Origin: Patescibacteria group bacterium
GTDB lineage: Bacteria > Patescibacteriota > Gracilibacteria > UM-FILTER-43-11
Assembly (NCBI GenBank): GCA_018813295.1
Contig: JAHJBZ010000066.1
Location: 11,231 to 75,230 of the forward strand
Length of the DNA stretch: 64,000 nt
Direction: 5' to 3'
Shown: piece by piece, positions 1-64,000 of the stretch
Numbering within the stretch: the first letter of the stretch is position 1
How the letters are laid out: every line of letters begins with the position of its first letter
Notes under the pieces: model-generated
What the model was told of the DNA's origin: nothing
The model's database searches: none
What the model saw: only the letters and a program-made list of their open reading frames with translations
Program-made: the position numbers and the translations under genes

Positions 1-49
1 AGCGCCACCCGCCTAAGGCGGGCTCCACCATAGCGCCACAACAGAAAAC

Positions 50-1504
50 ATGATAAAAGACCTCAAACAACTCAGCCCGGGTTTATATGAAATTCCCAAA
101 ACATACAAAAAAGGTATGCTCGTACCTGCACGTATTTTTGCATCTCCGGAGTTATTGGAAAAAATGGACGAAGGTGTTTTTGATCAGGTGACAAATATCG
201 CCACGTTACCAGGAATCGTAGAAGCTGCTTACTGTATGCCGGATGGCCATTGGGGTTATGGATTTCCAATCGGAGGAGTGGCTGCATTCGATCCGGACAA
301 TGACGGAATTATTTCCCCCGGTGGAATTGGTTTTGACATTAATTGCGGCATGCGACTTATTACGACCAATTTGACTGAAGATGATGTAAAACCAAGACTG
401 CATGATTTAATAGACCATTTATATGCCAAAATTCCTGTTGGGGCTGGTCAGCATGGTTTTGTACGCTTACATCAAAAGGAATTCAAACAAGTAATTAAAA
501 AGGGGGCAAGATGGTGCCTGGAAAACGGTTATGCAGAGCAGGAGGATCTGGAAAGAACGGAAAATCACGGTGAATTTAATTGGGCAAATCCTGAAAAAGT
601 ATCCGATAGAGCGATTAAAAGAGGTTATAACCAAATCGGAACGTTAGGAAGCGGAAATCACTATCTGGAAATTCAGGTTGTACGTGATGAAAACATTTTT
701 GATAAAAAATTAGCCAATGCTTTTGGGATTTTTGGTCAAAATCAAATTGTAATCATGTTCCATTGTGGCAGTCGCGGTTTTGGACACCAGGTTGCAACGG
801 ACTACCTCCAAAAATTCCTAAAAAAAATGCCGCAATACGGTATTCCTATACTCGATAAAGAGCTAAGCTGTGCACCATTTAACAGCCAGGAGGGTCAGGA
901 CTATTTTGCAGCCATGGCATGCGCCGCAAACATGGCATTTGCAAACAGGCAGGTAATTTTTCATCAAATTAAAAAGTGTTTCAGTAATATTTTTGGTAAA
1001 ACTCCTCAGGATCTTGGAATAGAACAGCTATATGACGTTACCCACAACACAGCCAAACTGGAGGATCATAAAGTTGGCGGTAAAATCAAAAAATTACTCG
1101 TTCATCGCAAAGGTTCCACACGCTCTTTCCCGCCAGGCCATCCGGATCTGGAGGAGGACTTTCAGGAAACAGGTCAACCGGTTATTATTGGAGGATCTAT
1201 GGCAACTGGTTCTTATTTGCTTGTGGGGACGCAGGAAGCAATGGAAAAAAGTTGGGGTTCCACCGCCCACGGCTCAGGCCGTGCCATGTCTCGCCATAAA
1301 GCAAAAAAAATGGTTAGAGGTAGGGATTTACAGCGAGAAATGGAACAGCAGGGAATTTATGTGAAGACATGCTCTTTTTCCGGTTTAGCAGAAGAAGCTG
1401 GCTTTGCCTACAAAAATATTACTGAAGTAGTTGAAGCCTGTGAGCTTTCAGGAATCTCCAAAAAAGTGGTAGCATTTGAACCAATTGGAAATATTAAAGG
1501 TTAA
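50..1504 (+). CDS. rtcB: RNA ligase RtcB (3'-phosphate/5'-hydroxyl RNA-splicing ligase)
   Basis: 484-aa ORF with RtcB signature blocks HWGYGFPIGG, GGIGFDINCGMR, GSGNHYLE, HCGSRGFGH, GGSMATGSY, STAHGSGR. Confidence 0.95.
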   Translation: MIKDLKQLSPGLYEIPKTYKKGMLVPARIFASPELLEKMDEGVFDQVTNIATLPGIVEAAYCMPDGHWGYGFPIGGVAAFDPDNDGIISPGGIGFDINCGMRLITTNLTEDDVKPRLHDLIDHLYAKIPVGAGQHGFVRLHQKEFKQVIKKGARWCLENGYAEQEDLERTENHGEFNWANPEKVSDRAIKRGYNQIGTLGSGNHYLEIQVVRDENIFDKKLANAFGIFGQNQIVIMFHCGSRGFGHQVATDYLQKFLKKMPQYGIPILDKELSCAPFNSQEGQDYFAAMACAANMAFANRQVIFHQIKKCFSNIFGKTPQDLGIEQLYDVTHNTAKLEDHKVGGKIKKLLVHRKGSTRSFPPGHPDLEEDFQETGQPVIIGGSMATGSYLLVGTQEAMEKSWGSTAHGSGRAMSRHKAKKMVRGRDLQREMEQQGIYVKTCSFSGLAEEAGFAYKNITEVVEACELSGISKKVVAFEPIGNIKG

Positions 1505-1508
1505 CTAT

Positions 1509-2012
1509 ATGAGATTATTCATTTCAATCGACGTGCCAAAAGAATTTCATCGTTACTGTCAGCAATTACAGGATCAGTTTCCTGATATTAGAAAAACAAA
1601 TGAGTTTCATTTAACACTTCAATTTTTGGGTGATGATATTGAAGATGCTGAACCAATTATTGAAACACTAAAAACCATAAAATTCGAACAATTTGAATTA
1701 GAAATGGGTGATGCGCTCCCCTTCCCCAATCCATTTCAACCACGAGGAATTTGGATTGAATGCAAAAAAACTGACGCTCTCGAAAAATTAGCAAATGACA
1801 TACGAGAAGCCTTAGAACCTCTAGGATTTATTCCAGACAAACCTTTTAAAGCGCATATAACTTTAGGCCGATTTAGAAAGCCACCGCATAAAAAACCTGA
1901 AAAAATTGAAGGCGAACAGCACAAATTCACAGTCAATCACTTCAATTTAATGGAAAGCATGCTCAGTCCAATCGGACCGAAATACAAAAGAATAATAAAA
2001 ATAAATTATTAA
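1509..2012 (+). CDS. thpR: 2H-phosphoesterase family RNA 2',3'-cyclic phosphodiesterase / 2'-5' RNA ligase
   Basis: In-frame ATG at 1509, 5 nt after the rtcB stop; the track start at 1476 overlaps rtcB. Two HxTx motifs are present (FHLTLQFLG and AHITLGRF). Confidence 0.85.
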   Translation: MRLFISIDVPKEFHRYCQQLQDQFPDIRKTNEFHLTLQFLGDDIEDAEPIIETLKTIKFEQFELEMGDALPFPNPFQPRGIWIECKKTDALEKLANDIREALEPLGFIPDKPFKAHITLGRFRKPPHKKPEKIEGEQHKFTVNHFNLMESMLSPIGPKYKRIIKINY

Positions 2013-2078
2013 TTTTAGATCAGTGAAATCAAATTCTGCGTAATGAGACAAATCCGAAAAATCTGCGGTTCAGACAAT
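2013..2078. repeat. Truncated copy (right half only) of the TTGTCTGAAC-TIR element family
   Basis: Ends in aatctgcggttcagacaat (2060-2078), the same terminus type as elements at 44139, 58674, 60904 and 62701. Internal words such as gaaatcaaa are shared with the 60904-61416 copy. No matching left terminus was found. Confidence 0.5.
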
Positions 2079-2183
2079 AACCATTTAAAAAAACTGAAAG
2101 AAAAGATACAATGCAAATGTATTTAACATTGAACGTATTATTACGTTTTTATTTTTAATTTTATTTCATAACAATATAAAATC

Positions 2184-4214
2184 ATGAGAAATAAATTTAT
2201 TAAAAGAGTTGCCATTACTCTCACCTTTTTAATGGTGTCAATGCAGCTCACCGCCCTGCCAACTTATGCTCTTGTGGGAGATGCAAGCACTGGCTCTTGT
2301 GCCACAGAAGTGTGTACAACCACTGGTAATACTGCATCCAATGTATCAGGTGCTGGCCAAGCCGAAGAAGTACCTACAGAAGAAATTGAAGGTGAAACTC
2401 AAGGTGAAGTAACTGCAACCTTATATGACAGCCCCGGTGATGACACTGTAACAAGTGCAACCACGATTCCTACCGGAGATTTTTCAGTAGATAGTTTTTT
2501 TGACATAGTTGTCGAAGTAGATTTCGATGAGGAAGTGGATACCGATAATTTAGTTGAGTTAGTTGTCGATGAACTTGAAGTTGCCGATGATGATGAAGGG
2601 GCAGCTATTATCGACGAAGCAATTGATGAACTATTAGAGGAAATTGAAGATATGAGTGACGAAGAAGCAGAAGAGGCTTTAGAAGATCTTGAGGAAGAAA
2701 TTGAAGAAGCAATTGAAGATGCCGAAGAAGAGGCAGGGCAAGGACAGCAAAGCGGAAAAGCACATAGAAAAATCTGGCTGCTGAAAAAATTATTAACCAA
2801 ACTACGTGCTGAATTCCTAAAAGAACATCCGGGAATTGCGAGTATAATTCGCCATGTCACAAATCACCGAGGAATTTATTTAATTCGTTGGGGTAATTTA
2901 GACGGGGGCTGGCCTTGTGCCGGCTATGACCAGGATGAAATTGCTGCAAATTTAGAGGCAGGTGAAACACCATGTGGAGTAGACGTAGTTAACTACGATG
3001 GAATAATTTCTGTGGACAAAGGCACATTAAACGTACGCAAAGAAGTGCTTTTTGAAAATAACGATACCGTAACAAGTTCAAGCGGGTCATCCATTTCATT
3101 TGATTCTGTAATCGCAGGCCATTGGGATGGCTTACTTGTAACATACGTTCCTGCTGCAAACGATGATGGAACACAAGGAGAAGTAAATGTAACAGTTTCT
3201 ATTGGTGATTTAAACGAAACATACACAGGAAGCGAAGTATTTGGGACAAGAGATATAGGCAACGAGCATAAAATTGAAATTAAAAAACTCAGCAATATTT
3301 TAACCGGAGTTTCATCTGACAATATTGGTAAACTTATCCTTGCCAAGTTAAGCGTTTACAACAAAATAAATAATATTCTCGCAAAACTTTATCGCCTGAG
3401 AATGTTAAATGTAGGTGGTGATGCACTTGATGATCTTGAAGATTTAATTGAGGGAATAGAAGATGATAATCTTGATGAAGACAGTGCAGAAGAATTAGAA
3501 GATCTTCTCGATGAATTATATAACGAACTTGATGATGATCTAACAGAAGATGAACTGGATGATATAGTAGATGAATTGGAAAATGATTATGATGATGTGG
3601 ATTCTGCAGCTACAGGCCGTAAATTCGCAGCGGGATTGTTACCATTCAGTGATACTGATGATGACGCATGGTATACAGAATATGTTTCAGCTGTTAAAAA
3701 CAGTGGAATTATAAGTGGATATAAAAATGCTGATGGAAGCTCCACAGGCCAGTACGGACCAGGTAACAATGTTACCGTTGCTGAAATCATAAAAATCGCT
3801 TTAGAAACTACAGGCGAAGGAACCTCAGACAGTACACCAGGCTTAAATGCTGCATGGCATCATTGGGCTAAGGGTTATGTTGCAAGAGCAGAAGAGCTTG
3901 GTCTTGATATTGTAAATGACGACGGTTTAGATTTAGATCGCCCTGCCACCCGCGGGGAAGTTGTCAGAATAATGTTAGAAGTTCTTGGTATCAGTCCAGA
4001 CCCAGTTACCGGAACAGACTTCTTTGATGTACTTACTACCCATGAGCATGCCGCATACGTTCAATATGCAAAAGATTTAGGAATAGTTAGCGGTGACGAT
4101 ACTACCGGCGCTTTTAGGCCAGATGATTCAATAAACCGTGCTGAAGCTGCAAAAATAGCTAACCTAATTCTAAGTGTAGTACTAGGCGGCTATGATAGCT
4201 TCTTCGACATCTAA
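2184..4214 (+). CDS. Secreted acidic surface protein with C-terminal SLH (S-layer homology)-like modules
   Basis: Signal-peptide-like N-terminus (VAITLTFLMVSMQLTALPTYA). Two long D/E-rich low-complexity tracts. Three C-terminal SLH-like repeats (FSDTDDDAWYTEYV.., WAKGYVARAEELG.., HAAYVQYAKDLGIVSG..). Confidence 0.7.
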   Translation: MRNKFIKRVAITLTFLMVSMQLTALPTYALVGDASTGSCATEVCTTTGNTASNVSGAGQAEEVPTEEIEGETQGEVTATLYDSPGDDTVTSATTIPTGDFSVDSFFDIVVEVDFDEEVDTDNLVELVVDELEVADDDEGAAIIDEAIDELLEEIEDMSDEEAEEALEDLEEEIEEAIEDAEEEAGQGQQSGKAHRKIWLLKKLLTKLRAEFLKEHPGIASIIRHVTNHRGIYLIRWGNLDGGWPCAGYDQDEIAANLEAGETPCGVDVVNYDGIISVDKGTLNVRKEVLFENNDTVTSSSGSSISFDSVIAGHWDGLLVTYVPAANDDGTQGEVNVTVSIGDLNETYTGSEVFGTRDIGNEHKIEIKKLSNILTGVSSDNIGKLILAKLSVYNKINNILAKLYRLRMLNVGGDALDDLEDLIEGIEDDNLDEDSAEELEDLLDELYNELDDDLTEDELDDIVDELENDYDDVDSAATGRKFAAGLLPFSDTDDDAWYTEYVSAVKNSGIISGYKNADGSSTGQYGPGNNVTVAEIIKIALETTGEGTSDSTPGLNAAWHHWAKGYVARAEELGLDIVNDDGLDLDRPATRGEVVRIMLEVLGISPDPVTGTDFFDVLTTHEHAAYVQYAKDLGIVSGDDTTGAFRPDDSINRAEAAKIANLILSVVLGGYDSFFDI

Positions 4215-4230
4215 AACAATCTAATCACTA

Positions 4231-4270
4231 AAACCCCGTGTCTGGATCGTCTAGATACGGGGTTTTTGTT
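4231..4270 (+). terminator. Rho-independent terminator after the SLH protein gene
   Basis: aaaccccgtgtctgga / tctagatacggggttt stem followed by tttttgtt. The two non-Watson-Crick positions are G.U on the + strand. Confidence 0.75.
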
Positions 4271-4391
4271 ATGCAACGTAAAGACTAAAGGGTATATAAC
4301 TTAAGGAAAAAGACCCTTAAGCCCTTTAGTAATTAGCCCTTCAGTTTATAAGTTATCTGTTGTATCGTTATGTCGTCATATCGTTTATTAT

Positions 4392-4967
4392 ATGGAACTC
4401 TTTTCGCGCCACAAAAGAAAATTGGAGCGCTTAATTGATATAATTATAATCCTCTTAATAATAGGATGGATTATATTCTTATTTGCTGTAGACCTGGAAA
4501 AAATAATCGAGAATATCGGAGTGCATAATGGATATCTTTTGGCGTTTACTAGCTCATTTTTTGGAGGACTGGTAACAGTAACATTTGCATCCGTTTATCC
4601 AACAATCATCGCCTTTGCGTTAGGGGGGCTCAACCCCATAATATTAGGTATTATTGCAGAAATCGGATTAACAATAGCCAACATGATTTATTTTTATCTT
4701 GGGCGAAAAAGTCGAGTTGTTGCGGAGTACTCATCAACATTCGATAAATACAGCCATCGCATTCTAAAATGGATAAACAGTAAACCAAACTGGCTAATTC
4801 CAATTCTTATATGGATTTATGTAGGACTTAGCCCGTTTCCAAACAACTTGCTCACAACTTCAAGTGGACTGATTGATTTCTCATACAAAAAAATAATCAT
4901 CCCATTGTTTTTAGGAAACATAACACTGATGACAATCCTGGCCTACTTTGGAGTTTTATTTGATTAA
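4392..4967 (+). CDS. Integral membrane protein, family not recognised
   Basis: 191-aa ORF with about five hydrophobic helices and no catalytic motif I can name. Confidence 0.6.
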   Translation: MELFSRHKRKLERLIDIIIILLIIGWIIFLFAVDLEKIIENIGVHNGYLLAFTSSFFGGLVTVTFASVYPTIIAFALGGLNPIILGIIAEIGLTIANMIYFYLGRKSRVVAEYSSTFDKYSHRILKWINSKPNWLIPILIWIYVGLSPFPNNLLTTSSGLIDFSYKKIIIPLFLGNITLMTILAYFGVLFD

Positions 4968-5064
4968 CAAAAAACAATCGCTGGCTCCATGGTTATACCT
5001 GGAGTCAGCGATGTCTTACAGCTCATTCCGATATTGTCGGAAATAGCTTTTTAACCCTATTGAT

Positions 5065-5430
5065 CTATTGCTTAGGCTTTGGAGGCTTTGGTAAACCTAA
5101 TTCCTCCATAATTGAATGTGCTTCCTGCATTTTAGCTCGTCCCTCCTCAATCAATTGATGAGCTTCTACAAATTGATCCCAATTGCTCTCATTAATTATT
5201 TCTAAAATCTTAGCACCGCGTGGTGACTCGCTAACAAGCGAATACCAGGTATCATAATCTCCGTTACTAATAGCTTCGTGAATTGCTGAGCGCATTTCCT
5301 GACGCTCTTCAATGGTTGGCTTTGAAACCTCTTCCTCAGACATTTCATCTGCATAAGATGCCCCAAGCATAGTGAATGTAAAGACAAGTATTAATGTCAT
5401 CACTGCACCAATAGTCGTATACTTTTTCAT
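5065..5430 (-). CDS. Small secreted or anchored helical protein
   Basis: 121 aa. N-terminal signal/anchor MKKYTTIGAVMTLILVFTFTMLGASYA, acidic helical body, KPPKPKQ tail. Confidence 0.55.
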   Translation of the reverse strand: MKKYTTIGAVMTLILVFTFTMLGASYADEMSEEEVSKPTIEERQEMRSAIHEAISNGDYDTWYSLVSESPRGAKILEIINESNWDQFVEAHQLIEEGRAKMQEAHSIMEELGLPKPPKPKQ

Positions 5431-5620
5431 GTTATTTATAAATTAAAAAATTAAAATTTTGAGTGGCCACTCTAAAGCTTCACTAATTAATACACCTGTT
5501 AAAAAATTTTCTTTCAGAAAATTTTTTAAATTTAAGAATATTGAACGCTGAATTTATATTTTTAAAATAAACCCCTGCCTATAAAAACAGATTTAAAATC
5601 AAATCAAAAATCTAAAATCG

Positions 5621-6376
5621 CTAATCAATATTCTTAAATCGATCAGGAGGAGTTGGTGGCCTCATCTTCCCTTCAGGTCTCACCGGCGGCTTCCAAAGCA
5701 TTATCCTCTTAGCCTTAAATTCATCCTCATCAATCTTTTCTCCAAGTACGCCAATAGATTGACGTAACTGCAATCTAAAATCATCCTTAAATTCAGCATC
5801 GGTAATATCCACTGTCCATTTTGTTCCTTTAAAATCAATCATCATAATTTGCTCATCAGACATTAAATTGATAATGCGACCAACAAGCGCACCTCTGTCT
5901 GGTACAACCATAGCTCCATCACGCTTCTCTTTCCAGGTTGCATAAGGAGGAATACTTTCAGCTAAAGCCGTATCAACAGAATGTCCTACTCCTACGAAAT
6001 ATAAACCGGACCCAAATAGCAAAGAGATCACCACTGAGGTTATTACAACCATAACCGGACTGTATCTATATCCCTTTTTGGTTTTTTCAAAAAGCATTGT
6101 TGCCAAAAACATTATAAGACCCAATATTGCGATCCATATATAAGGAAGTACCAACATAAAAGAATGTATTGCACCATTTCCAACATAACGAACAATCTCC
6201 CAATCGACTCCGGTAATTACCCGCAAAATTACACTGATGGCCAAACTACCAAGAACTACAGAAGTAGCTAAAGCTACCCAGAGCAACACATGAAGCAGAA
6301 CAAACTGCCAACGCGACCTTGGTTGAATTTTATTCTTCTTAATTGTGCCTAAAATGGATTTGCTTAGCTTCGTCAT
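5621..6376 (-). CDS. Membrane protein, possible anti-sigma partner of the adjacent ECF sigma
   Basis: 251 aa, multiple TM helices then a soluble C-terminal domain. It starts 4 nt downstream of the ECF sigma gene on the same strand. The anti-sigma role is inferred from context only. Confidence 0.45.
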   Translation of the reverse strand: MTKLSKSILGTIKKNKIQPRSRWQFVLLHVLLWVALATSVVLGSLAISVILRVITGVDWEIVRYVGNGAIHSFMLVLPYIWIAILGLIMFLATMLFEKTKKGYRYSPVMVVITSVVISLLFGSGLYFVGVGHSVDTALAESIPPYATWKEKRDGAMVVPDRGALVGRIINLMSDEQIMMIDFKGTKWTVDITDAEFKDDFRLQLRQSIGVLGEKIDEDEFKAKRIMLWKPPVRPEGKMRPPTPPDRFKNID

Positions 6377-6379
6377 AAA

Positions 6380-6973
6380 TTAGGATATTAAATATATAAG
6401 ATTGTTCTTTTCAGCTATTTGTTTGAATTGAGCTTTCGCGCGATTGATTAATGTGGCAACTGTACCCATTGGTTTTTTCAAAATATCGCTTATTTCTTTA
6501 TAATCCTTTTCGTCGAGATAACGGAGTATTAGTATTTCTCTGAAATCTGGAGACAGCATTGAAAGAACTTTTCGTACTTTTTGCTGTAAATCTTTCTTTT
6601 TTATATCTTTCACAATATTCACATCACTTTCTAGAATATCGATCAGACTTTTAACATCGTCATCATCTGTTTCAATGGGCAATGTTTTGTGTCGATTGAT
6701 TTTTTTAATCTGATTTATAGTTTCGTTATGTGTAATCCGGTAAACCCAGGAAGAGAAGCCTAAATCGAGATCAAAATCATTGAGATTTTTATAAATTTTT
6801 ATAAACACTTCCTGCAAGATGTCTTCAGCTGTTTCCCTATTTACCCCTGAAAAATGACGAATGTACCTAAACAGCTTTTTCTCATAACGTTCCATTAGAT
6901 ACAAAAACACCTCCTGATCTTTCAAGGTTAAGGAAACGAGCTCAGCATCAGTCTTTTTGGAGTAATCTTGCAT
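6380..6973 (-). CDS. RNA polymerase sigma-70 factor, ECF subfamily
   Basis: 197 aa. Region 2 is AEDILQEVFIKIYKNLNDFD....FSSWVYRITHNETIN. Region 4 helix-turn-helix is YKEISDILKKPMGTVATLINRAK. Confidence 0.9.
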   Translation of the reverse strand: MQDYSKKTDAELVSLTLKDQEVFLYLMERYEKKLFRYIRHFSGVNRETAEDILQEVFIKIYKNLNDFDLDLGFSSWVYRITHNETINQIKKINRHKTLPIETDDDDVKSLIDILESDVNIVKDIKKKDLQQKVRKVLSMLSPDFREILILRYLDEKDYKEISDILKKPMGTVATLINRAKAQFKQIAEKNNLIYLIS

Positions 6974-7076
6974 GCAAAAAAATATAGGAAACGCTACTAT
7001 ATAATACTACAAAATAGAAGAATATTTTCTTTCAAAATTCTCTTGCTTTTTACCTTACATAAATATATCATCCTTA

Positions 7077-7093
7077 TTGAGAATCATTATCAA
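7077..7093. promoter_or_regulatory. Fur/PerR-type operator (7-1-7-like imperfect palindrome)
   Basis: ttgagaatcattatcaa lies 7 nt upstream of the Fur-family gene start. It is an imperfect inverted repeat of the TTGAnAAT / ATTnTCAA type, resembling Fur/PerR boxes. Confidence 0.5.
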
Positions 7094-7099
7094 TAAGAA

Positions 7100-7498
7100 A
7101 TGATAACCAAAGATAAAAATCAGCGAGTTACCAGACAAAGGAAGATTATCCTTGATGAAATATGCAAAGTTTGCTGCCACCCTACTGCAAAGCAAGTTTA
7201 CAAAATGACAAAAAAGAAAATGCCAAATATTGGCTTAGCTACTGTATATAGAACTTTGGACTTTTTGGAAAAAAAGAATTTAATAATCAAATTACAATCA
7301 AAAAATAGTGTTACCAAATACGATGGCAATACTTCAAGACACTGTCATTTAATTTGTAAATTATGTGGTAAAATAATTGATATTTTTGATATTAAAAAAG
7401 TCAAAATAGATTCCGATGAATTAAAAAAGTCCGGTTTTGAGCCATCATTGGATTTTTTAGAAATTCATGGCATATGCAAAAAATGTAAAAATTGTTAA
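7100..7498 (+). CDS. Fur-family metalloregulator (PerR-like by context)
   Basis: 132 aa. Winged-helix segment [18 protein letters not shown]. CxxC pairs HLICKLCGK and GICKKCKNC. It sits directly upstream of rubrerythrin and desulfoferrodoxin. Confidence 0.85.
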
Positions 7499-7526
7499 AA
7501 TCACTTTACCTATTAACCCTATTATC

Positions 7527-8111
7527 ATGAATGAAACAATTCAAAACTTAACAAAAGCATTTATTGGTGAAAGCCAAGCAAGAAATCGATATACGATTTA
7601 TGCAAAAGTCGCTAAAAAGGAAGGATATGAACAAATGTCAGAGATTTTTCTGACTACTGCAGACCAGGAAAGAGAACATGCAAAGTGGTTATTTAGAATG
7701 ATTAATGATTTAAAGAAAGAAAGTTCTAAAAATTTAGACACAATTAATGTAGATGTAGGAGCTCCAACAATAATGAGTGATACAAAAGAAAATCTAAAAG
7801 CAGCAATTGCTGGTGAACATTATGAATATGAATCAATGTATCCAGAATTTGCTGATACAGCTGAAAAAGAGGGATATCCAGATATTGCAAAAAGACTAAG
7901 AGCAATTGCTAACGCAGAAGAGCATCACGAAGAAAGATATAAAAAGCTATTAAAAGAATTAGAAGGAGGTACGGTATTTAAAAAAGCTGAAGAGACAACA
8001 TGGGTTTGTAGCAAATGTGGTCATACTCATACCGGTAATGAAGCACCTGATGCATGCCCTTCGTGAGGTCACCCAACAGCTTATTTTCAAGTAAAATGTG
8101 AAAACTATTAA
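7527..8111 (+). CDS. rbr: Rubrerythrin with in-frame TGA (8064-8066) at the last Cys of the rubredoxin-like CxxC
   Basis: Di-iron motifs [17 protein letters not shown] and EEHHEERY. C-terminal WVCSKCGH..(12)..[23 protein letters not shown]. The frame stays open and family-like for 14 codons after the TGA. The start was moved to ATG 7527, because the 7467 start overlaps the Fur gene. Confidence 0.8.
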
Positions 8112-8130
8112 CTCTTAACTAATTAAGGTT

Positions 8131-8505
8131 ATGACTCAATTAAACCAAATCTATAAATGCAACGTTTGCGGGAATATAGTTGAAATGGTACATGCTGGAG
8201 CTGGCGAACTCGTTTGCTGCGGACAGCCGATGCAATTAATGAAAGAAAACACCGTAGATGCAGCACAAGAAAAACACGTGCCAGTTATCGAAAAAACGGA
8301 CACGGGCATCAAGGTTAAAGTTGGTGACGTGCCTCATCCAATGGAACAAGAGCATTATATTGAATGGATTGAAGTTTTGGCTGACGGAATGAGTTACAAA
8401 AAATTCCTAAATCCAGGTGACGCACCAGAAGCTGAATTTAACGTAACTAGTGATTCAGTCACAGCTCGTGAATACTGCAATTTACATGGACTGTGGAAAT
8501 CCTAG
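8131..8505 (+). CDS. dfx: Desulfoferrodoxin (2Fe superoxide reductase)
   Basis: 124 aa. N-terminal desulforedoxin-like CNVCGN...CCGQPM. Centre II ligand motifs are [18 protein letters not shown] and CNLHGLW. Confidence 0.9.
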
Positions 8506-8510
8506 AATCC

Positions 8511-8891
8511 TCAAGCCACAAACCCGAAATAAGCCATTAGCAAACCAAATACCAAAGTGAAATAAGGCATTATCTTCATGAAACTGCCCGTAAACATTGG
8601 CTCAAACCACTTTGTAAAGCCTGGAAAAATCATAAAATTTATACCTTTGACAACCCCTATCCAGCCAATCAAAGTTATAATAACCGGCCAATCCCATACC
8701 CAAATATTGTGATACTCAATAAGTATCATTCCGATTACGATTCCAAAAAGACTCATTAAGGGGTTAATCGCTGGAGTTTTTATAATGTCCTGAAACATTT
8801 TTTTATAGCTAATGGTGCCCATTAATACACCAATAGACATTGCAATGTAAATGACGCCAATGATTTTGGCAACAAAAATTGAAAGTTCCAT
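8511..8891 (-). CDS. Small integral membrane protein
   Basis: 126 aa, four hydrophobic helices, TGA stop. Confidence 0.6.
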   Translation of the reverse strand: MELSIFVAKIIGVIYIAMSIGVLMGTISYKKMFQDIIKTPAINPLMSLFGIVIGMILIEYHNIWVWDWPVIITLIGWIGVVKGINFMIFPGFTKWFEPMFTGSFMKIMPYFTLVFGLLMAYFGFVA

Positions 8892-8912
8892 ATGAAAAAT
8901 GAGTTATGAAAT

Positions 8913-8990
8913 AATGATTATTTGAGTACTCGTAGCAAGTCCCGCTAAGCGGGACGCAGCGAGAGGATATTTGTTTTTGTGTAAAAAAGT
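8913..8990. repeat. TIR-less remnant of the MITE-like element core
   Basis: atgattattt...ctcgtagcaagtcccgctaagcgggacgcagcgagaggatatttgttt is colinear with the core of the 58674-58830 element (atgattattt...ctgtagagacgtcccgcttagcgggacgtctctacgatatttgttt). Confidence 0.55.
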
Positions 8991-9016
8991 ATTTATTTGA
9001 TTATATCACACATTTA

Positions 9017-9047
9017 AAAAGCCCCCGATGTATATCGGAGGCTTTTT
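9017..9047 (-). terminator. Rho-independent terminator for the minus-strand mini-ORF pair
   Basis: On the minus strand the sequence is gcctccgat-atac-atcgggggc followed by ttttt. The single non-canonical pair is U.G on the minus strand but C.A on the plus strand. Confidence 0.7.
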
Positions 9048-9049
9048 AA

Positions 9050-9169
9050 TTACCAACTATCATCATCCGTTTCATCTTCTTCAAGATTATAACACTTACA
9101 TTCACATTCCGGCTTTCCGCATTCTTCACATAAGGGACAATCTTGTCCACATTCACACTCGTCAAACAT
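9050..9169 (-). CDS. Unannotated 39-aa acidic Cys-rich peptide (MFDECECGQDCPLCEECGKPECECKCYNLEEDETDDDSW)
   Basis: Hand translation of the minus strand gives ATG at 9169 and TAA at 9052-9050. There are 8 Cys in 22 residues. The terminator follows directly. The + strand track ORF 9028-9246 is antisense to it. Confidence 0.5.
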   Translation of the reverse strand: MFDECECGQDCPLCEECGKPECECKCYNLEEDETDDDSW

Positions 9170-9202
9170 ATTTATCTGACTTAAATAATAAAATTCAAAG
9201 AC

Positions 9203-9325
9203 CTATTTCCTCTTTTTGGCCTTTGTCTTTTTTGTGGCTTTTTTAACCACTTTTTTTGTGGCTTTTTTAACCACTTTTTTTGCAGGTTTTTTAGCTGCTT
9301 TTTTTGTTGTTTTTTTCACTGGCAT
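9203..9325 (-). CDS. Unannotated 40-aa Lys-rich basic peptide (MPVKKTTKKAAKKPAKKVVKKATKKVVKKATKKTKAKKRK)
   Basis: Hand translation gives ATG at 9325 and TAG at 9205-9203. It contains a 24-nt tandem duplication (ccactttttttgtggcttttttaa x2 on the + strand) encoding KKVVKKAT twice. The composition is histone H1/Hc-like. Confidence 0.5.
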   Translation of the reverse strand: MPVKKTTKKAAKKPAKKVVKKATKKVVKKATKKTKAKKRK

Positions 9326-9390
9326 AAGTGTAAAAAATTAAGTAATAAATTATTTTAATTATCATTGATTTATATAAAAAAGCAATAGTA

Positions 9391-9430
9391 AAAAAAACGG
9401 CCTAAATTGAGTCGTTTTTAATGGCGGAAC
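9391..9430. repeat. Direct repeat copy 1 (tRNA-Asp 3' end plus terminator)
   Basis: aaaaaaacggcctaaattgagtcgtttttaatggcggaac matches 10206-10245 at 39 of 40 positions. Confidence 0.9.
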
Positions 9431-9449
9431 AATTTAAGAACTTTTTGAA

Positions 9450-10184
9450 TTAAAAATCGAACACTACTTTGATAATCATCAATATAGCAATGCCAATCAT
9501 AGCCTTTCTTATTAATTCATCACCATGCTTCACAGCTAAATGAGAACCAATCCACGCACCAATAAAACTTGATACAAACATTGTTGCAAGTAATGAAATC
9601 GAAACTGTTGAAGCCAAAGCAAGTATAGTCAAAGCTATTGCCGTTTCGGGTATAGCTGCAACTATGTCAGTGCTTCTTGCCTCTAGAAAACTCTTATGAA
9701 AAAAATGAACCAATACTAAAACTGCAAAAGTTGCCCCAGCCATAGCCAAAGCACCACTCCAAATACCAACAAGCAACATAAACAAAAGACCTATAATGCT
9801 CATGGCTTCCTTTTTTAAATCTTTTTTTGGTTTTGCAGGCTTAAGCAAAAAGAATATGCCAACAAAGACACCAATGATGATGATGTACCTCAATAAGCCC
9901 TCAGGTAACCTGACGACGAGATTTGCACCAAAGAAAGATCCGATGCCTAACGGTATCATAATGATCAGTGCCAACTTCCAATTAATACTTTTTGATTTGT
10001 GATAGCCTCGTAATGCACCAATCACAACTCCAAGATCAGACATTCTATTTAAGGCAAGGGTGTTTATCGGTGGAATGCCAAAGGCAAGCATAGTAGGTAT
10101 AGCAAAAACGCCAGCACCCCCAGAAATAGAAGTTACAATTCCCATAACCAATCCCAACGCAGCAATGGATAAAAACTCAATCAT
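9450..10184 (-). CDS. TauE/SafE (TSUP, DUF81) family anion exporter
   Basis: Polytopic membrane protein with GGAGVFAIP and other TSUP-like glycine-rich helices. Start set at MIEFL (10184), because the longer track start runs into the 40-bp repeat. Confidence 0.75.
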   Translation of the reverse strand: MIEFLSIAALGLVMGIVTSISGGAGVFAIPTMLAFGIPPINTLALNRMSDLGVVIGALRGYHKSKSINWKLALIIMIPLGIGSFFGANLVVRLPEGLLRYIIIIGVFVGIFFLLKPAKPKKDLKKEAMSIIGLLFMLLVGIWSGALAMAGATFAVLVLVHFFHKSFLEARSTDIVAAIPETAIALTILALASTVSISLLATMFVSSFIGAWIGSHLAVKHGDELIRKAMIGIAILMIIKVVFDF

Positions 10185-10205
10185 GGATACAGTATACCAA
10201 ATTAC

Positions 10206-10245
10206 AAAAAAACGGCCCAAATTGAGTCGTTTTTAATGGCGGAAC
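10206..10245. repeat. Direct repeat copy 2, overlapping the 3' end of tRNA-Asp
   Basis: aaaaaaacggcccaaattgagtcgtttttaatggcggaac. The last 9 nt, tggcggaac, are the reverse complement of the tRNA-Asp 3' end GUUCCGCCA. Confidence 0.9.
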
Positions 10246-10313
10246 GGACGGGACTTGAACCCGCGACCTCCTGCGTGACAGGCAGGCGTTCTAACCAACT
10301 GAACTACCGCTCC
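10237..10313 (-). tRNA. tRNA-Asp (anticodon GUC), CCA encoded
   Basis: The minus strand reads GGAGCGG-TA-GTTC-AGTTGGTTA-GAAC-G-CCTGC-CTGTCAC-GCAGG-AGGTC-GCGGG-TTCAAGT-CCCGT-CCGTTCC-G-CCA. This is a canonical cloverleaf with a GUC anticodon. Confidence 0.9.
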
Positions 10314-10361
10314 AAAGCTACGATATTGTATAGGATCACTCTATTTTTGTAAATATGAAAT

Positions 10362-10865
10362 TTAAACCTCACCAAAGGCAACTACGTAGTTCTTACCGTA
10401 GTGTTTAGCACATTTTGGACATGTAGTATAAAAGAAATAGAGCTTTTTTTGCTCTTTGCCTTTTGATTTAACAAATTCCCCCATTTCCTTCACCCATTTA
10501 CCTGCATCTTTGAAAGGTCCTTCAAAAACTTTTGATAGATAGACACCGGAAAGCTTAATCATTTCCATACCTGGTACATCTTTGTTAACCGCAAAATAAT
10601 GTTCACCTTTCCATGGGGAAGGGTCGTATGAAAGAGTTATAAAGGCCTCGTCCATTGCATTGGCATCCATAATTTTTTTAAATGAACCTTTGTACATAGA
10701 TCCCATATTGAGGGGAAAATGGAAAAAATTAATAGTAGTTGCTTTTGCAAAAAGCTTGTTATCAAAAATAAACTCCTTATCATTCCACGGAGCAGGATCA
10801 AATCGCGGACAACAACCTGTTTCATTGTCATCCATATTGATTTTTGGTATTTCGTTTATATCCAT
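10362..10865 (-). CDS. Conserved-looking hypothetical protein (CCPRFDP ... TTCPKCAKHYGKNY)
   Basis: 167-aa ORF with TAA stop and Cys motifs at both ends. I cannot name the family. Confidence 0.6.
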   Translation of the reverse strand: MDINEIPKINMDDNETGCCPRFDPAPWNDKEFIFDNKLFAKATTINFFHFPLNMGSMYKGSFKKIMDANAMDEAFITLSYDPSPWKGEHYFAVNKDVPGMEMIKLSGVYLSKVFEGPFKDAGKWVKEMGEFVKSKGKEQKKLYFFYTTCPKCAKHYGKNYVVAFGEV

Positions 10866-10908
10866 GATAAATAAATTAGATTATTCACACGAAATATACC
10901 ATGAAACA

Positions 10909-11211
10909 TTACCCATTAATACCAGCCCTCTTTAAACACTCAACTACTCGTGTTCTTACAGGTGGCGGTAGTTCAAAAACAGAACTGATCCCCCCCCTCC
11001 TTAATAAGGCATTAGTTTCTTCGCGAACAATAATCTCCGCCATTATTCTTTCACCTAAAGAAGCAAAATTACACGCTCTTCTACCAACTCTAGCCTGAAA
11101 AGAATCATCTGCTCCAACTGGTGTCCGATCAACCAATCCACCTCTTGACCTAACAGCCTGATCCAACCATTCCCTTTGATCTGCATAGCCCTGCCTAAAA
11201 CCTTCAAACAT
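10909..11211 (-). CDS. Hypothetical 100-aa R/G/A-rich protein, compositionally atypical
   Basis: Longest ORF in a locally GC-richer patch. The overlapping + strand track ORFs (10660-10935, 10901-11098) are probably by-products of the lower AT content. Confidence 0.4.
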   Translation of the reverse strand: MFEGFRQGYADQREWLDQAVRSRGGLVDRTPVGADDSFQARVGRRACNFASLGERIMAEIIVREETNALLRRGGISSVFELPPPVRTRVVECLKRAGING

Positions 11212-11367
11212 AAAAATTTATTACAGAAAAAATATAGTCTTCAAAACATAACACTATCAAACTATTTATTAATACAATTTAAATTACAAAGTTCTTTTTA
11301 AATATTTTCCTATCTTATTGATTATAAAGCATTTTTATGGTATAATTTATTAATTATAATAATTATT

Positions 11368-12042
11368 ATGCCAGAAACAGAAAAAATCAGAGAAAAAATT
11401 GATCCATTGAAACTCGATTATATCAATGGAATTCGTGCAAAAATCAACGCATTAATAAAAAAGGCTGTAATGGTAGGAGGGGCAGGGCTTTTAGTTGGAA
11501 CGATCGCTGGTACAGCAGCACAAAAAGAATATCGTGATTGGGTAGGTGATGACTATGAAGATACAGAGCAAGGGGGAAAGGGGCAGCAGGCACCACTTAA
11601 TGAACAAGAACCTGAATATGGCATACTTTCAGAAGCCAGAAGAAAAGTAGGTGCTGTAAAAGATGCCATTGCAGGTAAAGTTGGAGAAGAAATGGAAAAT
11701 ACTGAAACAGTACAAAAAATAAGAGAACTGGAAACGGCTTACCATAAATTACGAGAAACAGGTGACAAGGCCTCTTTTTGGATACCATTTCTTATGGCCT
11801 TTCTTGCAACAGTAAAACTGTTAAACATAAGCATTGAAGCAAAAAAGAAATTAACTGAAAATGTAGACCCTCAAGTTGAAGTCAACATGAAAAAAATAGA
11901 AGAAAAACTGAATGAATTAATTAAAAGAATGAATGATTTGTCCCAAAAAGAACAGCTCTCTATTGAAGAACAAGGATCTATTCGAAAAGAAGTAGATAGA
12001 TTAATGGAAGAAATGACTCAAATAAAAGAATCATTATCTTAA
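11368..12042 (+). CDS. Hypothetical membrane-associated coiled-coil protein
   Basis: 224 aa with two hydrophobic segments and long E/K-rich helical stretches. Confidence 0.55.
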   Translation: MPETEKIREKIDPLKLDYINGIRAKINALIKKAVMVGGAGLLVGTIAGTAAQKEYRDWVGDDYEDTEQGGKGQQAPLNEQEPEYGILSEARRKVGAVKDAIAGKVGEEMENTETVQKIRELETAYHKLRETGDKASFWIPFLMAFLATVKLLNISIEAKKKLTENVDPQVEVNMKKIEEKLNELIKRMNDLSQKEQLSIEEQGSIRKEVDRLMEEMTQIKESLS

Positions 12043-12959
12043 AACAAATTCCCTAAATCTTTTTTCATATTTTCAGCAGCTTCGCGAGCTGCCTCTGCAT
12101 AAGCCTCACCTGGCTTTCCTTGCTTTTCATAAGCAAAAATAATTCCACGGGATGAATTCACAATGGCACCAGTACCATTATTATGAAAACAAGGCTTCAC
12201 ATCTTCCGCTCCCCCACCTTGCGCACCATAGCCAGGCACTAAAAAGATTTGATTTGGCATAAGGTTACGAAGCACACGTGCTTCTTCTGGGTATGTAGCA
12301 CCAATAACAGCACCAACTGATGAAAACCCACTATCACCGATAAGATCACGCCCCCAACCTTCAACAAGAGTCGCCACATGCTCATCCATTAGATGGTCAC
12401 CAAGTGCCTGACCTTGAATTTCATCTGCAGAAGGATTGGATGTGCGCACTAAAACAAAAATGCCTTTACCTTGCTCTTGGCAGACTTTGGTAAATGGAAC
12501 AATGCCATCAGTTCCAAGATATGGAGTAACTGTTAATGCATCCGCATTGATTCCAGGAACTTCTTCGCCAAAAAGATCGATCGTACCGATATGCGCAGCA
12601 GCATATGCTGTAGCAGTAGAACCGATATCATTACGCTTAGCGTCACCTATTACAAGCATTCCTTTTTCATGCGCATAACTAACGGTGTCTTCATAAGCTT
12701 TTAATCCTTCATGTCCATAATATTCATAAAAAGCAATCTGAGGTTTAACTGCTGGAACAATATCTGAAACAGCATCAATAATACCCATATTAAATTCCAA
12801 AATTGCTGCTGCTGCAGCTTCTTTGGTTTCACCAAATTCATCAACAGCTTTTTCTTTAATGAAATCAGGAATTTGAGCAAGGCGTGGATCAAGACCAACA
12901 ACTGTTGGATTGTTTAATTCACTAATGCGATTTATTAATCTATCTGCGAAATGTATCAT
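12039..12959 (-). CDS. pyrF: Orotidine 5'-phosphate decarboxylase, type 2
   Basis: 306 aa. Motifs VVGLDP, DAKRNDIGSTA and LVPGYGAQGG are typical of long-form PyrF. Confidence 0.9.
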   Translation of the reverse strand: MIHFADRLINRISELNNPTVVGLDPRLAQIPDFIKEKAVDEFGETKEAAAAAILEFNMGIIDAVSDIVPAVKPQIAFYEYYGHEGLKAYEDTVSYAHEKGMLVIGDAKRNDIGSTATAYAAAHIGTIDLFGEEVPGINADALTVTPYLGTDGIVPFTKVCQEQGKGIFVLVRTSNPSADEIQGQALGDHLMDEHVATLVEGWGRDLIGDSGFSSVGAVIGATYPEEARVLRNLMPNQIFLVPGYGAQGGGAEDVKPCFHNNGTGAIVNSSRGIIFAYEKQGKPGEAYAEAAREAAENMKKDLGNLF

Positions 12960-13084
12960 AATATTAATTTTTAATTTTTAATTCGAAATTTTTAATCAAT
13001 TTTCATTGTAATAATGTTTAAATTTTTAAAACATTAGAAATTCAGACATTCAATAAAAATTAAAAACTAAAAATTAAAAATTAA

Positions 13085-13894
13085 TCAAGCCGTCTGATTA
13101 TGGAAAAAAGATTCATTTTCTTTGAGCCTTAAACGTATTTCATGTGCTTCGTTTTTGGCTTTATCATTATAAGGCTCTACTGTAAGAATTTTTTCATATG
13201 TAAAAAGGGAATTATCATAATCTTCATCAGCCCGACAGGAATCAGCTAGTAAAAAAAGATAATTCACATCGCGAGGCTTTAGTTCAGCTGCACGACGAAA
13301 GCATTCCGCCGCAACTGAATAGTACATAAGTAGATGATAAAGCTTTCCTAAGGCTAGCAATTTCCTATCATCTTTTTCATCCAATTCAACAGCACGTACA
13401 TACATTTGAATCGCATCTTTATAGCGTCTTTTTTTAACAAAAATTTTACCAAGATTTTCATAAATATCGGGATTATCAGGATCTGTTTCAAGCAAACGAC
13501 GATACAAAGTCTCCGCTTTCCTAAAATCACCACTATCCATACAAACTTTTGCCAATTTTAAAGAAATAGGCAGCTCATCCTTTGCAAAAGAAGTTGCCTG
13601 AATAAGATGTTTTTTTGCCTCATTCCATTGTTGTTTCGCAATGGCCAATTCAGCATGCCTCATTTCCTCTTTATACCGATTAAAATTGAACTTTGTTTCT
13701 GGGTTTTCTTTAGCTAATTCATCTTTAAAACGCTTTTTGCTCTCGACTTGTTCTATTTTTCGATTTTCATGAACTTTGGTAGAAATTTTTTCTTTAAACT
13801 CCTTTTTTTCAGTACGTCTAAAAATAACATTACGCCGACTAGCAATAATAATAATCGCGAGGAGTGCCAATAGAAATATATATAATTGAGACAT
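13085..13894 (-). CDS. TPR-repeat protein with N-terminal membrane anchor
   Basis: N-terminal TM helix (IFLLALLAIIIIA). Several 34-aa TPR-like units, for example AETLYRRLLETDPDNPDIYENLGKIFVKKRRYKDAIQMYVRAVELD. Confidence 0.75.
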   Translation of the reverse strand: MSQLYIFLLALLAIIIIASRRNVIFRRTEKKEFKEKISTKVHENRKIEQVESKKRFKDELAKENPETKFNFNRYKEEMRHAELAIAKQQWNEAKKHLIQATSFAKDELPISLKLAKVCMDSGDFRKAETLYRRLLETDPDNPDIYENLGKIFVKKRRYKDAIQMYVRAVELDEKDDRKLLALGKLYHLLMYYSVAAECFRRAAELKPRDVNYLFLLADSCRADEDYDNSLFTYEKILTVEPYNDKAKNEAHEIRLRLKENESFFHNQTA

Positions 13895-14014
13895 AAGCTA
13901 AACAACAAAAACATTTAGAATTTCGTATTTCAGATTTCGCATTCAAATGCAAAATGCGAATTCAGAAATGCAAAATATTAAGGTTTGTTTTTGTTTTTGT
14001 TTTTATAATAAAGG

Positions 14015-14971
14015 CTATCGCTCGGTCAGAAGAAAAAAGTTTTCTAAAGCCAATTTTTTATTTGTGTTTCGTTCAATAAGATAGCGTGTTTTTTCTAAAG
14101 ATTCAAATAGATTAGCTATATCTTCTAAAGTAAATCGCGATTTTAATGCATGATTATCACTAGAAAGATATTCATAAACTAATTTTCTCAAGTAACGTGA
14201 AAAAGCATCGAAAAAAAGTTCTAATTGTTCTGGTTCCTGATCCAAAGTTTCGACAAACATAAATTTTTGCGAAAGGTTATTCTTTTTCAAAAAAAACTCG
14301 ATTTGATTATAGATACTTCTCTGCTCAGTCAAAATCGTAGGACTTTTTATCAGATTAATAGCTAAACCCGGACGTCCTTGCGAAATTTGAATTATTTCAT
14401 CAAGATCGGAATTATCGCCAAATTTCTCCTGTAAGTATTTTTTCAAAACACCATCTTCAACACTATAAAAAGAATATCTTCTTACGCGAGATTTGATAGT
14501 GGGCAGTACTTGATTAATTTTATTGGAAGTTAATATAAAAATTGTTTTACCAGCCGGCTCTTCAAGTGTTTTTAAAAAAGAATTCTGAGCCTCAATAGGC
14601 ATTCTTTCAATGTTTTCAATTAGTATTATCCTGTGTTTGCCATAAGAGGTGAGGTTAGTTTTATGTATTAAATCACGTACATCATCGATTTTTATAGTTT
14701 CACCATTGTCAGTCATCACAATCATGTCTGGGTGTGAGCCGCTTTGAATCAATTTGCAATCTTGGCAGGTATGACAAAGATCATTTGGACACTGCAAAAT
14801 ATTCGCAAACATCCTGGCTATTCGAAATATACCAACATCTTTTGGGCCTGAAAAAAGATATGCATGAGAAATATTATTTTCAGCAATTTCCTTTTCCAGC
14901 TGCTGCAATTGCTTCTTATGCCCAATTGTATCCCATTTATATAGCATTTGATTATCGGTTTTCTGAGACAT
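14015..14971 (-). CDS. holB: DNA polymerase III subunit delta'
   Basis: HAYLFSGPKDVG P-loop-like segment, Zn module CHTCQDCKLIQSGSHPD, and SFLKTLEEP. Start set at MSQKTD (14971), because the 5' extension of the track ORF runs into a heptamer repeat array. Confidence 0.85.
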   Translation of the reverse strand: MSQKTDNQMLYKWDTIGHKKQLQQLEKEIAENNISHAYLFSGPKDVGIFRIARMFANILQCPNDLCHTCQDCKLIQSGSHPDMIVMTDNGETIKIDDVRDLIHKTNLTSYGKHRIILIENIERMPIEAQNSFLKTLEEPAGKTIFILTSNKINQVLPTIKSRVRRYSFYSVEDGVLKKYLQEKFGDNSDLDEIIQISQGRPGLAINLIKSPTILTEQRSIYNQIEFFLKKNNLSQKFMFVETLDQEPEQLELFFDAFSRYLRKLVYEYLSSDNHALKSRFTLEDIANLFESLEKTRYLIERNTNKKLALENFFLLTER

Positions 14972-15042
14972 TTCTGAGACATTATTATACACTATTTTCT
15001 TACATGGCCAACCGCATTCGTAATTTGTGTTTAGTGATTGGT

Positions 15043-15077
15043 GGCACGAGGCACTAGGCACCAGGCACGAGGCACAA
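15043..15077. repeat. Degenerate heptamer tandem array (ggcacNa x5)
   Basis: ggcacga ggcacta ggcacca ggcacga ggcacaa, located between the holB start and tRNA-Leu. Confidence 0.9.
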
Positions 15078-15150
15078 AATTACCTTGTAATTAACCCAAA
15101 AATTCACTAAAATAACTGGGCTTGCGTTTCGAATGTAGAACTTAAGTCAA

Positions 15151-15235
15151 GCCTGGGTGGTGAAATTGGTATACACGAAAGACTTAAAATCTTTTTCCTT
15201 CGGGAGTGAGGGTTCGAGTCCCTCCCCAGGCACCA
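15151..15235 (+). tRNA. tRNA-Leu (anticodon UAA), long variable arm, CCA encoded
   Basis: GCCTGGGTGGTGAAATTGGTATACACGAAAGACTTAAAATCTTTTTCCTTCGGGAGTGAGGGTTCGAGTCCCTCCCCAGGCACCA. The anticodon loop is CUUAAAA. This is a type II tRNA. Confidence 0.9.
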
Positions 15236-15303
15236 GACGAAAGCGGTGCGGTCCGCCGCAGTACGCGATAACGGAGGTAGGCGGGCCATTAAAATCAACC
15301 AAT

Positions 15304-15783
15304 ATGGATAAACTAATAAAAAAACCGGTAAAAAACTTCATGACAAAAGATGTCATTGCAGTAAAAAAAGAAGATAGCATCAAGAATGTTTTTAAATTAA
15401 TGGACGAAAATGAAATACTTGGGATTCCAGTAGTTGATGATGATAATCAACCAATCGGAATGGTAACTGAAAGTGATCTTATAAAACATTTCACAACAAT
15501 TAAAACACCTAAGGGAATTAATTTATTAGGTAGCATTGTTTTCCTGGATGACATCAGCAAATTCAATGAAAATCTAAAAGATCATTGTGCGGAATCAGTA
15601 GGGGATATAATGACAGACGTAGCAATTACAATTAACGAAGACACTCAGCTTATAGATGCAATAGACTTAATGGCACAATATAATCTAAACAGGCTTCCTG
15701 TTGTGGATAAAAAGAACAAATTGACCGGTATTATCACTCGAACAGATATAGTTCATCAACTTGCCAAATCAAAACATATATAA
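15304..15783 (+). CDS. CBS-domain pair protein
   Basis: Starts at MDKLIKKPVKNFMTKDVIAV (ATG 15304); the track start at 15157 overlaps the tRNA. There are two CBS modules (..ILGIPVVDDDNQPIGMVTESDL.. and ..LNRLPVVDKKNKLTGIITRTDI..). Confidence 0.85.
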   Translation: MDKLIKKPVKNFMTKDVIAVKKEDSIKNVFKLMDENEILGIPVVDDDNQPIGMVTESDLIKHFTTIKTPKGINLLGSIVFLDDISKFNENLKDHCAESVGDIMTDVAITINEDTQLIDAIDLMAQYNLNRLPVVDKKNKLTGIITRTDIVHQLAKSKHI

Positions 15784-15910
15784 TTACAAAATTAAAAATT
15801 CAAGATTACAAAATTAACTAGCATTTCATTTTTTATACACTAAAATAATCTTGTAATTTTCAATTTTCTAATCTTGTAATGAAAATTTTATTTCATAAAA
15901 TTTTAAAAAA

Positions 15911-16564
15911 ATGGAGCAGTACACAATTGAAGTAACACAAGGAGTTTATGCAACTGCAAAAGAAGCTAGAAATGCAGACCGCGTTCCTATGATTTATTAT
16001 GGAAAAGGAGTTGAACCAACAAATTTTTCCGCTGATTACCAGGATTTTAAACGCTTATACAAAAAAGCAGGGAAAAGTGCGATCATAACCCTTATTAATG
16101 AGAGCAAAAAAGAGTTTCATGTTCTGGTTCACGAAATTCAATACGACCCAGTTAGTGATGAAATGATTCATATCGATCTCATGGCAGTTGATCTTAACAA
16201 ACCGATTACAACAGAGGTACCTTTGGTGTTCATTGGCCAAGCACCTGCTGTAAAAGATCTAAATGGTACTTTCATGAGTGGTAAAGATCGCGTAATGGTT
16301 GAATGTTTACCTAAAGACTTAGTTCACGAAATTGAAGTGGATATCAGTCCTCTTGTTGATTTCCACAGCGGTCTTACAATAGCAGATATCAATGCTCCTG
16401 AAGGTGTTAGAATCCTAGATGCAGAAGATATCAGCATCGCAACCGTTTCTGCTCCACGCGCAGAGGAAGTAGAAGTAGTAGCTCCTACTGAAAAAACTGC
16501 TGAAGGCGAAGAAGGTGAAGCTCCCGCTAAAGGCGAAGAGGAAAAAGAGGAAGGAGGTGAGTAA
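15911..16564 (+). CDS. rplY: 50S ribosomal protein L25/general stress protein Ctc
   Basis: 217 aa. Ctc-type two-domain L25 (RNADRVPMIYYGKG..) with an acidic C-terminal tail. Confidence 0.85.
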   Translation: MEQYTIEVTQGVYATAKEARNADRVPMIYYGKGVEPTNFSADYQDFKRLYKKAGKSAIITLINESKKEFHVLVHEIQYDPVSDEMIHIDLMAVDLNKPITTEVPLVFIGQAPAVKDLNGTFMSGKDRVMVECLPKDLVHEIEVDISPLVDFHSGLTIADINAPEGVRILDAEDISIATVSAPRAEEVEVVAPTEKTAEGEEGEAPAKGEEEKEEGGE

Positions 16565-16575
16565 TTTTCTCAACT

Positions 16576-17277
16576 ATGAAATTCAAGGCCGATAATAAAA
16601 TTTTTGAAAATTATCCAGATTTTATTGACGGTATTTTAGTGGTAAAAAATATCGATAATAACGGCACTAATCCAGAAATTACTGAGCTATTAAGAAAAAT
16701 AGAAAAAGAAATAAGAGAAATTACGGATATTGAATCAGTAAATTCACATCCTAAAATTGCGGCATGGAGAGAAGCTCACAGGAAATTTGGGAATAATCCA
16801 AAAAAATCCCCACCATCGGTACAAGCTATATTCGGTAGGGTTTATAAAGGTGGTGAATTACCAATAATTAATAAATTAGTAGATTTATATAACTACATCT
16901 CTTTAAAATATGTCGTTCCTGCTGGTGGTGAAAATTTAGACAAATGTGTAGGCGATATCGAATTAACTTATGCTGATGGTGACGAAGAATTCATTGAATT
17001 AGAATCAGTAGAAAATAGACCGCCTGAAACGGGGGAGGTGGTTTATAAAGATCAGGCAGGAGTCATTTGCAGAAAATTTAATTGGCGCGAAGCAGACAGA
17101 ACAAAATTAAGTGAAAATACAAAAAATGCTGTGTTGGTTATAGAAGGTCTGTCACCAGTAACCAGAGATGAGCTTCAGCGAACATTAGATGAATTACAGG
17201 AATTAGTGCAAAAATATTGCGGTGGTGAAAGTAATAGTTATATTTTAGATCAGGATAACCGAGAAATAGAGATTTAG
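16576..17277 (+). CDS. B3/B4 tRNA-binding-domain protein
   Basis: 233 aa. The segment HPKIAAWREAHRKFGNNPKKSPPSVQAIF...PIINKLVDLYNYISLKYVVPAGGENLD resembles stand-alone PheT B3/B4-like proteins. Confidence 0.65.
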   Translation: MKFKADNKIFENYPDFIDGILVVKNIDNNGTNPEITELLRKIEKEIREITDIESVNSHPKIAAWREAHRKFGNNPKKSPPSVQAIFGRVYKGGELPIINKLVDLYNYISLKYVVPAGGENLDKCVGDIELTYADGDEEFIELESVENRPPETGEVVYKDQAGVICRKFNWREADRTKLSENTKNAVLVIEGLSPVTRDELQRTLDELQELVQKYCGGESNSYILDQDNREIEI

Positions 17278-17288
17278 CCTAGATATCT

Positions 17289-18299
17289 ATGCATCTTTCA
17301 GAATTCGACTACAATCTTCCAAAAGAATTCATCGCCCAAAGACCATTAGAGAACCGCGATGAATCAAAATTGATGGTGCTAAATCGCGCTGACCAAACAA
17401 TCGAGCACCATCAGTTTTTTGAGTTGCCAGATATTTTGAGTCCGGACTCCGTTTTGGTTTTTAATGAATCAAAAGTGATTCCAGCTCGGCTCAAATTTAA
17501 ATTGGGCAACGGTAATGCAGAGATATTATTAATTAAACCAAGCTCCGATAACACCTGGGAGTGTATGGTAAAACCAGGGCACAAATTTGGACCAAAAACC
17601 GACATTCAAATAGATTCGGAATTAAACGCACATGTAAAAGATATTACCCCCCACGGTTTAAGAGTTATAAAATTTCACTGTGATGACTTCGACGCCTATC
17701 TCAAAAAACACGGTCACACTCCTACCCCACCCTATATAAAGGAAGAAGTAAGTGACCCGGAAAAATATCAGACGATTTACGCAAAAACCGAAGGTTCGGT
17801 CGCCGCACCAACAGCCGGTTTCCATTTTACGGATAAAGTTTTTAAAGGATTAAAAGAAAAAGGAATCCAGACTGAATTCATTACACTTCATGTAGGCCTT
17901 GGGACATTCCAACCGGTAAAAGTAGATAAAATTACCGAGCATAAAATGCACAGTGAGTGGTTTAGTTTGCCGGAAGATGTTGCTGAGAGGCTAAATAAAG
18001 CAAAAGAGGAAGGCAAAAAAATCATTGCTGTAGGTACAACATCAATCCGTGTACTCGAATCATGTGCGGATAACGGAGTTTTGATTCCGAAATGCGGTGA
18101 AACTGACATTTTTATTTACCCGGGATACAAATGGAAATTCGTAAACCAAATGATTACAAATTTTCACGTACCAAAAAGCACACTCCTTATGCTCGTAAGC
18201 TCATTTGCAAATCGGGACTTTATCCTAAAAGCATACGAAACAGCCAAAGAAAAAAAATATAGGTTCTTTAGTTTTGGCGATGCCATGCTTATAAAATAA
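17289..18299 (+). CDS. queA: S-adenosylmethionine:tRNA ribosyltransferase-isomerase
   Basis: Motifs TPPYI, YQTIYA, GSVAAPTAGFHFT, LHVGLGTFQPV, AVGTTSIRVLES, TNFHVPKSTLLMLV, YRFFSFGDAMLI. Confidence 0.95.
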   Translation: MHLSEFDYNLPKEFIAQRPLENRDESKLMVLNRADQTIEHHQFFELPDILSPDSVLVFNESKVIPARLKFKLGNGNAEILLIKPSSDNTWECMVKPGHKFGPKTDIQIDSELNAHVKDITPHGLRVIKFHCDDFDAYLKKHGHTPTPPYIKEEVSDPEKYQTIYAKTEGSVAAPTAGFHFTDKVFKGLKEKGIQTEFITLHVGLGTFQPVKVDKITEHKMHSEWFSLPEDVAERLNKAKEEGKKIIAVGTTSIRVLESCADNGVLIPKCGETDIFIYPGYKWKFVNQMITNFHVPKSTLLMLVSSFANRDFILKAYETAKEKKYRFFSFGDAMLIK

Positions 18300-18305
18300 T
18301 TAATT

Positions 18306-18512
18306 TTAATTTACAGCATTTCGTTTTTTGAGATATGTAATCCAAAGACTAAGCATTATATTGGTTCTAAGATCGGGAGATAGGGAAAGATAACCTGAAG
18401 GAAACCCACAAAAAGCCTCAGATAATTCTTCTATTTGTTCTATAGAAAACTGAGCTAATTTTTGACCTTCAGGATCAGTTAATTGATAACGAAGGTTTAA
18501 TAAAAATTGCAA
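18306..18512 (-). CDS. Small hypothetical protein at the end of the acidic-paralog array
   Basis: Track ORF with a TTG start. The same frame stays open upstream to 18623 (..LPKIDPECFESDVRRLRDIADQ..) without any ATG, GTG or TTG, so the true 5' end is unclear. It may be a decayed or non-canonically initiated fourth paralog. Confidence 0.4.
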   Translation of the reverse strand: MQFLLNLRYQLTDPEGQKLAQFSIEQIEELSEAFCGFPSGYLSLSPDLRTNIMLSLWITYLKKRNAVN

Positions 18513-18644
18513 ATCTGAACTCGGTAATTCTGCGATTCCTGTTCGCGACTGATCTGCTATATCCCTAAGTCTTCTTACATCCGATTCAAAACATTCAGGA
18601 TCTATTTTTGGTAAATTTATACTTTATGACATAAAAAAATTTGT

Positions 18645-19193
18645 TTAAGCATTAGAATGTTTTTCAATTAAATTCATAATTCTTATATGACCATTTTCTA
18701 AACCAGATAAAAATACTTTCAAATCTTCTGATTTATGGGAAATCGGAAAAGCAAAATGTTCAGTAATATATATCAATGCACGATCCATACGACATAATAA
18801 CTCAAGAGGAAATTGGACTCCTAATATCTCCACTATATACATTGCATAAAAAAAATCAGTAATACATTTTACATCTTCAGGACACAAAACATTTCTTTGT
18901 GTTTTCATTTTATCAACCACCATTTCCAGCAATTCTACAGCTGCTGATATCTCTTCAGAAGATTCATATTCCTTAAAATCCGGAATATCAGCAGTATATA
19001 ACCTCGCTCTAATTTCCATTAAAGTATTTCGCGCTTCATGGGTAAAATCTATCAGCGCAAAATCCAATAAAAAACCAACAACGGAAAGTGCTTGATTTGC
19101 CTGGTCTGAATCTAAACAGTCAATGTGATCAGCAACCAACTCACGCAACTGCGAAAGAACAATAATATCATCCGATTCTGGTGGTTTTGTCAC
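18645..19193 (-). CDS. Acidic all-helical hypothetical protein, paralog 1 of 3
   Basis: 182 aa from a GTG start. Shares the L..L.RMDRALIYI core with the two upstream genes. The frame is open a further 31 codons upstream, with N-terminal similarity to the paralogs but no ATG. Confidence 0.6.
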   Translation of the reverse strand: MTKPPESDDIIVLSQLRELVADHIDCLDSDQANQALSVVGFLLDFALIDFTHEARNTLMEIRARLYTADIPDFKEYESSEEISAAVELLEMVVDKMKTQRNVLCPEDVKCITDFFYAMYIVEILGVQFPLELLCRMDRALIYITEHFAFPISHKSEDLKVFLSGLENGHIRIMNLIEKHSNA

Positions 19194-19282
19194 TCCGGTA
19201 TTAACATACTTAGCACCAACTGCTTCCAGATCACCAATGATTTTTACTGCATCCGGTCGATTCTTTGAGAGATATTTAAAAA

Positions 19283-19912
19283 CTATTCAGTATCTTCTTC
19301 GCGATCAATCAAAGATTTAACTCTTTGGTGTGTAAATTTAAGTCCCTGAAAATAACCACTCAAAGGCAATTCCCCGCCAACGGTGATAGGAGACATATCT
19401 AAATACAACAACGCATCAGCAAGACGCTGTAGATGGTCCAATGAAATATCATCGCCACTAGCTAAAAGCTCATCAACAGCCATTAAACTTTGACCAAAAG
19501 CAATAGTATCCCTGGAAGGCAAATCCTCCTGCGTCCTAATCTGCTCTACCATAGCAAGAAAAGAACTAATGGATTCATCTACACTTTCATCTTCTTCTCC
19601 CTCGCCATCAAGTGTTAATTTGAGCTGTGAACGATATCGGGCTAATTCATCCTTCATTCTTTCAATAAAAATCCTCTGATTTTCGTTCAATCCTGCCCTC
19701 CTTAATAAATGTTTTAATACCTGACGTGTTCGATCTATTAAATCATCATCTAATAAATCAAAACCACCACCAATCATACTGCATGACCTCATAATCAATT
19801 TAAAATTATCATCGGTTAATAACAATTTTTCAGGTGATTTGGGATAATTTTCTGGTAACGTTTCCAGATTTTCAACGGCTACCTCTAGATTTGGTCTGTC
19901 TACGGAAGGCAT
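19283..19912 (-). CDS. Acidic all-helical hypothetical protein, paralog 2 of 3
   Basis: 209 aa. N-terminus MPSVDRPNLEVAVENLETL, core HLQRLADALLYLDM, C-terminus ..LIDREEDTE. Confidence 0.7.
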   Translation of the reverse strand: MPSVDRPNLEVAVENLETLPENYPKSPEKLLLTDDNFKLIMRSCSMIGGGFDLLDDDLIDRTRQVLKHLLRRAGLNENQRIFIERMKDELARYRSQLKLTLDGEGEEDESVDESISSFLAMVEQIRTQEDLPSRDTIAFGQSLMAVDELLASGDDISLDHLQRLADALLYLDMSPITVGGELPLSGYFQGLKFTHQRVKSLIDREEDTE

Positions 19913-19934
19913 GATTGCGAGTTAATAATTAAAA

Positions 19935-20645
19935 CTATTGATCAGGATTATCAGAGGGTTCATCACAATAAGTCTGGTGAACATCTTCAAGATGGGTTTC
20001 ATACAAATCAAGAGCTCTGCTATGCAATTCTGAGAAACTAGGATTAGTATAAAACTTGTTCAAATCCAATTTTTCACCCACACCTTGATAAGTAAGATCT
20101 GCTTGGGCTAAATAATCAAGAGCATCTACAAGAATAAACAATTGATCATAAGGAATAGATACATCTTCTGGGGATAACAAGCGGCTTAATGATGTAACGC
20201 ATGCAGTGAGGTTATCAAAAAGGGCAGAATTAAAAACACCATTAGCATTTTTTATATCTTGTACAACAGCAACAAAATTAGCAACTATCTTTTTAAGTTC
20301 AGGATCAACTGATTCTCCATCAGTAAGTATTTGTTGTATTGCTGAACGTCTAGCCTGCAATGCTACAATAACAGATTCCAAAATATTTTTCGCGGCATCG
20401 CTAATTTTTAAATCCTCTTTATCCACTCTATCTAACAAAAACCGAATAGCGCGTATAAGTTCAGAAACATGTGAAGCATTCAATCCATCAATATTTCTCA
20501 TAACGTGCAACCGTAACTCCAAAATAACCCTAAAATCACTTGTTTTTAAGGCTTTTTGAGGACTTTCACCAGAGCATCTTTGATTCAGCTCTTCAAAATC
20601 ATCAAAGGCTCTTTCTAACTCCGGTATTTCATCAAATGAGGGCAT
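19935..20645 (-). CDS. Acidic all-helical hypothetical protein, paralog 3 of 3
   Basis: 236 aa. N-terminus MPSFDEIPELERAFDDFEEL, core YDQLFILVDALDYLAQ, C-terminus ..CDEPSDNPDQ. Confidence 0.7.
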   Translation of the reverse strand: MPSFDEIPELERAFDDFEELNQRCSGESPQKALKTSDFRVILELRLHVMRNIDGLNASHVSELIRAIRFLLDRVDKEDLKISDAAKNILESVIVALQARRSAIQQILTDGESVDPELKKIVANFVAVVQDIKNANGVFNSALFDNLTACVTSLSRLLSPEDVSIPYDQLFILVDALDYLAQADLTYQGVGEKLDLNKFYTNPSFSELHSRALDLYETHLEDVHQTYCDEPSDNPDQ

Positions 20646-20740
20646 TTTTATATCAAAAATTAGATATAAGGAGTAATATTATATACCAAACAGGACAATT
20701 GTCAAACATAAATGCACCAAATAACCATCGGGTCTACAAT

Positions 20741-20770
20741 GGACCTACCCCGCTTAGCGGGGGACCTACC
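20741..20770 (-). terminator. GC-rich hairpin between the ATP-grasp fusion gene and the paralog array
   Basis: ccccgc-tta-gcgggg stem-loop (20748-20762) bracketed by the direct repeat ggacctacc. No U-tract follows, so terminator function is uncertain. Confidence 0.35.
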
Positions 20771-20776
20771 ATTGGA

Positions 20777-23134
20777 TTATCTAAGATATGCCGGCAAATA
20801 AATGGGCTTCTTAAGCCCTTTAACCTTCTTAACAATATCCAAATCATTCAAATCCAATTTTCCGTAATATAAATCGGTCAAATCCCCTCCTTTACTCACA
20901 AAATCTAATATCATTCGATACCCCTTAAAATAAACAAAGTCTTTGGTAAATGCCCCAGGTTTACTCGTGTCAGCCAATCCTCGTTTCGCCTTAATGGCCA
21001 CTTTCCATGCACGCTCAGCATCAAAACCAAGCTCTAGAATCTTGGCATAAATATCAGCAAAACTACCATTCAGAGCAGTATGAATACCGATTACAGAAGA
21101 TGCAGGCCAATATTTCTTTTGCGTTTCACTGGATTCGGTTTTTTCCTGGTTGTAAACAGCCAAACCTTCTTCGGTCATAAGATAATCAGCCAAGCCACGT
21201 TGAAATAATTTATAAGGCTGTAGTGCACCGTTCATAGCTGTAAAAGCATGAGTTTCAATCTCGTGGGCAATTGTACCTTTAAGTCTATCTTCAGAAAAAG
21301 TTGCATCACTGCGAATAGAAATGGTGTTTTGTTTACCCGCAACTGCATCAGAAACAAGTTCATCCTTAAGTTTAACGCGCCACCCCTTAAGGCCATAATC
21401 TTCAATTGCTTTTTCAAAAACCTTTTTAGCTTCTTTGGCGGACAAAACTTTTCCAGGTGCAGGAAATTTATCGGGCATAAATTTTATTTCATCATAAGCT
21501 TGATTTACAAGCTCTTCATTTGGCGCACCATATAGGTGAATGGATTTTGCAGTAAAATGACCAGTCCCACGAGACTCGAGAAGTTCAATTTTACGTTGAA
21601 TCTCATCAGCTTTCTTTCTCCAAAGAATTCCTATGGGTGTATTTGGGAACTCGATACGTTTTAAACGCGTATAAAGATTATTAGGGTCAAAAGAAAGCTC
21701 CTTGTACTTAAACTTAGGATTATATTTTGGATCCACAAGGAACTTAGTATGCTCTTCTCTTAAATTGATGGGCTTTAAGTGCGATAATAATTTAATTTGA
21801 TCATCGATGTCAAAAAGCTCCTGATCAATTTTCTCAAGATCTTTGTCGGTAAACGTTTTAGCTATATATGGAACATCTGTGGCTTTTTGCTCCGAAGAAG
21901 CAGGAGTCATATGCTTGCTTGGATCAATTAAAAAGTTTCTAAGATCTCTTTGTCCAACAAGCATTTTAAATTTTTCCTCACTAAAGTCTGCTGTATCAAC
22001 CACGGTTGTTATACGTTGATCGGCAAGGTTAAATTTACATTTTCCCGACTCATCTAATCCAATTTTTTGAGCAATGGTCTTGTCTAAAATAGACTTTTCC
22101 GTATGGGGATCCATTTGAGCAACAATTTTTGCATTATCTTTTCTTCCAATTGCCTCAACGCGCTCTAAATTTCCAATTACAATTTTTTCCGTCTTTTTTT
22201 CTTGCTTAGTTTCAGCTTTTTCGCCAAAAATATCCCGGGCAATACGCACGCCTTTCTCAGGAGTAGTCACTTTAATGCCCTCAACTCTTTCCAAACGACG
22301 ACGCAATGGAGCCATATTAGCAATTTGCACAGCAAGACCTGCACGAGCATTAATCTCTAAAAGTACTGGCCCCATATTTTTATCAAGAGTTAAATCAACT
22401 GCAGCAAAACCAAGATTTGTAACCTGCTGTACCCGGGAGGCAATTAAAAGCATTTCCTCCCAATGAGGTATTTTAATTCCTTTAACATCACCAAATCCTG
22501 GAATTCCATCTATCGATTTATTATATTGAGTTATATAGGTTAAATTGCCATTGCCGATATCAATTCCAACACCAACACCACCTAAATGAATATTAGCTTT
22601 ACCTTGGGAGCTTTCGGTTGGCAAGCGTAGCATAGCCATTACAGGAATAAGGTTATGCACCACAATTCGGATATCAGGAAGCCCCTTGTAGGCTATTTTT
22701 TTAAACATATCAGGCGCAATAAGCAGTTGCTCAAAAAGTGCAACATCGGAAATATCCGCAAGTGAATAGCGTCCATCAAGAATATCATTTATATGCCTCT
22801 CTAATTCCGCCTGAGTAAAAACTTCATCATTCCCACTAACCCAGTTACTCCCCTTACGCCCCTTAATGATCAAAATACCTTCACCCCCATAACCAGAATT
22901 AGGTTTAACTACAAAAGAATTAGGCAGACTATTGAAATCAAAATTTTTAAGTTCTTTTTTACTATGTATTGCATTGTAAAGGCGCGCCACAGGTATGCCG
23001 CGAGCGGACAAAAAGTTCTTTGTCTTAATTTTGCTATCAGCAAGCATTACAGCCTTTTTAGGGTTGTAAGCCTTGATATACAAGAGATTCCTGGCATTTA
23101 TTCCGAGCAAGCCCGGATTATGGAAAAACCACAT
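20777..23134 (-). CDS. Fusion protein: RimK-related ATP-grasp ligase (N-terminal) plus DUF1704/QEGLA/MATCAP-type metallocarboxypeptidase (C-terminal)
   Basis: 785 aa. The N-terminus (GINARNLLYIKAYNPKK..ADSKIKTKNFL..VVKPNSGYGGEGI) resembles alpha-L-glutamate-ligase-related proteins. The C-terminus has HEIETHAFTAMNG and TEEGLAVYNQE, that is HExxH plus the QEGLA-like motif. Confidence 0.8.
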   Translation of the reverse strand: MWFFHNPGLLGINARNLLYIKAYNPKKAVMLADSKIKTKNFLSARGIPVARLYNAIHSKKELKNFDFNSLPNSFVVKPNSGYGGEGILIIKGRKGSNWVSGNDEVFTQAELERHINDILDGRYSLADISDVALFEQLLIAPDMFKKIAYKGLPDIRIVVHNLIPVMAMLRLPTESSQGKANIHLGGVGVGIDIGNGNLTYITQYNKSIDGIPGFGDVKGIKIPHWEEMLLIASRVQQVTNLGFAAVDLTLDKNMGPVLLEINARAGLAVQIANMAPLRRRLERVEGIKVTTPEKGVRIARDIFGEKAETKQEKKTEKIVIGNLERVEAIGRKDNAKIVAQMDPHTEKSILDKTIAQKIGLDESGKCKFNLADQRITTVVDTADFSEEKFKMLVGQRDLRNFLIDPSKHMTPASSEQKATDVPYIAKTFTDKDLEKIDQELFDIDDQIKLLSHLKPINLREEHTKFLVDPKYNPKFKYKELSFDPNNLYTRLKRIEFPNTPIGILWRKKADEIQRKIELLESRGTGHFTAKSIHLYGAPNEELVNQAYDEIKFMPDKFPAPGKVLSAKEAKKVFEKAIEDYGLKGWRVKLKDELVSDAVAGKQNTISIRSDATFSEDRLKGTIAHEIETHAFTAMNGALQPYKLFQRGLADYLMTEEGLAVYNQEKTESSETQKKYWPASSVIGIHTALNGSFADIYAKILELGFDAERAWKVAIKAKRGLADTSKPGAFTKDFVYFKGYRMILDFVSKGGDLTDLYYGKLDLNDLDIVKKVKGLKKPIYLPAYLR

Positions 23135-23143
23135 ATAATTTAA

Positions 23144-23206
23144 TTTTCAATTTACAATTTACAATTTTCAAAAGTTTGGAAATTTAAAATTTAAAATTGT
23201 AAATTT
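23144..23206. repeat. Mirror array of degenerate heptamers
   Basis: ttttcaa tttacaa tttacaa ttttcaa ... tttaaaa tttaaaa ttgtaaa, located between the 7TM gene and the ATP-grasp fusion gene. Confidence 0.85.
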
Positions 23207-23212
23207 AGTTAT

Positions 23213-24718
23213 TTACTCCTCCGCATGTCTCATCACCTCTCTAAATCTCACATACTCCATAAGTCTAAGTCCAGTCCATCGGCCAAGACCATAATTAACA
23301 AGAAGTAAAATTAAAATAATTTCAGGATGGCCGAGCATAAGATTTTGAAGATACTGCCACTCAACAACCCAGTAACAAATAAGGGAAACGGCTGTTGTCT
23401 CAAACATTAAAAGTAATGCCGCATGAAAACCTTTGCCACCCAAAGCACTTACAAACTTTTCTGCCAACGTCGTCATAATAAGCATTGGGAAAACCGCAAT
23501 CGTTGCAATCTGGCTAATTCCCAAATACGTACCAAAAGCGAGCATAAGCAAAATAATAAGCGTTGAAATCGTCAGAATTATGGCAATTCTCGGAATATGG
23601 AGTAGCCGAAAACGATCCAAAGCTTTGCGCAGAACTGCTCCTGTAACAATAATGATCACAAGAATTGTTAAACCAAACTTTAGACCTAAAGCTAAAAATG
23701 AAAGTGTGATAATAGAAGGTGTATAAAGACCAAATGTGGTAATACCGATAACCTGTTTTAAGAACGTAATAATGGTTACGATAACCGGAAGCATAAGAAG
23801 GAGCACAATGGTGTTACTTGGAATTCCTTTGCTAATCATAAAGCTAACCAAATAAGAAATGGAATTCCAGATACTGACACGACCGGTTTCTTCATTAATT
23901 ACAGTATAATCAGAAATACTGGCTTCTAAATCTTTCAAAAACACATCTACAGATTCTGCAACAATAAGATTTTTCAGCTCATACTGACGGGTGATAATAA
24001 TCTGTTTAGGCTGAATAATATTAAAGTTACCCTGCATAATACGACCAAATGTATTTAAACTCTCATCTGTAATAACAACGATACTTTTCCCTTTAAGGGA
24101 ATCCTGAACTTGAGACATTTCTTCCTTAGCTGCCTGCTGAACCAAACGGGTTAATGCATTAATCCCGCTACCACGCGTTGTCCAGATAACTATGGAATTG
24201 GCGCTATTAAGGATCGAAACCTGATCGGATAATTTCTTGGAAAGGGCTTCTTCGGACATAAAAGCCGTAGTGCTGTCATAACTTTCGATCAAGAAAATAT
24301 ATGTTCCCTCTTCTTCGGCCTCGGTTCTTAGATTTGCAATATTTTCCTTTTTATCGGTTACATCTGTAAGCATCAAAACAAGTTTTGTATACACAAAAAC
24401 ATCCCGAACGATTGATTCCTTCTCTCTGCCCTGAGTAACAGTAAGAGCTACTGGATAACTTCCAGGGCTGTCATATGTATGCACAACTTCTTCGCCCCAT
24501 TGAACAGCACTGCCATCCCCAAAATCCCACTGGTAACTCACAGTATCATCATTATCCAGAAGAAATGATGAAGAGGCATCAAAAATTATACTTTTATCAA
24601 CCTGAACAATATCCTGCGCAGTAATTATCGGACGAAGTTCATTTAAAAAATCCACCGCCCCTGCTGTTATTGGAAGTAGGAATAGAGAGAGAAGTATTGA
24701 GATCAGAAATTTCTTCAT
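23213..24718 (-). CDS. Signal peptide + PKD-like domain + linker domain + C-terminal 7-TM module (7TM_transglut/UUP1-like)
   Basis: 501 aa. PKD-like YQWDFGDGSAVQWGEEVVHTYDSPGSYPVALTV. The C-terminal seven hydrophobic helices end in GRWTGLRLMEYVRFRE, as in 7-TM proteins that neighbour RimK-like ligases. Confidence 0.7.
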   Translation of the reverse strand: MKKFLISILLSLFLLPITAGAVDFLNELRPIITAQDIVQVDKSIIFDASSSFLLDNDDTVSYQWDFGDGSAVQWGEEVVHTYDSPGSYPVALTVTQGREKESIVRDVFVYTKLVLMLTDVTDKKENIANLRTEAEEEGTYIFLIESYDSTTAFMSEEALSKKLSDQVSILNSANSIVIWTTRGSGINALTRLVQQAAKEEMSQVQDSLKGKSIVVITDESLNTFGRIMQGNFNIIQPKQIIITRQYELKNLIVAESVDVFLKDLEASISDYTVINEETGRVSIWNSISYLVSFMISKGIPSNTIVLLLMLPVIVTIITFLKQVIGITTFGLYTPSIITLSFLALGLKFGLTILVIIIVTGAVLRKALDRFRLLHIPRIAIILTISTLIILLMLAFGTYLGISQIATIAVFPMLIMTTLAEKFVSALGGKGFHAALLLMFETTAVSLICYWVVEWQYLQNLMLGHPEIILILLLVNYGLGRWTGLRLMEYVRFREVMRHAEE

Positions 24719-24794
24719 AATATTTGATTAGTATTAAGTTTTAAGTCTTAAGGACTAAGCTAGCTTACAGCTTATGACTTAAGACTTATGACTC

Positions 24795-25697
24795 TTATTT
24801 TATATATGTAAGCCACTTCTTATACTTAGCATTCTTCCCTTTCGTAATATTCAAAAAATTCTTCTTAAGCTCAGCAGCGACTGGATAATTTTTACCATCA
24901 CCTATCTTTTTGTCATCGACTTTGGATATCGGAGTAACCTCAGCAGCTGTACCGGTAAAGAAAACTTCATCCGCAGAATAAACATCCTTGAGCTTCAAAC
25001 TTTTTTCAACGAACTTAATTCCCAGATCCTTTGCCACATGCTTAATCGCATCACGAGTAAGACCAGAAAGGATTCCGTAATCCGGTGGGGTATATATTAC
25101 TCCTTTTTTAACAATATAAACATTTTCCGCAGCACCTTCTGCAACATTTCCTTTATGATCCAGAAAGAGAGCTTCATCATAACCGGCATTCGTAGCTTCA
25201 AGTGATGCAAGAATAGAATTTGAATAATGCCCAATTATCTTTGCGGAAGTAACCGTACTTTCTGGATGGATTCTAATATATTTAGAAGTTTTCACACTTA
25301 TATCATGCTCTCCTAAATATGATCCCCAACCCCACATGGAAATAGAAACACTCACTGGTGCGCCAACCGGATTTACCCCCATCTTTCCGTATCCATATAT
25401 AATGAGATGCCTGATATACCCTTCTTTCATTTTATTCTTTTTAACTAATTTTAGTGTCTCATCAATAATTTCTTTTTGGCTGTAAGGAACCTTCATGCCA
25501 ATGGCATTGGCAGAAAAGAAAAGCCTTTTAATATGATCCTGAAGCCTGAAAATAGCAGGACCATCCGGCGTTTTATATATTCTGATACCTTCAAACACAC
25601 CAGCACCGTAATGAAGGGTATGAGTAATTATGTGGACTTTTGCATCTTTCCATTTTTTAGTCTTACCATCCATCCAGATGTATTTCGTCTTATTCAT
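24795..25697 (-). CDS. ilvE: Branched-chain amino acid aminotransferase
   Basis: 300 aa. Motifs GAGVFEGIRIY, FRLQDHIKRLFFSA, GYDEALFLDHKGNVAEGAAENVYIV, LSGLTRD (fold type IV PLP enzyme). Confidence 0.9.
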   Translation of the reverse strand: MNKTKYIWMDGKTKKWKDAKVHIITHTLHYGAGVFEGIRIYKTPDGPAIFRLQDHIKRLFFSANAIGMKVPYSQKEIIDETLKLVKKNKMKEGYIRHLIIYGYGKMGVNPVGAPVSVSISMWGWGSYLGEHDISVKTSKYIRIHPESTVTSAKIIGHYSNSILASLEATNAGYDEALFLDHKGNVAEGAAENVYIVKKGVIYTPPDYGILSGLTRDAIKHVAKDLGIKFVEKSLKLKDVYSADEVFFTGTAAEVTPISKVDDKKIGDGKNYPVAAELKKNFLNITKGKNAKYKKWLTYIK

Positions 25698-25891
25698 TTT
25701 TGGAGGGGTTAATATGAGGGAATCCCGCTAGGGGGGATTCCGAAGCTGACAGGCGACGAACCAGGGCATCCGCCGCGGCGGACTGCTCCGTCGAAATTCT
25801 CCATCATTCTACCAAAAATCGGGCAATAAAAAAACCATCAATAAAAACTCAATTTGACAAAAAAACTCCACAAATCAACAATTAGCTCTAA

Positions 25892-26320
25892 TCAAAATTG
25901 CCATCTGGAATAACCCTCTAGCTCACCAACGGGATTCAGCTCCAATATCTCTGGCTCTCTATCAATTGGATTATCAGCATCAACAGGCTCAAGATAAACC
26001 TGAACGGGCCCACCCCTGTCTTTTCTAAGTAAGAGTACTCGACGCACATCCTCTGCTAAAATCGCAAAATCTCCACCAATTGTTTTATGCCCCACCATAT
26101 TTCTATTGGTCATTAACAAAATATCATCTCGAGTTTGTCCAACAATCACACCCCTACAAGATTCTATTGTATCCGGATCTGCAGCTATCCGTTCCGGCTG
26201 TCCTGGATTCCAAGGATCCCCAACTGTAAATGATAATTCAGGTTTTTCTGAAGACATAAAATAAGAGTAACTTGATATATTTAGGATGATCATCCTATTA
26301 AAAAAAGAAGGATTCGTCAA
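25892..26320 (-). CDS. Hypothetical protein, family not recognised
   Basis: 142-aa ORF with TGA stop. A more likely start is MSSEKPEL at 26257. It is bracketed by GC-rich structured spacers. Confidence 0.5.
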   Translation of the reverse strand: MTNPSFFNRMIILNISSYSYFMSSEKPELSFTVGDPWNPGQPERIAADPDTIESCRGVIVGQTRDDILLMTNRNMVGHKTIGGDFAILAEDVRRVLLLRKDRGGPVQVYLEPVDADNPIDREPEILELNPVGELEGYSRWQF

Positions 26321-26455
26321 ATAAAAAGGTCCCGCCTGTGCCCCTCCGATAGGAATTGATTGAAATTGATAATCTATTTCTATCTATTTCAATCGGGATG
26401 GCCCAGGAAGGACAATCAGGGGGCGCCTGCCTGCCGGTAGGCAGGAGGCGAGGGG

Positions 26456-27022
26456 TCAGAAATCCAACCCCTTAATAGCTCTTCCCTCCCTCGTAGAATA
26501 ATGCTTCACCTCATTAACATCAGAAACTAAATCAGCCTTTTTAATAAGCCAATCGGGGGCACTGCGACCGGTTAAGACAAGGTGCACATTTTTCGGACAT
26601 TTATCCACCAAATCATGCACTGCAGAATCGGAAAGCAGACCTGTTTTAATACAGGTAAGAATTTCATCCGCCACAATCAAAAAGTATCCTTTAGTAGAAT
26701 TTTTGAATTTTGAATTTTGAATTTTGAATTTTTTATTATATAAGGTATAGATTTTTTCAATTCCCTTTTTTGCCTCATTCTCATCGGAACGTGTATTTGC
26801 AAACCTAAATTCCTGTGTTTTTTCATTAAACCGATCATGGCCAAATCTGAAGACATCGATCTTATCCTTTAACTGATCTAAGATATTCTGTTCGCCATAA
26901 TGTTCTCCCCCCTTATCAAAAAAGACGATAGAAACGGCTTTATTCCACCCGGCAGCCCTTATTGCTGTACCAAGGGAGCTGGTTGTTTTACCTTTTCCAT
27001 CACCTGTAATTACTAAAATCAT
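26456..27022 (-). CDS. cobO: Cob(I)yrinic acid a,c-diamide / cob(I)alamin adenosyltransferase
   Basis: 188 aa. P-loop ITGDGKGKTTSSLG, then VADEILTCIKTGLL and LVLTGRSAPDWLIKKADLVSDV. It contains an inserted KKFKIQNSKFKNSTK segment encoded by a heptamer repeat. Confidence 0.85.
   Translation of the reverse strand: MILVITGDGKGKTTSSLGTAIRAAGWNKAVSIVFFDKGGEHYGEQNILDQLKDKIDVFRFGHDRFNEKTQEFRFANTRSDENEAKKGIEKIYTLYNKKFKIQNSKFKNSTKGYFLIVADEILTCIKTGLLSDSAVHDLVDKCPKNVHLVLTGRSAPDWLIKKADLVSDVNEVKHYSTREGRAIKGLDF
26697..26734. repeat. Heptamer tandem repeat (GAATTTT x5) inside the cobO coding sequence
   Basis: gaattttt gaatttt gaatttt gaatttt gaatttttt on the + strand. The unit length is not a multiple of 3. 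Confidence 0.95.
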
Positions 27023-27087
27023 AATCCTTTAATTAAGCAATATTATTAAATCAATTTAGGGCATGTTTGTAAATTGGAATTTAGAGT

Positions 27088-27115
27088 TTGTAAATTGTAA
27101 ATTGTAAATTGTAAA
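27088..27115. repeat. Perfect heptamer tandem repeat (ttgtaaa x4)
   Basis: ttgtaaattgtaaattgtaaattgtaaa in the cobO/nrdJ divergent spacer, with an extra copy at 27067-27073. Confidence 0.95.
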
Positions 27116-27161
27116 TTTGCGTTTATTAAAGCCAGAATCCAGCCACAACAATTCACAAAAA

Positions 27162-27209
27162 TATCAACATGTAGTGCCTATAACGTAAGCTTTATACAAG
27201 ATCTTGTGT
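27162..27209. promoter_or_regulatory. Possible tandem NrdR boxes upstream of nrdJ
   Basis: Two 16-mers centred 32 bp apart. The second, atacaagatcttgtgt (27194-27209), contains a perfect 12-bp palindrome acaagatcttgt (27196-27207) and by eye matches 13 of 16 positions of the acaCwAtATaTwGtgt consensus. The first, tatcaacatgtagtgc (27162-27177), matches about 10 of 16. Confidence 0.35.
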
Positions 27210-27397
27210 ATCGTCAAGAACATTTGTTTGACTTCACCCCTCCATTTTTCTAAATTGAAGTACGCATTCAAAAACAAAAAACAGGGATTGCCTCACCCGC
27301 TTTTTTAAAGCCCTCCATATTTCTCACTCCGAGGGAATATAAATAGGTTGAGCTATATCTTTGTGCTCATTACACCCCTAACCAAAACAATTAAAAA

Positions 27398-30300
27398 ATG
27401 AAGAAAACGCACCCATATCATGGCCTAAGCGTCAGTCGCTTTTTCACAGCCGCTGACAAAAACCCTCTAAAAGAGGTTGAATACATAAAACGTGATTGCC
27501 GCATCACCAAACAAGACGGATCAATTGTCTTCGAAATGAAGGATTTTAAGGCACCAAAGAGCTGGTCTCAAAACGCCAGTGACATCATGGCTTCCAAATA
27601 TGCCAGAAAAGCTGGCGTTCCTCAGTACGATGAAGATGGAAAACCTATAAAAGATGAAAGGGGTAATCCTGTTCTGGGTGTAGAAAAGGGTGCAGATCAA
27701 GTTATAGGACGCATGACTGGATGCTGGCGCATGTGGGCAGAAAAACATGGATATTTTGACAGCAAGCAGTCCGCAGATGCATATGAAGCAGAAATGAATT
27801 ATATGCTTATTAACCAAATGTCAGCGCCAAACTCACCACAATGGTTTAATACAGGTCTAAATTCAGCTTACGGAATCAACGGCCCTGCACAAGGTCATTA
27901 CTATGCAGATCCAAAAACTGGAAAAATAAATAAATCAGAAGATGCATACACTCACCCCCAACCACACGCCTGCTTCATTCAATCAGTTAAGGACGACCTA
28001 GTAAATGAAGGTGGAATTATGGATTTATGGATGCGTGAGGCAAGATTATTTAAATATGGTTCAGGTACAGGGTCAAACTTCTCAGCTGTTCGTGGAGAAG
28101 GAGAAAATCTTTCTGGTGGTGGCTTCTCTTCTGGTTTAATGTCATTCCTTAAAATAGGAGATCGTGCAGCCGGTGCAATTAAATCCGGCGGTACAACACG
28201 CCGTGCAGCTAAAATGGTCTGTCTGGACATCGACCACCCTGAAATCGAATCGTTCATCAACTGGAAGGTAGAAGAAGAGAAAAAAGTAGCTGCCCTTATT
28301 GCTGCTGGTTACTCCAGCGATTTCAACGGCGAAGCATATGCAACTGTATCTGGTCAAAACTCAAATAACTCAGTTCGAATTTCAAATAAATTTATGAATG
28401 CAGTCGAGAACGACGAAGATTTTGATCTTACCAGCCGTATAACCGGAAAGGCATTTAAAACCGTCAGTGCTCGAAAAATATGGAAACAGATTGGTTATGC
28501 CGCTTGGGCATGTGCTGATCCAGGCCTTCAATTCGACACTACCATTAACGAATGGCACACCTGCCCAAAAGATGGGCGCATCAACGCATCCAATCCTTGC
28601 AGCGAATATATGTTCTTAGATGACACCGCATGTAATTTGGCATCGTTAAATTTAGAAAAATTCTTTGATGAAAAAACCGATAAATTTAACGTAGAGGCAA
28701 TGCGCCACGCAATACGCCTATGGACAATCACACTTGAAATCAGCGTACTTATGGCTCAATTCCCAAGCTATGAAATTGCAAAAAGGAGCTATGAATACAG
28801 AACTCTAGGCCTTGGTTATGCAAACCTTGGAACAGTGCTAATGCTTCTCAGTGTTCCTTACGATAGCGACGAAGGCCGTACTATAGCTGCTGCACTCACA
28901 TCAATCTTAACCGGAGCTTCATATGAAACCTCAGCTGAAATGGCGGATAGCTATGGTCCATTCGTACGCTATGAACACAACAAAGAGGACATGCTCAGAG
29001 TAATCAGAAACCACAAAAGGGCAACTTACGACGTGCCGGAAGAGGAATACGAAGATTTAGAAGTGAAGCCCGTAGGCCTTAAAAAAGAACATTGTCCTAA
29101 ATATCTTCACGAAGCCTCTTGCAGAGCCTGGGATATGGCGCTTAAAAAAGGAGAAAAATTCGGATTCAGAAACGCGCAAGTTTCCGTAATCGCCCCAACT
29201 GGCACTATTGGCCTATTAATGGATTGCGATACAACCGGAATAGAACCGGACTTCGCATTGGTTAAATTTAAAAAACTCGCTGGTGGCGGATACATGAAAA
29301 TTATCAATCAATCTGTACCGGTAGCTCTTAAAAAATTAAATTATACCACCGAGCAAATACAGGAAATCTTAGATTATATAGTTGGTAAAGGCTCACTTGT
29401 CGAAGCCCCATTCATTAATTGGAAAACTTTAAAGAAAAAGGGATTAAACGAAGACGAACTTATAAAAATCGAAAAAGGTATCAAAAATGCATTCGGAATT
29501 AGCATGGTATTTAACAAATTTATAATCGGTGAGGAAGCTCTTGAACGTCTTGATATCAATCCAGATATTTACAACGACCCTAACTTTAACTTCTTAAAAG
29601 AAATCGGATTCACCGATGAGGAAATTGAAGCTGCTAATGAGTTTGTATGCGGCGCCATGACCATAGAAGGCGCACCTTACATAAAAGAGAAGCATCTGCC
29701 TGTCTTTGATTGTGCTAATAAATGTGGCAGAAAAGGAAAACGTTTCATTGATTACACCGGACACATAAAAATGCTCGGCGCAACTCAGCCATTTGTTTCC
29801 GGTTCTATTTCCAAAACCATTAACATGCCTAACGAAGTTGAGGTAAAAGACGTATTAGAAGCATATGAACTTAGCTGGAAACTCGGATTAAAAGCTAACG
29901 CCATCTATCGTGATGGAAGTAAACTTTCTCAACCATTAAATACATCATCAGAAGACAAGAAAAAGGAAGGTAAAGGGAAAATCGAAATGAGCGAAGTGGA
30001 AATTACCAAGAAACCACTACGCCGACGTCTTAGTAATGAAAGACAGTCAATCACACACAAATTCTCTATCGCAGGACACGAAGGATATTTCACCGTTGGG
30101 CTATACGACGACGGAACCCCTGGAGAATTCTTCATAAAAATGAGCAAAGAAGGCTCCACGCTTTCCGGAATCATGGATAGCCTCGCTCTTTCCATCTCTT
30201 TAAACCTCCAATACGGTGTACCACTAGAAGTTCTCATTTCCAAATTCACTCACTCCAGGTTCGAACCTTCTGGAATGACAACCAACAACGAAATTCCAAT

Positions 30301-30706
30301 CGTAAAATCCATCATGGATTACATAGGCCGCTGGCTTGCTCTTAAATTCTTATCAAAAGATGAAGCAAAGAAATATCACAATGGCGACCTTATAGACCGT
30401 GCGTATAACGAAGGTACAATGTCCATCAAGGGCGTCATGCCAGCTATTAAAAGCACTATCACAATAGGCGAACCACAAGTTAAAGAAAGAGATGATACTG
30501 AAGCAAGGTTAATCCAGGTTCTCGAAAAAGCTAAAATTCAACCAGCTAAAAAAGCAGTAACTGTCGGCGGAGTAAACTCTTATACAACTCCTGTAGCCTA
30601 CCAAAATGACGACGCACCAATGTGCCACAACTGCGGTTCTGTAATGGTGCGTAACGGCAGCTGCTACAAATGTCTGGATTGTGGTGAAACGTCTGGTTGT
30701 AGTTAA
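27398..30706 (+). CDS. nrdJ: Adenosylcobalamin-dependent (class II) ribonucleotide reductase
   Basis: 1102 aa. Motifs include the active-site SNPCSEY, plus GSGTGSNFS, GGTTRRAAKM, VIAPTGTI and PFVSGSISKTINMP. The C-terminal zinc ribbon is CHNCGS..CYKCLDCG. Confidence 0.95.
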   Translation: MKKTHPYHGLSVSRFFTAADKNPLKEVEYIKRDCRITKQDGSIVFEMKDFKAPKSWSQNASDIMASKYARKAGVPQYDEDGKPIKDERGNPVLGVEKGADQVIGRMTGCWRMWAEKHGYFDSKQSADAYEAEMNYMLINQMSAPNSPQWFNTGLNSAYGINGPAQGHYYADPKTGKINKSEDAYTHPQPHACFIQSVKDDLVNEGGIMDLWMREARLFKYGSGTGSNFSAVRGEGENLSGGGFSSGLMSFLKIGDRAAGAIKSGGTTRRAAKMVCLDIDHPEIESFINWKVEEEKKVAALIAAGYSSDFNGEAYATVSGQNSNNSVRISNKFMNAVENDEDFDLTSRITGKAFKTVSARKIWKQIGYAAWACADPGLQFDTTINEWHTCPKDGRINASNPCSEYMFLDDTACNLASLNLEKFFDEKTDKFNVEAMRHAIRLWTITLEISVLMAQFPSYEIAKRSYEYRTLGLGYANLGTVLMLLSVPYDSDEGRTIAAALTSILTGASYETSAEMADSYGPFVRYEHNKEDMLRVIRNHKRATYDVPEEEYEDLEVKPVGLKKEHCPKYLHEASCRAWDMALKKGEKFGFRNAQVSVIAPTGTIGLLMDCDTTGIEPDFALVKFKKLAGGGYMKIINQSVPVALKKLNYTTEQIQEILDYIVGKGSLVEAPFINWKTLKKKGLNEDELIKIEKGIKNAFGISMVFNKFIIGEEALERLDINPDIYNDPNFNFLKEIGFTDEEIEAANEFVCGAMTIEGAPYIKEKHLPVFDCANKCGRKGKRFIDYTGHIKMLGATQPFVSGSISKTINMPNEVEVKDVLEAYELSWKLGLKANAIYRDGSKLSQPLNTSSEDKKKEGKGKIEMSEVEITKKPLRRRLSNERQSITHKFSIAGHEGYFTVGLYDDGTPGEFFIKMSKEGSTLSGIMDSLALSISLNLQYGVPLEVLISKFTHSRFEPSGMTTNNEIPIVKSIMDYIGRWLALKFLSKDEAKKYHNGDLIDRAYNEGTMSIKGVMPAIKSTITIGEPQVKERDDTEARLIQVLEKAKIQPAKKAVTVGGVNSYTTPVAYQNDDAPMCHNCGSVMVRNGSCYKCLDCGETSGCS

Positions 30707-30750
30707 TTTTTCATTCAGACAAAAACAAAGTGTATACAGATACAAAAAAA

Positions 30751-30789
30751 CAAGAGCCTTTCTACAAGATCCCGGTAGAAGGGCTCTTG
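30751..30789 (+). terminator. Terminator hairpin after nrdJ
   Basis: caagagcctttctac / gtagaagggctcttg, with 14 of 15 positions paired. The downstream U-tract is weak. Confidence 0.6.
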
Positions 30790-30854
30790 TGATATATTTG
30801 TAAAGATTCAGGACTCAGCTGTTTCCTGTGTCCTGAATCCTGTATCCTTATGAT

Positions 30855-31619
30855 ATGTACAAAAAAGAATTCCAAATCACAGAGAATGTAAGCAACAACT
30901 CATTTTCATACGACAAGCGCACTAATCCGACAATAACTGTTCCAGATATTGTAGACGGAAGTATTGATGATGTGAAAATCGGAGACAAAATTGTTTTTGA
31001 GGATTTTGATGAAGATGGAAATCTAAAATCATGCACTGGTCTACAAAATTTCATTAGGACAGTTCATCCGACAACAAAAAAACCAGTGATAATTGTTGAT
31101 AATCACAATCATGTTTTTTATTTTTGGTATGAAGCCAGAACAAACGGGCAAATAAATAATGGAGCTACTCTTATACACATCGACCAACACAAAGACATCC
31201 GAAAACCGGCAGAAAAACTAAACAACTCCGACGATTTAAATAGTGTTTTCAAATACACCAACTCTATCTTAAACGTCGGAAACTACATCCCCCCTGCGAT
31301 GGAAGAAGGGCTTGTTAGAAAAGTAATTCCGATCACCAGTGAATCAGAGATAAATAAAAACACCCCCGAAGGCGCGCCGGTCCCCCCTGATAAGGGGGTT
31401 AGGGGGTTTGCGCGCCTTCGGGGAACCGAATCATCGTTAATCGTTAACATTGATCTCGACTTCTGGGCACCGGAAATGGATTATATAGATAATAAATTAA
31501 AAATCGACACTACAAAAAAATGGATGGAAAAAGCCGACCTAATCACAATCGCAACCAGCCCGTTTTTCATAGATCAAGAATTAGCATTAAAAGTTTTAAA
31601 GGAATTACTTTATAATTAG
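30855..31619 (+). CDS. UPF0489-like (arginase/deacetylase-fold-like) protein carrying an in-frame palindromic insertion
   Basis: 254 aa. VIIVDNHNHVFYFWYEA, LIHIDQHKDIRKP and NIDLDFW resemble UPF0489 motifs. This assignment has low confidence. Confidence 0.6.
   Translation: MYKKEFQITENVSNNSFSYDKRTNPTITVPDIVDGSIDDVKIGDKIVFEDFDEDGNLKSCTGLQNFIRTVHPTTKKPVIIVDNHNHVFYFWYEARTNGQINNGATLIHIDQHKDIRKPAEKLNNSDDLNSVFKYTNSILNVGNYIPPAMEEGLVRKVIPITSESEINKNTPEGAPVPPDKGVRGFARLRGTESSLIVNIDLDFWAPEMDYIDNKLKIDTTKKWMEKADLITIATSPFFIDQELALKVLKELLYN
31364..31423. repeat. 60-bp GC-rich palindromic element inserted in frame in a coding sequence
   Basis: A perfect 14-bp inverted repeat, ccccgaaggcgcgc (31364-31377) / gcgcgccttcgggg (31410-31423), encloses a cccccctgataaggggg hairpin. 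The 20-mer gataagggggttagggggtt (31389-31408) is identical to 39342-39361. Confidence 0.85.
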
Positions 31620-31620
31620 C

Positions 31621-31664
31621 TTAATCCTTAAGACTTAATCCTTAAGACTTAATCCTTAAGACTT
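31621..31664. repeat. 14-bp tandem repeat (ttaatccttaagac x3) abutting a start codon
   Basis: Three perfect copies end 2 nt before ATG 31665. The same word family occurs at 24740-24794 and 39373-39400. Confidence 0.95.
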
Positions 31665-33155
31665 ATGAAATTCCCATTCACAAAAAACGAAATCTTTTTC
31701 GCCGCAGTTTACTTTGTACAAGCAGCTGTCGGAATTTCCGCCCTCGCTCAATTCTTATTTACGCGCAATGAACTCGGTTTGAGTTTTATTGAACTTGGGA
31801 TATTGGCAGCACTTCCAACAATCTCCTGGAGCATAAAACCGATTTATGGATTTTTAACGGATTTAGTACCAATTTACGGATACAGACGCAGGCCATATTT
31901 GCATATAATGCCGCTAATAACAATGCTCAGCTGGCTTTGGATTTGGCAATTTGCAGACTCTTTTATCAGTTATGCCATTCCAATTATGATTGCGAATATC
32001 GGACTCGGATTTACCGATGTAATTGCAGACGGACTGGTTGTTCAGCAATCAGATGAAAAAACTGCCGGCCGATATCAGTCCATCTGTTGGGGGTCGCTAA
32101 CCGTTGGCGCAATTATCACAACATTCCTTTCCGGGCTTTTAATCGGACGAGATATTGTCAGCATAAAAGGCATGTTCCTGATCACTGCATTAATACCACT
32201 TATCACATTTACACTTTCTTTCTTTATTAAAGAAAGACGTATATCCGATCGTTCTGAACTTAAAACCCATAAAGCAATAAGTCCAAGTTATATTTATACA
32301 GCTGTGTTAGCTTTTATTGTAACAATAGTTTTACTTTCTCCATATGAAGGCCAAAACATGGCCACTGCATCCTTTGGTGTCATAGGAATTTGGTTCGTAT
32401 GGTTTGGCGGATACTTCAAACACCTTATGGATATTAAAATTATCGGCAAAAGTATATTTGCGGCCGCAATATTTATATTCTTCTGGCGTTTCACGCCAAG
32501 TTTCGGTGCACCATGGTCGGACTACCTCCTCAATCAAGTTGGCGTAGACCAGGAAACTTTTGGTTACTTTGGGGTGGTTAGTTATATAGGTTGGTTAATT
32601 GGATCAATATTATTTGCGAAATATTTTGATAAATTTAACCTAAAAAAAGTTTTACTTTGGACAATTGTATTGAGTGCCATTTTAGGGCTCAGCCAACTGG
32701 GACTTACAAAGATTGAACTTGGAAATGCGATTGGCAGTAACGTAATTATTAAATACGTAGGAGCTGTAATCTCAGCCCCTGTATTCCTTATCGCACAAGG
32801 AAGAGATTTTTGGACTCACTTGATGCAGTACGATGGTTTAATTTTCCTGAATTTCTTCCTCGACTTCTTCCTTGGAATTTTATATATGATTTCATTCCTC
32901 GCACTTCTAAAATTTGTTGCACTTAGCACACCAAGGAATCTGGAAGGAACAAACTTTGCCGTATTCGCATCCATTATGAACTTTGGACTTGTATTTGGAT
33001 CGATTAGCGGAGGATACATTTACGAACATATTCAACATGGTATGTTTGGAATAAACGGTCTTCAAATCACCGTACTCCTCGGCGCCATAACCTCCCTCAT
33101 CGCCCTAATTGTTTTGCCATGGATTAAGACAGATCATATGGCACACGAATCTTAA
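31665..33155 (+). CDS. MFS transporter, folate-biopterin transporter (BT1)-like
   Basis: 496 aa, about 12 TM helices. The N-terminal segment LPTISWSIKPIYGFLTDLVPIYGYRRRPYL is typical of the BT1/FBT family. Confidence 0.7.
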   Translation: MKFPFTKNEIFFAAVYFVQAAVGISALAQFLFTRNELGLSFIELGILAALPTISWSIKPIYGFLTDLVPIYGYRRRPYLHIMPLITMLSWLWIWQFADSFISYAIPIMIANIGLGFTDVIADGLVVQQSDEKTAGRYQSICWGSLTVGAIITTFLSGLLIGRDIVSIKGMFLITALIPLITFTLSFFIKERRISDRSELKTHKAISPSYIYTAVLAFIVTIVLLSPYEGQNMATASFGVIGIWFVWFGGYFKHLMDIKIIGKSIFAAAIFIFFWRFTPSFGAPWSDYLLNQVGVDQETFGYFGVVSYIGWLIGSILFAKYFDKFNLKKVLLWTIVLSAILGLSQLGLTKIELGNAIGSNVIIKYVGAVISAPVFLIAQGRDFWTHLMQYDGLIFLNFFLDFFLGILYMISFLALLKFVALSTPRNLEGTNFAVFASIMNFGLVFGSISGGYIYEHIQHGMFGINGLQITVLLGAITSLIALIVLPWIKTDHMAHES

Positions 33156-33156
33156 A

Positions 33157-33236
33157 ACGAATAGTAGCTCGTATTGTAGTCCACTATTCGAGCCACAACT
33201 TGAGCCACCATTCGAGCCATCCGCCGCAGGCGGGGA
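33157..33236. repeat. Dispersed 12-mer mirror-repeat spacer (cgaatagtagct / gagccacaa family)
   Basis: acgaatagtagctcgtattgtagtccactattcgagccacaacttgagccaccattcgagccatccgccgcaggcgg. It is related to 47382-47476 and 54523-54568. Confidence 0.85.
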
Positions 33237-33238
33237 TC

Positions 33239-34006
33239 TTATTTATCCCCCAATCTCTTTAAAGCTCTCAAAGCCTCGATCGGCATCATCCAGATTGTTG
33301 TATTTGATTGATCGGAAGAAAGATCATTAATAGTTTGCAATGTGCGAAGATGTAAGGCGCCATCTGCCTCAGAAAGAGTCTTGGCAGCTTTTTTCATATT
33401 CTCGGCAGCAGCCACCTCACCTTCTGCCTTAATAATAACAGCTCTTTTTTCACGTTCAGCTTCGGCCTCTTTCGCCATTGTTCTTTTCATGTTATCGGGC
33501 AAACCGATATCCTTTAATTCCACAGCTTCAACTTTTATCCCCCAGGGATCACTGGCTTTATCTACAATTATTTGAATACGACCAGCAATCTCATCACGAT
33601 TGCGAAGAAGCTCATCAAGCGTAGTCTCACCAACTGCATTACGCATCGTAGTTTGAGCAAGCTGACTAACTGCAAAATAAAAATTTTCAACCTCGATAAT
33701 AGATTTTGCAGCATCACTAACCTTATAATAGATAACCGCATTAATACGAATGGAAATGTTATCTTTTGTAATTGCCTCTTGATCAGGTACATCAACTACC
33801 TTTGTACGAAGATCAACCTTAATCATTCTCTGAAAAACAGGAATAACAATTCGCCAACCGGGATTTTTCATTCCGGAATATTTTCCTAACGTAAACATCA
33901 CACCTCGCTGATATTCATTTACCTGCTTGATCAAAATCACAATTAAAATAATGAGGGGCACAGCCAATGTACTCAGCATAGAAAAGAGAAATGCAAAATC
34001 ATCCAT
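33239..34006 (-). CDS. SPFH/Band 7 (stomatin/prohibitin-like) membrane protein
   Basis: 255 aa with an N-terminal TM helix. SPFH core (VVDVPDQEAITKDNISIRINAVIYYKV..) and an EAEAEREKRAVIIKAEGE coiled coil. Confidence 0.9.
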   Translation of the reverse strand: MDDFAFLFSMLSTLAVPLIILIVILIKQVNEYQRGVMFTLGKYSGMKNPGWRIVIPVFQRMIKVDLRTKVVDVPDQEAITKDNISIRINAVIYYKVSDAAKSIIEVENFYFAVSQLAQTTMRNAVGETTLDELLRNRDEIAGRIQIIVDKASDPWGIKVEAVELKDIGLPDNMKRTMAKEAEAEREKRAVIIKAEGEVAAAENMKKAAKTLSEADGALHLRTLQTINDLSSDQSNTTIWMMPIEALRALKRLGDK

Positions 34007-34129
34007 GATAATAAAATTAAAAAATAAACTGCTTCTCAGTTTAACGAATCTTTTTTTTAAAAGCGAGAAGAGATTTGACGATTATTTAATAAGCTATATC
34101 ATTAAATAGTAAATAATAGATTAATATCC

Positions 34130-35761
34130 ATGCCTCAATGCACAACTTGCTCCAATTCATTTGAAACCCGAGATGCAGATCGTACGTTCTACAAAAAATT
34201 TGATGCACCGGATCCCAAAAAATGCCCGGACTGCCGTTTGCAGCAACGATTAAATTTTCGTAATGAACGTACTCTCTACAAACGTACCAGTAATCTTTCC
34301 GGAAAAAGTATGATCTCCATTTATTCTCCGGAAAGCAAATATCAAATATATAGTACTGACGAATGGTGGAGTGACAAATGGGATGGCCTGAACTACGGAC
34401 GAGAATTTAATTTCAGCAGGCCTTTCTTTGAGCAGTTCCAAGATTTACTATTAAGAATACCTCGCATTACCCTTTTTAATGTAAACCCAACCAACAGTGA
34501 ATACTGCCAACAGGCTTATAACAACAAAGGATGTCATTTATGTATGGTGGTAACAGATTGTGAAGATTGCATGTATATCTCTCATACCAACCACGCTAAA
34601 GATTCCTTTGATTCAACATACACGCATCACATGGAATTATGTTATGAATGCTTAGATAGCAACCAGCTATATGGATGTATAGAATGCCAGAGTTGCCAGG
34701 GCTCAAACGGACTTATGTATTGTTACGATTGTATTGGATGCAGAGATTGTTTTGGTAGCTGGGGACTGCGTAACAAAGAAAATTACATTTTTAATAAACG
34801 CTATTCAAAAGAAGAATATAAAGAAAAAATAAATTCACTTGAATTAGGTAAATCACCTAATTATCTAGAATACAAAAAATACTTTCAGGATTTGATGAAA
34901 ACTCGGGTACACCGGGCTAGCCGAAATATTAATATTTTTGACTCAACTGGAAACTACCTGATCAATGCGCAAAACTGTCATGAATGTTTTGATTCATTTC
35001 AAATTCAAGACTGCGCGTATTGCACATGGATTTTTGAAAGCAATAACTGCCAGGATGTATATGGACTTGGTGGTAGTGGATGGGTATATAACTGTCTTGG
35101 AAATGAGAAGGTGAACAATGTAGCTTTCAATACTTTTGTTTCTGATGGTGGAGATATTTATTACAGCGATCTTTGTTTTTATTCTATGAATTTATTTGGC
35201 TGTGCTGGATTAAGGAACAAAAAACATTGTATTTTTAATAAGCAATATTCACCGGAAGAATATGAAAAATTAAGAGCTCAGATAATCGAACATATGAAAA
35301 AAACAGGTGAATGGGGTGAGTTTTTCCCGGTTTCACTTTCACCTTTTGCATACAACGAGACCGCCGCTCAAAATTATTTCCCATTAACAAAAGAGGAGGC
35401 AGAAAAACAGGGATTTGCATGGAAAACTTCAAAGGAAATTGATCAAAAAGAGCAAATATATAAAATACCGGAAGATATTAAAGACGTTCAGGATGACATC
35501 ACTGAAAATATTGTGGTTTGCTCATGCAATAAGCGTTATCAAATCGATCCAGTGGAATTAAAGTTTTATAAAGAAAAGAATATTCCTATTCCACTCAAAT
35601 GTCATGACTGCCGTTACGCAGATCGTTTAAAGCTGAGAAACCCACGAAAACTATACAAACGAAATTGTGCCAAATGTAATGCCGAAATTCAGACAACTTA
35701 TGCGCCGGATAGACCGGAAGTGATATACTGCGAGCAGTGCTATTTAAAAGAAGTGGATTAA
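34130..35761 (+). CDS. Cys-rich zinc-ribbon/repeat protein, paralog A (543 aa)
   Basis: N- and C-terminal CxxC...FYxK...P.P..CP.CR...R...RN.R.LYKR modules. The middle is internally duplicated Cys-rich repeats, each ending GLRNK..(I/C)(F/I).NK.YS.EEYE. It also carries the conserved GEWGEFFP.S.SPFAYNET.AQ.YFP motif. Confidence 0.8.
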   Translation: MPQCTTCSNSFETRDADRTFYKKFDAPDPKKCPDCRLQQRLNFRNERTLYKRTSNLSGKSMISIYSPESKYQIYSTDEWWSDKWDGLNYGREFNFSRPFFEQFQDLLLRIPRITLFNVNPTNSEYCQQAYNNKGCHLCMVVTDCEDCMYISHTNHAKDSFDSTYTHHMELCYECLDSNQLYGCIECQSCQGSNGLMYCYDCIGCRDCFGSWGLRNKENYIFNKRYSKEEYKEKINSLELGKSPNYLEYKKYFQDLMKTRVHRASRNINIFDSTGNYLINAQNCHECFDSFQIQDCAYCTWIFESNNCQDVYGLGGSGWVYNCLGNEKVNNVAFNTFVSDGGDIYYSDLCFYSMNLFGCAGLRNKKHCIFNKQYSPEEYEKLRAQIIEHMKKTGEWGEFFPVSLSPFAYNETAAQNYFPLTKEEAEKQGFAWKTSKEIDQKEQIYKIPEDIKDVQDDITENIVVCSCNKRYQIDPVELKFYKEKNIPIPLKCHDCRYADRLKLRNPRKLYKRNCAKCNAEIQTTYAPDRPEVIYCEQCYLKEVD

Positions 35762-35844
35762 TTTCTGCCTACGGCGGAGACCTAATTGGTGACCTAATAG
35801 GTGTACACCAATAAGGCCACCAATTAGGCCACCCATTAGAAATT
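35762..35844. repeat. 12-mer mirror-repeat leader (gacctaattggt / accaattaggcc)
   Basis: gacctaattggt gacctaataggt gt-ac accaataaggcc accaattaggcc acccattag, ending 6 nt before ATG 35845. Confidence 0.85.
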
Positions 35845-37476
35845 ATGAAAAACTGTAAAAACTGCACCACCGAATTCGAAATAGCAGAACAGGATCGTAA
35901 ATATTACGAAAAAATTAACGTGCCCGAACCTACACACTGCCCAACATGCCGCCAACAACGGAGGTATGCAATTCGCAATGAAAGAAATCTATACAAAAGA
36001 AAATGTGGCATGTGTAATAAGGAATTGGTATCGATGTATTCCCCAGACAAACCATTCCCTATTTACTGCCCAAGCTGTTGGTGGGAGGGTGATTGGCATG
36101 GGACTAGCTACGCACAGGAATTTGATTTTAGTAGACCCTTTTTTGATCAGTTTAGAGATTTACAAAACAAAGTTCCACGAATCAGTTTGTATTTAGTTAA
36201 TTCGGAAAATTGTGACTACTGCAACTTTGTTGGTGACTGCAAAAATTGTTATTTAACGTTCGGATCTGTTTATTCAGAAGATTGTTTATACGGTTCTGCA
36301 TACTATTCAAAAAACTGCATGGACAATTTGGTGACCAGAGAATGTGAACTATGTTATGAGTGCACGGACAGCAGAAAATTATATAACTGTTTGTATTGCC
36401 AGGACTGCTATCATTCAGATCATCTGCTTTTTTGTTATGACCTGCAGGGGTGTAGTGAGTGTATTGCATGTGCGGGGCTAAGAAATAAAAAATATCACAT
36501 CGAAAATAAGCCTTATTCAAAAGAGGAATATGAAGCAATCAAATCTAAAATAAATTTTTGCAGCTCAAAGCAATTAGAAGGTGTACATGAGCAGCTAAAG
36601 AAGATGAAATTGGAAATTCCACATCATTTTATGCCAAATAGCAACGTACAAAACGTAAGCGGTACTCATATTTACAATTCAAAAAACACCCACCACTCAT
36701 TTTATGTAGATAGATGTGAAGACTGTGCATACTGCATGCAGGTTGTAGACTTAAAAGATTGCTACGACAACAATTACACCGAAGAAAATGAATTGTGTTA
36801 TGAATATCTTGGAATGTATGGGGCGAAAAATACTTTTTACTCAACTTTCTCCAGACATTCATACGATGTTTTTTATTCTGAATACACTATTAACGCCAAA
36901 AATTTATTTGGATGTAGCAATATTCACAAAAAGGACTTTTGTATTTTGAACAAGCCTTACTCAGAAGAAGAATATAAAGAACTTGTTCCAAAAATAATCG
37001 ACCATATGAAGGAAGCCGGTGAATGGGGAGAATTTTTTCCTATAAGCCACTCACCATTCGCATACAACGAAACAGTTGCGCAAGAATATTTCCCAATGGA
37101 AAAGGGGGGAGCCACTGGCAAGGGTTACAAGTGGAAAGACCCAGACCAAAAAGAATGCCAACCTCAAACAACCGAAGTTCCTGTAGAGATTAAAGATGTT
37201 CAGGATTCAATTTTAAATGAAGTTTTAGCTTGCAGCGACTGCAAAAAAAATTACAAAATAATTTCGCAGGAATTAAAATTTTATCGCAATATACACCTGC
37301 CTATTCCAAAAAAATGCCCCGACTGCAGACATAAAAACAGACTCTCGCTCCGCAATCCTCGCAAACTATTCAGCAGGCAGTGTAATAAGTGTAATACAGA
37401 TATTCAGACAACTTATGCACCAGACAGACCGGAGAAAGTTTATTGTGAAAAATGCTATCACGAATCGGTATACTAA
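35845..37476 (+). CDS. Cys-rich zinc-ribbon/repeat protein, paralog B (543 aa)
   Basis: Same length and architecture as 34130-35761, roughly 40% identical by eye. It retains the second N-terminal ribbon (RKCGMCN...YCPSCWW) that is degenerate in paralog A. Confidence 0.8.
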   Translation: MKNCKNCTTEFEIAEQDRKYYEKINVPEPTHCPTCRQQRRYAIRNERNLYKRKCGMCNKELVSMYSPDKPFPIYCPSCWWEGDWHGTSYAQEFDFSRPFFDQFRDLQNKVPRISLYLVNSENCDYCNFVGDCKNCYLTFGSVYSEDCLYGSAYYSKNCMDNLVTRECELCYECTDSRKLYNCLYCQDCYHSDHLLFCYDLQGCSECIACAGLRNKKYHIENKPYSKEEYEAIKSKINFCSSKQLEGVHEQLKKMKLEIPHHFMPNSNVQNVSGTHIYNSKNTHHSFYVDRCEDCAYCMQVVDLKDCYDNNYTEENELCYEYLGMYGAKNTFYSTFSRHSYDVFYSEYTINAKNLFGCSNIHKKDFCILNKPYSEEEYKELVPKIIDHMKEAGEWGEFFPISHSPFAYNETVAQEYFPMEKGGATGKGYKWKDPDQKECQPQTTEVPVEIKDVQDSILNEVLACSDCKKNYKIISQELKFYRNIHLPIPKKCPDCRHKNRLSLRNPRKLFSRQCNKCNTDIQTTYAPDRPEKVYCEKCYHESVY

Positions 37477-37564
37477 TGGATAAACTAATTGTAGGACTAA
37501 TGGTCGGACTAATCGATAAGTTCATCAATAGTACATCAATTAGTCCACCAATAAGTCCCCCAAT
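37477..37564. repeat. 12-mer mirror-repeat leader (ggactaatggtc / tcaattagtcca)
   Basis: aaactaattgta ggactaatggtc ggactaatcgat ... atcaatagtaca tcaattagtcca ccaataagtccc, ending directly before ATG 37565. Confidence 0.85.
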
Positions 37565-39295
37565 ATGAACTTTGTTACAACCCCAAACACCACCAAACAA
37601 ATTGACCTCCTTCTAATCAATCCCGACTTCTCAAAAAATGAGTTAGGTGTTACATCAGCTCCGGAAAATCATTTAGGACTTAATAGGTTGGCGGGGTATT
37701 TGGCAAAAAAGGGACACAAGTGTGCAGTGATCGACACAACTGGACGTGAGAGCGGAACAAGTGGACCGGAAAATTTAGGTAAATGGATCGCAGACCACGC
37801 GCAGGAATACAAATCAATCGGATTCCATACAAATTCCTGGAACATAAATCATATTCTCCGTGCACTTAACGAGTGCAGATCTGCATTGAAAAACAAAAAA
37901 GTTTTATTTGGAGGACCGCTTGCAAGTTCTGAGCCAAAAAAAATGACTGAGCTTTTAATGGAGTCCGGACTCCAAAACATTGGAGTTGTGGAAGGACTCG
38001 GGGAAAAGATTACAGACGAAATTTTGAATAAAAATAACCTGTCGGACGTAAATGGACTCTGGTGTTTTGAGAATGGAAAGTTTAAAGAGGGTGAAAAAGT
38101 GGCCCTAACACAAGAGGAATTCGAAGGCACCCCATTTCTTGATCTTGAATACAATACTTTTTACCAAAATTACTACAAACCGGTAATCGAAAGTGGTGAT
38201 TTGGATAATTTCAGCATGGAAATTATTTTCGGTTCACAGGGGCTGGATGTAAACCGCGGCTGCCCTTTCAAATGCACCTATTGTTCGGTACCGCAATATG
38301 AAAGAAAGCTAATTACCTACTCACCAAAAAGGGTTGTTGATGAATTGGAATACCTAGCCAAAGAAGCAGGGTTTTTCATGTTCACTTTCACCAACTCAAA
38401 CATAATGTTTTATGACCAGTTATGGATTCAGGAGTTCTGCCGGGAAGTTATCGGGAGAGGAATGAACGATTATATAAATTGGACCGCATATCATCACCCA
38501 AGCATCATTGCGAAACTCCCGTTATCCGATTTCAACCTAATGAGAAAAGCTGGATCGGATAATATTGTATTCGGAATACAGAGTTTTGAAGAAAAAATCT
38601 TAAAACTTTTTATGCGGCCGCTGAATACCAGAGAGCTAACAGAAGTAATCAGAGAAAAAACCTTAAACTCCAAACAATATTTAACCGTAGACTACATAAC
38701 AGGCGTACCAGGGGAAGATTTGGACGTGATAGAAGATGCATTTAACTACTTTATCGACAACGAAATTGAATGTCGCAACTATCAGCTGAAGTTTTACCCA
38801 AATACAAAACTGCCAACTATGGATTTGGACATGTCGGATCATGATTTGGTACCAATAACAGGAGAACTTGCACCGGAATTAAATGCATATGCAATAGTTT
38901 CAAAGCATCCAAACCCAAAAGCAGCAAAATTGGACGGGATGTTACGTGAGGCAAATGAAGATTTAACAAAAAACCGCCCACCAAGACTTGGAAAATATAT
39001 TGTCGACTCCGCGGAAACCGCAAAAATGCTGTACGAAAAAGAAATTCCAGACAATCCAAACATTCCGGATAAAGTAAAACGCGCCATGCGCATCGCACTT
39101 CACGAAATGCTCAATCCAAAAAAACGTGAGCAGACTTTGGAAGGGCTGGATCCAATGGAAATGATGAAAAAGGTAATAATGGCAGGAAACGACGCCCCGC
39201 CAATGGTTAAAGCAATGCAGGAGAAATTGAAAAATGAATTAGGAGAAGGAAAATTTAAGGAATTAAGAGATAAATACGGACAAAATGGTATTTAA
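37565..39295 (+). CDS. B12-binding-domain radical SAM enzyme (class B-like)
   Basis: 576 aa. N-terminal Rossmann-like segment (LLLINPDF...LAGYLAKKGHKCAVIDT). Radical SAM cluster motif GCPFKCTYCSV (CxxxCxxC). Confidence 0.85.
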   Translation: MNFVTTPNTTKQIDLLLINPDFSKNELGVTSAPENHLGLNRLAGYLAKKGHKCAVIDTTGRESGTSGPENLGKWIADHAQEYKSIGFHTNSWNINHILRALNECRSALKNKKVLFGGPLASSEPKKMTELLMESGLQNIGVVEGLGEKITDEILNKNNLSDVNGLWCFENGKFKEGEKVALTQEEFEGTPFLDLEYNTFYQNYYKPVIESGDLDNFSMEIIFGSQGLDVNRGCPFKCTYCSVPQYERKLITYSPKRVVDELEYLAKEAGFFMFTFTNSNIMFYDQLWIQEFCREVIGRGMNDYINWTAYHHPSIIAKLPLSDFNLMRKAGSDNIVFGIQSFEEKILKLFMRPLNTRELTEVIREKTLNSKQYLTVDYITGVPGEDLDVIEDAFNYFIDNEIECRNYQLKFYPNTKLPTMDLDMSDHDLVPITGELAPELNAYAIVSKHPNPKAAKLDGMLREANEDLTKNRPPRLGKYIVDSAETAKMLYEKEIPDNPNIPDKVKRAMRIALHEMLNPKKREQTLEGLDPMEMMKKVIMAGNDAPPMVKAMQEKLKNELGEGKFKELRDKYGQNGI

Positions 39296-39341
39296 CAAAA
39301 AGGCGGGAATGGTTCCCCCTGCCTGCCCCGCAACGGCGGTG

Positions 39342-39361
39342 GATAAGGGGGTTAGGGGGTT
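39342..39361. repeat. Intergenic copy of the 20-mer found inside the 31364-31423 insertion
   Basis: gataagggggttagggggtt is identical to 31389-31408. It is embedded in a GC-rich patch (ccccctgcctgccccgcaacggcggtg). Confidence 0.9.
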
Positions 39362-39394
39362 CTCACCTTTTGCTTAATTCTTAAGACTTACTCC

Positions 39395-40579
39395 TTAAGA
39401 CTTTTTTCCCGCTTCCAATTCCTCCATTACATATTCTGTCACCTCATCAGCAATCTTTCCTTTAATATAACCATAAGCTTTTAGATCTATCTTAACCGCA
39501 GCAAGCTGAATAGCAGGAGATGGATTATCAATCAATTCAATTAAAAGTGGATTTTGTTTAAGTGCTTCTAATACAACCCTTTCATCTGACTCCATACCCA
39601 TTGCAAGAATATGCCTAAGTGCACCCACATCATTAGAAACAGCAGCAAACTGATTTAATGCATCTGCATCTCGGAAATGTTTAATTAATGATCCATTTTT
39701 ACCAAGCAGCTCATATAGCTCTACCGGTGACAATGAAAAATTATTGATAAGAGGAATTGCATCTAAGTTTTTTTCAAGCGCTTTAGCTTGGACATCTTTT
39801 GATGGATTTTCAATAAGCTCAACCAATCTCCAATCCTTCTCAACCGCAAAAAGTTGAACTGATTGCTCTGGGGTGATTCCGGCCTCAAGAATAACTCTGA
39901 ACATTTGAGGATTCTTCTCAACTGCAAGGAGTTGAACCGCTGTTGACGGAGTTACTACGGAACTAACAAGAGTTTCAAATGCCGCTATATCCTTCTTAAC
40001 TAATGCAATTTGAACTGGTTCTTCTGGAATTATTCCGACACCAACAATAGCCTCAAATGCCTCCACACCATGCTGTTCAACTGCAGCTTTTTGAGCTTTT
40101 TCTGATGGGATAATCTCCATTGCAATAATACGCCTAAGCGCTTCCAATCCACTTTCCTGGTTAGAGGAAAGGCTAACGGCAACAACTTGCAAATCTTCGT
40201 CTTGGGCTAAATCACCAGCATATTTAATCGCCCTTCCATCTTGCCCAACTGCTTCACGTATACGTTTCTCCGATGGAGTTATTCCCATTCTAATGATTTG
40301 ACCAAGAAAAGCTCCATTTGCCTCAATCACAGCATCTTGACCTGCCTCCGATATATTCTGCATACTTTTTACAATTCTACCCCTACTTAATTCAATAAGT
40401 TCAATCATTCTGTCGTCAGGTACTTCTACACCTGTAGCCAGTACATTTTTCAGTGCAGTACGATCCGCAGCCGGAGCTGACTGCTCTGGTTGACCTGATC
40501 TAGCTGCCTGACCTGATTGATCCTGCTTATTGTCACCATCTTCTGCTTGTGGTCTTGTTACTGTTCTTTTTATAGCCAT
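39395..40579 (-). CDS. Tandem helical-repeat protein (HEAT/DUF4116-like periodicity)
   Basis: 394 aa. The N-terminal ~45 residues are disordered and Q/A/G-rich. About nine ~36-aa repeats follow with a recurring (I/T)P(S/E)E..Q.(A/L)AV motif. The stop codon lies inside a 14-mer repeat unit. Confidence 0.7.
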   Translation of the reverse strand: MAIKRTVTRPQAEDGDNKQDQSGQAARSGQPEQSAPAADRTALKNVLATGVEVPDDRMIELIELSRGRIVKSMQNISEAGQDAVIEANGAFLGQIIRMGITPSEKRIREAVGQDGRAIKYAGDLAQDEDLQVVAVSLSSNQESGLEALRRIIAMEIIPSEKAQKAAVEQHGVEAFEAIVGVGIIPEEPVQIALVKKDIAAFETLVSSVVTPSTAVQLLAVEKNPQMFRVILEAGITPEQSVQLFAVEKDWRLVELIENPSKDVQAKALEKNLDAIPLINNFSLSPVELYELLGKNGSLIKHFRDADALNQFAAVSNDVGALRHILAMGMESDERVVLEALKQNPLLIELIDNPSPAIQLAAVKIDLKAYGYIKGKIADEVTEYVMEELEAGKKS

Positions 40580-40854
40580 TTTCTTAAAAATTAATAATTA
40601 AATGTCTTCTTGCTGTGAATTGGCAAGAAAAAGACATCCTGCCAAACGTGGAGGGTATTTTATTACATATTTTTAACCTTGTCAACCCTATTTTAAACAA
40701 TTTTAATTAAATTTGTTAAATCCCCTTTTTCCCGCTAAACTATCTACCAGACGCATAATAAGATTATTTCGACTATTAAGACTATTACGACTATTAGGAA
40801 ATCCTAAAAGTCCTAAAAGTCGTAAAATTCTTAAAAGTCCTAACTAAAATACCA

Positions 40855-42768
40855 ATGGAAATTCCTAAAATAGGACAACCCCTAAATGACGAACAAATCA
40901 ATTTTTTAAATGTGCTAACAAAAAGCTGCCGTAATGCAATAGTGGCAATGGTTGCAAATGCGCAGTCCGGCCACCCCGGCGGCGCCTGCTCATCAATTGA
41001 TTATCTTGCAACAATTTATGCATTCATTATCAGCCAGACGGGTGAGGATGTAGTTGTAAGCAATGGCCACGTTTCCGCAGCTGTATACAGCATTTTGGCG
41101 GAAATGGGATATATTCCAAGAGAAGAAGTGATTCAGGATTTTAGAAAAGTAGGAAAAATTTACGAAGGGCATATTACAAGACATGTAAGGGGTGTGAATT
41201 ACGGAACAGGCCCGCTGGGGGTTGGTGTTTCTGTAGCAACCGGTTTTGCAATTGCAGAAAAGCTAAAAAAGACCGATCGCCGGGTTTTTGCAATGGCCGG
41301 AGACGGCGAATGTGATGAAGGGCAGGTTTACGAAATGATGCACTTTGCAAATAAGTATAAATTAGACAATTACACCTTATTTATTGATTATAATGCGGTT
41401 CAGCTTACAGATAGTTTAGATAAAACTATGCCAATTAATCTGAAGGAAATTTTTGAATCAGCAAATTGGAACGTTTTGGAATGTGATGGACATAATTTTA
41501 GTGAAATTTGGGATGCTGTTGGAAAAAGTTATGAGTCAGATAAGCCGACAATGATTCTCGGCCATACAATTATGGGTAAAGGGGTTACTTTTATGGAACC
41601 GGACGGAGCTGATCACAAATCCACTTGGCATGGCATACCTCCAAAACCAGAACAAGCGGAAAGTGAACTTGCAGGCCCACTTAAAATGACAGATGAAGAA
41701 GTAAGTTTGTTAAATGAATTCAGAAAACAGGTTAAATGGGAACCGCCTAAAAACCATGAAATTGAAAACCTCACTCCCATCCCCGGATTTAAAATAGGAG
41801 AGCCAAATATAATCGAACCAGGTGAAAAAGTAGACTGTCGTGGAGCCTACGGAAAGGCGCTTTTAGACCTTGCAAAACTAAATGACAATGTTGTTGCTAT
41901 GACAGCAGACCTGGGAGGATCTGTAAAAACAACAGTTATGGGCAAGGAGTTCCCGGAAAGAGTATTTGAAGTAGGAATTGCAGAGCAACACATGGTTAGC
42001 TTTGCTGGAGGATTAAGTTTGCGAAATATGATTCCATTCGCATCAACTTTTGGTGTGTTTATGACAAGCAGGGCAAAAGATCAGGCTAGACTGAATGATA
42101 TAAATGAAACAAATGTAAAAATGGTATCCACACATTGTGGACTTTCCGTAGGAGAAGATGGGCCAACTCACCAAACGGTGGATGATATGGGCTCTTTTTC
42201 TGGCTTCTTTAACACAGATATATTAGAACCAGCAGATGCGAATCAAACTGACCATATCATTAGATTTATAGCCGCACATTATGGAAATTTTTATGTACGC
42301 ATGGGGCGACATAAGTTCGAAGTGCTCACAAAGGAAGATGGAACACCTTTTTATGATGACAAATACAAATTCGAACTTGGGAAGGCGGATGTAATCAGGA
42401 AAGGTGATCAGGTTACAGTTGTTGCTGTAGGATCAATGGTGAACATTGCATTAGATGTAGCGGAAAAATTGAAAGGGGAAATCTCGGTTGAACTTATTGC
42501 AATGAGCTCATTTAGCAAAATTGATATAGATACACTGGTTACATCACTCGAAAAAACCGGAAAAATTATAACAATAGAAGATCATAATCCTAAATCTGGA
42601 TGGGCTAATCAAATTAACAGTGTAATAGCTCAGGAAGGGCTTTCTGTAATTATCAACAATCTTGCGGTACGAAAGTATCAGCTCTCCGGCAAACCACTAG
42701 AGCTTTACGATCAGGCTGGAATCGGCCAATCAGATTTAGAAAAAGCAATCCTTGCAATTACTTCTTAA
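40855..42768 (+). CDS. tkt: Transketolase
   Basis: 637 aa. Motifs SGHPGG, GDGECDEGQVYE and HCGLSVGEDGPTHQ. Confidence 0.95.
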   Translation: MEIPKIGQPLNDEQINFLNVLTKSCRNAIVAMVANAQSGHPGGACSSIDYLATIYAFIISQTGEDVVVSNGHVSAAVYSILAEMGYIPREEVIQDFRKVGKIYEGHITRHVRGVNYGTGPLGVGVSVATGFAIAEKLKKTDRRVFAMAGDGECDEGQVYEMMHFANKYKLDNYTLFIDYNAVQLTDSLDKTMPINLKEIFESANWNVLECDGHNFSEIWDAVGKSYESDKPTMILGHTIMGKGVTFMEPDGADHKSTWHGIPPKPEQAESELAGPLKMTDEEVSLLNEFRKQVKWEPPKNHEIENLTPIPGFKIGEPNIIEPGEKVDCRGAYGKALLDLAKLNDNVVAMTADLGGSVKTTVMGKEFPERVFEVGIAEQHMVSFAGGLSLRNMIPFASTFGVFMTSRAKDQARLNDINETNVKMVSTHCGLSVGEDGPTHQTVDDMGSFSGFFNTDILEPADANQTDHIIRFIAAHYGNFYVRMGRHKFEVLTKEDGTPFYDDKYKFELGKADVIRKGDQVTVVAVGSMVNIALDVAEKLKGEISVELIAMSSFSKIDIDTLVTSLEKTGKIITIEDHNPKSGWANQINSVIAQEGLSVIINNLAVRKYQLSGKPLELYDQAGIGQSDLEKAILAITS

Positions 42769-42807
42769 TCCATACGATCCTCTATTCGATCTTCAATTCG
42801 ATCCTCA

Positions 42808-43470
42808 ATGCGAAATATTATGAAAAAACAAATAATCCCAAAAAGAATCGACGTAAGACATTTTAGAGTAGCAATTTTTGGGTCTGCCCGAATCAAACGT
42901 AATGATCCACGTTACAAACTAATACACACTCTAGCTAAAATGATTGCCAGAGATGGAATAGATGTGGTAACTGGCGGTGGCTACGGATTAATGGAAGCAG
43001 CAAATAAAGGGCATAGGGAAGGGCAAAAAAGGGGTGGAAAAGTTCAATCATTTGGCTTAAATATTAAACTGCCAAAAGAGCAAAAAGCCAATAAGCATTT
43101 GGACATTAAAAAAGAATTTGGGCGCTTCTCAGACCGCTTGGATTATTTTATGCACCTTTCAAATGCAGTAGTAGTTGCACCTGGAGGAATAGGCACACTA
43201 CTGGAATTCCTGTATACCTGGCAGCTTATTCAGGTTGGGCATATTTGCAATATCCCGATCATTCTTTTGGGCAAAATGTGGCCGGATTTCATTAAGTGGA
43301 TAGAAAAATGGCCACTAAAGAAGAAACTAATTGATATTGAGGACATGCATCCTATTTTTCTAGCTGATAATTGTAAAGAAGCGATAAAAATCATTAGAAA
43401 GGCGCATAAAGACTTTATAGACCGCGGACCGGATTATTGCTGGAATTACAAAAAATATAAAATTGATTAA
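42808..43470 (+). CDS. LOG-family (TIGR00730-type) nucleotide-binding protein
   Basis: FGSARI...VVTGGGYGLMEAANKG...APGGIGTLLEF, i.e. the GGGxGxM and PGGxGTxxE motifs. Confidence 0.85.
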   Translation: MRNIMKKQIIPKRIDVRHFRVAIFGSARIKRNDPRYKLIHTLAKMIARDGIDVVTGGGYGLMEAANKGHREGQKRGGKVQSFGLNIKLPKEQKANKHLDIKKEFGRFSDRLDYFMHLSNAVVVAPGGIGTLLEFLYTWQLIQVGHICNIPIILLGKMWPDFIKWIEKWPLKKKLIDIEDMHPIFLADNCKEAIKIIRKAHKDFIDRGPDYCWNYKKYKID

Positions 43471-43497
43471 CATATTAGCACCTAAACAACTAAAACT

Positions 43498-43818
43498 ATG
43501 CTTGATAAAGTCCACAAAGAATACCACGAAGGAAAATTAAGTTTTCGTGATTATCTATCAGCCCATCGCACTATTTTAGCCAACGATCGTACGTGGCTTG
43601 GTAATATTCGCACTTCTTTAACCTTCTTTGTTGCTGGTGTCTCTTTTATACAATTTTTCGGCTCATCAATCGTACAGGTTATTGGTTGGATTTTCGTGCC
43701 ATTAGGCATAATAAATTTACTTATTGGACTTTGGCAATATCGCAAAAGGAAAAATATGTTTCAGCTCATTGAAGAAAGTGATGAAATAGTGAAAGAGTAT
43801 TTTGATAATCAAAAATAA
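43498..43818 (+). CDS. DUF202 (YidH)-like small membrane protein
   Basis: 106 aa. LANDRTWLGNIRTSLTFFVAG followed by two TM helices. Confidence 0.7.
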   Translation: MLDKVHKEYHEGKLSFRDYLSAHRTILANDRTWLGNIRTSLTFFVAGVSFIQFFGSSIVQVIGWIFVPLGIINLLIGLWQYRKRKNMFQLIEESDEIVKEYFDNQK

Positions 43819-44138
43819 TGACAGACGAGGGATATAAAAAGATTTTTGTCGGATTATCTGCATTAGCTATTACTTTATTTGGCATTATTGTGACAAGCTT
43901 ATTTTTTGATGTAGAATTTGATGAAAAAAACCTTTGGATAGGAGGAATAATTGTTTTCCTTTCGGTTTTTCTTTTTTATACAACACCAATTTACGGGAAA
44001 ATCATCACGCTTATCGTCTCAATTGGTGCAATTTCCTACTTTTTATCTCAAACAACCGGCTTAGCTATTCATTGGAGTCTAGGGATAGCGCTTAGTTTTA
44101 TGGGAATAGTCAGCTTCGGCCTAATGGTTTTGGAATAA
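43818..44138 (+). CDS. Small membrane protein, translationally coupled to the preceding gene
   Basis: 106 aa, three or four TM helices. TAATG stop/start overlap. Confidence 0.6.
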   Translation: MTDEGYKKIFVGLSALAITLFGIIVTSLFFDVEFDEKNLWIGGIIVFLSVFLFYTTPIYGKIITLIVSIGAISYFLSQTTGLAIHWSLGIALSFMGIVSFGLMVLE

Positions 44139-44282
44139 TTGTCTGAACTGTGATTTATGTGATTGAAATGATTTTTTTGATTTGTATTTTCGTAGAGACG
44201 CATTGCAATGCGTCTCTACGAATGTTTTATATATAAAAATCATATCCATCACTGTAATCATGAGAAATCACAGTTCAGACAA
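44139..44282. mobile_element. MITE-like element, copy A (144 bp)
   Basis: Termini are ttgtctgaactgtgatt (44139-44155) and aatcacagttcagacaa (44266-44282), a perfect 17-bp TIR. The central hairpin is cgtagagacgcattgcaatgcgtctctacg. It starts directly after a TAA stop. Confidence 0.8.
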
Positions 44283-44290
44283 TAAACAAA

Positions 44291-44323
44291 AAACCCCCGT
44301 ATCAATGATACGAGGGGCTTTTG
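44291..44323 (+). terminator. Rho-independent terminator
   Basis: cccccgtatc-aat-gatacgagggg stem with one bulge, followed by ctttt. Confidence 0.6.
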
Positions 44324-44329
44324 TCTGGC

Positions 44330-44800
44330 TCCGATAGAGTGTGAATCGTACGACACATTTACAACGTATCGAGAATCACTCAGAACCAAACAATTTTAGG
44401 TGACTAGCCAAAAATGAAATCCAGACTGCACTTTGGTTTTTGTTTTCGTCCGTCCAAGACGTGTTCTTGGGCGTTATCTTTTTATTTTTATTTTTGGTAA
44501 AATAGACAACAGAACATAAGGGGGTTAAGCTCTCGCTAGTCAGGCAGAGCTACATCGTAAAGCCTAGAGAGGATTAGGCGAGAAGTGAAAAAAGTTTTAT
44601 TTTTATTTTTGTTTTTTACTTCTTACCTACGTAATCTTCTCAGGGCTTTACCTATTGGTAAGTTTATAATGTAAAGGATCAAGGGAGAGTAACTATCCTG
44701 GGCCTGACCGGATCTTTTATTATGATTTTTGTCCGCGGCCCAGAATGTTAATTTTTGTGATTTTTGTTTCGTTTCCGAAGCGGTGAAATCAAAGCATTAT
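44330..44800 (+). ncRNA. Candidate structured RNA of unknown class (strand tentative)
   Basis: Lies in an ORF-free gap between convergent gene ends. It has a long hairpin aaagcc-tagagaggatta-ggcgagaag / cttcttacc-tacg-taatcttctc-a-gggcttt (44559-44650). Two hairpin loops share TTTTTATTTTTATTTTT. A further hairpin ctgggcc...ggcccag spans 44697-44743. G.U pairs slightly favour the + strand. Confidence 0.3.
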
Positions 44801-44994
44801 ATCAAGTAGAAAAATATATGCAAGTTTTTTATATTTACAAAAATATAATTTCATTTTAAAAAAACATATACCCAAAACAGGAATGGCTTTAATAAGGCAC
44901 ATAATTTTTCAATTCAGATTTTCCAATTTTCATTAAAATGATCAAATACTAATCAAGTGAAAAATGATAAATGAAAAATGAAAAATGAAAATTG

Positions 44995-46233
44995 TTACTG
45001 CGCTTGCTCTTGAAGTTCCTTTAGAATTTCAATCATTTCTTCGTACTCAGCACAACGAAATTGACACCCATTTTCTTCATTAAAATACCATCTTCCAATA
45101 CAATCAGGAAAACCCGGACGCGGACCTATTGAAAGCGGTGTTAGTAGATTATATACACAACATTCGTCTTTTTCCTCACTTGTCTCGAAATCCTCACAAT
45201 ACTCACTTATAGAATCACCTTCACCTTCCCCCTCTCCTCCAAAATACTCCTCTAATTCCTCTTCTGTATAGCAATGAAATACACATAATCTTATTACATT
45301 ATCAAACTGCCATTCGCCAATGCACCCTGTTTCAACACCAACATTCTGCTGTGTGCAACAAGTATTACGCACTTCTTGAGATCCAATGCTGCAATCAGCT
45401 TCTTCATCTTCACCTTCATCTTCCTCTTCCGGTTCTTGTTCCTCTTCTTCCTTTTCGTTCTCACATCGATACTCACATAACCTACTTGAGTTATTAAACA
45501 CCCAATGACCATAACCACTGCAATAAGGAACCTGTACGCCTTCATTTGCTCTTTCACAGCAATAATTTCGAATAGCTTGAGATCCGACACTGCAATCCCC
45601 GCCTGTTTCTTCTTCCTCTTCACCTTCTTCACCTTCCCCCTCCCCCTCTCCTTCACCTTCACCCTCATCTACTTCCTCTGGTTCAAAACCATCCCAATTT
45701 TCCGTATCCCAGACAACCACATCATCCCCACCGCTAATTGATGCCTCTCCACCTCCAAAGCTTATTTCATCTACAGAATTAGTATCAATCAAAAAGGAAT
45801 CATCATTTCCAATTTCATCGCCATTAACTACTATACTCGACCCATTTGATAACTGAATATCGAGCAGAACCCCCTCAGGAACAGTAATTGTACCGCTTAA
45901 ACCCAGCCATTCATCAGATAAACTAAATCTAGCCCCGCCATTATCTGTGCTAAAAAAACGAATTTTACTGATTCCATCCTCATCTCCTTCTATATCAACC
46001 GTAATTTTATCGGTTTTAGCGGTAACAATTTTTAAATTAGATCTATCAACGTTTTCCAAAACAAAAACACCTTCCTGTACTTCAAATGATTGATGAAAGC
46101 CAGCCTGAGTAGTAAAAAGTTTTACATAAGCAGCGCCTAATAAGAGAACAATAATGGCAAGGGCTGCCAGATAATATTTAGTCATAGGATTTTTGTTATT
46201 TTCCAAAAGCATTCTAACATCCCAAACCCGCAT
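44995..46233 (-). CDS. Membrane-anchored surface protein with three copies of a novel 6-Cys module
   Basis: 412 aa with an N-terminal TM anchor and a beta-rich domain. E/G-rich linkers (EGEGEGEGEGE) separate three C-x(9-13)-CC-x(10-17)-C-x(3,4)-W-x-F-x(5-7)-C-x3-C modules. Confidence 0.7.
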   Translation of the reverse strand: MRVWDVRMLLENNKNPMTKYYLAALAIIVLLLGAAYVKLFTTQAGFHQSFEVQEGVFVLENVDRSNLKIVTAKTDKITVDIEGDEDGISKIRFFSTDNGGARFSLSDEWLGLSGTITVPEGVLLDIQLSNGSSIVVNGDEIGNDDSFLIDTNSVDEISFGGGEASISGGDDVVVWDTENWDGFEPEEVDEGEGEGEGEGEGEEGEEEEETGGDCSVGSQAIRNYCCERANEGVQVPYCSGYGHWVFNNSSRLCEYRCENEKEEEEQEPEEEDEGEDEEADCSIGSQEVRNTCCTQQNVGVETGCIGEWQFDNVIRLCVFHCYTEEELEEYFGGEGEGEGDSISEYCEDFETSEEKDECCVYNLLTPLSIGPRPGFPDCIGRWYFNEENGCQFRCAEYEEMIEILKELQEQAQ

Positions 46234-46306
46234 TTTTAGCTAAATAAGCATTGATTTTTTATCTAAAATATGATAGAATAATTAGATAATTTAACAAAAT
46301 AAAAAC

Positions 46307-47380
46307 ATGAATCCAAATATCACCAAAATTTTTGACCTGGCCGTTAACCGTAATGCTTCTGATATTCACTTTCAGACAGGTAAAAAACCTGTAATCAGAA
46401 TTAACGGAAAACTGTATTTAGTGGACGACGCGGAAATATTCCAGTTAATGGAAAATACTCCGGAATTCCAGGAGCTTATAAACAAAGAACAACAAAAGTA
46501 TTTTGTCGAAAACGGAAACGTTGATTTTGCTTTCACATATGACAACGACTATCGCTTTAGAGGTAATGTGTATAGACAGCAAAACGGACTTTCTCTGAGC
46601 CTTCGCATTATACGAAATAGAATTCTTAGCTTTGAACAACTTAACTTGCCCCCAATATTTAAAGACATTGCGGAGAATTATCGCCAAGGCTTCTTTTTGG
46701 TTGTCGGGCCAACAGGACAGGGGAAAACAACAAGCATGGCAGCCATCTTGAGTCATATCAATAAGCATAGAGAAGAGCATATTGTTACTATTGAAGACCC
46801 GATTGAATATATAATTCAAAATGAAAAAAGCATAATTGAACAACGAGAAGTTGGACTGCATACTTCGTCTTTTCAAAGTGCCCTAAGGTCTTCTATGAGA
46901 CAGGATCCGGATATTATTATCATTGGGGAAATGAGGGATCAGGAAACTATGCAAGCTGCATTAACACTTGCAGAAACGGGTCATTTAGTTTTCTCAACAA
47001 TGCATACTAACAATGCTCCTCAAACAATCGATAGAATAATTGACGCATTTCCGGAACATAAACAAAAACAAATCCGCATTCAATTGGCCAGCACTCTAAC
47101 CGGTGTGATCTCTCAGCGCTTAATTCCGGGAGTAAAAGATGAATTAGTATATGCATATGAACAATTACTGACTACGGATGCAGTACGCAACATTATTCGA
47201 ACTGAAAAAATTGAACAAATCTACAATGCTCTACAAACCGATGAGGAGAGCGGTTTTATAAGACTTGAAAAATGTCTCGCAGAACTTGTAAAAGAAGAAA
47301 AAATATCTAAAGAAAATGCTTTAGCATTTTCTACAAGCCGAGAACTTGTTGATATGTTTTTAGAACTTCAACCAGCCTAA
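46307..47380 (+). CDS. pilT: Type IV pilus retraction ATPase PilT
   Basis: 357 aa. Walker A GPTGQGKTT, plus EDPIEY, RQDPDIIIIGEMRD and TGHLVFSTMHT. Confidence 0.9.
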   Translation: MNPNITKIFDLAVNRNASDIHFQTGKKPVIRINGKLYLVDDAEIFQLMENTPEFQELINKEQQKYFVENGNVDFAFTYDNDYRFRGNVYRQQNGLSLSLRIIRNRILSFEQLNLPPIFKDIAENYRQGFFLVVGPTGQGKTTSMAAILSHINKHREEHIVTIEDPIEYIIQNEKSIIEQREVGLHTSSFQSALRSSMRQDPDIIIIGEMRDQETMQAALTLAETGHLVFSTMHTNNAPQTIDRIIDAFPEHKQKQIRIQLASTLTGVISQRLIPGVKDELVYAYEQLLTTDAVRNIIRTEKIEQIYNALQTDEESGFIRLEKCLAELVKEEKISKENALAFSTSRELVDMFLELQPA

Positions 47381-47381
47381 T

Positions 47382-47476
47382 ACGAATAGTAGCTCGAATA
47401 GTAGCTCAAGTTGTGGCTCGAATGGTGGACCACAATACGAGCAACTATCCGAGCCACAATACGAGCCACCATCCGA
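47382..47476. repeat. Dispersed 12-mer mirror-repeat spacer (cgaatagtagct / cacaatacgagc family)
   Basis: cgaatagtagct cgaatagtagct caagttgtggct cgaatggtggac | cacaatacgagc aactatccgagc cacaatacgagc caccatccgata. The halves are about 70% reverse-complementary. Confidence 0.9.
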
Positions 47477-47490
47477 TAAATTTATAAATT

Positions 47491-48282
47491 ATGGAAAAAG
47501 TACAAACCACATCAAAACAAAAAAACATTCTCTATATCGATGGCGAAAAAGGGATAATACGTAATCTTCAGGACTACCTGGAACAATACGAAATTAAAGG
47601 AAAATACGGATTAAATTTTTCGTTTGCACAAAATGCCCACGAAGCACTAAAAAAGATTACTGAAAAGAAAATTGACTTAATAATTCTTGAGATTGTTTTG
47701 CCTATTATTAATGGATATTACTTAATTAAAACCATTAAAAAAGAAAATATTCCAATAATAGTTTATACAAAACTTAGAGGACCAGAGGACCTGGCAAGGC
47801 TAGCCTCATCAGAAGTTGAAAATATTTTCCTAAAAGACCTGACAAAAATTGAAGACTTAGTCCAGGCATTAATTGGGAAAGATTCTTATAAAACAGACTT
47901 AAATAAAGTCGTTATTGAATTGCAAACTTATATCAAAGGAGTGTTGGGTGAAGAATCTGAATATTCGCTTAAAGTATTACAATGCCCACGGTGTAATAGT
48001 ATCTTGGCCCCTAATTCTCATTTTTGTAACAACTGTGGCCAAAAAGTATTTAAAGAAAAGAAACAAATTGCCCTCAGGGCAAAAAAAGATAAGGAAAAAG
48101 AGGATGCTAAGAAAAAAACTGCTTCGCCTGCCCCAAAACAAGAGGCTGTCGTAGCCGCTGCTGGCGCGTCCAAGGAGGAAGTAGATTTGCCCAAGAAGGA
48201 AGAACCCACTGAAGTAGAGACTAGCCATGGCGCGTCTCAGGAGGAAAAAGTAAAAGAAATAAAAACCATTAAACAAACATAA
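47491..48282 (+). CDS. Receiver-like domain (Asp-to-Glu at the phospho-acceptor position) + zinc ribbon + K/E-rich tail
   Basis: CheY-like fold, ILYIDGEK...DLIILEIVLPIINGY...IIVYTKL...IFLKDL, with Glu where the phospho-Asp is expected. CPRCNS..(9)..CNNCG follows. Confidence 0.7.
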   Translation: MEKVQTTSKQKNILYIDGEKGIIRNLQDYLEQYEIKGKYGLNFSFAQNAHEALKKITEKKIDLIILEIVLPIINGYYLIKTIKKENIPIIVYTKLRGPEDLARLASSEVENIFLKDLTKIEDLVQALIGKDSYKTDLNKVVIELQTYIKGVLGEESEYSLKVLQCPRCNSILAPNSHFCNNCGQKVFKEKKQIALRAKKDKEKEDAKKKTASPAPKQEAVVAAAGASKEEVDLPKKEEPTEVETSHGASQEEKVKEIKTIKQT

Positions 48283-48343
48283 AAACTCCCAACTCCCTAC
48301 GGTATGCATCATATAGTGCATACGCACTCCTAACTAAAATAAA

Positions 48344-50092
48344 ATGAACATAGATCCAAAAAAACTAATTAAGAGTCTTAAAGCAATAAAAATTCCCACA
48401 AAAGAATTAGAGGAAGAAGCTAGAGTAACTAATAGATCGCTTTACAATGTGATCGTAAAAAAACACATTCTTCCGGATGAAGAACTTGGAAAATTAATTG
48501 CAGAAATCATTGAATACCCTTATGTAAGCCTTTCAAAAATAGATATCCCAAATGAAATTTTAGAAATAGTTCCGGAAAATATTGCCTTAAAACAAGGCAT
48601 TATTACTTTTGCCATAGATGAAGAAACCAACATTATCAAAATTGCCACGGTTAATCCGTTTGACCTGGAAATGATAAATGACATTCAGAAGAAAACCGGA
48701 CATGAGGCAGAAGTGTATTACACAACTAAATCGAGTATTCAAAATATTATCGGCAAATACCACCAAGAGTTAAAAAATATTTTCTTAGGTATGCTTCCTG
48801 AGCACATGCGTTATACAAAAGAGGCAGGAGCAGGAAAAGAAATGCCAACCGAAGCCATTGAAGAAGAAGTTCCTATAGTTAAAATTTTTGACGCAATCCT
48901 ATTGCATGCATACAGACAACACGCATCTGATATACATATTGAATCCACAAAAAATAATACTGTTGTTCGCTACCGTATTGATGGGGTTTTGCATGTAATA
49001 GTAAATTTTCCAAAGGAAATACACGAATCCCTGGTTACTCGTTGTAAAATTCTGGCAGGATTAAGAATTGATGAAACTCGTGCTGCTCAAGATGGACGTA
49101 TAGCTACAAAACTAGATAATGACAATGTGGCCTTCCGTGTTTCAATTTTACCAACACACTTTGGTGAAAAAATTGTTATGCGCTTACTTGTAGAAATTGA
49201 AGAATCTATTAATTTAATAGAATCAGGGCTAAGCGAAGAAAATTACAAGGCAGTAATCACAAATTCAACAAAACCATACGGGATGATGATTGTAGTTGGG
49301 CCAACTGGATCTGGGAAAACTACAACTTTATACAACATAATCAAACTGCTTAATTCCGAGGAAATAAATATTTCCACTATCGAAGATCCTATCGAATACG
49401 GTATTGAGGGAATCAATCAGGTTCAGGTAAACCATGCGACAAACTTAACATTTGCAAACGGACTGCGAGCACTTCTGCGTCAAGATCCGGATAGTATTTT
49501 AGTAGGAGAAATCCGTGACCAGGAGACAGCTCAAATTGCCATTGAGTCCTCTATGACAGGTCATATGGTTTTTTCAACACTTCATGCCAATAGCACCGCT
49601 GTTGGCATACCGCGTTTAATAGAAATGGGTATTGAGCCTTTCCTCCTTACAGCGGCAATTAATTGTCTTGTCGCCCAAAGACTTGTACGTAAAATTTGCC
49701 CTCAGTGTATGCAGGCTCATATATATTCCAGTGAAACTTTGGGGCTTATTTATAAAGAAAAAAATATGGTCGATCTTGTTAAAAAAATTAGTCTTAAGTA
49801 TTACTCCGAAGATGAGACCAATCAACTCGAATTCAAAGATGAATTTATGTTCTACAAAGGAATGGGTTGTAAATCATGCGGGTTCACAGGTTACAAAGGA
49901 CGTATTGGTCTTTATGAAGTACTGGAACTAAATGACTATATAAAAAAGGTAATTTTAGAAGGCGGCAGTTCTGATGCAGTAGAAGAAGCAGCTATAAAAG
50001 GTGGTATGACTACCATGCTCGAAAACGGAATTGAAAAAGCTCTTTCTGGGATTACTTCACTCGAGGAAATCATTCGTGTTATTAAAGCTTAA
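48344..50092 (+). CDS. pilB: Type IV pilus assembly ATPase PilB (GspE family)
   Basis: 582 aa. N-terminal GSPII_E_N-like domain, Walker A GPTGSGKTT, then EDPIEY, RQDPDSILVGEIRD, and the Zn motif CPQC...CKSCG. Confidence 0.95.
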   Translation: MNIDPKKLIKSLKAIKIPTKELEEEARVTNRSLYNVIVKKHILPDEELGKLIAEIIEYPYVSLSKIDIPNEILEIVPENIALKQGIITFAIDEETNIIKIATVNPFDLEMINDIQKKTGHEAEVYYTTKSSIQNIIGKYHQELKNIFLGMLPEHMRYTKEAGAGKEMPTEAIEEEVPIVKIFDAILLHAYRQHASDIHIESTKNNTVVRYRIDGVLHVIVNFPKEIHESLVTRCKILAGLRIDETRAAQDGRIATKLDNDNVAFRVSILPTHFGEKIVMRLLVEIEESINLIESGLSEENYKAVITNSTKPYGMMIVVGPTGSGKTTTLYNIIKLLNSEEINISTIEDPIEYGIEGINQVQVNHATNLTFANGLRALLRQDPDSILVGEIRDQETAQIAIESSMTGHMVFSTLHANSTAVGIPRLIEMGIEPFLLTAAINCLVAQRLVRKICPQCMQAHIYSSETLGLIYKEKNMVDLVKKISLKYYSEDETNQLEFKDEFMFYKGMGCKSCGFTGYKGRIGLYEVLELNDYIKKVILEGGSSDAVEEAAIKGGMTTMLENGIEKALSGITSLEEIIRVIKA

Positions 50093-50094
50093 AT

Positions 50095-51441
50095 ATGCCT
50101 ACAGAAACCACTACACAATCAGAGGAGATGCAAAAAATATCACTCTCAGAAACAAAATCTGTCGTAGACAGTGAGCCTGTCACAAACAGTGAGTCTGCCG
50201 AACCTGTCGAATCTAAAGAGGTAGGACAAACACCAAAACCACAACCAGAGGCAAGTCCACGCGACGAAGGAGCAGGTCCACAACCCAAACAACAATACGA
50301 ACCCCAACTGGAGGATGCCCCCCCCGAAGAAGTAAAGGAAGTAGTAAAGAAAAAAATCACAAAACGTAAAAAAGGACTAATAGAGCGACTTAGGGAAATC
50401 GGAACTATTTCGCAAAAAGAAGTAGTTGAATTTACAAGGCACTTATCTGTTATGCTAAGTGCAGGAGTTACAATTTTCGAAGCCATCAGCTTTTTAAGAG
50501 ACCAATCAAAAAATAAGGTTTTTTCCGGACGGCTTAGTGATGTTTTATATAGCCTTAACAACGGACAATCTCTTTCTGCATCCATGAGAAAATTCCCAAA
50601 AGTTTTCCCAGAAATTTACACCAACATTATTCATGTAGGTGAACAATCAGGAACCCTGCCGGAAACAATGATTAATATGGCCGATCACCTTGAGGAAAAT
50701 GATAAATTTAAAAGTAAAGTTAAAGGCGCTTTGGTCTATCCAAAAATCATTCTCGGAGTTATGGGTGCTTTTCTTCTTGTATTGTTCCTCTTTGTAATGC
50801 CAAGGATTTTAACTGTATTTCAAAGCCTTAATGCGGAACTGCCAACTACCACAAAAATAACAATTGGACTAACTAATTTTATTCAAAATAATATCTTAAT
50901 GATTTTTCTGGTAATTGTTGGAAGTATAGTAGGAATGAGTATAATATTCAGAAATCCTGCAGCAAAAAAAGTAAGAGATCATTTTTACCTTAAGGTGCCA
51001 TTTATAGGAAAAATCGTACTAAATTACAATACCACCCAGGTAGCTCAACATTTTGGAACTCTTTTTGCAAGTGGGCTTACCATTATTAAATGTTTAGAAA
51101 TTACCAGAAGCGTTGTAAAGAATAAAATGTTTCAGGATGAACTTGATTATATGGTAGATAAAATAAAAAATGGAGCATCATTTTCTCAAAGTTTTAAAGA
51201 AAAATCTATTTTCCCACCAATGTTTAATAAATTAATACGAGTTGGTGAACGTACCGGAAAACTTCCTCATGTAGTGGAATATATGAAAAATTACTACAAA
51301 GGACTGGTGGACTCTGATGTTAAAAATATAACTACAATTATAGAACCAGTAATTATGGTGCTTTTGGGGCTGATGGTTGCTGGTTTGGTTGTTACAGTAA
51401 TCGGACCAATCTATCAATTAATATCTAATGTAGGTCAATAA
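50095..51441 (+). CDS. pilC: Type IV pilus platform protein PilC (GspF family) with ~100-aa low-complexity N-terminal extension
   Basis: 448 aa. Two GspF repeats (..LSVMLSAGVTIFEAI.. and ..LFASGLTIIKCLEI..), three TM helices, and an acidic/Pro-rich N-terminus. Confidence 0.9.
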   Translation: MPTETTTQSEEMQKISLSETKSVVDSEPVTNSESAEPVESKEVGQTPKPQPEASPRDEGAGPQPKQQYEPQLEDAPPEEVKEVVKKKITKRKKGLIERLREIGTISQKEVVEFTRHLSVMLSAGVTIFEAISFLRDQSKNKVFSGRLSDVLYSLNNGQSLSASMRKFPKVFPEIYTNIIHVGEQSGTLPETMINMADHLEENDKFKSKVKGALVYPKIILGVMGAFLLVLFLFVMPRILTVFQSLNAELPTTTKITIGLTNFIQNNILMIFLVIVGSIVGMSIIFRNPAAKKVRDHFYLKVPFIGKIVLNYNTTQVAQHFGTLFASGLTIIKCLEITRSVVKNKMFQDELDYMVDKIKNGASFSQSFKEKSIFPPMFNKLIRVGERTGKLPHVVEYMKNYYKGLVDSDVKNITTIIEPVIMVLLGLMVAGLVVTVIGPIYQLISNVGQ

Positions 51442-51935
51442 TGCTACTTAATTTTGCAAATAACAGGGCCAAGCTTGAGCGCAAACAAAAAAAAGCATTT
51501 TCATTTATTGAAGTAATTATCACAACATCTTTATTCCTTTTGCTTGCTGGCATAGGGATAGGATCATACTTCCAATATTATTCATTCTCATTAATTAAAA
51601 GCGATGTAGATCACACATTAACCCTTGTCAAACAAACCCGTTTCAAAGCATTAAAAAACCCGACAAATGATAATTATGGAATTCATATAGATCCGGTTAC
51701 AAGAATGATAACTGGATTCCGTGATTCATATAACCCATTGGATAGCGAAAATATTACTATTGAACTGGAACAGCTTGGAATAACAGATCTGAGTTTAAAC
51801 CCAAGCGTTGGAGTAACTAACGAAATATTATTCGAAACCCAAACCGGTAAAACGCAAAATTCAGGAAGTTTCACAATCGGCAACGATAATTACAGCTACA
51901 CAATTAATATTAATCCTCAAGGAGTTGTTAATTAA
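51441..51935 (+). CDS. Minor (pseudo)pilin, GspH/FimT-like
   Basis: Prepilin leader KKA|FSFIEVIITTSLFLLLAGIGI with Glu at +5. TAATG overlap with pilC. Confidence 0.75.
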   Translation: MLLNFANNRAKLERKQKKAFSFIEVIITTSLFLLLAGIGIGSYFQYYSFSLIKSDVDHTLTLVKQTRFKALKNPTNDNYGIHIDPVTRMITGFRDSYNPLDSENITIELEQLGITDLSLNPSVGVTNEILFETQTGKTQNSGSFTIGNDNYSYTININPQGVVN

Positions 51936-52446
51936 AAATAAAAACAACAAAGGAAGTAGAATAGGTTCCAGTATAGTGGAATTAATCATTGTAATAGTTC
52001 TTTTTGCAATTTTAGTTCCGACTTCCGTAGGAATATTCATAAGTGCAAGTAAGATATCCGGTCAGGGATATATACAGCATTCCGCAGCTGTAACACTGGG
52101 GGAAACAAATGACATTTTGCGTTTTATGAGAAACCAGGGATTTGACTTACTTGTTAGCGGTTCATTTTATTTAATAAGAAATCCCGGATCAGATTCATGG
52201 CTTATAAAAAACGATCTACCAGATATGGATGTTTTTGAAAGATACATTACCGTTTCAAATGCATTACGTCATCAAGGTACAGACGATATATATTTCGATG
52301 GTGACAGCGGTGCTTCCTACGAAGACTCAGACACTAAAAGAATTGATATAGAAATTTTGTGGGCTCCGGACTATTTACCTTTAGATCTTATAAGTCAAAC
52401 AATTTATATTACCAATTGGCAAAAAACCATTACATATAGCTCTTAA
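51925..52446 (+). CDS. Minor pilin
   Basis: TTG start. Prepilin-like RIG|SSIVELIIVIVLFAILV with Glu at +5. Confidence 0.65.
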   Translation: MLIKNKNNKGSRIGSSIVELIIVIVLFAILVPTSVGIFISASKISGQGYIQHSAAVTLGETNDILRFMRNQGFDLLVSGSFYLIRNPGSDSWLIKNDLPDMDVFERYITVSNALRHQGTDDIYFDGDSGASYEDSDTKRIDIEILWAPDYLPLDLISQTIYITNWQKTITYSS

Positions 52447-52452
52447 AAAAAT

Positions 52453-54522
52453 ATGAAAAATAAAAAAATAAAAAATTTAAAAAATCGATACGGTACAGTA
52501 TTTATTGAACTACTGCTTTATATGGCTATTTTTCTTGTTTTGGTGCCCATCCTGCTCACTGTATCTATTAATTCAATTAAACTTGAAGAGCGTCATAGTG
52601 CTGAAAAACAAGTTAGTATAGATAGTAGATTTTTAGTGGAACGGATATATGACATCATTGTTGATGCCAAACGCATTGATGTTGAGAATTCAGTTTTTAG
52701 CGATGCTGATGGAAAATTAGTTTTAATTATGCAGGATGACACCACTATTATTATTGAAGCAAATCCAACTAACAATACAATCGAAATAACTGAAGGGGGG
52801 CAAACGACTGAATTGTCTTCCAGTGAAGCTGTAATAGAGCACCTTTTCTTTGAAAAAATTCCCGATGCACTAAATGACCCCGAATTAGTTTTGGGAGTTA
52901 ACATGAGACTGGAAATCAGTGCTATTGAAGAATATGACCCTCTCCAGAATTATGTGGTTTCCGCTAATTTGGAACGCGGTGATTATGACGATGACGATTG
53001 CCCAGACTTTATAGATCATTTTCCAAAGCATGATCAGTGCTGCAGAGATGTGGATGATGACGGCACTTGTGATGAAATGGATAACTGCGTTTTAGCTTAC
53101 AATCCATTTCAGGAAGATTTAGATGAAGATGACATTGGAGATGCTTGTGATTTATCAGCATTTGAATTTCCTTCTTATAATTGCAGTGATGATCAGGGAT
53201 TAATCGATTTAATTAATCAGGTACCACCTTTACCCCCAGGTCATTTAAAAAATATTTTAATGAGTTCAAATCCATTATCTCCAACTGTTCTTCAGGCATT
53301 AATCGATAAAGATCCTGCTGCTCCAGATGGCCATATTAAACAAATCTTCGTTGCAAACACAAAGCTGTATACAGATACCTATACAAACGTAATGGCAATG
53401 GATATATCGCAGGGAAATAAAAACAGTATTGAGGATGCCCAGGATGAAGCCACTGAATACGCCTGGACAGAAGAAGGAGCCCCACCTACCGAAATCGAAT
53501 ATGACATTACGCTTTCCGGCGCAGGTGAAGAATATGGAGAAGAACAAATTGCAGATAACTACAAAATTAAATTCGATAATGCCGATGAAGACTTAGGAGT
53601 AGAAGAAACTTTTCAACAAACTGACATATTTATTATTACTGCAAATGATGGATCGGCAGAAGTAACCGTTACTATTCAAGATGACGACAGCAACACAGAA
53701 ACATTTATTCTAAATGGTATAGGAGACAGTTTCACAACCTCATTTGGATTCGGAGCAACTTTAGATGACTACGAAGGAAATAATTATATGTTTAAAGTAA
53801 GCAACATATCCAACGATGAAGAAATGGACTATGTTGAATTTAATTTTGGCATTCAGGCAGAAATAACATCACCTACGGACTCAATATATACAGCTAGACG
53901 ATATACATATTATTGCCCAGGCGGTTGTGAAGGAAATTGTGGTGATAGTGGAACCGGAATTATTATTGGTGATGTAATAACTGATCAATGTTACAAAGCT
54001 ATTGGCGGATATCCGGAATGGTGTTCTGTTTGGTTTACATTCTTTAATAACGATGCAAGTGCACCAGCATACGAGGGAGGAAATCAGGAAGGCGAGGAAG
54101 AGCTTTACTGGGAAAAAACTTTTCAAACTGTTCTTTCCGAAGTGCAAATAGAACATCTGGAAAGCATAACAGTTACCGGTGAAATAGCCTATCAAAGTAT
54201 TGCCCAATTTTTCTGTGATCAATTTGCAGCTGAATGTTTAATGAACGGTGATTTGTCAGGAGCACAAGACGTAGAATTGTACGACTGGGTATCGGAAACA
54301 TGGGAAATAATTGGGGTAGTAGGCTTAAGTAACTCAACCAGTAACCAGCAAACCTTTTCAGTAATTTACGATGGCAGTAATCCTCAGAAATTTATTGGCG
54401 GTGAAGAAAATAGACAAATAAAAGCCCGCATGGAATTTAACTGGAACGGAATCCCGCCTGAAGGCGAAAGCGCACCTTGTTTTATGTTAATAGATTACTT
54501 TACTTTACATCTTAAATGGTAA
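52453..54522 (+). CDS. Large minor pilin / putative tip adhesin with thrombospondin type 3-like Ca-binding repeats
   Basis: 689 aa. Prepilin-like RYG|TVFIELLLYMAIFLVLVP. TSP3-like DDDDCPDFIDHFP..DVDDDGTCDEMDNC..NPFQEDLDEDDIGDACD. The C-terminal domain is Cys-containing. Confidence 0.75.
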   Translation: MKNKKIKNLKNRYGTVFIELLLYMAIFLVLVPILLTVSINSIKLEERHSAEKQVSIDSRFLVERIYDIIVDAKRIDVENSVFSDADGKLVLIMQDDTTIIIEANPTNNTIEITEGGQTTELSSSEAVIEHLFFEKIPDALNDPELVLGVNMRLEISAIEEYDPLQNYVVSANLERGDYDDDDCPDFIDHFPKHDQCCRDVDDDGTCDEMDNCVLAYNPFQEDLDEDDIGDACDLSAFEFPSYNCSDDQGLIDLINQVPPLPPGHLKNILMSSNPLSPTVLQALIDKDPAAPDGHIKQIFVANTKLYTDTYTNVMAMDISQGNKNSIEDAQDEATEYAWTEEGAPPTEIEYDITLSGAGEEYGEEQIADNYKIKFDNADEDLGVEETFQQTDIFIITANDGSAEVTVTIQDDDSNTETFILNGIGDSFTTSFGFGATLDDYEGNNYMFKVSNISNDEEMDYVEFNFGIQAEITSPTDSIYTARRYTYYCPGGCEGNCGDSGTGIIIGDVITDQCYKAIGGYPEWCSVWFTFFNNDASAPAYEGGNQEGEEELYWEKTFQTVLSEVQIEHLESITVTGEIAYQSIAQFFCDQFAAECLMNGDLSGAQDVELYDWVSETWEIIGVVGLSNSTSNQQTFSVIYDGSNPQKFIGGEENRQIKARMEFNWNGIPPEGESAPCFMLIDYFTLHLKW

Positions 54523-54568
54523 ATCCGAATAGTGGTCCGCCGCGGCGGAAGCCACAATCCGAGCCACA

Positions 54569-55039
54569 ATGCGTAATATAAGAAAAACAAAAAAGGGTTT
54601 CATCGCAATTATCAGCCTGCTAATAATCACAACCATAAGCATGATATTTGCTATGTCGATGTTAAAAGACGGCGTGGATAATGCGTCGCTTTCATTAAGC
54701 AGTATTTATTATGAAAATGCGCGCATTAATGCAACTACATGCCTGGAAGATACCCTGTATAGAATAAAACAGGAGGAGATATTCAATGAAGATTTAGATT
54801 ATACGATCACAGATGAAGATTCATGCACAACTACAATTACCTGGTATGACCCACAACAAACCGCTCCGGGAATTGTGGAAAGATTGGCTGATTTAGAAGT
54901 CATTGGAGTAAGCAATAATTTTACACGTACATTTAGTTACGGATTAAAAGTATCCAGATTTGATGTAAATTATTCTGACGGATCATTGGATTATATGAAC
55001 AATATTGACATTATTTCTATCGAGGAATTAACCTCATAA
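54569..55039 (+). CDS. Minor pilin, PilX-like (no Glu+5)
   Basis: KKG|FIAIISLLIITTISMIFAM N-terminus, 156 aa. Confidence 0.6.
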   Translation: MRNIRKTKKGFIAIISLLIITTISMIFAMSMLKDGVDNASLSLSSIYYENARINATTCLEDTLYRIKQEEIFNEDLDYTITDEDSCTTTITWYDPQQTAPGIVERLADLEVIGVSNNFTRTFSYGLKVSRFDVNYSDGSLDYMNNIDIISIEELTS

Positions 55040-55045
55040 ACCTTA

Positions 55046-56752
55046 ATGGATAACACCCTGAAAAACACATTCGGGTTAGCAATAAGTAATGAGATGCTCA
55101 CTGCTGTAGAGCTGGCTTACAATAAGTCAGGACTTAAGGTAATTAATTTTTCTAAAGTTGATTTGGAACCAGGCGTAGTAGAAAATAATTGTATTATTAT
55201 CAATCCTCTGGCACTCAAAGAAGCCCTATCCAAACTTCTGCAGGAAGCAAAAATGGGGCCAATTAAATCAGAAAATGTAATAATTTCAATCCCTGAAGAA
55301 AAAACATTTAATCATCACATAGATATTCCAAAAGAGCAGGTAAAAAATAAAGAATTTATAAAAAATGTGGCCAGGGACTTTATCCCAATTGCGCTTGACG
55401 ATGCAATAATCGACTACAAACAAATTCGAAGCAATCCTGGACAAAATTACATAACTTTTAACTTTGTAGCCGTTCAAAAAAACATTATAGATTCACTTAC
55501 GAAAGTATTAAGTGAAGCAAATTTAAACGTAGTAGCTGTAGATATTGATAAAAACAGCATAATTCGTTCTTGTAACAATTCTTTGCAAAAAAATGAAGGC
55601 GATTTCATGGTGGTGAACATAGGTATGAATAAATCGACAATAAATATTACAACGTCTTCGGGTTTTTATTATAATATCGATGCAAAAATAGAAGGGAAAA
55701 AATTAGATGAAAAAATTAAAGAATTATTAAAGATTCCGAGTATTGCAGATGTAAGAACATTGCTCATGCAATTCAGCCAGGATGAAAATGTAATAAAAGC
55801 CGATCAGAAAAAAATCCTAGAGCAAGGTTTGCAAAGTTATTTTGCAACTTTCATTAAAAAAATAAACGAATTAATCCAGGCAATTGGGAACAGGGGAGGA
55901 CTGGAGCTTAATACAATTTACTTAATAGGCTGTCATTCATGTGTACCCGGGATTGAAGAAACATTTAAAGAAGCTTTCCCAAAAACAGAAATAAAACATA
56001 AATTAAATTATATCCAGCTTGATGAAACAACGGAATTAATTTACCCATATGCTATTGGTTTGGCCCTTAGGGCTGTTTTGCCGGAAGTTAATGAAAATGA
56101 TATCAACCTGCTTCCGCAAAATAAAAAAGAGGAATTGGAAGAGAGAAAAGTAACACCTGTTATTAGAAGATATTTGTTAGGAACTTGTATTATGCTAGGT
56201 GGCTTACTTATATTGTCAGGCATATTCACCAGCAAAACATATTTGGGCTATAGAGTAAGTTCACAGGAGTTAAGCCTATTGGAAGAAAAAGCAATGAACC
56301 CCTACCTAAGAGAAGCGGCACAGGAAATACAACAGGAAACACAATTGGCAAATCAAATTCTCAGCATAGTGGAGGGCGCTGTGCCCGGCAGTAAAACTAT
56401 GAAAATATTTGATAACTACAATACAAACGGCATTACTTTGGTAAATGTAAACTACAGCATAAATACAAACAAAGAAATTGAAATACGCTTAAGGGCAAAA
56501 GCATCTTCTAGGTCTGCAATTGAAGAATTCATTTTAGAATTAGAAAGCAGCCCATATTTTACTGAAGTCATATCCCCTCTTTCCAATCTGGTTGGCAAAG
56601 GAGAACGTTTTATTAATATAGATCTAAAATTAAATGCAAACGAAATAATAAATGAACACGAGAAAGAAAAAGAGGAAGCCGAAACAAAAGTAATGCAAGA
56701 TTCTGAAAATAAACCTAAACAACCTTCTATTCAGCAACCAGCTGAGGAATAA
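55046..56752 (+). CDS. pilM: PilM (actin-like ATPase) fused to a PilN-like transmembrane/periplasmic region
   Basis: 568 aa. N-terminal PilM-like fold (FGLAISNEMLTAVELAY..). TM helix RRYLLGTCIMLGGLLILSGIF at about residue 372. Coiled-coil and alpha/beta C-terminus. Confidence 0.8.
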   Translation: MDNTLKNTFGLAISNEMLTAVELAYNKSGLKVINFSKVDLEPGVVENNCIIINPLALKEALSKLLQEAKMGPIKSENVIISIPEEKTFNHHIDIPKEQVKNKEFIKNVARDFIPIALDDAIIDYKQIRSNPGQNYITFNFVAVQKNIIDSLTKVLSEANLNVVAVDIDKNSIIRSCNNSLQKNEGDFMVVNIGMNKSTINITTSSGFYYNIDAKIEGKKLDEKIKELLKIPSIADVRTLLMQFSQDENVIKADQKKILEQGLQSYFATFIKKINELIQAIGNRGGLELNTIYLIGCHSCVPGIEETFKEAFPKTEIKHKLNYIQLDETTELIYPYAIGLALRAVLPEVNENDINLLPQNKKEELEERKVTPVIRRYLLGTCIMLGGLLILSGIFTSKTYLGYRVSSQELSLLEEKAMNPYLREAAQEIQQETQLANQILSIVEGAVPGSKTMKIFDNYNTNGITLVNVNYSINTNKEIEIRLRAKASSRSAIEEFILELESSPYFTEVISPLSNLVGKGERFINIDLKLNANEIINEHEKEKEEAETKVMQDSENKPKQPSIQQPAEE

Positions 56753-56762
56753 TTAATTATCC

Positions 56763-57332
56763 ATGGCAAATCATATTCTTAGCAAAAAAACAGGAAAGTT
56801 AATATTAAAAAAGAGAGTTTTAAGAATTCTAACATTGCTAAATGTTGTATTTCTTATAGTTTCCATAGTTTTCTTGTCTCTTTTTCTTTCTTATTATAAA
56901 AAAGTTAAAGAAAATGAAACTAAAATTGTGCAAACACAACAAACATTAGCCGACCTGCAATATTTAGTTGAAATAGATTTTAACGGACAAATTGATAGTG
57001 ACATATTGGATGAAAAATCATTTGCGCAATACGATGAAGTGATTCCTTTTATAACCTTATTGGAAAGTCTATTTTCCGTTATAGACCCGCAAGCCGACAT
57101 AACAATTAAAAGCCAGGAAAAACAAATATTCATTGATCACTACGCAGACTATAGAATAGTTCTTGATATGAATGAAAAAAAAGATTTGTTTCTTAAAGCT
57201 TTGGATGAACTTTATAATTCAAGTTTTATAACAAAAATAACAAGTTTTACAATGAATTATAGGCAGGATGATGACGGACTTACTCACAAATTAAACGAAG
57301 TTGACTTTGTAATCAGATTATATTTAAGCTAA
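56763..57332 (+). CDS. PilO-like pilus alignment protein
   Basis: 189 aa with a single N-terminal TM helix, coiled coil and C-terminal alpha/beta domain. Assigned from its position after pilMN. Confidence 0.55.
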   Translation: MANHILSKKTGKLILKKRVLRILTLLNVVFLIVSIVFLSLFLSYYKKVKENETKIVQTQQTLADLQYLVEIDFNGQIDSDILDEKSFAQYDEVIPFITLLESLFSVIDPQADITIKSQEKQIFIDHYADYRIVLDMNEKKDLFLKALDELYNSSFITKITSFTMNYRQDDDGLTHKLNEVDFVIRLYLS

Positions 57333-57422
57333 TAAGCCAAAAAAAACCTAAAAAAGTATTGCATATATATGATATCTGCATATATACTTATTAATGTTAA
57401 ATTATTTTTTAATTCATTTGTT

Positions 57423-57983
57423 ATGGGGCTCAAAAATAAAAAAGGGTTTACTCTTATAGAACTCTTAATTGTCATCGGTATCATCGCAATCCTTGCTGGT
57501 ATCGTTCTTGTTGCTGTAAATCCAGCACAACAATTTGGTAAAGCTAACGATTCTGAACGTAAATCAGAAATCGGTACTCTTCTGAGTGCAGTTTACCAAT
57601 ATCAAACCTCTCCAACAGCACGTGGCGCATTACCAGAGTGTTCACTTGGTGCTGTACCTGCTGATACAGCAATTCCTGAATGTGATGATCCAACCGGACC
57701 AGGAGGCATATTTGACGGAGCCTTAGAGCTCGGAACACCTGCTGATGCAGACACTTATGACTGTTCAACTGCTTTAATTCCTTCATATCTTCGTGAGATA
57801 CCTATCGACCCAACCAGTGCTACATACGACGCAACTGCAACCGGTTATTACATTTGTCAGGATACAAGCGGAGCAGTATCCCGTGTTTACGTACTTGCCG
57901 TTGGCGCAGAAGTATATACAGATGATGGTGGCTGTGAACATCCAGATGGATCAGGAGATCCTGTAATGTGTGTTTCCGGCTGA
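57423..57983 (+). CDS. Type IV major pilin, paralog 1
   Basis: MGLKNKKG|FTLIELLIVIGIIAILAGIVLVAV class III signal, start at internal ATG 57423. C-terminal Cys pair. TGA stop. Confidence 0.9.
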   Translation: MGLKNKKGFTLIELLIVIGIIAILAGIVLVAVNPAQQFGKANDSERKSEIGTLLSAVYQYQTSPTARGALPECSLGAVPADTAIPECDDPTGPGGIFDGALELGTPADADTYDCSTALIPSYLREIPIDPTSATYDATATGYYICQDTSGAVSRVYVLAVGAEVYTDDGGCEHPDGSGDPVMCVSG

Positions 57984-58006
57984 TGCAAATTGAATTAACT
58001 ACTAAA

Positions 58007-58038
58007 GCCCCATCCCGCTAAGCGGGGTGGGGCTTTTT
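58007..58038 (+). terminator. Rho-independent terminator after pilin 1
   Basis: gccccatcccgc-taa-gcggggtggggc followed by ttttt. The one wobble is U.G on the + strand. Confidence 0.8.
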
Positions 58039-58104
58039 GCTATATAAATTTTGATTTATTTCACTTAAATGATAGACTTTACAAGAACTACAATCAAAAA
58101 ATTC

Positions 58105-58671
58105 ATGCTGAACAAAACCAAAAAAGCCTTTACCCTTATAGAACTTTTAATTGTTGTCGGTATTATTATGATACTTGCAGGTATCGTTCTTTTTACTGTT
58201 AATCCTGCGGTACAGTTTGGTAAAGCTAACGATTCTGAACGCAAAACTGAGATAAGCGCTATTGCAAATGCTATTAATCAATATTCCGCCTCCCCTCACG
58301 CAAGAGGCGCCTTGCCAGAATGCTTACTCGGAGCAACGCCTACTGCAACTGCTATCCCAGAATGTGATACTGACGGTCTTGGTATAGGCGTAGGTAATGG
58401 TGGTTTCGAAGGTGCTGTTGAACTAGGCACTCCAGGTGATGCAGACACTTACGACTGCTCAAGCACCTTAATACCATCTTTTTTACGCGAAATACCTATT
58501 GATCCAGATAGCGCATATGACGAAACAGCAACCGGTTACTACATTTGCCAAGACACAACTGGCCTTACATCCAAAATTTATGTAATTGCAGTTGAGGCAG
58601 AAGTGTTTACAGATGATGGTGGATGCGAAGTACCAGGCAGCACCACACCAACGATGTGCGTTTCTGGGTAA
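58105..58671 (+). CDS. Type IV major pilin, paralog 2
   Basis: MLNKTKKA|FTLIELLIVVGIIMILAGIVLFTV. High identity to paralog 1 over the whole length by eye. Ala at position -1. Confidence 0.9.
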   Translation: MLNKTKKAFTLIELLIVVGIIMILAGIVLFTVNPAVQFGKANDSERKTEISAIANAINQYSASPHARGALPECLLGATPTATAIPECDTDGLGIGVGNGGFEGAVELGTPGDADTYDCSSTLIPSFLREIPIDPDSAYDETATGYYICQDTTGLTSKIYVIAVEAEVFTDDGGCEVPGSTTPTMCVSG

Positions 58672-58673
58672 AA

Positions 58674-58830
58674 TTGTCTGAACTGTGATTCTCTTGATTA
58701 AATGATTTCTATGATTATTTAAACGGTTTTTCTGTAGAGACGTCCCGCTTAGCGGGACGTCTCTACGATATTTGTTTATATAAAAAATCATGACCATCAG
58801 TACAATCATCAATAATCACAGTTCAGGCAA
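58674..58830. mobile_element. MITE-like element, copy B (157 bp)
   Basis: Termini are ttgtctgaactgtgatt (58674-58690) and aatcacagttcaggcaa (58814-58830), with one mismatch. The central hairpin gtagagacgtcccgcttagcgggacgtctctac is at 58734-58766. It fills the gap between the convergent pilin 2 and recG ends, abutting the recG stop. Confidence 0.8.
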
Positions 58831-60903
58831 TTAAGATTCTTCCATCTTCTTCCTCAATTTTTGCAGCATATTAGCCAAAACCGGATACTTTTTTAAATCC
58901 GGTGACTTTTCAACAATAACTTCAGCCGCCTTTCTCACCCTATCAAGCAAAATCCCATCTAGTAAATTGGCTATTTTTAAGTCTGGTAAACCAGATTGGC
59001 GCACACCGTACACTTCACCAGGACCGCGGAGCTTAAGATCAATTTCCGCTAACTTAAAACCATCGGTGTGATCAACCATTGCCTTTAAGCGCGTAAAAGT
59101 AAGATCTGAACTGGAGTCTGTATATAAAAAACAATAGGATTGAACCGATCCACGCCCTACCCTGCCCCTGAATTGATGAAGCTGAGAAAGGCCAAAGCGA
59201 TCTGCGCCTTCAATTAGCATCATTGTTGCATTCGGCACATCAATTCCCACTTCAATTACAGATGTGGAGACAAGAATTTGCACTTCACCATCTTTAAACT
59301 TCTGCATCACAGCCTCTTTTTCAGCTGATTTTAACTTTCCATGCAGTAAACCGATTTTAAATTTAGGAAATACATCATGCAACTGCTCATACTCCTTTTT
59401 AACAGACTTTACCTCAAGTACATCAGAATCATCAATTAAAGGACAAATTACATAAACCTGCTCCCCCTTCTCAACTTTCCCCTCTATAAAACGATAAACA
59501 GTTTCACGATGTTCCGGTGGCACAATTTTAGTGGTAATCGGCAAACGACCAGGTGGCATTTCGTTTATGACGGAAAGATCCTGATCGCCATAAGCTACAA
59601 GCGCAAGAGTTCGTGGAATCGGCGTAGCAGTCATATTTAAAACATGAGGACTGCCTTGCTGAACAAGAACTTCGCGCTGTTTAACCCCAAAACGATGCTG
59701 CTCATCGATAACAATTAATCCAAGATTAGGAAATTCAACACCTTCTTGTATCAAAGCATGCGTACCAATAGCAATATCAACCTGACCAGACTTAATTCCA
59801 TCCAAAACCGTTCTTTTTTCTTTAGCTTTTAGTGATCCAACGAGCAATTGTATGTTAATCGGATTTTTTGATGGAAATTTTTTCTCAAAAACTTCCATAA
59901 ACTTACTAATAGACACTAAATGTTGACGCGCTAAAACCTCTGTAGGAGCCATAATTGCTGTTTGGTACCCATTTTTCACCATTTGAAGTAACGCCATAAC
60001 CGCTACAACTGTTTTTCCGGACCCCACATCCCCTTCCAAGAGTCGCATCATAGGAAAAGGGCACTCCAAATCCTTTAAAATCTCATAAATTGTAACTTTT
60101 TGAGCACCTGTTGGCGTAAAAGGAAGCGTAGAGAAAAAATCTTTCACAAATTCAGGGTCAAGTGGCACCCCGCCAACCGGACTTTCGGATGAACGACTCT
60201 CTTTCCATTCCTCTTTTGCCTTTACGGCATTAAGTTGCAATAAAAATAACTCCTCATAACCTAATCTATCCTGCGCAGCTTTAAGTTTTTTGGTGTTTGA
60301 GGGAAAATGTACCTCGCGAATAGCCTCGGATTTAGGCATTAAACCTTCCTCTTTAATAATTTCCTCCAGCAAAACCTCTTCAAACTCCTTTGTAAGAAAA
60401 AGCAGAGGATAAATTTTTTCACGTAACCATTTTGAAGTAATTACTTCATGTTGAGGGTAAATTGGAACGGTTGCGCCAGCATGAATCTGCACTTCTTTAA
60501 TCGTTTCTACAGTCGGACTTTGGAGTATTAACTTTCCATATTGATATTGAACCTTACCTGCGACAATTACCTCTTTATCCATAGGTAACATGCGGATCAG
60601 GTGTGGCTGATTAAACCAAACAACCTCACATTCAGAGCCGTGATCATCGTAAAACATCGCCCTAACAAGCTTCATTCGACGATTCTTTGTCGAAACAAGT
60701 TTGATTCCATGTAAAAACCCCTTAGTTGTAATGATTTCACCATCTTTCGCCTCCCAAATCTTCTTAAATTGAGACAAATCCTCATATCCACGCGGAAAAT
60801 AAAGCAATAAATCGCTCACAGTATATAAGCCCATTTCCTTTAGAGCTAAAATATACTCCTTTTTAGTACTTAACGCCTCTGAAAGTGGGGTATTTAGATT
60901 CAT
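58831..60903 (-). CDS. recG: ATP-dependent DNA helicase RecG
   Basis: 690 aa. Wedge/OB N-terminus and helicase motifs GDVGSGKT, DEQHRFG, TATPIPRT and QLHQFRGRVGRG. Confidence 0.95.
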   Translation of the reverse strand: MNLNTPLSEALSTKKEYILALKEMGLYTVSDLLLYFPRGYEDLSQFKKIWEAKDGEIITTKGFLHGIKLVSTKNRRMKLVRAMFYDDHGSECEVVWFNQPHLIRMLPMDKEVIVAGKVQYQYGKLILQSPTVETIKEVQIHAGATVPIYPQHEVITSKWLREKIYPLLFLTKEFEEVLLEEIIKEEGLMPKSEAIREVHFPSNTKKLKAAQDRLGYEELFLLQLNAVKAKEEWKESRSSESPVGGVPLDPEFVKDFFSTLPFTPTGAQKVTIYEILKDLECPFPMMRLLEGDVGSGKTVVAVMALLQMVKNGYQTAIMAPTEVLARQHLVSISKFMEVFEKKFPSKNPINIQLLVGSLKAKEKRTVLDGIKSGQVDIAIGTHALIQEGVEFPNLGLIVIDEQHRFGVKQREVLVQQGSPHVLNMTATPIPRTLALVAYGDQDLSVINEMPPGRLPITTKIVPPEHRETVYRFIEGKVEKGEQVYVICPLIDDSDVLEVKSVKKEYEQLHDVFPKFKIGLLHGKLKSAEKEAVMQKFKDGEVQILVSTSVIEVGIDVPNATMMLIEGADRFGLSQLHQFRGRVGRGSVQSYCFLYTDSSSDLTFTRLKAMVDHTDGFKLAEIDLKLRGPGEVYGVRQSGLPDLKIANLLDGILLDRVRKAAEVIVEKSPDLKKYPVLANMLQKLRKKMEES

Positions 60904-61416
60904 ATTGTCTGAACCACTGATTACGCAGATTAAAAGATTACGCTGATTGTATTTTTATACTATTAGCCACTCTTTTAAACTGCAAACTCCTTGATCCAAA
61001 ATTAATAAGTAATCCTGTTTCTAAATTATAGGCTTCAAGATAATTTATCGCCTGGGCCAAATGAACATCTTCTATCTCTGTAATTGCTTTTAGCTCCACC
61101 ATAATACAGCCTTCTATCAGAAAATCCACACGTCTCGTTCCTACGGTATAGCCACGATAACAAATACTCATTTCATGCTCACGTGAATAGCTCAGACCAT
61201 ACTCAGTAAATTCTAATGCTAACGCCCTTTGATAAACTACCTCCTGAAACCCATTCCCAAGATCAGAGTGCACTTTCATAGCAGCACCTATTATTTTCTT
61301 TGTTATATCTGAATATTTATATCGTTGTTTATTCATAATATCCATTTATTAACTATTTAATTAGTAATTTAATCTGAGAAATCAAAAAAATCAGTGTAAT
61401 CAGTGGTTCAGACAAT
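60904..61416. mobile_element. TIR-bounded 513-bp element carrying a GxxExxY gene
   Basis: Perfect 21-bp terminal inverted repeat attgtctgaaccactgattac (60904-60924) / gtaatcagtggttcagacaat (61396-61416). The terminus has the same TTGTCTGAAC...GATT type as the short elements. The left end touches the recG start codon. Confidence 0.75.
60938..61345 (-). CDS. GxxExxY family protein (PD-(D/E)XK nuclease fold)
   Basis: 135 aa. Signature GNGFQEVVYQRAL (GxxExxY) and RVDFLIEGCIMVELK (D...E.K-type nuclease core). Confidence 0.85.
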   Translation of the reverse strand: MDIMNKQRYKYSDITKKIIGAAMKVHSDLGNGFQEVVYQRALALEFTEYGLSYSREHEMSICYRGYTVGTRRVDFLIEGCIMVELKAITEIEDVHLAQAINYLEAYNLETGLLINFGSRSLQFKRVANSIKIQSA

Positions 61417-61529
61417 TAAATAATAGTAAACAAATGTTCACCCGTCAACAGAAAAAGACTACTTCCTATTCATTGACATTTAACCATATATAATGTATAA
61501 TAAATAGATAAACATTAAAAAATAAAACC

Positions 61530-62579
61530 ATGAAAACATCATTTTTTAAAGAAAGATATTTTATTTATCTTGCAGAAGCTGAGCCTCCAGCTGCCGAGGA
61601 AGGAGAACATGCCGAGGAAGGAGAAGGAGATGAAGAGGTAGCAGCTGAAGAAGAAATGTCTGACACTCTTAAAAAAGGATTAAGAGCGATCGACAGTACA
61701 ATTCCCCCACGACCATCAATACGCCCTGCAATAGAACAACCTGAATATTCAGCAGAACAAGCAATTTCAGAGGAGCTAGATACAGCTAAAGCAGAAGAAT
61801 TAGATAGGGAAAAGGCACGTAGACCAATGTTAAAAACTGAGCAAGAAAGAGCAAACGAAGAAATGGAAAGGATTAGAGATCGGCAAACAACACCCGGCAG
61901 AAAATTTGCCGTTGAAATGGCATACCATCCACAATTTAGAGATACAATTAGGAATCTAATTGTAGAACATTGGAACAAAATGAGCCCAGAGGAAAAAGCA
62001 GGACAAAACATGTGGGATTATATCCATGAAAATATGAGCCGGGTCGCAGATTACAATGCTGAATTTGGAGGCAGACTAGATGCAGTCGCAATGGGAAAGA
62101 AAAAAGAAAGCATACCGACACTTGAAGGCGAGGAAGAAGGAACAGCAATTGCCGAAGGAACAAGGCCTGCAGAAACAGAACCTAAAGCTGTAACTGCTGC
62201 TACAGAAACAGAGCCACAAACTGAACTGGCAGCTGCAGCAGAAGCGTACGGAGTTAATCTAGAAGTAGAGCCAGAAGTAGCAATTAAACAAGCTGAAGAA
62301 ACGCTGGAAAGCATTAGAGAAAATATAGAAGACAGCCTCTATAACAAATTAGCAGAATTATACCCGGAAAAAACATTCGATATTAATATATCTGCAAGTA
62401 CAGAATACCCAGGAAGAATTGCTGTCAGCTTCTCAAATAACGAAATTGGAACTTATACAGGAAATTGGGGGAGGAGCCTTAACGGAATCAATCAGCACAT
62501 ATCAAATCTAACCACAGCCAAAATCGCAAGCAAAATAAAAAGAGAAGGAGAAGATGCTACCGTTGAAGACACAGGGTAA
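61530..62579 (+). CDS. Acidic low-complexity hypothetical protein
   Basis: 349 aa, E/A-rich N-terminal and central tracts, no recognisable domain. Confidence 0.55.
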   Translation: MKTSFFKERYFIYLAEAEPPAAEEGEHAEEGEGDEEVAAEEEMSDTLKKGLRAIDSTIPPRPSIRPAIEQPEYSAEQAISEELDTAKAEELDREKARRPMLKTEQERANEEMERIRDRQTTPGRKFAVEMAYHPQFRDTIRNLIVEHWNKMSPEEKAGQNMWDYIHENMSRVADYNAEFGGRLDAVAMGKKKESIPTLEGEEEGTAIAEGTRPAETEPKAVTAATETEPQTELAAAAEAYGVNLEVEPEVAIKQAEETLESIRENIEDSLYNKLAELYPEKTFDINISASTEYPGRIAVSFSNNEIGTYTGNWGRSLNGINQHISNLTTAKIASKIKREGEDATVEDTG

Positions 62580-62674
62580 ACAGAAGATGCCGCTGCAACA
62601 GGTGATGAAGTGGAATCAGCTGATTTCTTAATAGCAGATGCTGAAAGATAAAAAAGCAAACACAAAAGCAAAAA

Positions 62675-62700
62675 AGAGGCTGCCACCGGCAGCTCTTTTT
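62675..62700 (+). terminator. Rho-independent terminator
   Basis: agaggctgcc-acc-ggcagctct stem with one bulge, followed by tttttt. Confidence 0.7.
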
Positions 62701-62849
62701 TTGTCTGAACTATGATTTTTTATGATTAAATGATGAGCATGATCGTTATAAACCAAAAATTACAGCAAAACGAAAATACCGTGATACAAATCATAAAAAT
62801 CATTTAATCACATAAATCATAGTTCAGACCACTATCACAGTTCAGACAA
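62701..62849. mobile_element. MITE-like element, copy D (149 bp) with duplicated right terminus
   Basis: The left terminus is ttgtctgaactatgatt (62701-62717). There are two right termini, aatcatagttcagac (62815-62829) and atcacagttcagacaa (62834-62849). It abuts the stop codon of the V-ATPase D gene. Confidence 0.75.
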
Positions 62850-63476
62850 TTAAGCAGCCGCCTGAATCTTCGCCTTAACAACCATGGTATTAATAATCGC
62901 ACCGCGTTCCATTTCTCCAAGCTTCATTTGAATAAACTTAATCGTATCCTTTAAATCAGGAATCATGCGGTATTCAAGTGCATTTACACGGCGACGGGTC
63001 TTTTCAAGTTCCTCCGCTAAAGCCTCAGCGGATTTTTCAATTTCAGCCAACTTGATAAGCAGGGGGAAAGTGTCCTGAAAAGATTGCAATGCGATATCTA
63101 ATTCACCGCTGGTTTGCAAAAAACCATAACTTACAACTTCTCCTTCGGTTTCCAGTTTAAAATGAGGAATGCGAACTGACATTACATTTTTGGTTTCAAC
63201 TTTTAGTTCAGTTTTAGCAGTGGAATAAAGAAGTGCACCTTCCAGCATTTCCTCTTCCATCAAAGAATTAGCACGAATGAAGTTTTTAAATGCAGCACCG
63301 AGTTTTTGCTCTACTTCTTCACGAACAGCTTTAGCTTCGCGTATCACTTCCATAAATTTCTGCATCAAACCATCCTGCTTATCTTTAAGCAGTTTATGTC
63401 CACGCTTTGCACTCTTAATCTTCTTCTTAAGAGTTAGCAGAGCCATCCTGGTTGCATTAACATTCAATATCGCCAT
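62850..63476 (-). CDS. ntpD: V-type ATP synthase subunit D
   Basis: 208 aa. N-terminus NATRMALLTLKKKIKSAKRGHKLLKDKQD and C-terminus RRVNALEYRMIPDL are typical of V/A-type subunit D. Confidence 0.9.
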   Translation of the reverse strand: MAILNVNATRMALLTLKKKIKSAKRGHKLLKDKQDGLMQKFMEVIREAKAVREEVEQKLGAAFKNFIRANSLMEEEMLEGALLYSTAKTELKVETKNVMSVRIPHFKLETEGEVVSYGFLQTSGELDIALQSFQDTFPLLIKLAEIEKSAEALAEELEKTRRRVNALEYRMIPDLKDTIKFIQMKLGEMERGAIINTMVVKAKIQAAA

Positions 63477-63553
63477 ATTAATTGATTACAATTGACATTT
63501 GACCATTGACCTTTGACTTCTTTAGTCAATTGTCAAATGTTAAAGGTCAAATG
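63477..63553. repeat. Heptamer mirror-repeat spacer between V-ATPase B and D
   Basis: ttgacat ttgacca ttgacct ttgactt ... gtcaatt gtcaaat .. ggtcaaat. The left and right halves are imperfect reverse complements. Confidence 0.85.
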
Positions 63554-64000
63554 TTATTTCATATATTTCTCAATATGCTCCTCCTTAACACGCTTCAATT
63601 CAGCTTTCGGCAAAATCTTAAGCAGTTCCCAGCCAAGATTTAGAGAATCTTCAATATCACGATCCTCATGCTCACCCTGGCGAATAAATTTATCTTCAAA
63701 AGCTACTGCAAACTTCATATAAGCACGATCGGTTTCATCAAGAGCTGCTTCACCAAGAATAACAGCAAGTTCGCGAACATCGTTACCGCGTGCATAAGAA
63801 GCATAAAGCTGGTTCATAACACCACTATGATCTTCGCGGGTTTTACCTTCACCAATACCTTTATCTTTCAGGCGGGAAAGTGAAGGAAGTACATCAACTG
63901 GCGGATAAATACCCTTACGATGAAGCTCACGACTCATTACAATCTGACCTTCTGTAATATAACCAGTTAAGTCAGGAATTGGGTGGGTAATGTCATCTTC
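63554..64000 (-). CDS. ntpB: V-type ATP synthase subunit B (C-terminal part; gene continues past the window edge)
   Basis: The frame is open to position 64000: [44 protein letters not shown], a hallmark V/A-ATPase B segment. The track Met at 63937 is internal. Confidence 0.9.

Follow-up and report, generated by a model that had tools for sequence, protein, structure and literature searches.

Intergenic heptanucleotide repeats are known from earlier work (Mrazek 2007, as cited in PMC4679880), in which, according to the same source, heptamers are ascribed by way of proposal to the conserved replication machinery. In Xanthomonas, inverted pairs of heptamers occur near stop codons and are depleted between divergent ORFs (PMC4692102), and the density of perfect inverted repeats in phyla of the "candidate phyla radiation" (CPR) is reported to be the highest of all phyla (PMC13155455). 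Heptamer-binding translational regulators have been proposed where Shine-Dalgarno sequences are lacking (MacGregor 2015; PMC4679880), and cold-shock or S1-like single-strand RNA binders have been proposed for the TAACTGA repeats of Beggiatoaceae. Differential mRNA stability within operons by means of stem-loops is available as a concept (PMC4423207, PMC8219983).

We analysed a window of 64,000 nucleotides from the tiny metagenome-assembled genome of a Peregrinibacteria-type member of the Patescibacteria (CPR). This genome is streamlined (90% coding), and no Shine-Dalgarno-like sequence is seen upstream of start codons in the lineage, as read directly from the sequence. A first-pass annotation had noted periodic, often mirrored repeats between the genes of the window and did not recognise them as a described feature; the precedents above do describe such repeats. 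All the arrays it cited are present where it had placed them (TRF, sequence).

Abundance and period of the arrays

Of 6153 intergenic bp, 1316 (21.4%) lie in TRF arrays with a period of at least 5; in coding DNA the count is 881 of 57715 bp (1.5%). In 200 dinucleotide shuffles of the spacers the mean coverage was 135 bp (sd 52, maximum 273; ~2.2%), so that the observed value is about ten-fold higher (z about 22), and 27 of 46 spacers contain arrays, compared with 4.8 in shuffles (maximum 10). Thus the enrichment over both coding and shuffled DNA is confirmed; however, "almost every spacer", as first claimed, is too strong. A per-spacer census (n = 43) gives 26 with an array, 20 with a strong hairpin, 30 with either and 13 with neither, an affected share of ~60-70%. 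GC content is 25% within arrays and 34% in the spacers outside them.

Period 7 dominates, with harmonics at 14 and 21; next in rank are a family of 12-mers and some 9-mers. Self-matches of 4-mers at lags 7, 14 and 21 have z-scores of 15.8, 11.7 and 7.8, and the lag-7 peak is absent from the dinucleotide shuffles. The periods reported earlier (7, 9, 12 and 14) do occur, but they reduce to 7 and its harmonics plus a period of 12 that is specific to the window. Among 59 heptamer arrays there are 41 distinct units, with no common motif found beyond AT-richness; the idea that each locus has its own unit therefore holds for most heptamers but fails for the 12-mers, which recur at six loci, and for TTGTAAA, which is used at 27088 and, on the opposite strand, at 23142. 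Copies had been thought to differ mainly by transitions; we counted 50 transitions and 98 transversions (34% transitions), which is the random expectation. Copies stand head to tail with no spacers between them, which is not the organization of a CRISPR, and we agree with the earlier view that they form no single REP family and lie far above AT-rich chance (shuffles, folds and lag analysis).

Several plus-strand arrays have a single orientation. A perfect TTGTAAA array (x4.3; TRF 27088-27117, 100% matches) lies at 27067..27117, in a divergent spacer upstream of a class II ribonucleotide reductase (RNR) gene, and a perfect 14-mer, CTTAATCCTTAAGA (2 x 7, about x3.2-3.3; TRF 31620-31665, 100% matches), takes up all 45 nt that separate two plus-strand genes at 31620..31664. 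GGCACGA (x4.7, 88% matches; TRF 15043-15075) occupies 15043..15077 in the divergent spacer between tRNA-Leu and a DNA polymerase III delta'-like gene, the true start of which is probably at 14947 (Pfam and start-codon check); no inverted partner of this array was found. TGAAAAA (x4.9, 92% matches by TRF) at 44958..44991 is directly downstream of the stop codon of the minus-strand gene 44995-46233. A TTTTGAA array (x4.6) lies within the CobA/BtuR coding sequence at 26701-26732 (TRF, Pfam).

Mirror symmetry, folding and position relative to genes

We found that 20 of the 42 arrays in the window, about half, have a reverse-complement partner within their own spacer, whereas composition-matched controls gave 5 (reversed only) and 9 (complement only); the other 22 are unmirrored. 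In other loci 37 of 65 arrays are mirrored, and controls over the window and these loci range from 5 to 11. RNAfold z-scores fall below -3 in 20 of 43 spacers and in none of 43 length-matched coding pieces, and folding with DNA parameters agrees. The mirrored halves and long imperfect hairpins of the first description are thereby upheld. The spacer palindromes are long, AT-rich and imperfect, with a median of 33 pairs; complementarity of the arms is 0.71 in register and 0.60 after a shift of one unit, a modest gain.

The heptamers TTAATTT (x4.7) and TAAAAAT (x4.4; TRF, palindrome alignment) fill the spacer 12964..13084 between two minus-strand genes, for an OMP decarboxylase-like and a TPR protein, in a stem (12964-13022 / 13026-13084) of 57 pairs, 47 of them Watson-Crick (z -7.2 for RNA, minus strand; z -3.15 for DNA). 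Between the TPR gene and a holB-like gene, ATTTCGN and AAATGCA, flanked by TTTGTT (x3.5; TRF, palindrome alignment), form 43 pairs (35 Watson-Crick; z -5.8 / -5.5) at 13900..13996. The array TTACAAAATTA.. / ..TAATCTTGTAA at 15784..15879 (period 7-8; 33 pairs, 29 Watson-Crick; z -4.7 / -5.0) begins at the first base past the stop of a CBS-domain gene, with ribosomal protein L25 encoded downstream. A mirrored AATTTAC array, the complement of the TTGTAAA unit (TRF 23142-23207), makes up the whole stop-to-start spacer of two minus-strand genes at 23135..23212, with 0 nt left on either side (35 pairs, 31 Watson-Crick). Further examples are AGTATTA / CTTATGA (x3.3 each by TRF) at 24730..24793 (z -4.6 / -6.4) and a long imperfect hairpin at 26329..26413 with a 10-nt periodic core, AATCTATTTC (x2.4, TRF), inside a GC-rich outer stem (41 pairs, 30 Watson-Crick; z -3.4 / -7.1). 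A short hairpin of CTGAATC / CTGTATC at 30801..30850 (18 pairs, 15 Watson-Crick) just precedes the gene starting at 30855; another hairpin, GC-rich, stands upstream of it, behind the RNR gene, and the spacer has fold z-scores of -7.8 / -8.7. The 9-mers at 40770-40845 had been read as single-orientation, but GACTATTAN (x3) and TCCTAAAAG (x4.7) are mirrored at 40771..40839 (TRF; 29 pairs, 25 Watson-Crick; DNA z -5.7), 15 nt upstream of the start of a transketolase-family gene in a divergent spacer. ATTGACC / GTCAAAT at 63496..63553 (TRF; 22 pairs, 19 Watson-Crick; z -6.0 / -5.1, DNA z -5.1) is intra-operonic, running from the base past the stop of V/A-ATPase subunit B to 19 nt before subunit D (Pfam). 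A weaker case, at 4290..4390, is the imperfect inverted repeat CTAAAGGG.. / ..CCCTTTAG followed by TATCGTCA (x2.8, TRF), in a spacer with z -5.8 / -4.0; it is downstream of a canonical terminator (GC stem and T tract) at 4224-4272.

The hairpins had been placed directly upstream of start codons, as possible replacements for 5' UTR signals. We found instead that the median distance from the upstream stop codon to the stem is 4 nt and that from the stem to the next start 14.5 nt, and that stems are nearer the stop than the start in 27 cases versus 10 (P = 0.005). Hairpins are present in 46 of the 94 spacers with a gene 3' end, against 6 of the 25 divergent ones (P = 0.04). This depletion is modest and varies with the threshold chosen (P = 0.04-0.15); strong hairpins are found in divergent spacers too (window 40771-40839, L083:6320, L090:9771). 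Nor does strand preference favour a 5' UTR role. Among co-directional hairpins (n = 38), the antisense strand is more stable in 24 and the sense strand in 12, with two ties, and the strand-biased G.U mismatches looked for on the earlier suggestion are absent (sense-strand G.U versus A.C, 49 versus 59; P = 0.39). Canonical terminator 4224-4272, in contrast, is sense-favoured in folding. Absence of G.U bias, together with antisense folding at least as good, indicates that the symmetry exists at the level of DNA.

Dispersed 12-mers and the spacers of related genomes

The 12-mer family, CCAC(A/C)AT(T/A)CGAG / CCACCAATTAGG, is found at six loci (33156, 35762, 37477, 42769, 47381 and 54523), all of which conserve a CCAC(A/C)AAT core; arrays extend over 35779-35839, 37472-37565, 42775-42813 and 47383-47476. 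Mirrored units are CGAATAGTAGCT / CCACAATTCGAG in a convergent spacer at 33158..33214 (24 pairs; minus-strand z -5.2); GACCTAATTGGT / CCACCAATTAGG at 35776..35833 (27 pairs, 22 Watson-Crick; z -6.2 / -6.5, DNA z -5.0), between two paralogous genes for 543-aa zinc-ribbon proteins; and GGACTAATGGTC / GTCCACCAATAA at 37488..37564 (29 pairs, 25 Watson-Crick; z -5.0 / -3.9), which runs up to the base before the ATG of a radical SAM gene. At 47394..47476, in a type IV pilus cluster between genes for a PilT-like ATPase and a response regulator (Pfam), CGAATAGTAGCT (x3.4) faces CCACAATACGAG (x3.3) in 33 pairs (25 Watson-Crick; z -4.9 / -5.8), and the same cluster contains a short hairpin, CGAATAGTGG .. 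CCACAATCCG with core CCGCCGCGGCGG, at 54526..54561 (15 pairs). A plus-strand array of CGATCCTCAATT (x2.8, TRF), a member of the family that includes the CCACAATTCGAG units, fills a 39-nt spacer at 42775..42807. With its sequence shared among six loci, this family resembles a dispersed element or a binding motif more closely than the product of independent local slippage. Elements with inverted termini, TTGTCTGAAC...GTTCAGACAA, are also dispersed (44139-44282, 58672-58830 and 62700-62849; 8 matches versus 2.4 expected), with a relative in L003.

The best relative has 76% amino-acid identity, and a metagenome scan yielded no close strain. At orthologous gene boundaries on the sister contig L085, whose proteins are 75-82% identical, the spacers are unalignable, yet long hairpins or arrays are present there again, as anticipated if units change while the architecture is kept. 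Upstream of the radical SAM gene, 37477-37564 corresponds to a perfect, non-periodic hairpin at L085:13922-14004, and L085 also has a related CCACAAC motif. Two paralogous spacers in L087 (98 and 91 nt) differ by one 7-nt unit, TTCAGGC. Six other Patescibacteria loci, Falkowbacteria included, have the same array and hairpin architecture in unrelated sequences (z = 40, 22 and 14 at lags 7, 14 and 21), and a weaker period-7 signal is found in 55 loci of Bacteroidota (Chitinophagaceae/Sphingobacteriaceae, z = 19). The process is therefore not lineage-specific, as had been proposed; a signal across both groups points to conserved replication machinery rather than to a lineage-specific protein.

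Origin and possible functions

We consider it about 50% probable that the heptamers are made by slippage, mirrored by template switching and tolerated, with any function secondary and exerted through the hairpin. Long-motif simple-sequence repeats, mainly heptanucleotide, would arise and turn over in situ by replication slippage, and intrastrand template switching (quasipalindrome correction or inverted duplication) would make the mirror copies and keep the arms matched, so that a slippage step in one arm, copied to the other, would let the palindrome grow in 7-nt steps. Arrays would build up where constraint is least, that is, after stops, ~15 nt before the next start and rarely between divergent genes. 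The perfect arrays, the diversity of heptamer units, the unit step in L087 and the array within CobA/BtuR argue for a recent, in-place origin, and fit the slippage-type process suggested at first. Function, if any, would be carried by the hairpin rather than by its sequence, most plausibly as a hairpin that lacks a U tract, at transcript 3' ends or within operons, with a role in stabilising or processing RNA or in attenuation.

That the arrays persist in roughly half of the spacers, lie next to stops and leave a hairpin at an orthologous boundary could instead reflect selection for function. Useless DNA would be expected to be deleted from so streamlined a genome, which counts against purely neutral arrays. 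It is possible, though less probable, that selection acts first of all on the hairpins as RNA elements (terminators or attenuators lacking U tracts, or 3' stem-loops that serve as exonuclease barriers and give differential mRNA stability within operons, known as selective RNA processing and stabilisation), the periodic arms being just the easiest mutational way to a longer stem. The placement of stems just past stops, their two-fold higher frequency in spacers with a gene 3' end and the radical SAM boundary, which keeps a hairpin despite loss of sequence and periodicity, all favour this explanation, and 63496-63553 is placed where a stability element could set a presumed 3:1 subunit stoichiometry of the V/A-ATPase. 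However, sense-strand G.U is not preferred, antisense strands fold at least equally well, no T/U tract was found after the stems, strong hairpins occur between divergent genes, and 22 of the 42 arrays are unmirrored; moreover, the genome already has ordinary terminators with GC stems and T tracts (4224-4272, 57984-58068 and 62680-62705).

That the units are regulatory sites for a protein with a register of ~7 nt, whether a cold-shock or S1-like protein on RNA or, on DNA, a regulator or nucleoid protein, seems unlikely to us. The period common to the loci, the shared 12-mer core with its L085 relative, and a lack of Shine-Dalgarno sequences like that behind the MacGregor (2015) proposal would fit, but the heptamers have no common motif, orthologous spacers carry completely different units, arrays are nearer stops than starts, and Pfam scans of the window found no candidate binding protein. 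Insertion of small mobile palindromes (REP/BIME-like or MITE-like) is no more probable: the 12-mers and the TTGTCTGAAC...GTTCAGACAA elements are truly dispersed, but heptamer arrays share no sequence across loci and so do not derive from a single copied element, Pfam scans of the window show neither a transposase nor a RAYT-type gene, and perfect tandem copies and unit-step lengths indicate local amplification. Chance in AT-rich, low-complexity spacers, or an assembly artefact in a metagenomic source, is very improbable, as the dinucleotide shuffles refute chance, fold z-scores go far beyond coding controls, an NCBI and a Logan assembly agree with 100% identity over two spacers with hairpins, and the isolate complete genome of Mucilaginibacter sp. 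McL0603 (L045) has the same architecture.

The stop-proximal, divergent-poor placement of the hairpins is the bias reported for Xanthomonas heptamer arrays (PMC4692102). The repeats of the window are an extreme case of a class already reported in bacteria, and not a new kind of element.

Period, composition and extent of the arrays

All of the arrays cited in the first-pass annotation, which had reported degenerate, usually mirrored repeats in almost every intergenic spacer, were located in the window at the sites it named. Arrays identified by TRF with a period of at least 5 cover 1316 of the 6153 intergenic bp (21.4%) in our gene map of the window, against 881 of the 57715 coding bp (1.5%). 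The shuffle control proposed in that annotation gave 135 ± 52 bp (maximum 273) in 200 dinucleotide-preserving shuffles of the spacers, compared with the 1316 bp observed, and array-bearing spacers number 27 of 46, compared with 4.8 (maximum 10) in such shuffles. With a TRF coverage ten-fold over the dinucleotide shuffles, the arrays of the window exceed chance as long-motif SSRs do; where the unit length is not divisible by 3 they also lie preferentially in non-coding DNA, with one exception inside CobA/BtuR (26701-26732). "Almost every spacer" is nevertheless too broad a description: an array is present in 26 of 43 spacers, a strong hairpin in 20 and one or the other in 30, leaving 13 of the 43 with neither.

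Four-mer self-matches within the spacers of the window peak at lags 7, 14 and 21 (z = 15.8, 11.7 and 7.8), with a separate peak at lags 12 and 24 (z = 11.7 and 5.0) and a small one at 9; the coding DNA of the window shows the codon period alone. Of the periods originally listed (7, 9, 12 and 14), 7 is thus dominant, 12 is separate and 9 is small, but 14 (and 21) are harmonics, so that the list reduces to one main period. Among 42 arrays, 14 have period 7, three have period 14 and eight have period 12; the last form a second class, outside the 5-11-nt range of long-motif SSRs.

The proposal that each locus uses its own unit holds to the extent that 41 distinct heptamers occur among 59 arrays from seven loci, but a 12-mer family and TTGTAAA both recur. 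The 12-mer family, CCACAATTCGAG / CCACCAATTAGG and their complements, is found at 33156, 35762, 37477, 42769, 47381 and 54523; its members were assigned by reading the sequences, as the degenerate search pattern had been mis-specified, one base too long. TTGTAAA lies at 27088, with an opposite-strand copy at 23142. Copies were also thought to differ mainly by transitions, which is not the case: transitions make up 34-35% of the differences between neighbouring units, exactly the random expectation. In the window, GC content is lowest in arrays (25%), intermediate in the rest of the spacer (34%) and highest in coding DNA (38%), and the same order is seen in four comparison loci from other genomes (L087, L088, L089 and L090), where coding GC is about 49-59%.

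The exceptional coding array is a perfect heptamer array, TTTTGAA x4.6, within a full-length CDS for the corrinoid adenosyltransferase CobA/BtuR (26701-26732). The protein has 188 aa, compared with the 172 positions of the Pfam profile, and the array encodes ..KFKIQNSKFKI.. on the minus strand; a slippage process would therefore affect genes too when the change in length keeps the reading frame. A 24/12-nt repeat, TTTTTTGTGGCTTTTTTAACCACT, at 9247-9330 encodes on the minus strand a lysine-rich repeat starting MPVKKTTKKAAKKPAKKVVKKATKK, and is probably an uncalled gene for a small histone-like or basic protein rather than spacer DNA.

Hairpin anatomy, position and strand symmetry

RNAfold gave z < -3 for 20 of 43 spacers and for none of 43 length-matched coding pieces, and folds of eight example spacers with DNA parameters were concordant. 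A reverse-complement partner (at least 80% identity over two units) lies within the same spacer for 20 of 42 arrays, compared with five for reversed-only and nine for complement-only controls. The 9-mer pair at 40771-40839, previously listed as single-orientation, is in fact mirrored, with 29 pairs of which 25 are Watson-Crick. A typical affected spacer has 60-130 nt, of which one stem-loop takes up a median of 75%; the median stem has 33 pairs, ~80-88% of them Watson-Crick, and the median loop 9 nt. The pairing score of periodic arms is 0.71 in register and 0.60 after a shift of one unit, a gain in arm complementarity too slight to separate inverted duplication of a whole arm from independent arrays.

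These hairpins had been placed directly upstream of start codons. Instead, 27 of the 38 co-directional hairpins are nearer the stop codon and 10 nearer the start (P = 0.005); their stems begin a median of 4 nt from the upstream stop (20 within 5 nt), and the median gap from the far end of the stem to the next start is 14.5 nt. Of the 94 spacers that include the 3' end of a gene, 46 have a hairpin, as do six of the 25 divergent spacers, a difference that is significant at the chosen threshold (P = 0.04) and not at others (P = 0.07-0.15). Some lie within operons, at 63496-63553 between V/A-ATPase subunits B and D and at 54526-54561 and 47394-47476 in the pilus cluster, and these positions argue against strong termination.

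The strongest rival to an origin by mutation is that selection for RNA hairpins was the primary cause. Such hairpins should favour the transcribed strand, and the terminator at 4224-4272, which is canonical, does so: it has two G.U pairs and no A.C, and folds at -27.0 kcal/mol in the sense and -18.9 kcal/mol in the antisense strand. It fits the behaviour expected of a selected RNA hairpin; the periodic hairpins do not. The strand bias in G.U mismatches suggested as a check did not emerge, with 49 sense G.U against 59 A.C in automatic stems from seven loci (P = 0.39). An excess of sense-strand A.C (24, against eight G.U) in a hand-picked set from the window disappeared with automatic stems over the seven loci. 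Among the 38 co-directional hairpins, the antisense strand is the stabler in 24 and the sense strand in 12, with two ties (P = 0.07). Given that neither mismatches nor stability show a preference for the sense strand, the symmetry of the periodic hairpins looks like a property of the DNA, and single base pairs of the sense transcript are under weak selection at most.

The stems are not followed by a T tract: over the next 8 nt the number of Ts centres on 3, the expectation from composition. Terminators with a GC stem and a T tract stand apart from the periodic hairpins, at 4224-4272, at 57984-58068 and near 62680. A scan for consensus promoters and terminators gave no excess over shuffles and was uninformative. 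At the gathering threshold, Rfam yielded only the two tRNAs in the window, and permissive Rfam scans of 44100-45000 and 25650-27420 returned far-sub-threshold matches resembling miRNA precursors, or nothing.

Other structured elements are present in the window. A dispersed palindromic family of 130-155 bp with termini TTGTCTGAACTGTGATT...AATCACAGTTCAGACAA has full copies at 44139-44282, 58672-58830 and 62700-62849, and partial copies at 60904-60937, 61375-61405 and 2060-2080. Its arms are periodic, with ..TGATT.. about every 9 nt, and a GC-rich central hairpin, GTAGAGACG...CGTCTCTAC, is found in two of the three full copies. All three full copies are in convergent spacers. For the family as a whole there are 8 matches against 2.4 expected, and L003 (7206-7300), from a MAG labelled Gracilibacteria, carries a relative; the elements may be MITE/REP-like or bidirectional terminators. 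Short GC-rich hairpins with cores CCCGCT(A/T)AGCGGG or CCGCCGC(N)GGCGG recur within the AT-rich spacers (8935-8960, 20745-20776, 25720-25745, 58005-58030 and 58735-58765; also 33225-33238 and 54535-54550) and seem to form a small dispersed family of their own, with similar GC-rich motifs in comparison loci (CCCCGCGCTTAAGCGCGGGG in L004, and the 'CCCTGAGCGTAGTCGAAGGG' type in L087 and L088). The stretch 44283-44957, unusually long for a compact genome, has ~670 bp without an Rfam family and, in the ORF-based gene map, without an ORF of at least 60 aa. Within it are a conventional terminator near 44335-44375 and a further long hairpin around 44557-44652, and it could contain a decayed gene or a gene for an RNA. 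Between minus-strand genes (aminotransferase IV, a 142-aa ORF and CobA) lie two GC-rich and strongly structured spacers, 25698-25891 and 26321-26455. Neither contains a heptamer array, the latter having only a 10-nt periodic core, and Rfam gave no match for either even with E <= 0.1; both are candidate structured RNAs specific to the lineage.

Occurrence in other genomes and origin of the arrays

The window has 37% GC, is ~90% coding under the standard genetic code, and carries genes for RtcB, a class II ribonucleotide reductase (RNR), RecG, a type IV pilus cluster, V/A-ATPase subunits, two tRNAs and many hypothetical proteins. Its RNR is nearest to those of MAGs labelled Peregrinibacteria, Gracilibacteria or Peribacteria (best identity 72-76%), homologues of a 543-aa zinc-ribbon protein come from sources named Peribacteraceae, Peregrinibacteria or Patescibacteria, and both JAHJFI010000245.1 (GCA_018824965.1) and a Logan assembly of SRR2544004 match part of the window at 100% identity. 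Judged from these labels and identical contigs, the host is a Peregrinibacteria-type member of the candidate phyla radiation (CPR). Read directly, the window shows no Shine-Dalgarno-like motif upstream of its start codons.

Two paralogues of a ~545-aa protein stand in tandem in the window (34130-35761 and 35845-37476), and such paralogues are found in L083, L087 and L088 as well. They have zinc ribbons of the treble-clef type at one end or at both, and their homologues run to thousands across Patescibacteria. In relatives, four to seven of them are arranged in a row beside a TrwB/VirD4-like ATPase (DUF87, T4SS-DNA_transf, DUF8128) and a TrmB regulator, with a near-identical periodic hairpin between successive paralogues.

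A sister contig (L085) is syntenic with the window at 72-82% protein identity. Comparison of orthologous spacers, as the first-pass annotation had recommended, bore out its expectation: the spacers of the sister contig cannot be aligned with those of the window, yet again contain long periodic hairpins, downstream of RNR, upstream of a 542-aa gene and before RecG. Ahead of the radical SAM gene, the window has a periodic 12-mer hairpin (37488-37564) and the sister contig a perfect, non-periodic 27-bp hairpin (L085 13922-14004), so the hairpin is retained at this boundary while sequence and periodicity are not. Like architecture is found in L083, L087 (Peregrinibacteria CG10), L089 (Patescibacteria) and L090 (Falkowbacteria), and in L004 and L005 (Peribacteria), which combine 60% GC with AT-rich arrays; pooled over L083, L085 and L087-L090, lag 7 has z = 40. 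Four near-identical paralogous spacers of L087 include one of 98 nt and two of 91 nt, the extra sequence being a single TTCAGGC unit, and this difference of one 7-nt unit is an indirect sign of unit-step change in copy number. When metagenomes were scanned for strain-level length variants with 24 nt from the end of the gene at 30855-31619, nothing was found; contigs with the exact protein were all 100% identical to the window, and the nearest homologue of the test protein was 76% identical.

A lineage-specific process had been raised as a possibility, but the architecture extends to another phylum. Among loci recovered by the RNR search, mirrored heptamer hairpins occur in several from Bacteroidota (L045, L013, L015 and L075 among them), with examples at L045:3067-3150 and 4033-4142 and L013:5385-5564; L045 is from the complete genome of Mucilaginibacter sp. 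McL0603 (NZ_CP188251.1) and includes "attagtcattggtcattagtcattagtc...gactaatgaccaatgac". When 55 Bacteroidota loci are pooled, the lag-7 z-score is 19; 11 of these loci are strongly affected, and the phenomenon is two to three times denser in the Patescibacteria loci.

We are fairly confident that the heptamer arrays arose by slippage, because there are perfect arrays, diverse units and a unit-sized length difference between paralogous spacers, and because an array lies in the CobA/BtuR CDS, sequences turn over rapidly and the period is common to distant phyla. Replication slippage would generate heptanucleotide-class SSRs in place; intrastrand template switching would copy one arm onto the other, giving the mirror arrangement, and the palindromes would then lengthen in 7-nt steps. 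We infer mirroring by template switching because it fits both the mirror arrangement and the absence of strand preference. Two further readings take the arrays as protein-binding sites or as mobile elements; chance or artefact is excluded by the shuffles, by independent assemblies and by an isolate genome.

What the hairpins do is less certain. With stems hard against stop codons, ~15 nt of clearance before starts and retention in a streamlined genome, they are either putative boundary elements without a U tract (for 3'-end protection, processing or attenuation) or merely confined to the sole unconstrained bases. It is conceivable, if rather unlikely, that period-7 palindromic arrays are the footprint of a new replication error mode combining 7-nt slippage with intrastrand template switching, unusually fast in Patescibacteria, perhaps for want of hairpin-trimming or palindrome-cleaving nucleases, and that the resulting hairpins, sequence-free and lacking a U tract, were co-opted by these streamlined genomes as a general gene-boundary signal (at transcript 3' ends or for intra-operon stability) replacing canonical terminators.

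If slippage with mirroring is the right reading, about a fifth of the non-coding DNA here comes from a single mutational process with a 7-nt step, and the other Patescibacteria loci sampled suggest that this holds more widely in the group. Why 7 nt is the preferred slippage step, a question standing since the 2007 survey of Mrazek et al., would become testable, as would the use of sequence-free hairpins as gene-boundary signals in lineages without Shine-Dalgarno motifs and often without canonical terminators; culturable Bacteroidota with the same structures (Mucilaginibacter, Chitinophagaceae) offer a tractable experimental system. Rapid unit-step change would make the arrays strain markers for uncultured CPR populations. 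Periodic spacers will also mislead terminator predictors, ncRNA screens (as in the weak matches to miRNA-precursor models) and short-read assembly.

Relation to known repeat systems

CRISPR arrays have direct repeats of ~24-48 nt that alternate with unique spacers about as long as the repeats. The units here are 7-14 nt and directly abutting, in keeping with the earlier view that these are not CRISPR, and no cas domain was found in the window except a generic helicase match in RecG. REPs have one conserved consensus of 20-40 bp in many copies and are linked to the RAYT transposase. Like REP/BIME, the periodic hairpins are intergenic and frequently lie at the 3' ends of genes or within operons, and roles in mRNA stabilisation or termination are proposed. 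No consensus unites the heptamer hairpins; dispersed sequences that resemble REP/BIME-like families are limited to the 12-mer family (six loci) and the TTGTCTGAAC elements, which have conserved termini and three or more copies. No RAYT/TnpA-REP transposase is among the Pfam matches of the window genes. Nor do the heptamer hairpins qualify as MITEs, which have terminal inverted repeats, target-site duplications and several near-identical copies, as their sequences are locus-unique. With intrinsic (Rho-independent) terminators they share a stem-loop just past the stop codon, but their stems are AT-rich rather than GC-rich, are far longer (median 33 pairs), lack a U tract and are not stabler in the sense strand.

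Heptamer repeats called STRR were reportedly described from cyanobacteria by Mazel et al. in 1990. Marine Beggiatoaceae, cyanobacteria and some Bacteroidetes have TAACTGA arrays immediately before start codons; some Bacteroidetes spacers are assemblages of several different heptamer repeats, and the BOGUAY "Maribeggiatoa" genome has only one indirect repeat (MacGregor 2015, PMC4679880). The TAACTGA and STRR repeats, like the arrays here, are tandem heptamers in the spacers of lineages that make little use of Shine-Dalgarno sequences, but there a genome mostly has a single unit, directly repeated and placed a few nt before start codons, whereas those described here have diverse units, are commonly mirrored and lie nearer stop codons.

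The GGGAATC arrays of Xanthomonas, including 70-75 inverted pairs per genome, favour co-directional ORFs, are depleted between divergent ORFs and lie very close to stop codons; from one species to another the arrays change in length but remain single or inverted as before (Rehm et al. 2015, PMC4692102). In both systems two convergent heptamer arrays on opposite strands could form a stem-loop or cruciform, and close convergent pairs and the positional rules (co-directional, stop-proximal, divergent-depleted) are found here too. Xanthomonas differs in having a single G-rich unit genome-wide with G-quadruplex potential (PMC4692102); the 41 distinct units here have no G tracts, and since these dozens of units are AT-rich (arrays 25% GC), G4 or i-motif chemistry cannot apply.

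In a 2026 survey (PMC13155455, in excerpt), Campbellbacteria and Kaiserbacteria top all phyla in the density of perfect inverted repeats, and Uhrbacteria is also high, a ranking consistent with hairpins in Peregrinibacteria, Falkowbacteria and other Patescibacteria loci here; the survey counts perfect inverted repeats, and its excerpted text was found to make no mention of periodic (tandem-repeat) arms. The search found no literature on periodic-arm hairpins in CPR, Peregrinibacteria or Patescibacteria, and a Peribacteria genome paper mentions only short, origin-proximal repeats.

The closest class is that of Mrazek, Guo and Shah (2007), as summarized in PMC4679880 and PMC4692102: long SSRs with head-to-tail motifs of 5-11 nt beyond chance, patchily distributed in phylogeny and mostly intergenic, with heptanucleotides the most abundant class in most genomes and ~7 nt suggested as the length that interacts with the polymerase in slippage. 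The arrays here share the form, the intergenic bias, the patchy distribution and the commonest period, and slippage in steps of ~7 nt is the proposed origin for both. The 2007 survey preceded CPR genomes; arrays here fill ~21% of the spacer DNA of a streamlined, ~90%-coding genome, about half of those in the window are mirror pairs, and a 12-mer family is prominent as well. For the combination of dozens of different AT-rich units, mirroring of about half of the arrays, a parallel 12-mer family and the filling of most stop-to-start spacers in streamlined Patescibacteria, we found no description. Intergenic heptamer repeats and their inverted-pair form were nevertheless already known (PMC4679880, PMC4692102), and the periodic hairpins are not the new genome feature initially suspected, yet they are a clean and very strong signal.

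Follow-up and report, generated by a model that had tools for sequence, protein, structure and literature searches.

An in-frame TGA at the fourth rubredoxin-like cysteine codon of a Patescibacteria rubrerythrin gene is very probably a recent nonsense allele segregating in a near-clonal population

Does a TGA codon that interrupts a rubrerythrin gene exactly at the last metal-ligand cysteine of its rubredoxin-like centre encode selenocysteine, is it read through, or is it a sign of decay? This question is raised by a locus on a 64,000-nucleotide stretch of DNA from a Patescibacteria group bacterium (hereafter the window; G+C content 37%). Three forward-strand genes, assigned with Pfam, form an oxidative-stress cluster at positions 7100-8505. 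The first encodes a Fur-family (PerR-like) regulator (7100-7498; Pfam FUR, E = 5.5e-28), the second is the rubrerythrin gene (rbr), whose TGA-terminated ORF of 179 codons extends from 7527 to 8066, and the third encodes a desulfoferrodoxin-type superoxide reductase (8131-8505; Pfam Desulfoferrod_N and Desulfoferrodox). The combination of fur-family, rbr and superoxide reductase genes is an arrangement typical of anaerobes, and a Fur-family gene is also located 5' of rbr in the orthologous loci L024, L025 and L026. The ATG at 7527 (MNETIQ...) was taken as the start of rbr, as it matches the starts of the homologues read (P0001, P0003 and P0004; others begin with MNKTIQ, MNQTIQ or MKQTIQ). The start of the longest ORF, at 7467, was rejected because it overlaps the fur-family gene and because the homologue starts fit 7527.

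Positions 8055-8111 read TGC CCT TCG TGA GGT CAC CCA and continue in frame to AAC TAT TAA. In agreement with the initial annotation, the ORF thus stops at CPS-TGA (8064-8066), and the in-frame tail that is cut off, together with the original TAA, occupies positions 8067-8111. Translation of the TGA as Cys yields a protein of 194 amino acids, which matches the Pfam family Rubrerythrin (PF02915, E = 3.9e-39, profile positions 2-137 of 137) and the rubredoxin-like domain RUBY_RBDX (PF21349, E = 6.6e-13, profile positions 1-29 of 30). Its best protein match, with 100% identity, is MBU1934922.1 (P0001), recorded as 'rubrerythrin family protein [Patescibacteria group bacterium]'. Moreover, it aligns to the last residue with classical rubrerythrins (E = 2e-49 to 8e-52), such as that of D. 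vulgaris (Rbr; PDB 1RYT/1LKM) and 9FJ2, which have the same N-terminal diiron four-helix bundle and C-terminal CxxC...CPxC rubredoxin-like domain. Together, the Pfam domains, the identity to P0001 and the alignment to the solved structures 1RYT and 9FJ2 place the downstream frame far beyond chance. The same alignment identifies the TGA as the second Cys of the C-terminal CPxC, i.e. the fourth FeCys4 ligand. This bears out two earlier claims, namely that the TGA replaces the final metal-ligand Cys and that the 14 codons following it encode the canonical rubrerythrin C-terminus, the latter being confirmed by the RUBY_RBDX match and the end-to-end alignment with 9FJ2/1RYT.

The TGA allele differs from the classical rubrerythrins in that it ends one codon before the fourth Cys, and hence lacks this ligand and the final 14 residues (15 in total). 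The diiron ferritin-like four-helix bundle is retained (PF02915; alignment to 1RYT), but the four-Cys rubredoxin-like domain is incomplete, with three Cys residues before the stop against all four in the TGC allele described below. In combining a diiron bundle with the lack of a functional FeCys4 domain, the truncated product would resemble sulerythrin (1J30), symerythrin (3QHB) and the short rubrerythrins 4DI0/9ONM, which match as homologues over residues 3-149. These are evolved stand-alone proteins, however, whereas the TGA allele keeps an attached three-Cys remnant of the domain and is one mutational step old.

The question was settled by comparison of near-identical public assemblies. Contig JAHJFI010000099.1 of assembly GCA_018824965.1 (4215 bp), on which P0001 is encoded, is identical to window positions 7077-11291 except for position 8066, where it has C instead of A, giving TGC (Cys). 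The Logan contigs of SRR27458548 (L002, 3324 bp) and SRR2544004 (L003, 1294 bp) also show one mismatch each to the window, which is again a C at 8066 (TGC). By contrast, contig JAHJJM010000090.1 of GCA_018822925.1 (20,362 bp) has the A, and hence the TGA, and a rubrerythrin of 179 amino acids is called on it. The possibility that the TGA is private to the window was therefore rejected; it was a look-up with longer flanks that gave GCA_018822925.1. Among the public assemblies of this population the TGA is present in two, the window included, and absent in three.

A single-base difference in otherwise identical sequence, with three assemblies reading C, might be thought to reflect an assembly or sequencing error, the true base being C in every strain. 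This alternative, also offered by the initial annotation, was not borne out and is very unlikely. GCA_018822925.1, in which the A was called independently, differs from the window at positions 4660 and 9004 and has other contig ends, which indicates that it is a separate assembly sharing the TGA allele; in addition, the 179-amino-acid product (P0121) is recorded in NCBI nr on two contigs. The presence of the TGA in a second, distinguishable assembly shows that it is a real segregating allele and not an error.

Alignment of public contigs with the window revealed 2 differences in 22.6 kb for GCA_018824965.1 and 9 differences in 45.5 kb for GCA_018822925.1, and contigs of SRR2540949 showed 5 differences in 15 kb. 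The population is nearly clonal, with very few SNPs, position 8066 being one of them. Biofilms growing in the anaerobic groundwater of deep bedrock fractures were the source of the read sets SRR2540949 and SRR2544004 (PMC5364579). The haplotypes at positions 8066 and 9004 are A,T in the window, A,C in GCA_018822925.1 and C,T in GCA_018824965.1, a distribution consistent with the A allele having arisen once and a further mutation having followed. Both alleles share the same 45 nt 3' of the TGA, indicating that the change is recent and that no decay has yet followed.

Several other differences within this population were noted. The intergenic position 19264, between ORFs 18645-19193 and 19283-19912, is T in the window and A in GCA_018822925.1, GCA_018824965.1 and SRR2540949; this private SNP indicates that the window represents a third, distinct assembly or haplotype. 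The window is separated from both GCA_018822925.1 and SRR2540949 by four SNPs that span only 26 bp (57395-57420). They fall in the 5' portion of a gene encoding a type IV pilin-like (N_methyl) protein (57369-57983, forward strand) and may reflect local recombination or diversifying selection. Two additional SNPs are present at 50835 and 50848. Finally, in GCA_018824965.1 a gene for a 785-amino-acid ATP-grasp/MATCAP protein (window 20777-23134, reverse strand) is interrupted near position 22180 by sequence unrelated to it. Contig JAHJFI010000209.1 departs from the window over its first 608 bp (window about 21570-22180), which encode a transposase-like C-terminus (...HYHNLWHVEQAFRVAKSDLEIRPIFH...), and the remaining half of the gene is found at the end of another contig (L022). 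The interruption is probably a strain-specific IS insertion.

Some Patescibacteria lineages read TGA as a sense codon; in Gracilibacteria and Absconditabacteria, UGA encodes Gly. As the annotation places the present organism in the Patescibacteria group, we considered whether the TGA in rbr might be an ordinary Gly (code 25) or Trp (code 4) codon. The 60 non-overlapping ORFs of at least 100 codons in the window end with TAA (46), TAG (8) or TGA (6), and under translation table 11 ORFs of up to 1102 amino acids contain no in-frame TGA. At the five TGA stops other than that of rbr, further stops follow in frame within 2-23 codons and the short continuations encode nothing recognisable. Hence, TGA is a rare genuine stop elsewhere in the window, as had been proposed, and the view that wholesale reassignment is unlikely is confirmed by the ORF structure, on which we rejected codes 4 and 25. 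Besides, neither Gly nor Trp would restore the metal site. The chance that the TGA is a reassigned sense codon is thus negligible.

The state of the codon in more distant relatives was also established. The six closest homologues were read as sequences, and each of them has Cys at the site; the 120 homologues among the matches listed are all full length (190-221 amino acids). At the nearest orthologous loci, which have the same fur-rbr(-sor) order and encode proteins with 92% and 82% identity, the codon is TGC and TGT, respectively. These homologues and orthologous loci indicate that Cys is the ancestral state. The initial annotation had asked whether TGA alternates with TGC or TGT in orthologues and whether a conserved stem-loop follows; the nearest orthologues have TGC or TGT only, and the candidate hairpin is broken in them (see below).

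We then scanned one genome per GTDB species (596 Gb) and the JGI metagenomes with the degenerate DNA pattern TGYCCNNNNTGAGGNCAYCCNNNNNNNTAYTT, which corresponds to C-P-x-TGA-G-H-P-x-x-Y-F. The GTDB species genomes yielded 2 matches and the JGI metagenomes 7. Apart from a locus of Clostridium beijerinckii HUN142 (NZ_JHXK01000013.1; L007, 7148-7520) and a matching metagenome contig (Ga0079104_1004552; L014), these lay out of frame and were due to chance. The C. beijerinckii remnant resembles the window in having a TGA at the same Cys codon: the surrounding motif is CPV-C-GHPQGYF with TGA at the last Cys, and the metagenome contig shows the same state. In C. beijerinckii, however, the N- and C-terminal parts of rbr lie in different frames and several in-frame stops are present, so that this gene is an evident pseudogene. 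It shows what the site in the window would look like after further decay. No other intact rbr with a TGA at this codon was found in the GTDB species genomes (596 Gb) or the JGI metagenomes. The allele of the window itself was not recovered either, which indicates that this population is not represented with the TGA in either collection. Taken over the orthologues, the listed homologues and the pattern scans, the UGA is not kept in diverged orthologues, and among intact rbr genes the TGA is confined to one clone.

An in-frame UGA aligned with a conserved metal-ligand Cys of the homologues and followed by an intact, conserved frame is nonetheless what a selenoprotein gene looks like, and a TGC-to-TGA difference between strains is how a Cys-to-Sec conversion would be expected to appear. 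Decoding of the UGA by SelB and tRNA-Sec would give a rubredoxin-like centre with one Se ligand. A hairpin, UUUUCA-N9-UGAAAA (8084-8104, forward strand), is located some 20-24 nt past the UGA, and a hairpin about 24 nt past a UGA has a spacing compatible with bacterial SECIS elements. The hairpin exists, and the statements that it is weak and that evidence for a SECIS element is poor held up upon folding. The calculated stability of the hairpin is negligible (-1.2 kcal/mol, z = -0.29), and its only C-G pair is lost in both orthologues (C8088 to G) without a compensating change. The 50 nt from the UGA have a minimum free energy (MFE) of -3.5 kcal/mol (z = +0.57), 142 of the 200 shuffled sequences folding at least as well; for 60 nt the MFE is again -3.5 kcal/mol (z = +0.93; 168 of 200 shuffles at least as stable), and the 81-nt context of the UGA has a z of +0.40. 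None of the stretches of 29-81 nt after the UGA folded better than its shuffles. Likewise, no SECIS family was detected with Rfam, either at gathering thresholds over the whole window or at E<=10 over positions 7950-8250, the output consisting of two tRNAs and three chance-level matches. Given that the sequence downstream of the codon is the same in the Cys allele, no SECIS has co-evolved with the UGA, and any such element would have had to pre-exist, unselected, in a Cys-encoding gene.

The components required for Sec decoding were not found in the DNA at hand either. The 64-kb window contains tRNA-Asp and tRNA-Leu but no tRNA-Sec, and no SelA, SelB or SelD domain was found among the window proteins scanned or in the annotations on matching contigs. 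The rbr gene shares an in-frame UGA at a position where homologues have Cys with bacterial Sec/Cys pairs (for example FdhA, SelD and peroxiredoxin; PMC1794560). In known selenoprotein genes the UGA is immediately followed by a SECIS hairpin, and the genomes concerned contain selA, selB, selC and selD (PMC1794560), whereas here such a hairpin is absent and a Cys allele with identical downstream sequence exists. The site is also of another kind: Sec typically serves in catalysis as a redox-active residue, whereas the position in rbr provides a structural ligand to the iron of an electron-transfer centre. Two large surveys of bacterial selenoproteomes (PMC1794560, PMC5029168) make no mention of rubrerythrin, and our literature search returned, among the papers listed, neither a Sec-containing rubrerythrin nor a report of Sec use or decoding in Patescibacteria. 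Strain variants with TGT or TGC had been named at the outset as evidence against selenocysteine, and TGC is what GCA_018824965.1, SRR27458548 and SRR2544004 carry. With TGC at the codon in three otherwise identical assemblies, no SECIS-like structure and no other intact rbr with this TGA in the collections scanned, the selenocysteine option is not supported and we consider it extremely unlikely. There is a similarly minute chance that the TGA is decoded as Sec, or efficiently as Cys, and represents a one-step Cys-to-Sec conversion still polymorphic in a natural Patescibacteria population. This would require Sec machinery elsewhere in a small genome and decoding that is independent of a SECIS or relies on a very weak one; if true, this would be the first case of a genetically encoded Se ligand in a rubredoxin-type iron centre.

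The results obtained are, with high probability, explained by a recent TGC-to-TGA nonsense allele that segregates in the population and shortens Rbr by 15 residues; in anoxic deep groundwater the truncation is probably tolerated. The stop is derived, the sister strains and the orthologues have a sense codon, and no recoding signal was detected. Of the options put forward initially, it is therefore decay that is supported, in the form of a recent nonsense allele with TGC in sister assemblies and orthologues and TGA in two assemblies. The change is a transversion from C to A in the third base of the last Cys codon, which turns TGC into TGA, in one sub-lineage of the near-clonal population. The resulting product of 179 amino acids would keep the diiron peroxidase bundle, but its rubredoxin-like FeCys4 domain would be without the last strand and the fourth Cys ligand. 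In classical rubrerythrins such as D. vulgaris Rbr, electrons reach the diiron peroxidase site by way of the FeCys4 centre. Since the fourth ligand of this centre is lost, electron relay to the diiron site would be impaired and peroxidase function lost or strongly reduced; as judged from the alignment to solved structures, the TGA allele is most likely a loss-of-function or strongly weakened variant. Its tolerance is probably due to weak selection on peroxide defence in anoxic deep groundwater, with which its persistence on two haplotypes would be consistent. A second gene-disrupting variant in the same population, that of the 785-amino-acid gene in GCA_018824965.1, was counted in support of the nonsense-allele explanation. 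Two points were counted against it: the substitution falls exactly on a metal-ligand Cys codon, and the presence of the TGA allele on at least two haplotypes implies that it is not being purged quickly.

Consequences of the early stop for the downstream gene seem unlikely. The superoxide reductase gene begins 20 nt past the original rbr TAA, and no terminator-like site was found on the forward strand in the interval between the two genes. With AAGG as a ribosome-binding site of its own, the superoxide reductase gene is unlikely to suffer a polar effect of the TGA.

The stop itself may be leaky. UGA is the leakiest stop codon in bacteria, and both the reading frame past it and the original TAA have been preserved, so that a Trp or Cys tRNA reading the UGA as a near-cognate codon would yield a small fraction of full-length protein. 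The molecules with Cys inserted would be functional, making the allele weakened rather than null. As an account of the locus this is improbable. There is no stimulatory structure and no sequence sign of programmed readthrough, and background readthrough normally amounts to a few percent at most and inserts mostly Trp, which cannot bind iron. Readthrough is a modifier of the nonsense-allele explanation rather than an alternative to it; although no signal supports it, readthrough at a low level could give traces of full-length protein.

Regarded as a nonsense allele, the TGA is of an ordinary kind in a well-known gene. It nevertheless provides a caution, as an in-frame TGA at a conserved Cys followed by an intact frame mimics a selenoprotein gene and is here a very young nonsense mutation. 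P0121 is deposited in NCBI as an ordinary protein of 179 amino acids, for which the label truncated allele would be more accurate. In addition, this near-clonal Patescibacteria population from deep groundwater carries both a segregating truncation of an oxidative-stress enzyme and a separate transposase-like insertion, which together fit relaxed selection and ongoing gene loss in reduced genomes.

Some further features of the window are worth recording. Near the oxidative-stress cluster, a gap without called genes (8892-9449) contains two small unannotated ORFs on the reverse strand (9050-9169 and 9203-9325), and the SNP at 9004 lies immediately upstream of them. One ORF encodes a Cys/Glu-rich peptide of 39 amino acids (MFDECECGQDCPLCEECGKPECECKCYNLEEDETDDDSW) without a Pfam match, and the other a Lys/Ala-rich, histone-like peptide of 40 amino acids. 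An RNA-repair cluster at the start of the window (50-2012, forward strand) encodes RtcB and a LigT/2',5'-RNA-ligase-like protein, with an archease gene just upstream of the window; on a longer public contig (L018, 54-4486) the cluster is preceded by a gene for a TraC/VirB4-like ATPase. Tandem paralogues at 34130-35761 and 35845-37476 (forward strand) encode Cys-rich proteins of 543 amino acids each that are 44% identical and have terminal treble-clef zinc-finger matches; they are followed by a gene for a B12-binding radical SAM enzyme (37565-39295, forward strand). At the other edge of the window (62850-63937, reverse strand), subunit D and the C-terminal part of an A/B subunit of an A/V-type ATP synthase are encoded.

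Follow-up and report, generated by a model that had tools for sequence, protein, structure and literature searches.

A ligase–carboxypeptidase fusion and its seven-helix membrane partner in Peregrinibacteria: a candidate writer and eraser of a Glu-Glu tail

Introduction

Why would a bacterium hold in a single polypeptide an activity expected to add residues to a C-terminus and another expected to remove them, and on what would such an enzyme act? The question is raised by a minus-strand block in the genome of a Patescibacteria group bacterium, within a window (the whole stretch of DNA that was analysed) of 64,000 nucleotides. An earlier note, made from the letters alone, had read there a RimK-related ATP-grasp ligase joined to a DUF1704/MATCAP-type carboxypeptidase, beside a PKD-7TM protein and an array of acidic paralogs, and had proposed a reversible cycle of C-terminal addition and trimming with the paralogs as plausible substrates or adaptors. 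The minus-strand open reading frames on which it relied are all in place, the motifs that it quoted (GINARNLLYI, VVKPNSGYGGEGI, HEIETH, TEEGLAVYNQE and GRWTGLRLMEYVRFRE) are each found in the translations, and its domain assignments (PKD, 7TM, ATP-grasp and DUF1704/MATCAP) were every one upheld by profile searches against Pfam and NCBIfam. Two features had escaped it, a third domain of retropepsin-like fold in what passed for a linker, and the invariant Glu-Glu end of the 7TM partner. We would place the functional unit in the gene pair 23213–24718 and 20777–23134 and not in the whole block.

A three-domain enzyme

The enzyme gene (20777–23134, minus strand) encodes a basic (pI 9.2), cytoplasmic polypeptide of 785 aa that joins an ATP-grasp ligase, a retropepsin-like fold and a MATCAP carboxypeptidase. 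Its first domain, residues 1–300 (22235–23134, minus strand), is a ligase that resembles the RloC/TIGR02291 type, matched by ATPgrasp_ST (PF14397) at E 1e-62 and by TIGR02291 over the full length of the model at E 3e-81, with a score of 272.7 bits that lies below the curated 314.2, and it is 37–41% identical to RloC-like proteins of Legionella and Aeromonas. The profiles of the RimK family stayed below their cut-offs (TIGR00768, 41.7 vs 143.4 bits; PF08443, 15.6 vs 21), a sequence search with the domain matched no solved RimK structure, and the TTL profile gave E 0.1; the ligase is RimK-related, not TTL-type. The catalytic Lys, Asp and ExN motif of ATP-grasp enzymes, as listed in PMC4431377, corresponds here to K77, D247, E260 and N262, which are invariant in 82 of 82 orthologs.

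At the other end of the chain, residues 438–785 (20780–21823, minus strand) form a zinc carboxypeptidase domain of the MATCAP/QEGLA type, recognized by PF08014 (E 2e-57, 195.1 bits vs a gathering score of 27) and by TIGR02421 (E 4e-61; 207.3 bits, below the curated 338.65). The human MATCAP structure 7Z5G is retrieved at E 2e-16, a value that a profile improves to 2e-21, and both HExxxH and EEGLA are conserved in it. The defining motif, HExxxH plus EEG (PMC10499314), is complete, as both the zinc motif (HEIETH, 21248–21265) and the third ligand (within TEEGLA) are present, and H624, E625, H629, E656 and G657 do not vary in any of the 82 orthologs; the family signature reads EEGLA in this protein, and QEGLA in 57 and EEGLA in 25 of the 82. 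Both catalytic centres are 100% conserved across this set, and the view that fusing a RimK-related ligase to a MATCAP-type carboxypeptidase implies a cycle of addition and trimming at a protein C-terminus is supported in its general form.

Between the two, residues 312–410 (21905–22201, minus strand) adopt an RloA/RimB-like retropepsin fold, according to an AF2 model (pLDDT 92.6) whose best Foldseek matches are RloA 9G58, RloA2 9G59 (TM 0.74), Lpg0085 2PMA (DUF785) and the RVP domains of Ddi1; PF13650/PF13975 are matched by 10 of 41 orthologous linkers. The active-site motif is degenerate here, with DPH standing for DTG, and D[TS]G is retained in only 15 of 82 orthologs, so that, judging by this motif, the fold appears to be mostly catalytically degenerate across the family. 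In Pseudomonas, rloABC encodes a secreted retropepsin (RloA), a 7TM protein with an inactive transglutaminase module (RloB) and an ATP-grasp ligase (RloC) (PMC11957051). Since the third domain of the fusion is of the RloA/RimB type, the locus is a compacted version of an rloABC-like system, known from Proteobacteria, that is specific to Peregrinibacteria and has MATCAP in addition.

The membrane partner and its Glu-Glu end

The partner gene (23213–24718, minus strand) encodes 501 aa: a signal peptide is followed by a PKD module, an ectodomain of alpha/beta type, seven transmembrane helices of the RloB kind and, on the cytoplasmic side, a tail that closes with -EE. The PKD domain, residues 30–100 (24419–24631, minus strand), is extracytoplasmic and matches PKD_4 (PF18911; E 3e-17, 62.8 bits vs a cut-off of 27) and PF00801 (E 1e-11, 45.1 bits vs 23.5) in profile searches; it is present in all of the 120 homologs listed, truncated proteins aside. 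Residues about 101–300 (23819–24418, minus strand) are modelled by AF2 (pLDDT 86.5) as alternating beta and alpha elements of a flavodoxin/Rossmann-like kind, which had no Pfam match and, in Foldseek, weak generic alpha/beta matches only (TM at most 0.43), none of them to a papain or transglutaminase fold; this ectodomain stands where RloB has its inactive transglutaminase module. Then comes a seven-helix domain of the 7TM_transglut type, residues about 302–478 (23285–23815, minus strand; PF14402, E 2e-34, 119.5 bits vs a cut-off of 25), the topology of which is backed by hydropathy and by the positive-inside pattern. Positions 312–507 of the NCBIfam RloB model align to residues 302–497 of the partner, and its first 311 positions do not align to the protein at all.

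It is the last stretch, GRWTGLRLMEYVRFREVMRHAEE (23216–23284, minus strand), K/R-rich and predicted to be cytoplasmic, that we propose as the substrate, with its Glu-Glu codons at 23216–23221. An EE, EEE or EEEE end is found in 75 of 75 partner orthologs, which are 39–84% identical, vs 3 of 547 other ORFs, and a Glu run closes 113 of 114 homologs in an independent protein set. Among the 75 orthologs the number of Glu (2–4) and the residue before them vary, and the run is the extreme C-terminus, no residue following it in either set (75/75 and 113/114). Within the window one other ORF ends in -EE, encoding an unrelated protein of 568 aa. For comparison we took 79 proteobacterial RloB/RloC loci, none of which (0/79) has MATCAP nearby; their RloB-type tails are heterogeneous and end in -EE in only 1 of 67 cases. 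That -EE goes with MATCAP, and variable tails with its absence, is in essence a single phylogenetic contrast between two clades and not a series of independent events.

Distribution of the gene pair

Relatives of the fusion were found in 515 species genomes. The 80 best loci all belong to Peregrinibacteria/Peribacteria, and each has the fusion at full length, immediately preceded by the 7TM gene. Every informative locus shows this arrangement, the distance between the paired genes having a median of 19.5 nt (n=76). Both the domain fusion and the PKD-7TM architecture, which had looked unusual in a single genome, are thus standard across Peregrinibacteria. On the other side, queA lies at most 150 nt from the stop codon of the fusion in 36 of the 69 species loci that were informative on this point, and the gap between the two genes is empty in most genomes and occupied elsewhere by unrelated orphans, a PEBP-like gene or an IS256 transposase: it is an insertion hotspot.

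A writer and an eraser on the partner tail?

Taken together with what is established elsewhere, this organization suggests that the tail of the 7TM partner is a better candidate substrate than the paralogs. RimK lengthens the -EE C-terminus of ribosomal protein S6 while RimB trims it (PMC11957051; PMC4431377), and MATCAP/TMCP enzymes, which require a penultimate Glu, cut off C-terminal Tyr or Glu as well as polyGlu (PMC10499314). In the mechanism that we infer, the enzyme would dock on the 7TM protein from the cytoplasmic side, where ligase and MATCAP domain would behave as writer and eraser of a C-terminus with 2–4 Glu; the former would append one or several residues, most likely Glu in the manner of RimK on S6, and the latter would cut the additions back to the encoded -EE stub. 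The length of the tail would then tune the activity of the 7TM protein according to whatever the ectodomain senses, the degenerate retropepsin fold being perhaps a peptide-binding, dimerising or regulatory module. That the fusion enzyme extends and trims the C-terminus of its own partner is a tentative proposal, to which we give not quite even weight; the more specific picture of a bacterial cycle akin to the tubulin code, in which a single enzyme with two activities lengthens and shortens the Glu-Glu end and tail length gates the partner, is possible and held with somewhat less assurance. A protein of Halobacterium has the C-terminus of the 7TM domain fused straight to the N-terminus of the ATP-grasp ligase, which gives a Rosetta-stone indication that tail and ligase are close to one another. 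At the same time, proteobacterial RloB proteins operate with ligases of this family and lack the -EE end, and the 7TM end of the Halobacterium protein is not free, so that these ligases probably had something other than the tail as their ancestral substrate. The -EE end could also be a docking or sorting motif and not a substrate, and a fused writer and eraser would be a futile cycle unless it were regulated.

The alternative that survives best takes the Rlo relationship literally. The ATP-grasp domain would make or modify a free peptide or an envelope precursor (oligo-glutamate, for example), which the 7TM protein would handle or export and which MATCAP, with the retropepsin in some lineages, would degrade or limit; the -EE end would merely imitate the product, for docking or autoinhibition. 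In Pseudomonas, a protease-null rloA1-3 mutant is rescued when rloB or rloC is lost, a rescue that reads as RloBC making something harmful that the proteases remove (PMC11957051), and RimK is said, in a work referenced by PMC4431377, also to produce free poly-alpha-glutamate. The same reading accommodates the lack of a conserved C-terminus on RloB-type partners, a Halobacterium fusion in which no free 7TM tail exists, and stand-alone QEGLA proteins that pair with GshB-like ligases in the absence of a 7TM protein. It leaves unexplained, however, why the extreme C-terminus, beyond a mere acidic patch, should be invariant, and the peptidases are here cytoplasmic and fused to the ligase whereas RloA is secreted; we consider it rather unlikely.

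A second alternative keeps the enzyme and changes its target: the substrate would be another cytoplasmic protein with an acidic C-terminus, such as S6, the 7TM protein serving only to anchor or regulate the enzyme. The kinship of the ligase with RimK speaks for it, with the RimK-RimB pair of ligase and retropepsin as a precedent and a retropepsin fold that is cytoplasmic here, as in RimB. Yet neither the strict pairing with the 7TM gene nor the lineage-specific fixation of -EE would be accounted for, and among the linked genes there is no S6 and no other candidate, which makes this reading improbable.

Acidic paralogs in a variable gap

There remain the paralogs, A (236 aa, 19935–20645), B (209 aa, 19283–19912) and C (182 aa, 18645–19193, with homology that reaches about 19265), all on the minus strand. 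Presented as three tandem members of one family, they are related to unequal degrees: the kinship of A and B is real (BLASTP E 4e-8, 27% identity over the full length), that of B with C (E 5e-4) and of A with C (E 5e-3) is weaker, and a joint profile matches all three end to end. The MPS.D N-terminus ascribed to them is present in A and B and missing from C, the start codon of which was apparently lost, as the first canonical start lies some 24 codons inside the region of homology. They are indeed very acidic (pI 4.5–4.7), A ends in ..SDNPDQ and B in ..REEDTE as described, and they have no recognizable domain, matches in Pfam, NCBIfam and PHROGs being sub-threshold only (FlgN, 17.9 vs 30.5 bits; phrog E at least 0.009) and PADLOC giving none. 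A fourth ORF, D (68 aa, 18306–18512, minus strand; frame open from 18623 without a canonical start), had been counted with the array; it bears no significant similarity to the paralog family, no assemblies but those of this organism contain it, and it is uncertain whether it codes for a protein.

Among 1.8 billion representative proteins, the family is limited to this organism and three close relatives, where the paralogs are split into half-genes, and its C-termini (..NPDQ, ..EDTE, ..HSNA, ..KCIG, ..AREA, ..LDRR) are not conserved. Ahead of the array lies a sigma-70 promoter, TTGACA-16-TATAAT (20678–20705, minus strand), which matches the consensus at 12 of 12 positions and is conserved together with the leader in L010 and L011. 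The hairpin previously noticed 3′ of the fusion gene, CCCCGC-TAA-GCGGGG (20748–20763, minus strand), is present just past the stop codon, with the direct 9-mer GGTAGGTCC on its flanks; compared with L010 and L011 it is inserted sequence, and for want of a T-run it was not called a terminator. A second hairpin, at 20742–20725, is terminator-like. By these signals the paralogs appear to be independently transcribed, from a promoter outside the core system. That they are substrates or adaptors of the enzyme, as their adjacency on the same strand, the occurrence, in three other genomes, of family members next to the fusion on its downstream side and their acidity (pI about 4.5, facing an enzyme of pI 9.2) had invited one to think, is very improbable and largely refuted by distribution, for they are missing from almost every one of the 80 species loci with the enzyme pair, the gap being filled otherwise in other genomes, while the carriers make up a single shallow clade, where all neighbours are syntenic and linkage to the fusion therefore has no independent weight, and they have their own conserved promoter downstream of hairpins, no -EE end, and one copy apparently deprived of its start. 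The survey of relatives for linkage of fusion, 7TM gene and array thus found the pair conserved and the array not, which is what the earlier note had itself taken to count against it; the paralogs are a fast-evolving, lineage-restricted orphan family in the variable gap before queA, and not a required component.

Comparison with known systems

Among the closest known systems is rloABC, with which the locus shares the 7TM family PF14402 (the RloB model covers this part from end to end, G.Y.GxRLxExxRF motif included), a ligase that resembles TIGR02291 short of its curated score and is 37–41% identical to RloC-like proteins, a retropepsin fold with RloA as best PDB match, and closely adjacent genes. 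It differs in that the retropepsin is not secreted but lies inside a cytoplasmic enzyme and has mostly lost DTG, in that the ectodomain is PKD plus alpha/beta without a transglutaminase fold, and in that MATCAP is added and the 7TM tail fixed as -EE. Another combination is seen in a plasmid-borne, unannotated protein of Halobacterium sp. DL1 (584 aa), where a 7TM domain and a ligase of these same two families form one chain, placing the C-terminus of the 7TM domain and the ligase together in the cytoplasm; unlike the present system, it is devoid of ectodomain, retropepsin fold, MATCAP domain and free 7TM C-terminus. In Photobacterium, Sinorhizobium and Shinella, QEGLA proteins (TIGR02421) next to GshB-like genes likewise couple a MATCAP-family peptidase genetically to an ATP-grasp enzyme. 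There, however, peptidase and ligase are encoded separately, the ATP-grasp enzyme belongs to another family, annotated as glutathione synthase, no 7TM partner is found, and the QEGLA proteins are longer (617–665 aa), with a linked N-formylglutamate amidohydrolase in Rhizobiaceae.

RimK and RimB acting on S6 offer the same pairing of an ATP-grasp ligase with a cytoplasmic retropepsin-type protein, and the same -EE C-terminus of variable Glu number on which addition opposes trimming. The ligase is here of another subfamily, below the RimK cut-offs, the proposed substrate is a membrane protein, and the eraser would be a zinc carboxypeptidase instead of a retropepsin. Finally, with the tubulin cycle (TTL/TTLL against MATCAP/TMCP and CCP) the locus has in common a PF08014 peptidase with HExxxH and EEG intact and, as proposed here, an ATP-grasp writer and a carboxypeptidase eraser meeting on an acidic -EE tail, whereas writer and eraser are here in one polypeptide, the ligase is RimK-related and the target is not tubulin. 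If the proposal is true, the MATCAP family would have its first function in a prokaryote, and the cycle would be a plausible evolutionary source of the logic by which eukaryotes set an ATP-grasp writer and a MATCAP eraser to work on acidic tails.

Architecture of the ligase-peptidase and its membrane partner

The minus-strand block consists, as the earlier note had it, of a 501-aa ORF (23213-24718), a 785-aa ORF (20777-23134), three acidic ORFs of 236 aa (paralog A, 19935-20645), 209 aa (paralog B, 19283-19912) and 182 aa (paralog C, 18645-19193), and a 68-aa ORF (ORF D, 18306-18512). Every domain named at the outset was borne out by profile searches. The 501-aa membrane partner carries PKD (E 3e-17) and 7TM_transglut (E 2e-34) domains, the NCBIfam RloB model aligning with its 7TM part, while the 785-aa fusion matches ATPgrasp_ST (E 1e-62) and TIGR02291 'alpha-L-glutamate ligase-like' (E 3e-81), together with MATCAP (E 2e-57) and TIGR02421 QEGLA (E 4e-61). 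The human MATCAP structure 7Z5G is also recovered (E 2e-16), HEIETH pairing with HEIGTH and TEEGLA being identical. Ligase residues K77, D247, E260 and N262 and MATCAP residues H624, E625, H629, E656 and G657 are invariant in 82 of 82 fusion orthologs, and we consider the architecture of the gene pair to be practically certain. With both active sites intact and conserved, the idea of a ligase and a trimming peptidase held in one chain stands; its companion, in which the downstream array supplies the substrates, does not. A phage or defence origin of the core genes found no support, as they have no significant match in PHROGs or PADLOC.

Residues ~312-410 of the fusion, between ligase and MATCAP, are conserved too. 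More distant orthologs show a retropepsin signature here, AKIDTGxxRSxID...GxRDLxxFLID, and clan-AA aspartyl-protease Pfam families were matched independently by 10 of 41 ortholog segments (best E 3e-4). The AlphaFold2 model of the window's own segment is confident (pLDDT 92.6), and in the PDB it most closely resembles two periplasmic aspartic peptidases of Pseudomonas, RloA (9G58) and RloA2 (9G59, TM 0.74), followed by Legionella Lpg0085 (DUF785), then by Ddi1 retropepsin domains. Single-sequence hmmscan and PDB profile searches with the window's linker gave no match to Pfam Zn_protease/DUF785, the relation being detectable solely via the DTG-bearing orthologs and the predicted fold. At the active site the window has DPH. 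Of the 82 orthologs just 15 keep D[TS]G and 49 keep the Asp, so the retropepsin domain is for the most part non-catalytic. The partner's ectodomain continues after PKD with a confidently modelled flavodoxin/Rossmann-like alpha/beta domain, whose structural neighbours are generic only; model and neighbours together rule out a cryptic transglutaminase.

Spread of the gene pair

Two Patescibacteria MAGs, GCA_018822925.1 and GCA_018824965.1, carry copies of the block identical to that of the window. Full-length homologs of the fusion form more than 120 clusters at 50-81% identity, all with the same two Pfam domains, in Peregrinibacteria, Gracilibacteria and other Patescibacteria, where they are named merely 'DUF1704 domain-containing' or 'tyrosine/phenylalanine carboxypeptidase domain-containing' protein. 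Counting one genome per species, relatives are encoded in 515 species, and the fusion is complete in all 80 of the best 80 among them. Wherever the locus sequence sufficed, the PKD-7TM gene lies directly upstream (median gap 19.5 nt, n=76), and all full-length partner homologs have both PKD and 7TM_transglut. Because the complete pair recurs across the surveyed loci, an architecture previously thought unusual must be seen instead as the norm of the lineage. In a complete Peregrinibacteria genome (CP064978; locus L001, 6061-7947) gene calling splits the partner into a PKD gene (338 aa) and a 7TM gene (152 aa), the 7TM partner and the fusion are separated by a gene of the 23S_rRNA_IVP family, and an N-formylglutamate-amidohydrolase-like ORF may come after the fusion.

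The Glu-Glu tail as a candidate substrate

All 72 full-length partners at these loci end in ...GRW(T/S)GLRxxE(Y/R)xRFRE(V/I)x(R/K)(H/Y)x, then EE, EEE or EEEE, then the stop. Both the number of Glu residues and the residue before them vary, and no residue follows the Glu run in any. This end is found in 75 of 75 7TM partners of the species loci, against 3 of the 547 other ORFs with 150 aa or more at these loci, and in 113 of 114 full-length partners from an independent protein set, the exception being truncated. Hydropathy and the positive-inside rule predict that the tail lies in the cytoplasm. The window's sole other long ORF ending in Glu-Glu (...QQPAEE) encodes 568 aa (55046-56752, plus strand).

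The conserved Glu-Glu tail is a testable substrate candidate, and a better one than the paralogs. In the simplest reading, the enzyme would write and erase residues on the tail of its own partner. We hold this mechanism tentatively, its chance falling a little short of even, and the contrast in MATCAP and tail on which it leans rests on essentially two clades. The tail could also be a docking motif, the true product of the system being a free peptide, and Pseudomonas genetics might point that way. There is also an archaeal Rosetta-stone fusion: an unannotated 584-aa ORF on a plasmid of Halobacterium sp. DL1 (CP007061; locus L094, 5164-6918) joins the C-terminus of a 7TM_transglut-like domain directly to the N-terminus of a TIGR02291-like ATP-grasp, which places tail and ligase together. 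A Glu-Glu end is not a general property of 7TM_transglut proteins: RloB-like proteins of Legionella and Aeromonas share the RF motif with the partner but differ in their C-terminal ends, and of the distinct RloB-type tails at proteobacterial loci only 1 in 67 has it. This ending is specific to the lineage.

The acidic paralogs and the gap before queA

The paralogy of A and B is solid (E 4e-8, 27% across the full length); similarity is weaker for B-C and A-C, and a single profile spans all three end to end. Neither Pfam and NCBIfam nor PHROGs and PADLOC have a family for them, and the latter two collections, giving no significant match, lend no support to a phage or defence origin. ORF D was considered as a fourth paralog and rejected, having no significant match to the family profile, and the idea that the N- and C-terminal halves are internal repeats was not supported (hhalign probability 22.7%). 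Homology of paralog C (18645-19265, minus strand) runs ~24 codons upstream of the first ATG/GTG/TTG, where there is no canonical start; public gene calls give it 206 aa instead of 182 aa. The start may have been lost or be non-canonical, or the gene may be beginning to decay.

Proposed as substrates or as part of the system, the paralogs are absent at most fusion loci, have their own promoter and vary in their C-termini. In a word-indexed set of 5.8 billion proteins, the profile matches solely the window's own three, and scanning 1.84 billion representatives exhaustively with HMMER added only three relatives, of 104-115 aa, located directly downstream of the fusion in three close relatives, namely L010, L011 and one Logan contig; with this narrow distribution, the paralogs are rejected as a conserved part of the system. 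These short relatives match the N-terminal half of the family alone, and the C-terminal half is matched in L011 by the gene that follows (E 7.7e-5 for a model made solely from the window's sequences); the family therefore exists elsewhere as split half-genes. For the small gap ORFs at seven further loci (L012, L021, L022, L025, L028, L029, L031), HMM iteration, all-against-all BLASTP and hhalign found no relation to it, the best score being a probability of 13.7% over the 26 N-terminal residues of one ORF in L012. Since the carriers make up one shallow clade, which also includes members without the family, being linked to the fusion tells no more than being linked to queA or L25 does. The C-termini are not conserved among family members, the reverse of what would be expected of a C-terminal tailing substrate.

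In close relatives L004 and L006 (fusion 79-81% identical), and likewise in the distant L002 (51%), the fusion stop is 3-25 nt from the convergent queA, with nothing between. Among the 80 species loci, queA is within 150 nt of the fusion in 36, farther away in 11 and missing from the flank in 22, the rest having too little downstream sequence (10) or lacking the fusion 3' end (1). Where there is a gap, genomes differ in what fills it, for example small orphan ORFs without relation to the paralogs, the gene for a PEBP-like lipoprotein or a transposase of the IS256 family: it is an insertion hotspot, as supported by the close relative L098, where the IS256 element (Transposase_mut, split into two ORFs, 4376-5587) occupies the gap. 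A perfect promoter, TTGACA-16-TATAAT (20705-20678, minus strand), precedes paralog A and is kept with its leader in L010 and L011; promoter and 5' leader (20640-20710) are nearly identical there, and the paralog-family proteins share only ~30% identity, against 83-90% for the neighbouring genes; the coding sequence evolves unusually fast. The hairpin CCCCGC-TAA-GCGGGG after the fusion stop (20741-20770, minus strand) is flanked by the direct 9-mer GGTAGGTCC, and L010 and L011, whose intergenic region can otherwise be aligned, lack a piece of roughly 45-60 nt containing it. The array is best seen as a fast-evolving orphan family, confined to the lineage and seated in an insertion hotspot, with transcription predicted to be its own; it is very probably not core to the system.

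A 233-aa B3_4-domain gene (16576-17277, plus strand) lies between ribosomal protein L25 and queA in the window and in L007 and L008, MAG contigs identical to it, and is missing at that position in L004 and L006: it is another small lineage-specific insertion. A 142-aa orphan ORF without Pfam match (25892-26320, minus strand) lies between a CobA/CobO-like gene and a class-IV aminotransferase, where L004 has only ~75 nt of intergenic sequence. A tRNA-Leu(UAA) gene (15151-15235, plus strand) accounts for the overlapping spurious ORFs at 15107-15383.

Relation to known systems

To our knowledge, MATCAP-family peptidases have a known function in eukaryotes only, where they process tubulin tails, and we know of no substrate for bacterial DUF1704/QEGLA members or for Rlo-type 7TM/ATP-grasp systems. 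In Pseudomonas, rlo genes influence osmotic tolerance, cell shape, biofilm formation and antibiotic susceptibility. In the literature searched, no paper brings MATCAP and ATP-grasp together, and DUF1704 appears in one unrelated paper only. The proteins were already in databases, uncharacterised; the present analysis adds the enzyme's third domain, a characterisation of the partner's ectodomain, grounds for excluding the paralogs and the tail hypothesis. A ligase, a retropepsin fold and MATCAP in one protein, facing a partner with a fixed Glu-Glu end, give a concrete, testable substrate hypothesis, the outcome of which could reveal the role of Rlo and QEGLA systems elsewhere, and an attractive link to neighbouring orphan genes has been corrected as unsupported.

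RloA, RloB and RloC, the products of rloABC, have been described in Pseudomonas (PMC11957051). Having a ligase, a retropepsin fold and a 7TM domain, the present locus has counterparts of all three, that of RloC being a probable one, with MATCAP in addition, packed in two genes; unlike RloB, the partner has a PKD and alpha/beta ectodomain without transglutaminase. Metagenomes supplied 79 RloB loci of proteobacteria, of which all 79 have RloC as a neighbour, 72 have RloA and none has MATCAP. Among the 67 distinct RloB tails of these proteobacteria (L102-L181), 14 end in -ED (...RFKP(L/V/I)xED) and the rest are heterogeneous; with such a short acidic C-terminus, the tail may also be important in some of the classical Rlo systems. 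RimK lengthens the -EE C-terminus of S6, which RimB trims (PMC11957051; PMC4431377), and MATCAP/TMCP enzymes, which require a penultimate Glu, cleave off Tyr or Glu at the C-terminus and cut back polyGlu chains (PMC10499314). Stand-alone QEGLA proteins of Photobacterium and Rhizobiaceae differ in adjoining another, GshB-like ATP-grasp, without a 7TM gene; in two Photobacterium loci (L100, 7089-10083; L101, 7062-10065) the GshB-like gene (342 aa) overlaps the QEGLA start (662-665 aa), forming a two-gene ligase-MATCAP pair without membrane partner. Such pairs show that MATCAP-family peptidases and ATP-grasp ligases come together repeatedly in bacteria. In Peregrinibacteria, the module merges this theme with that of rlo, and it belongs with the ligase-protease modules of the RimK/Rlo type.
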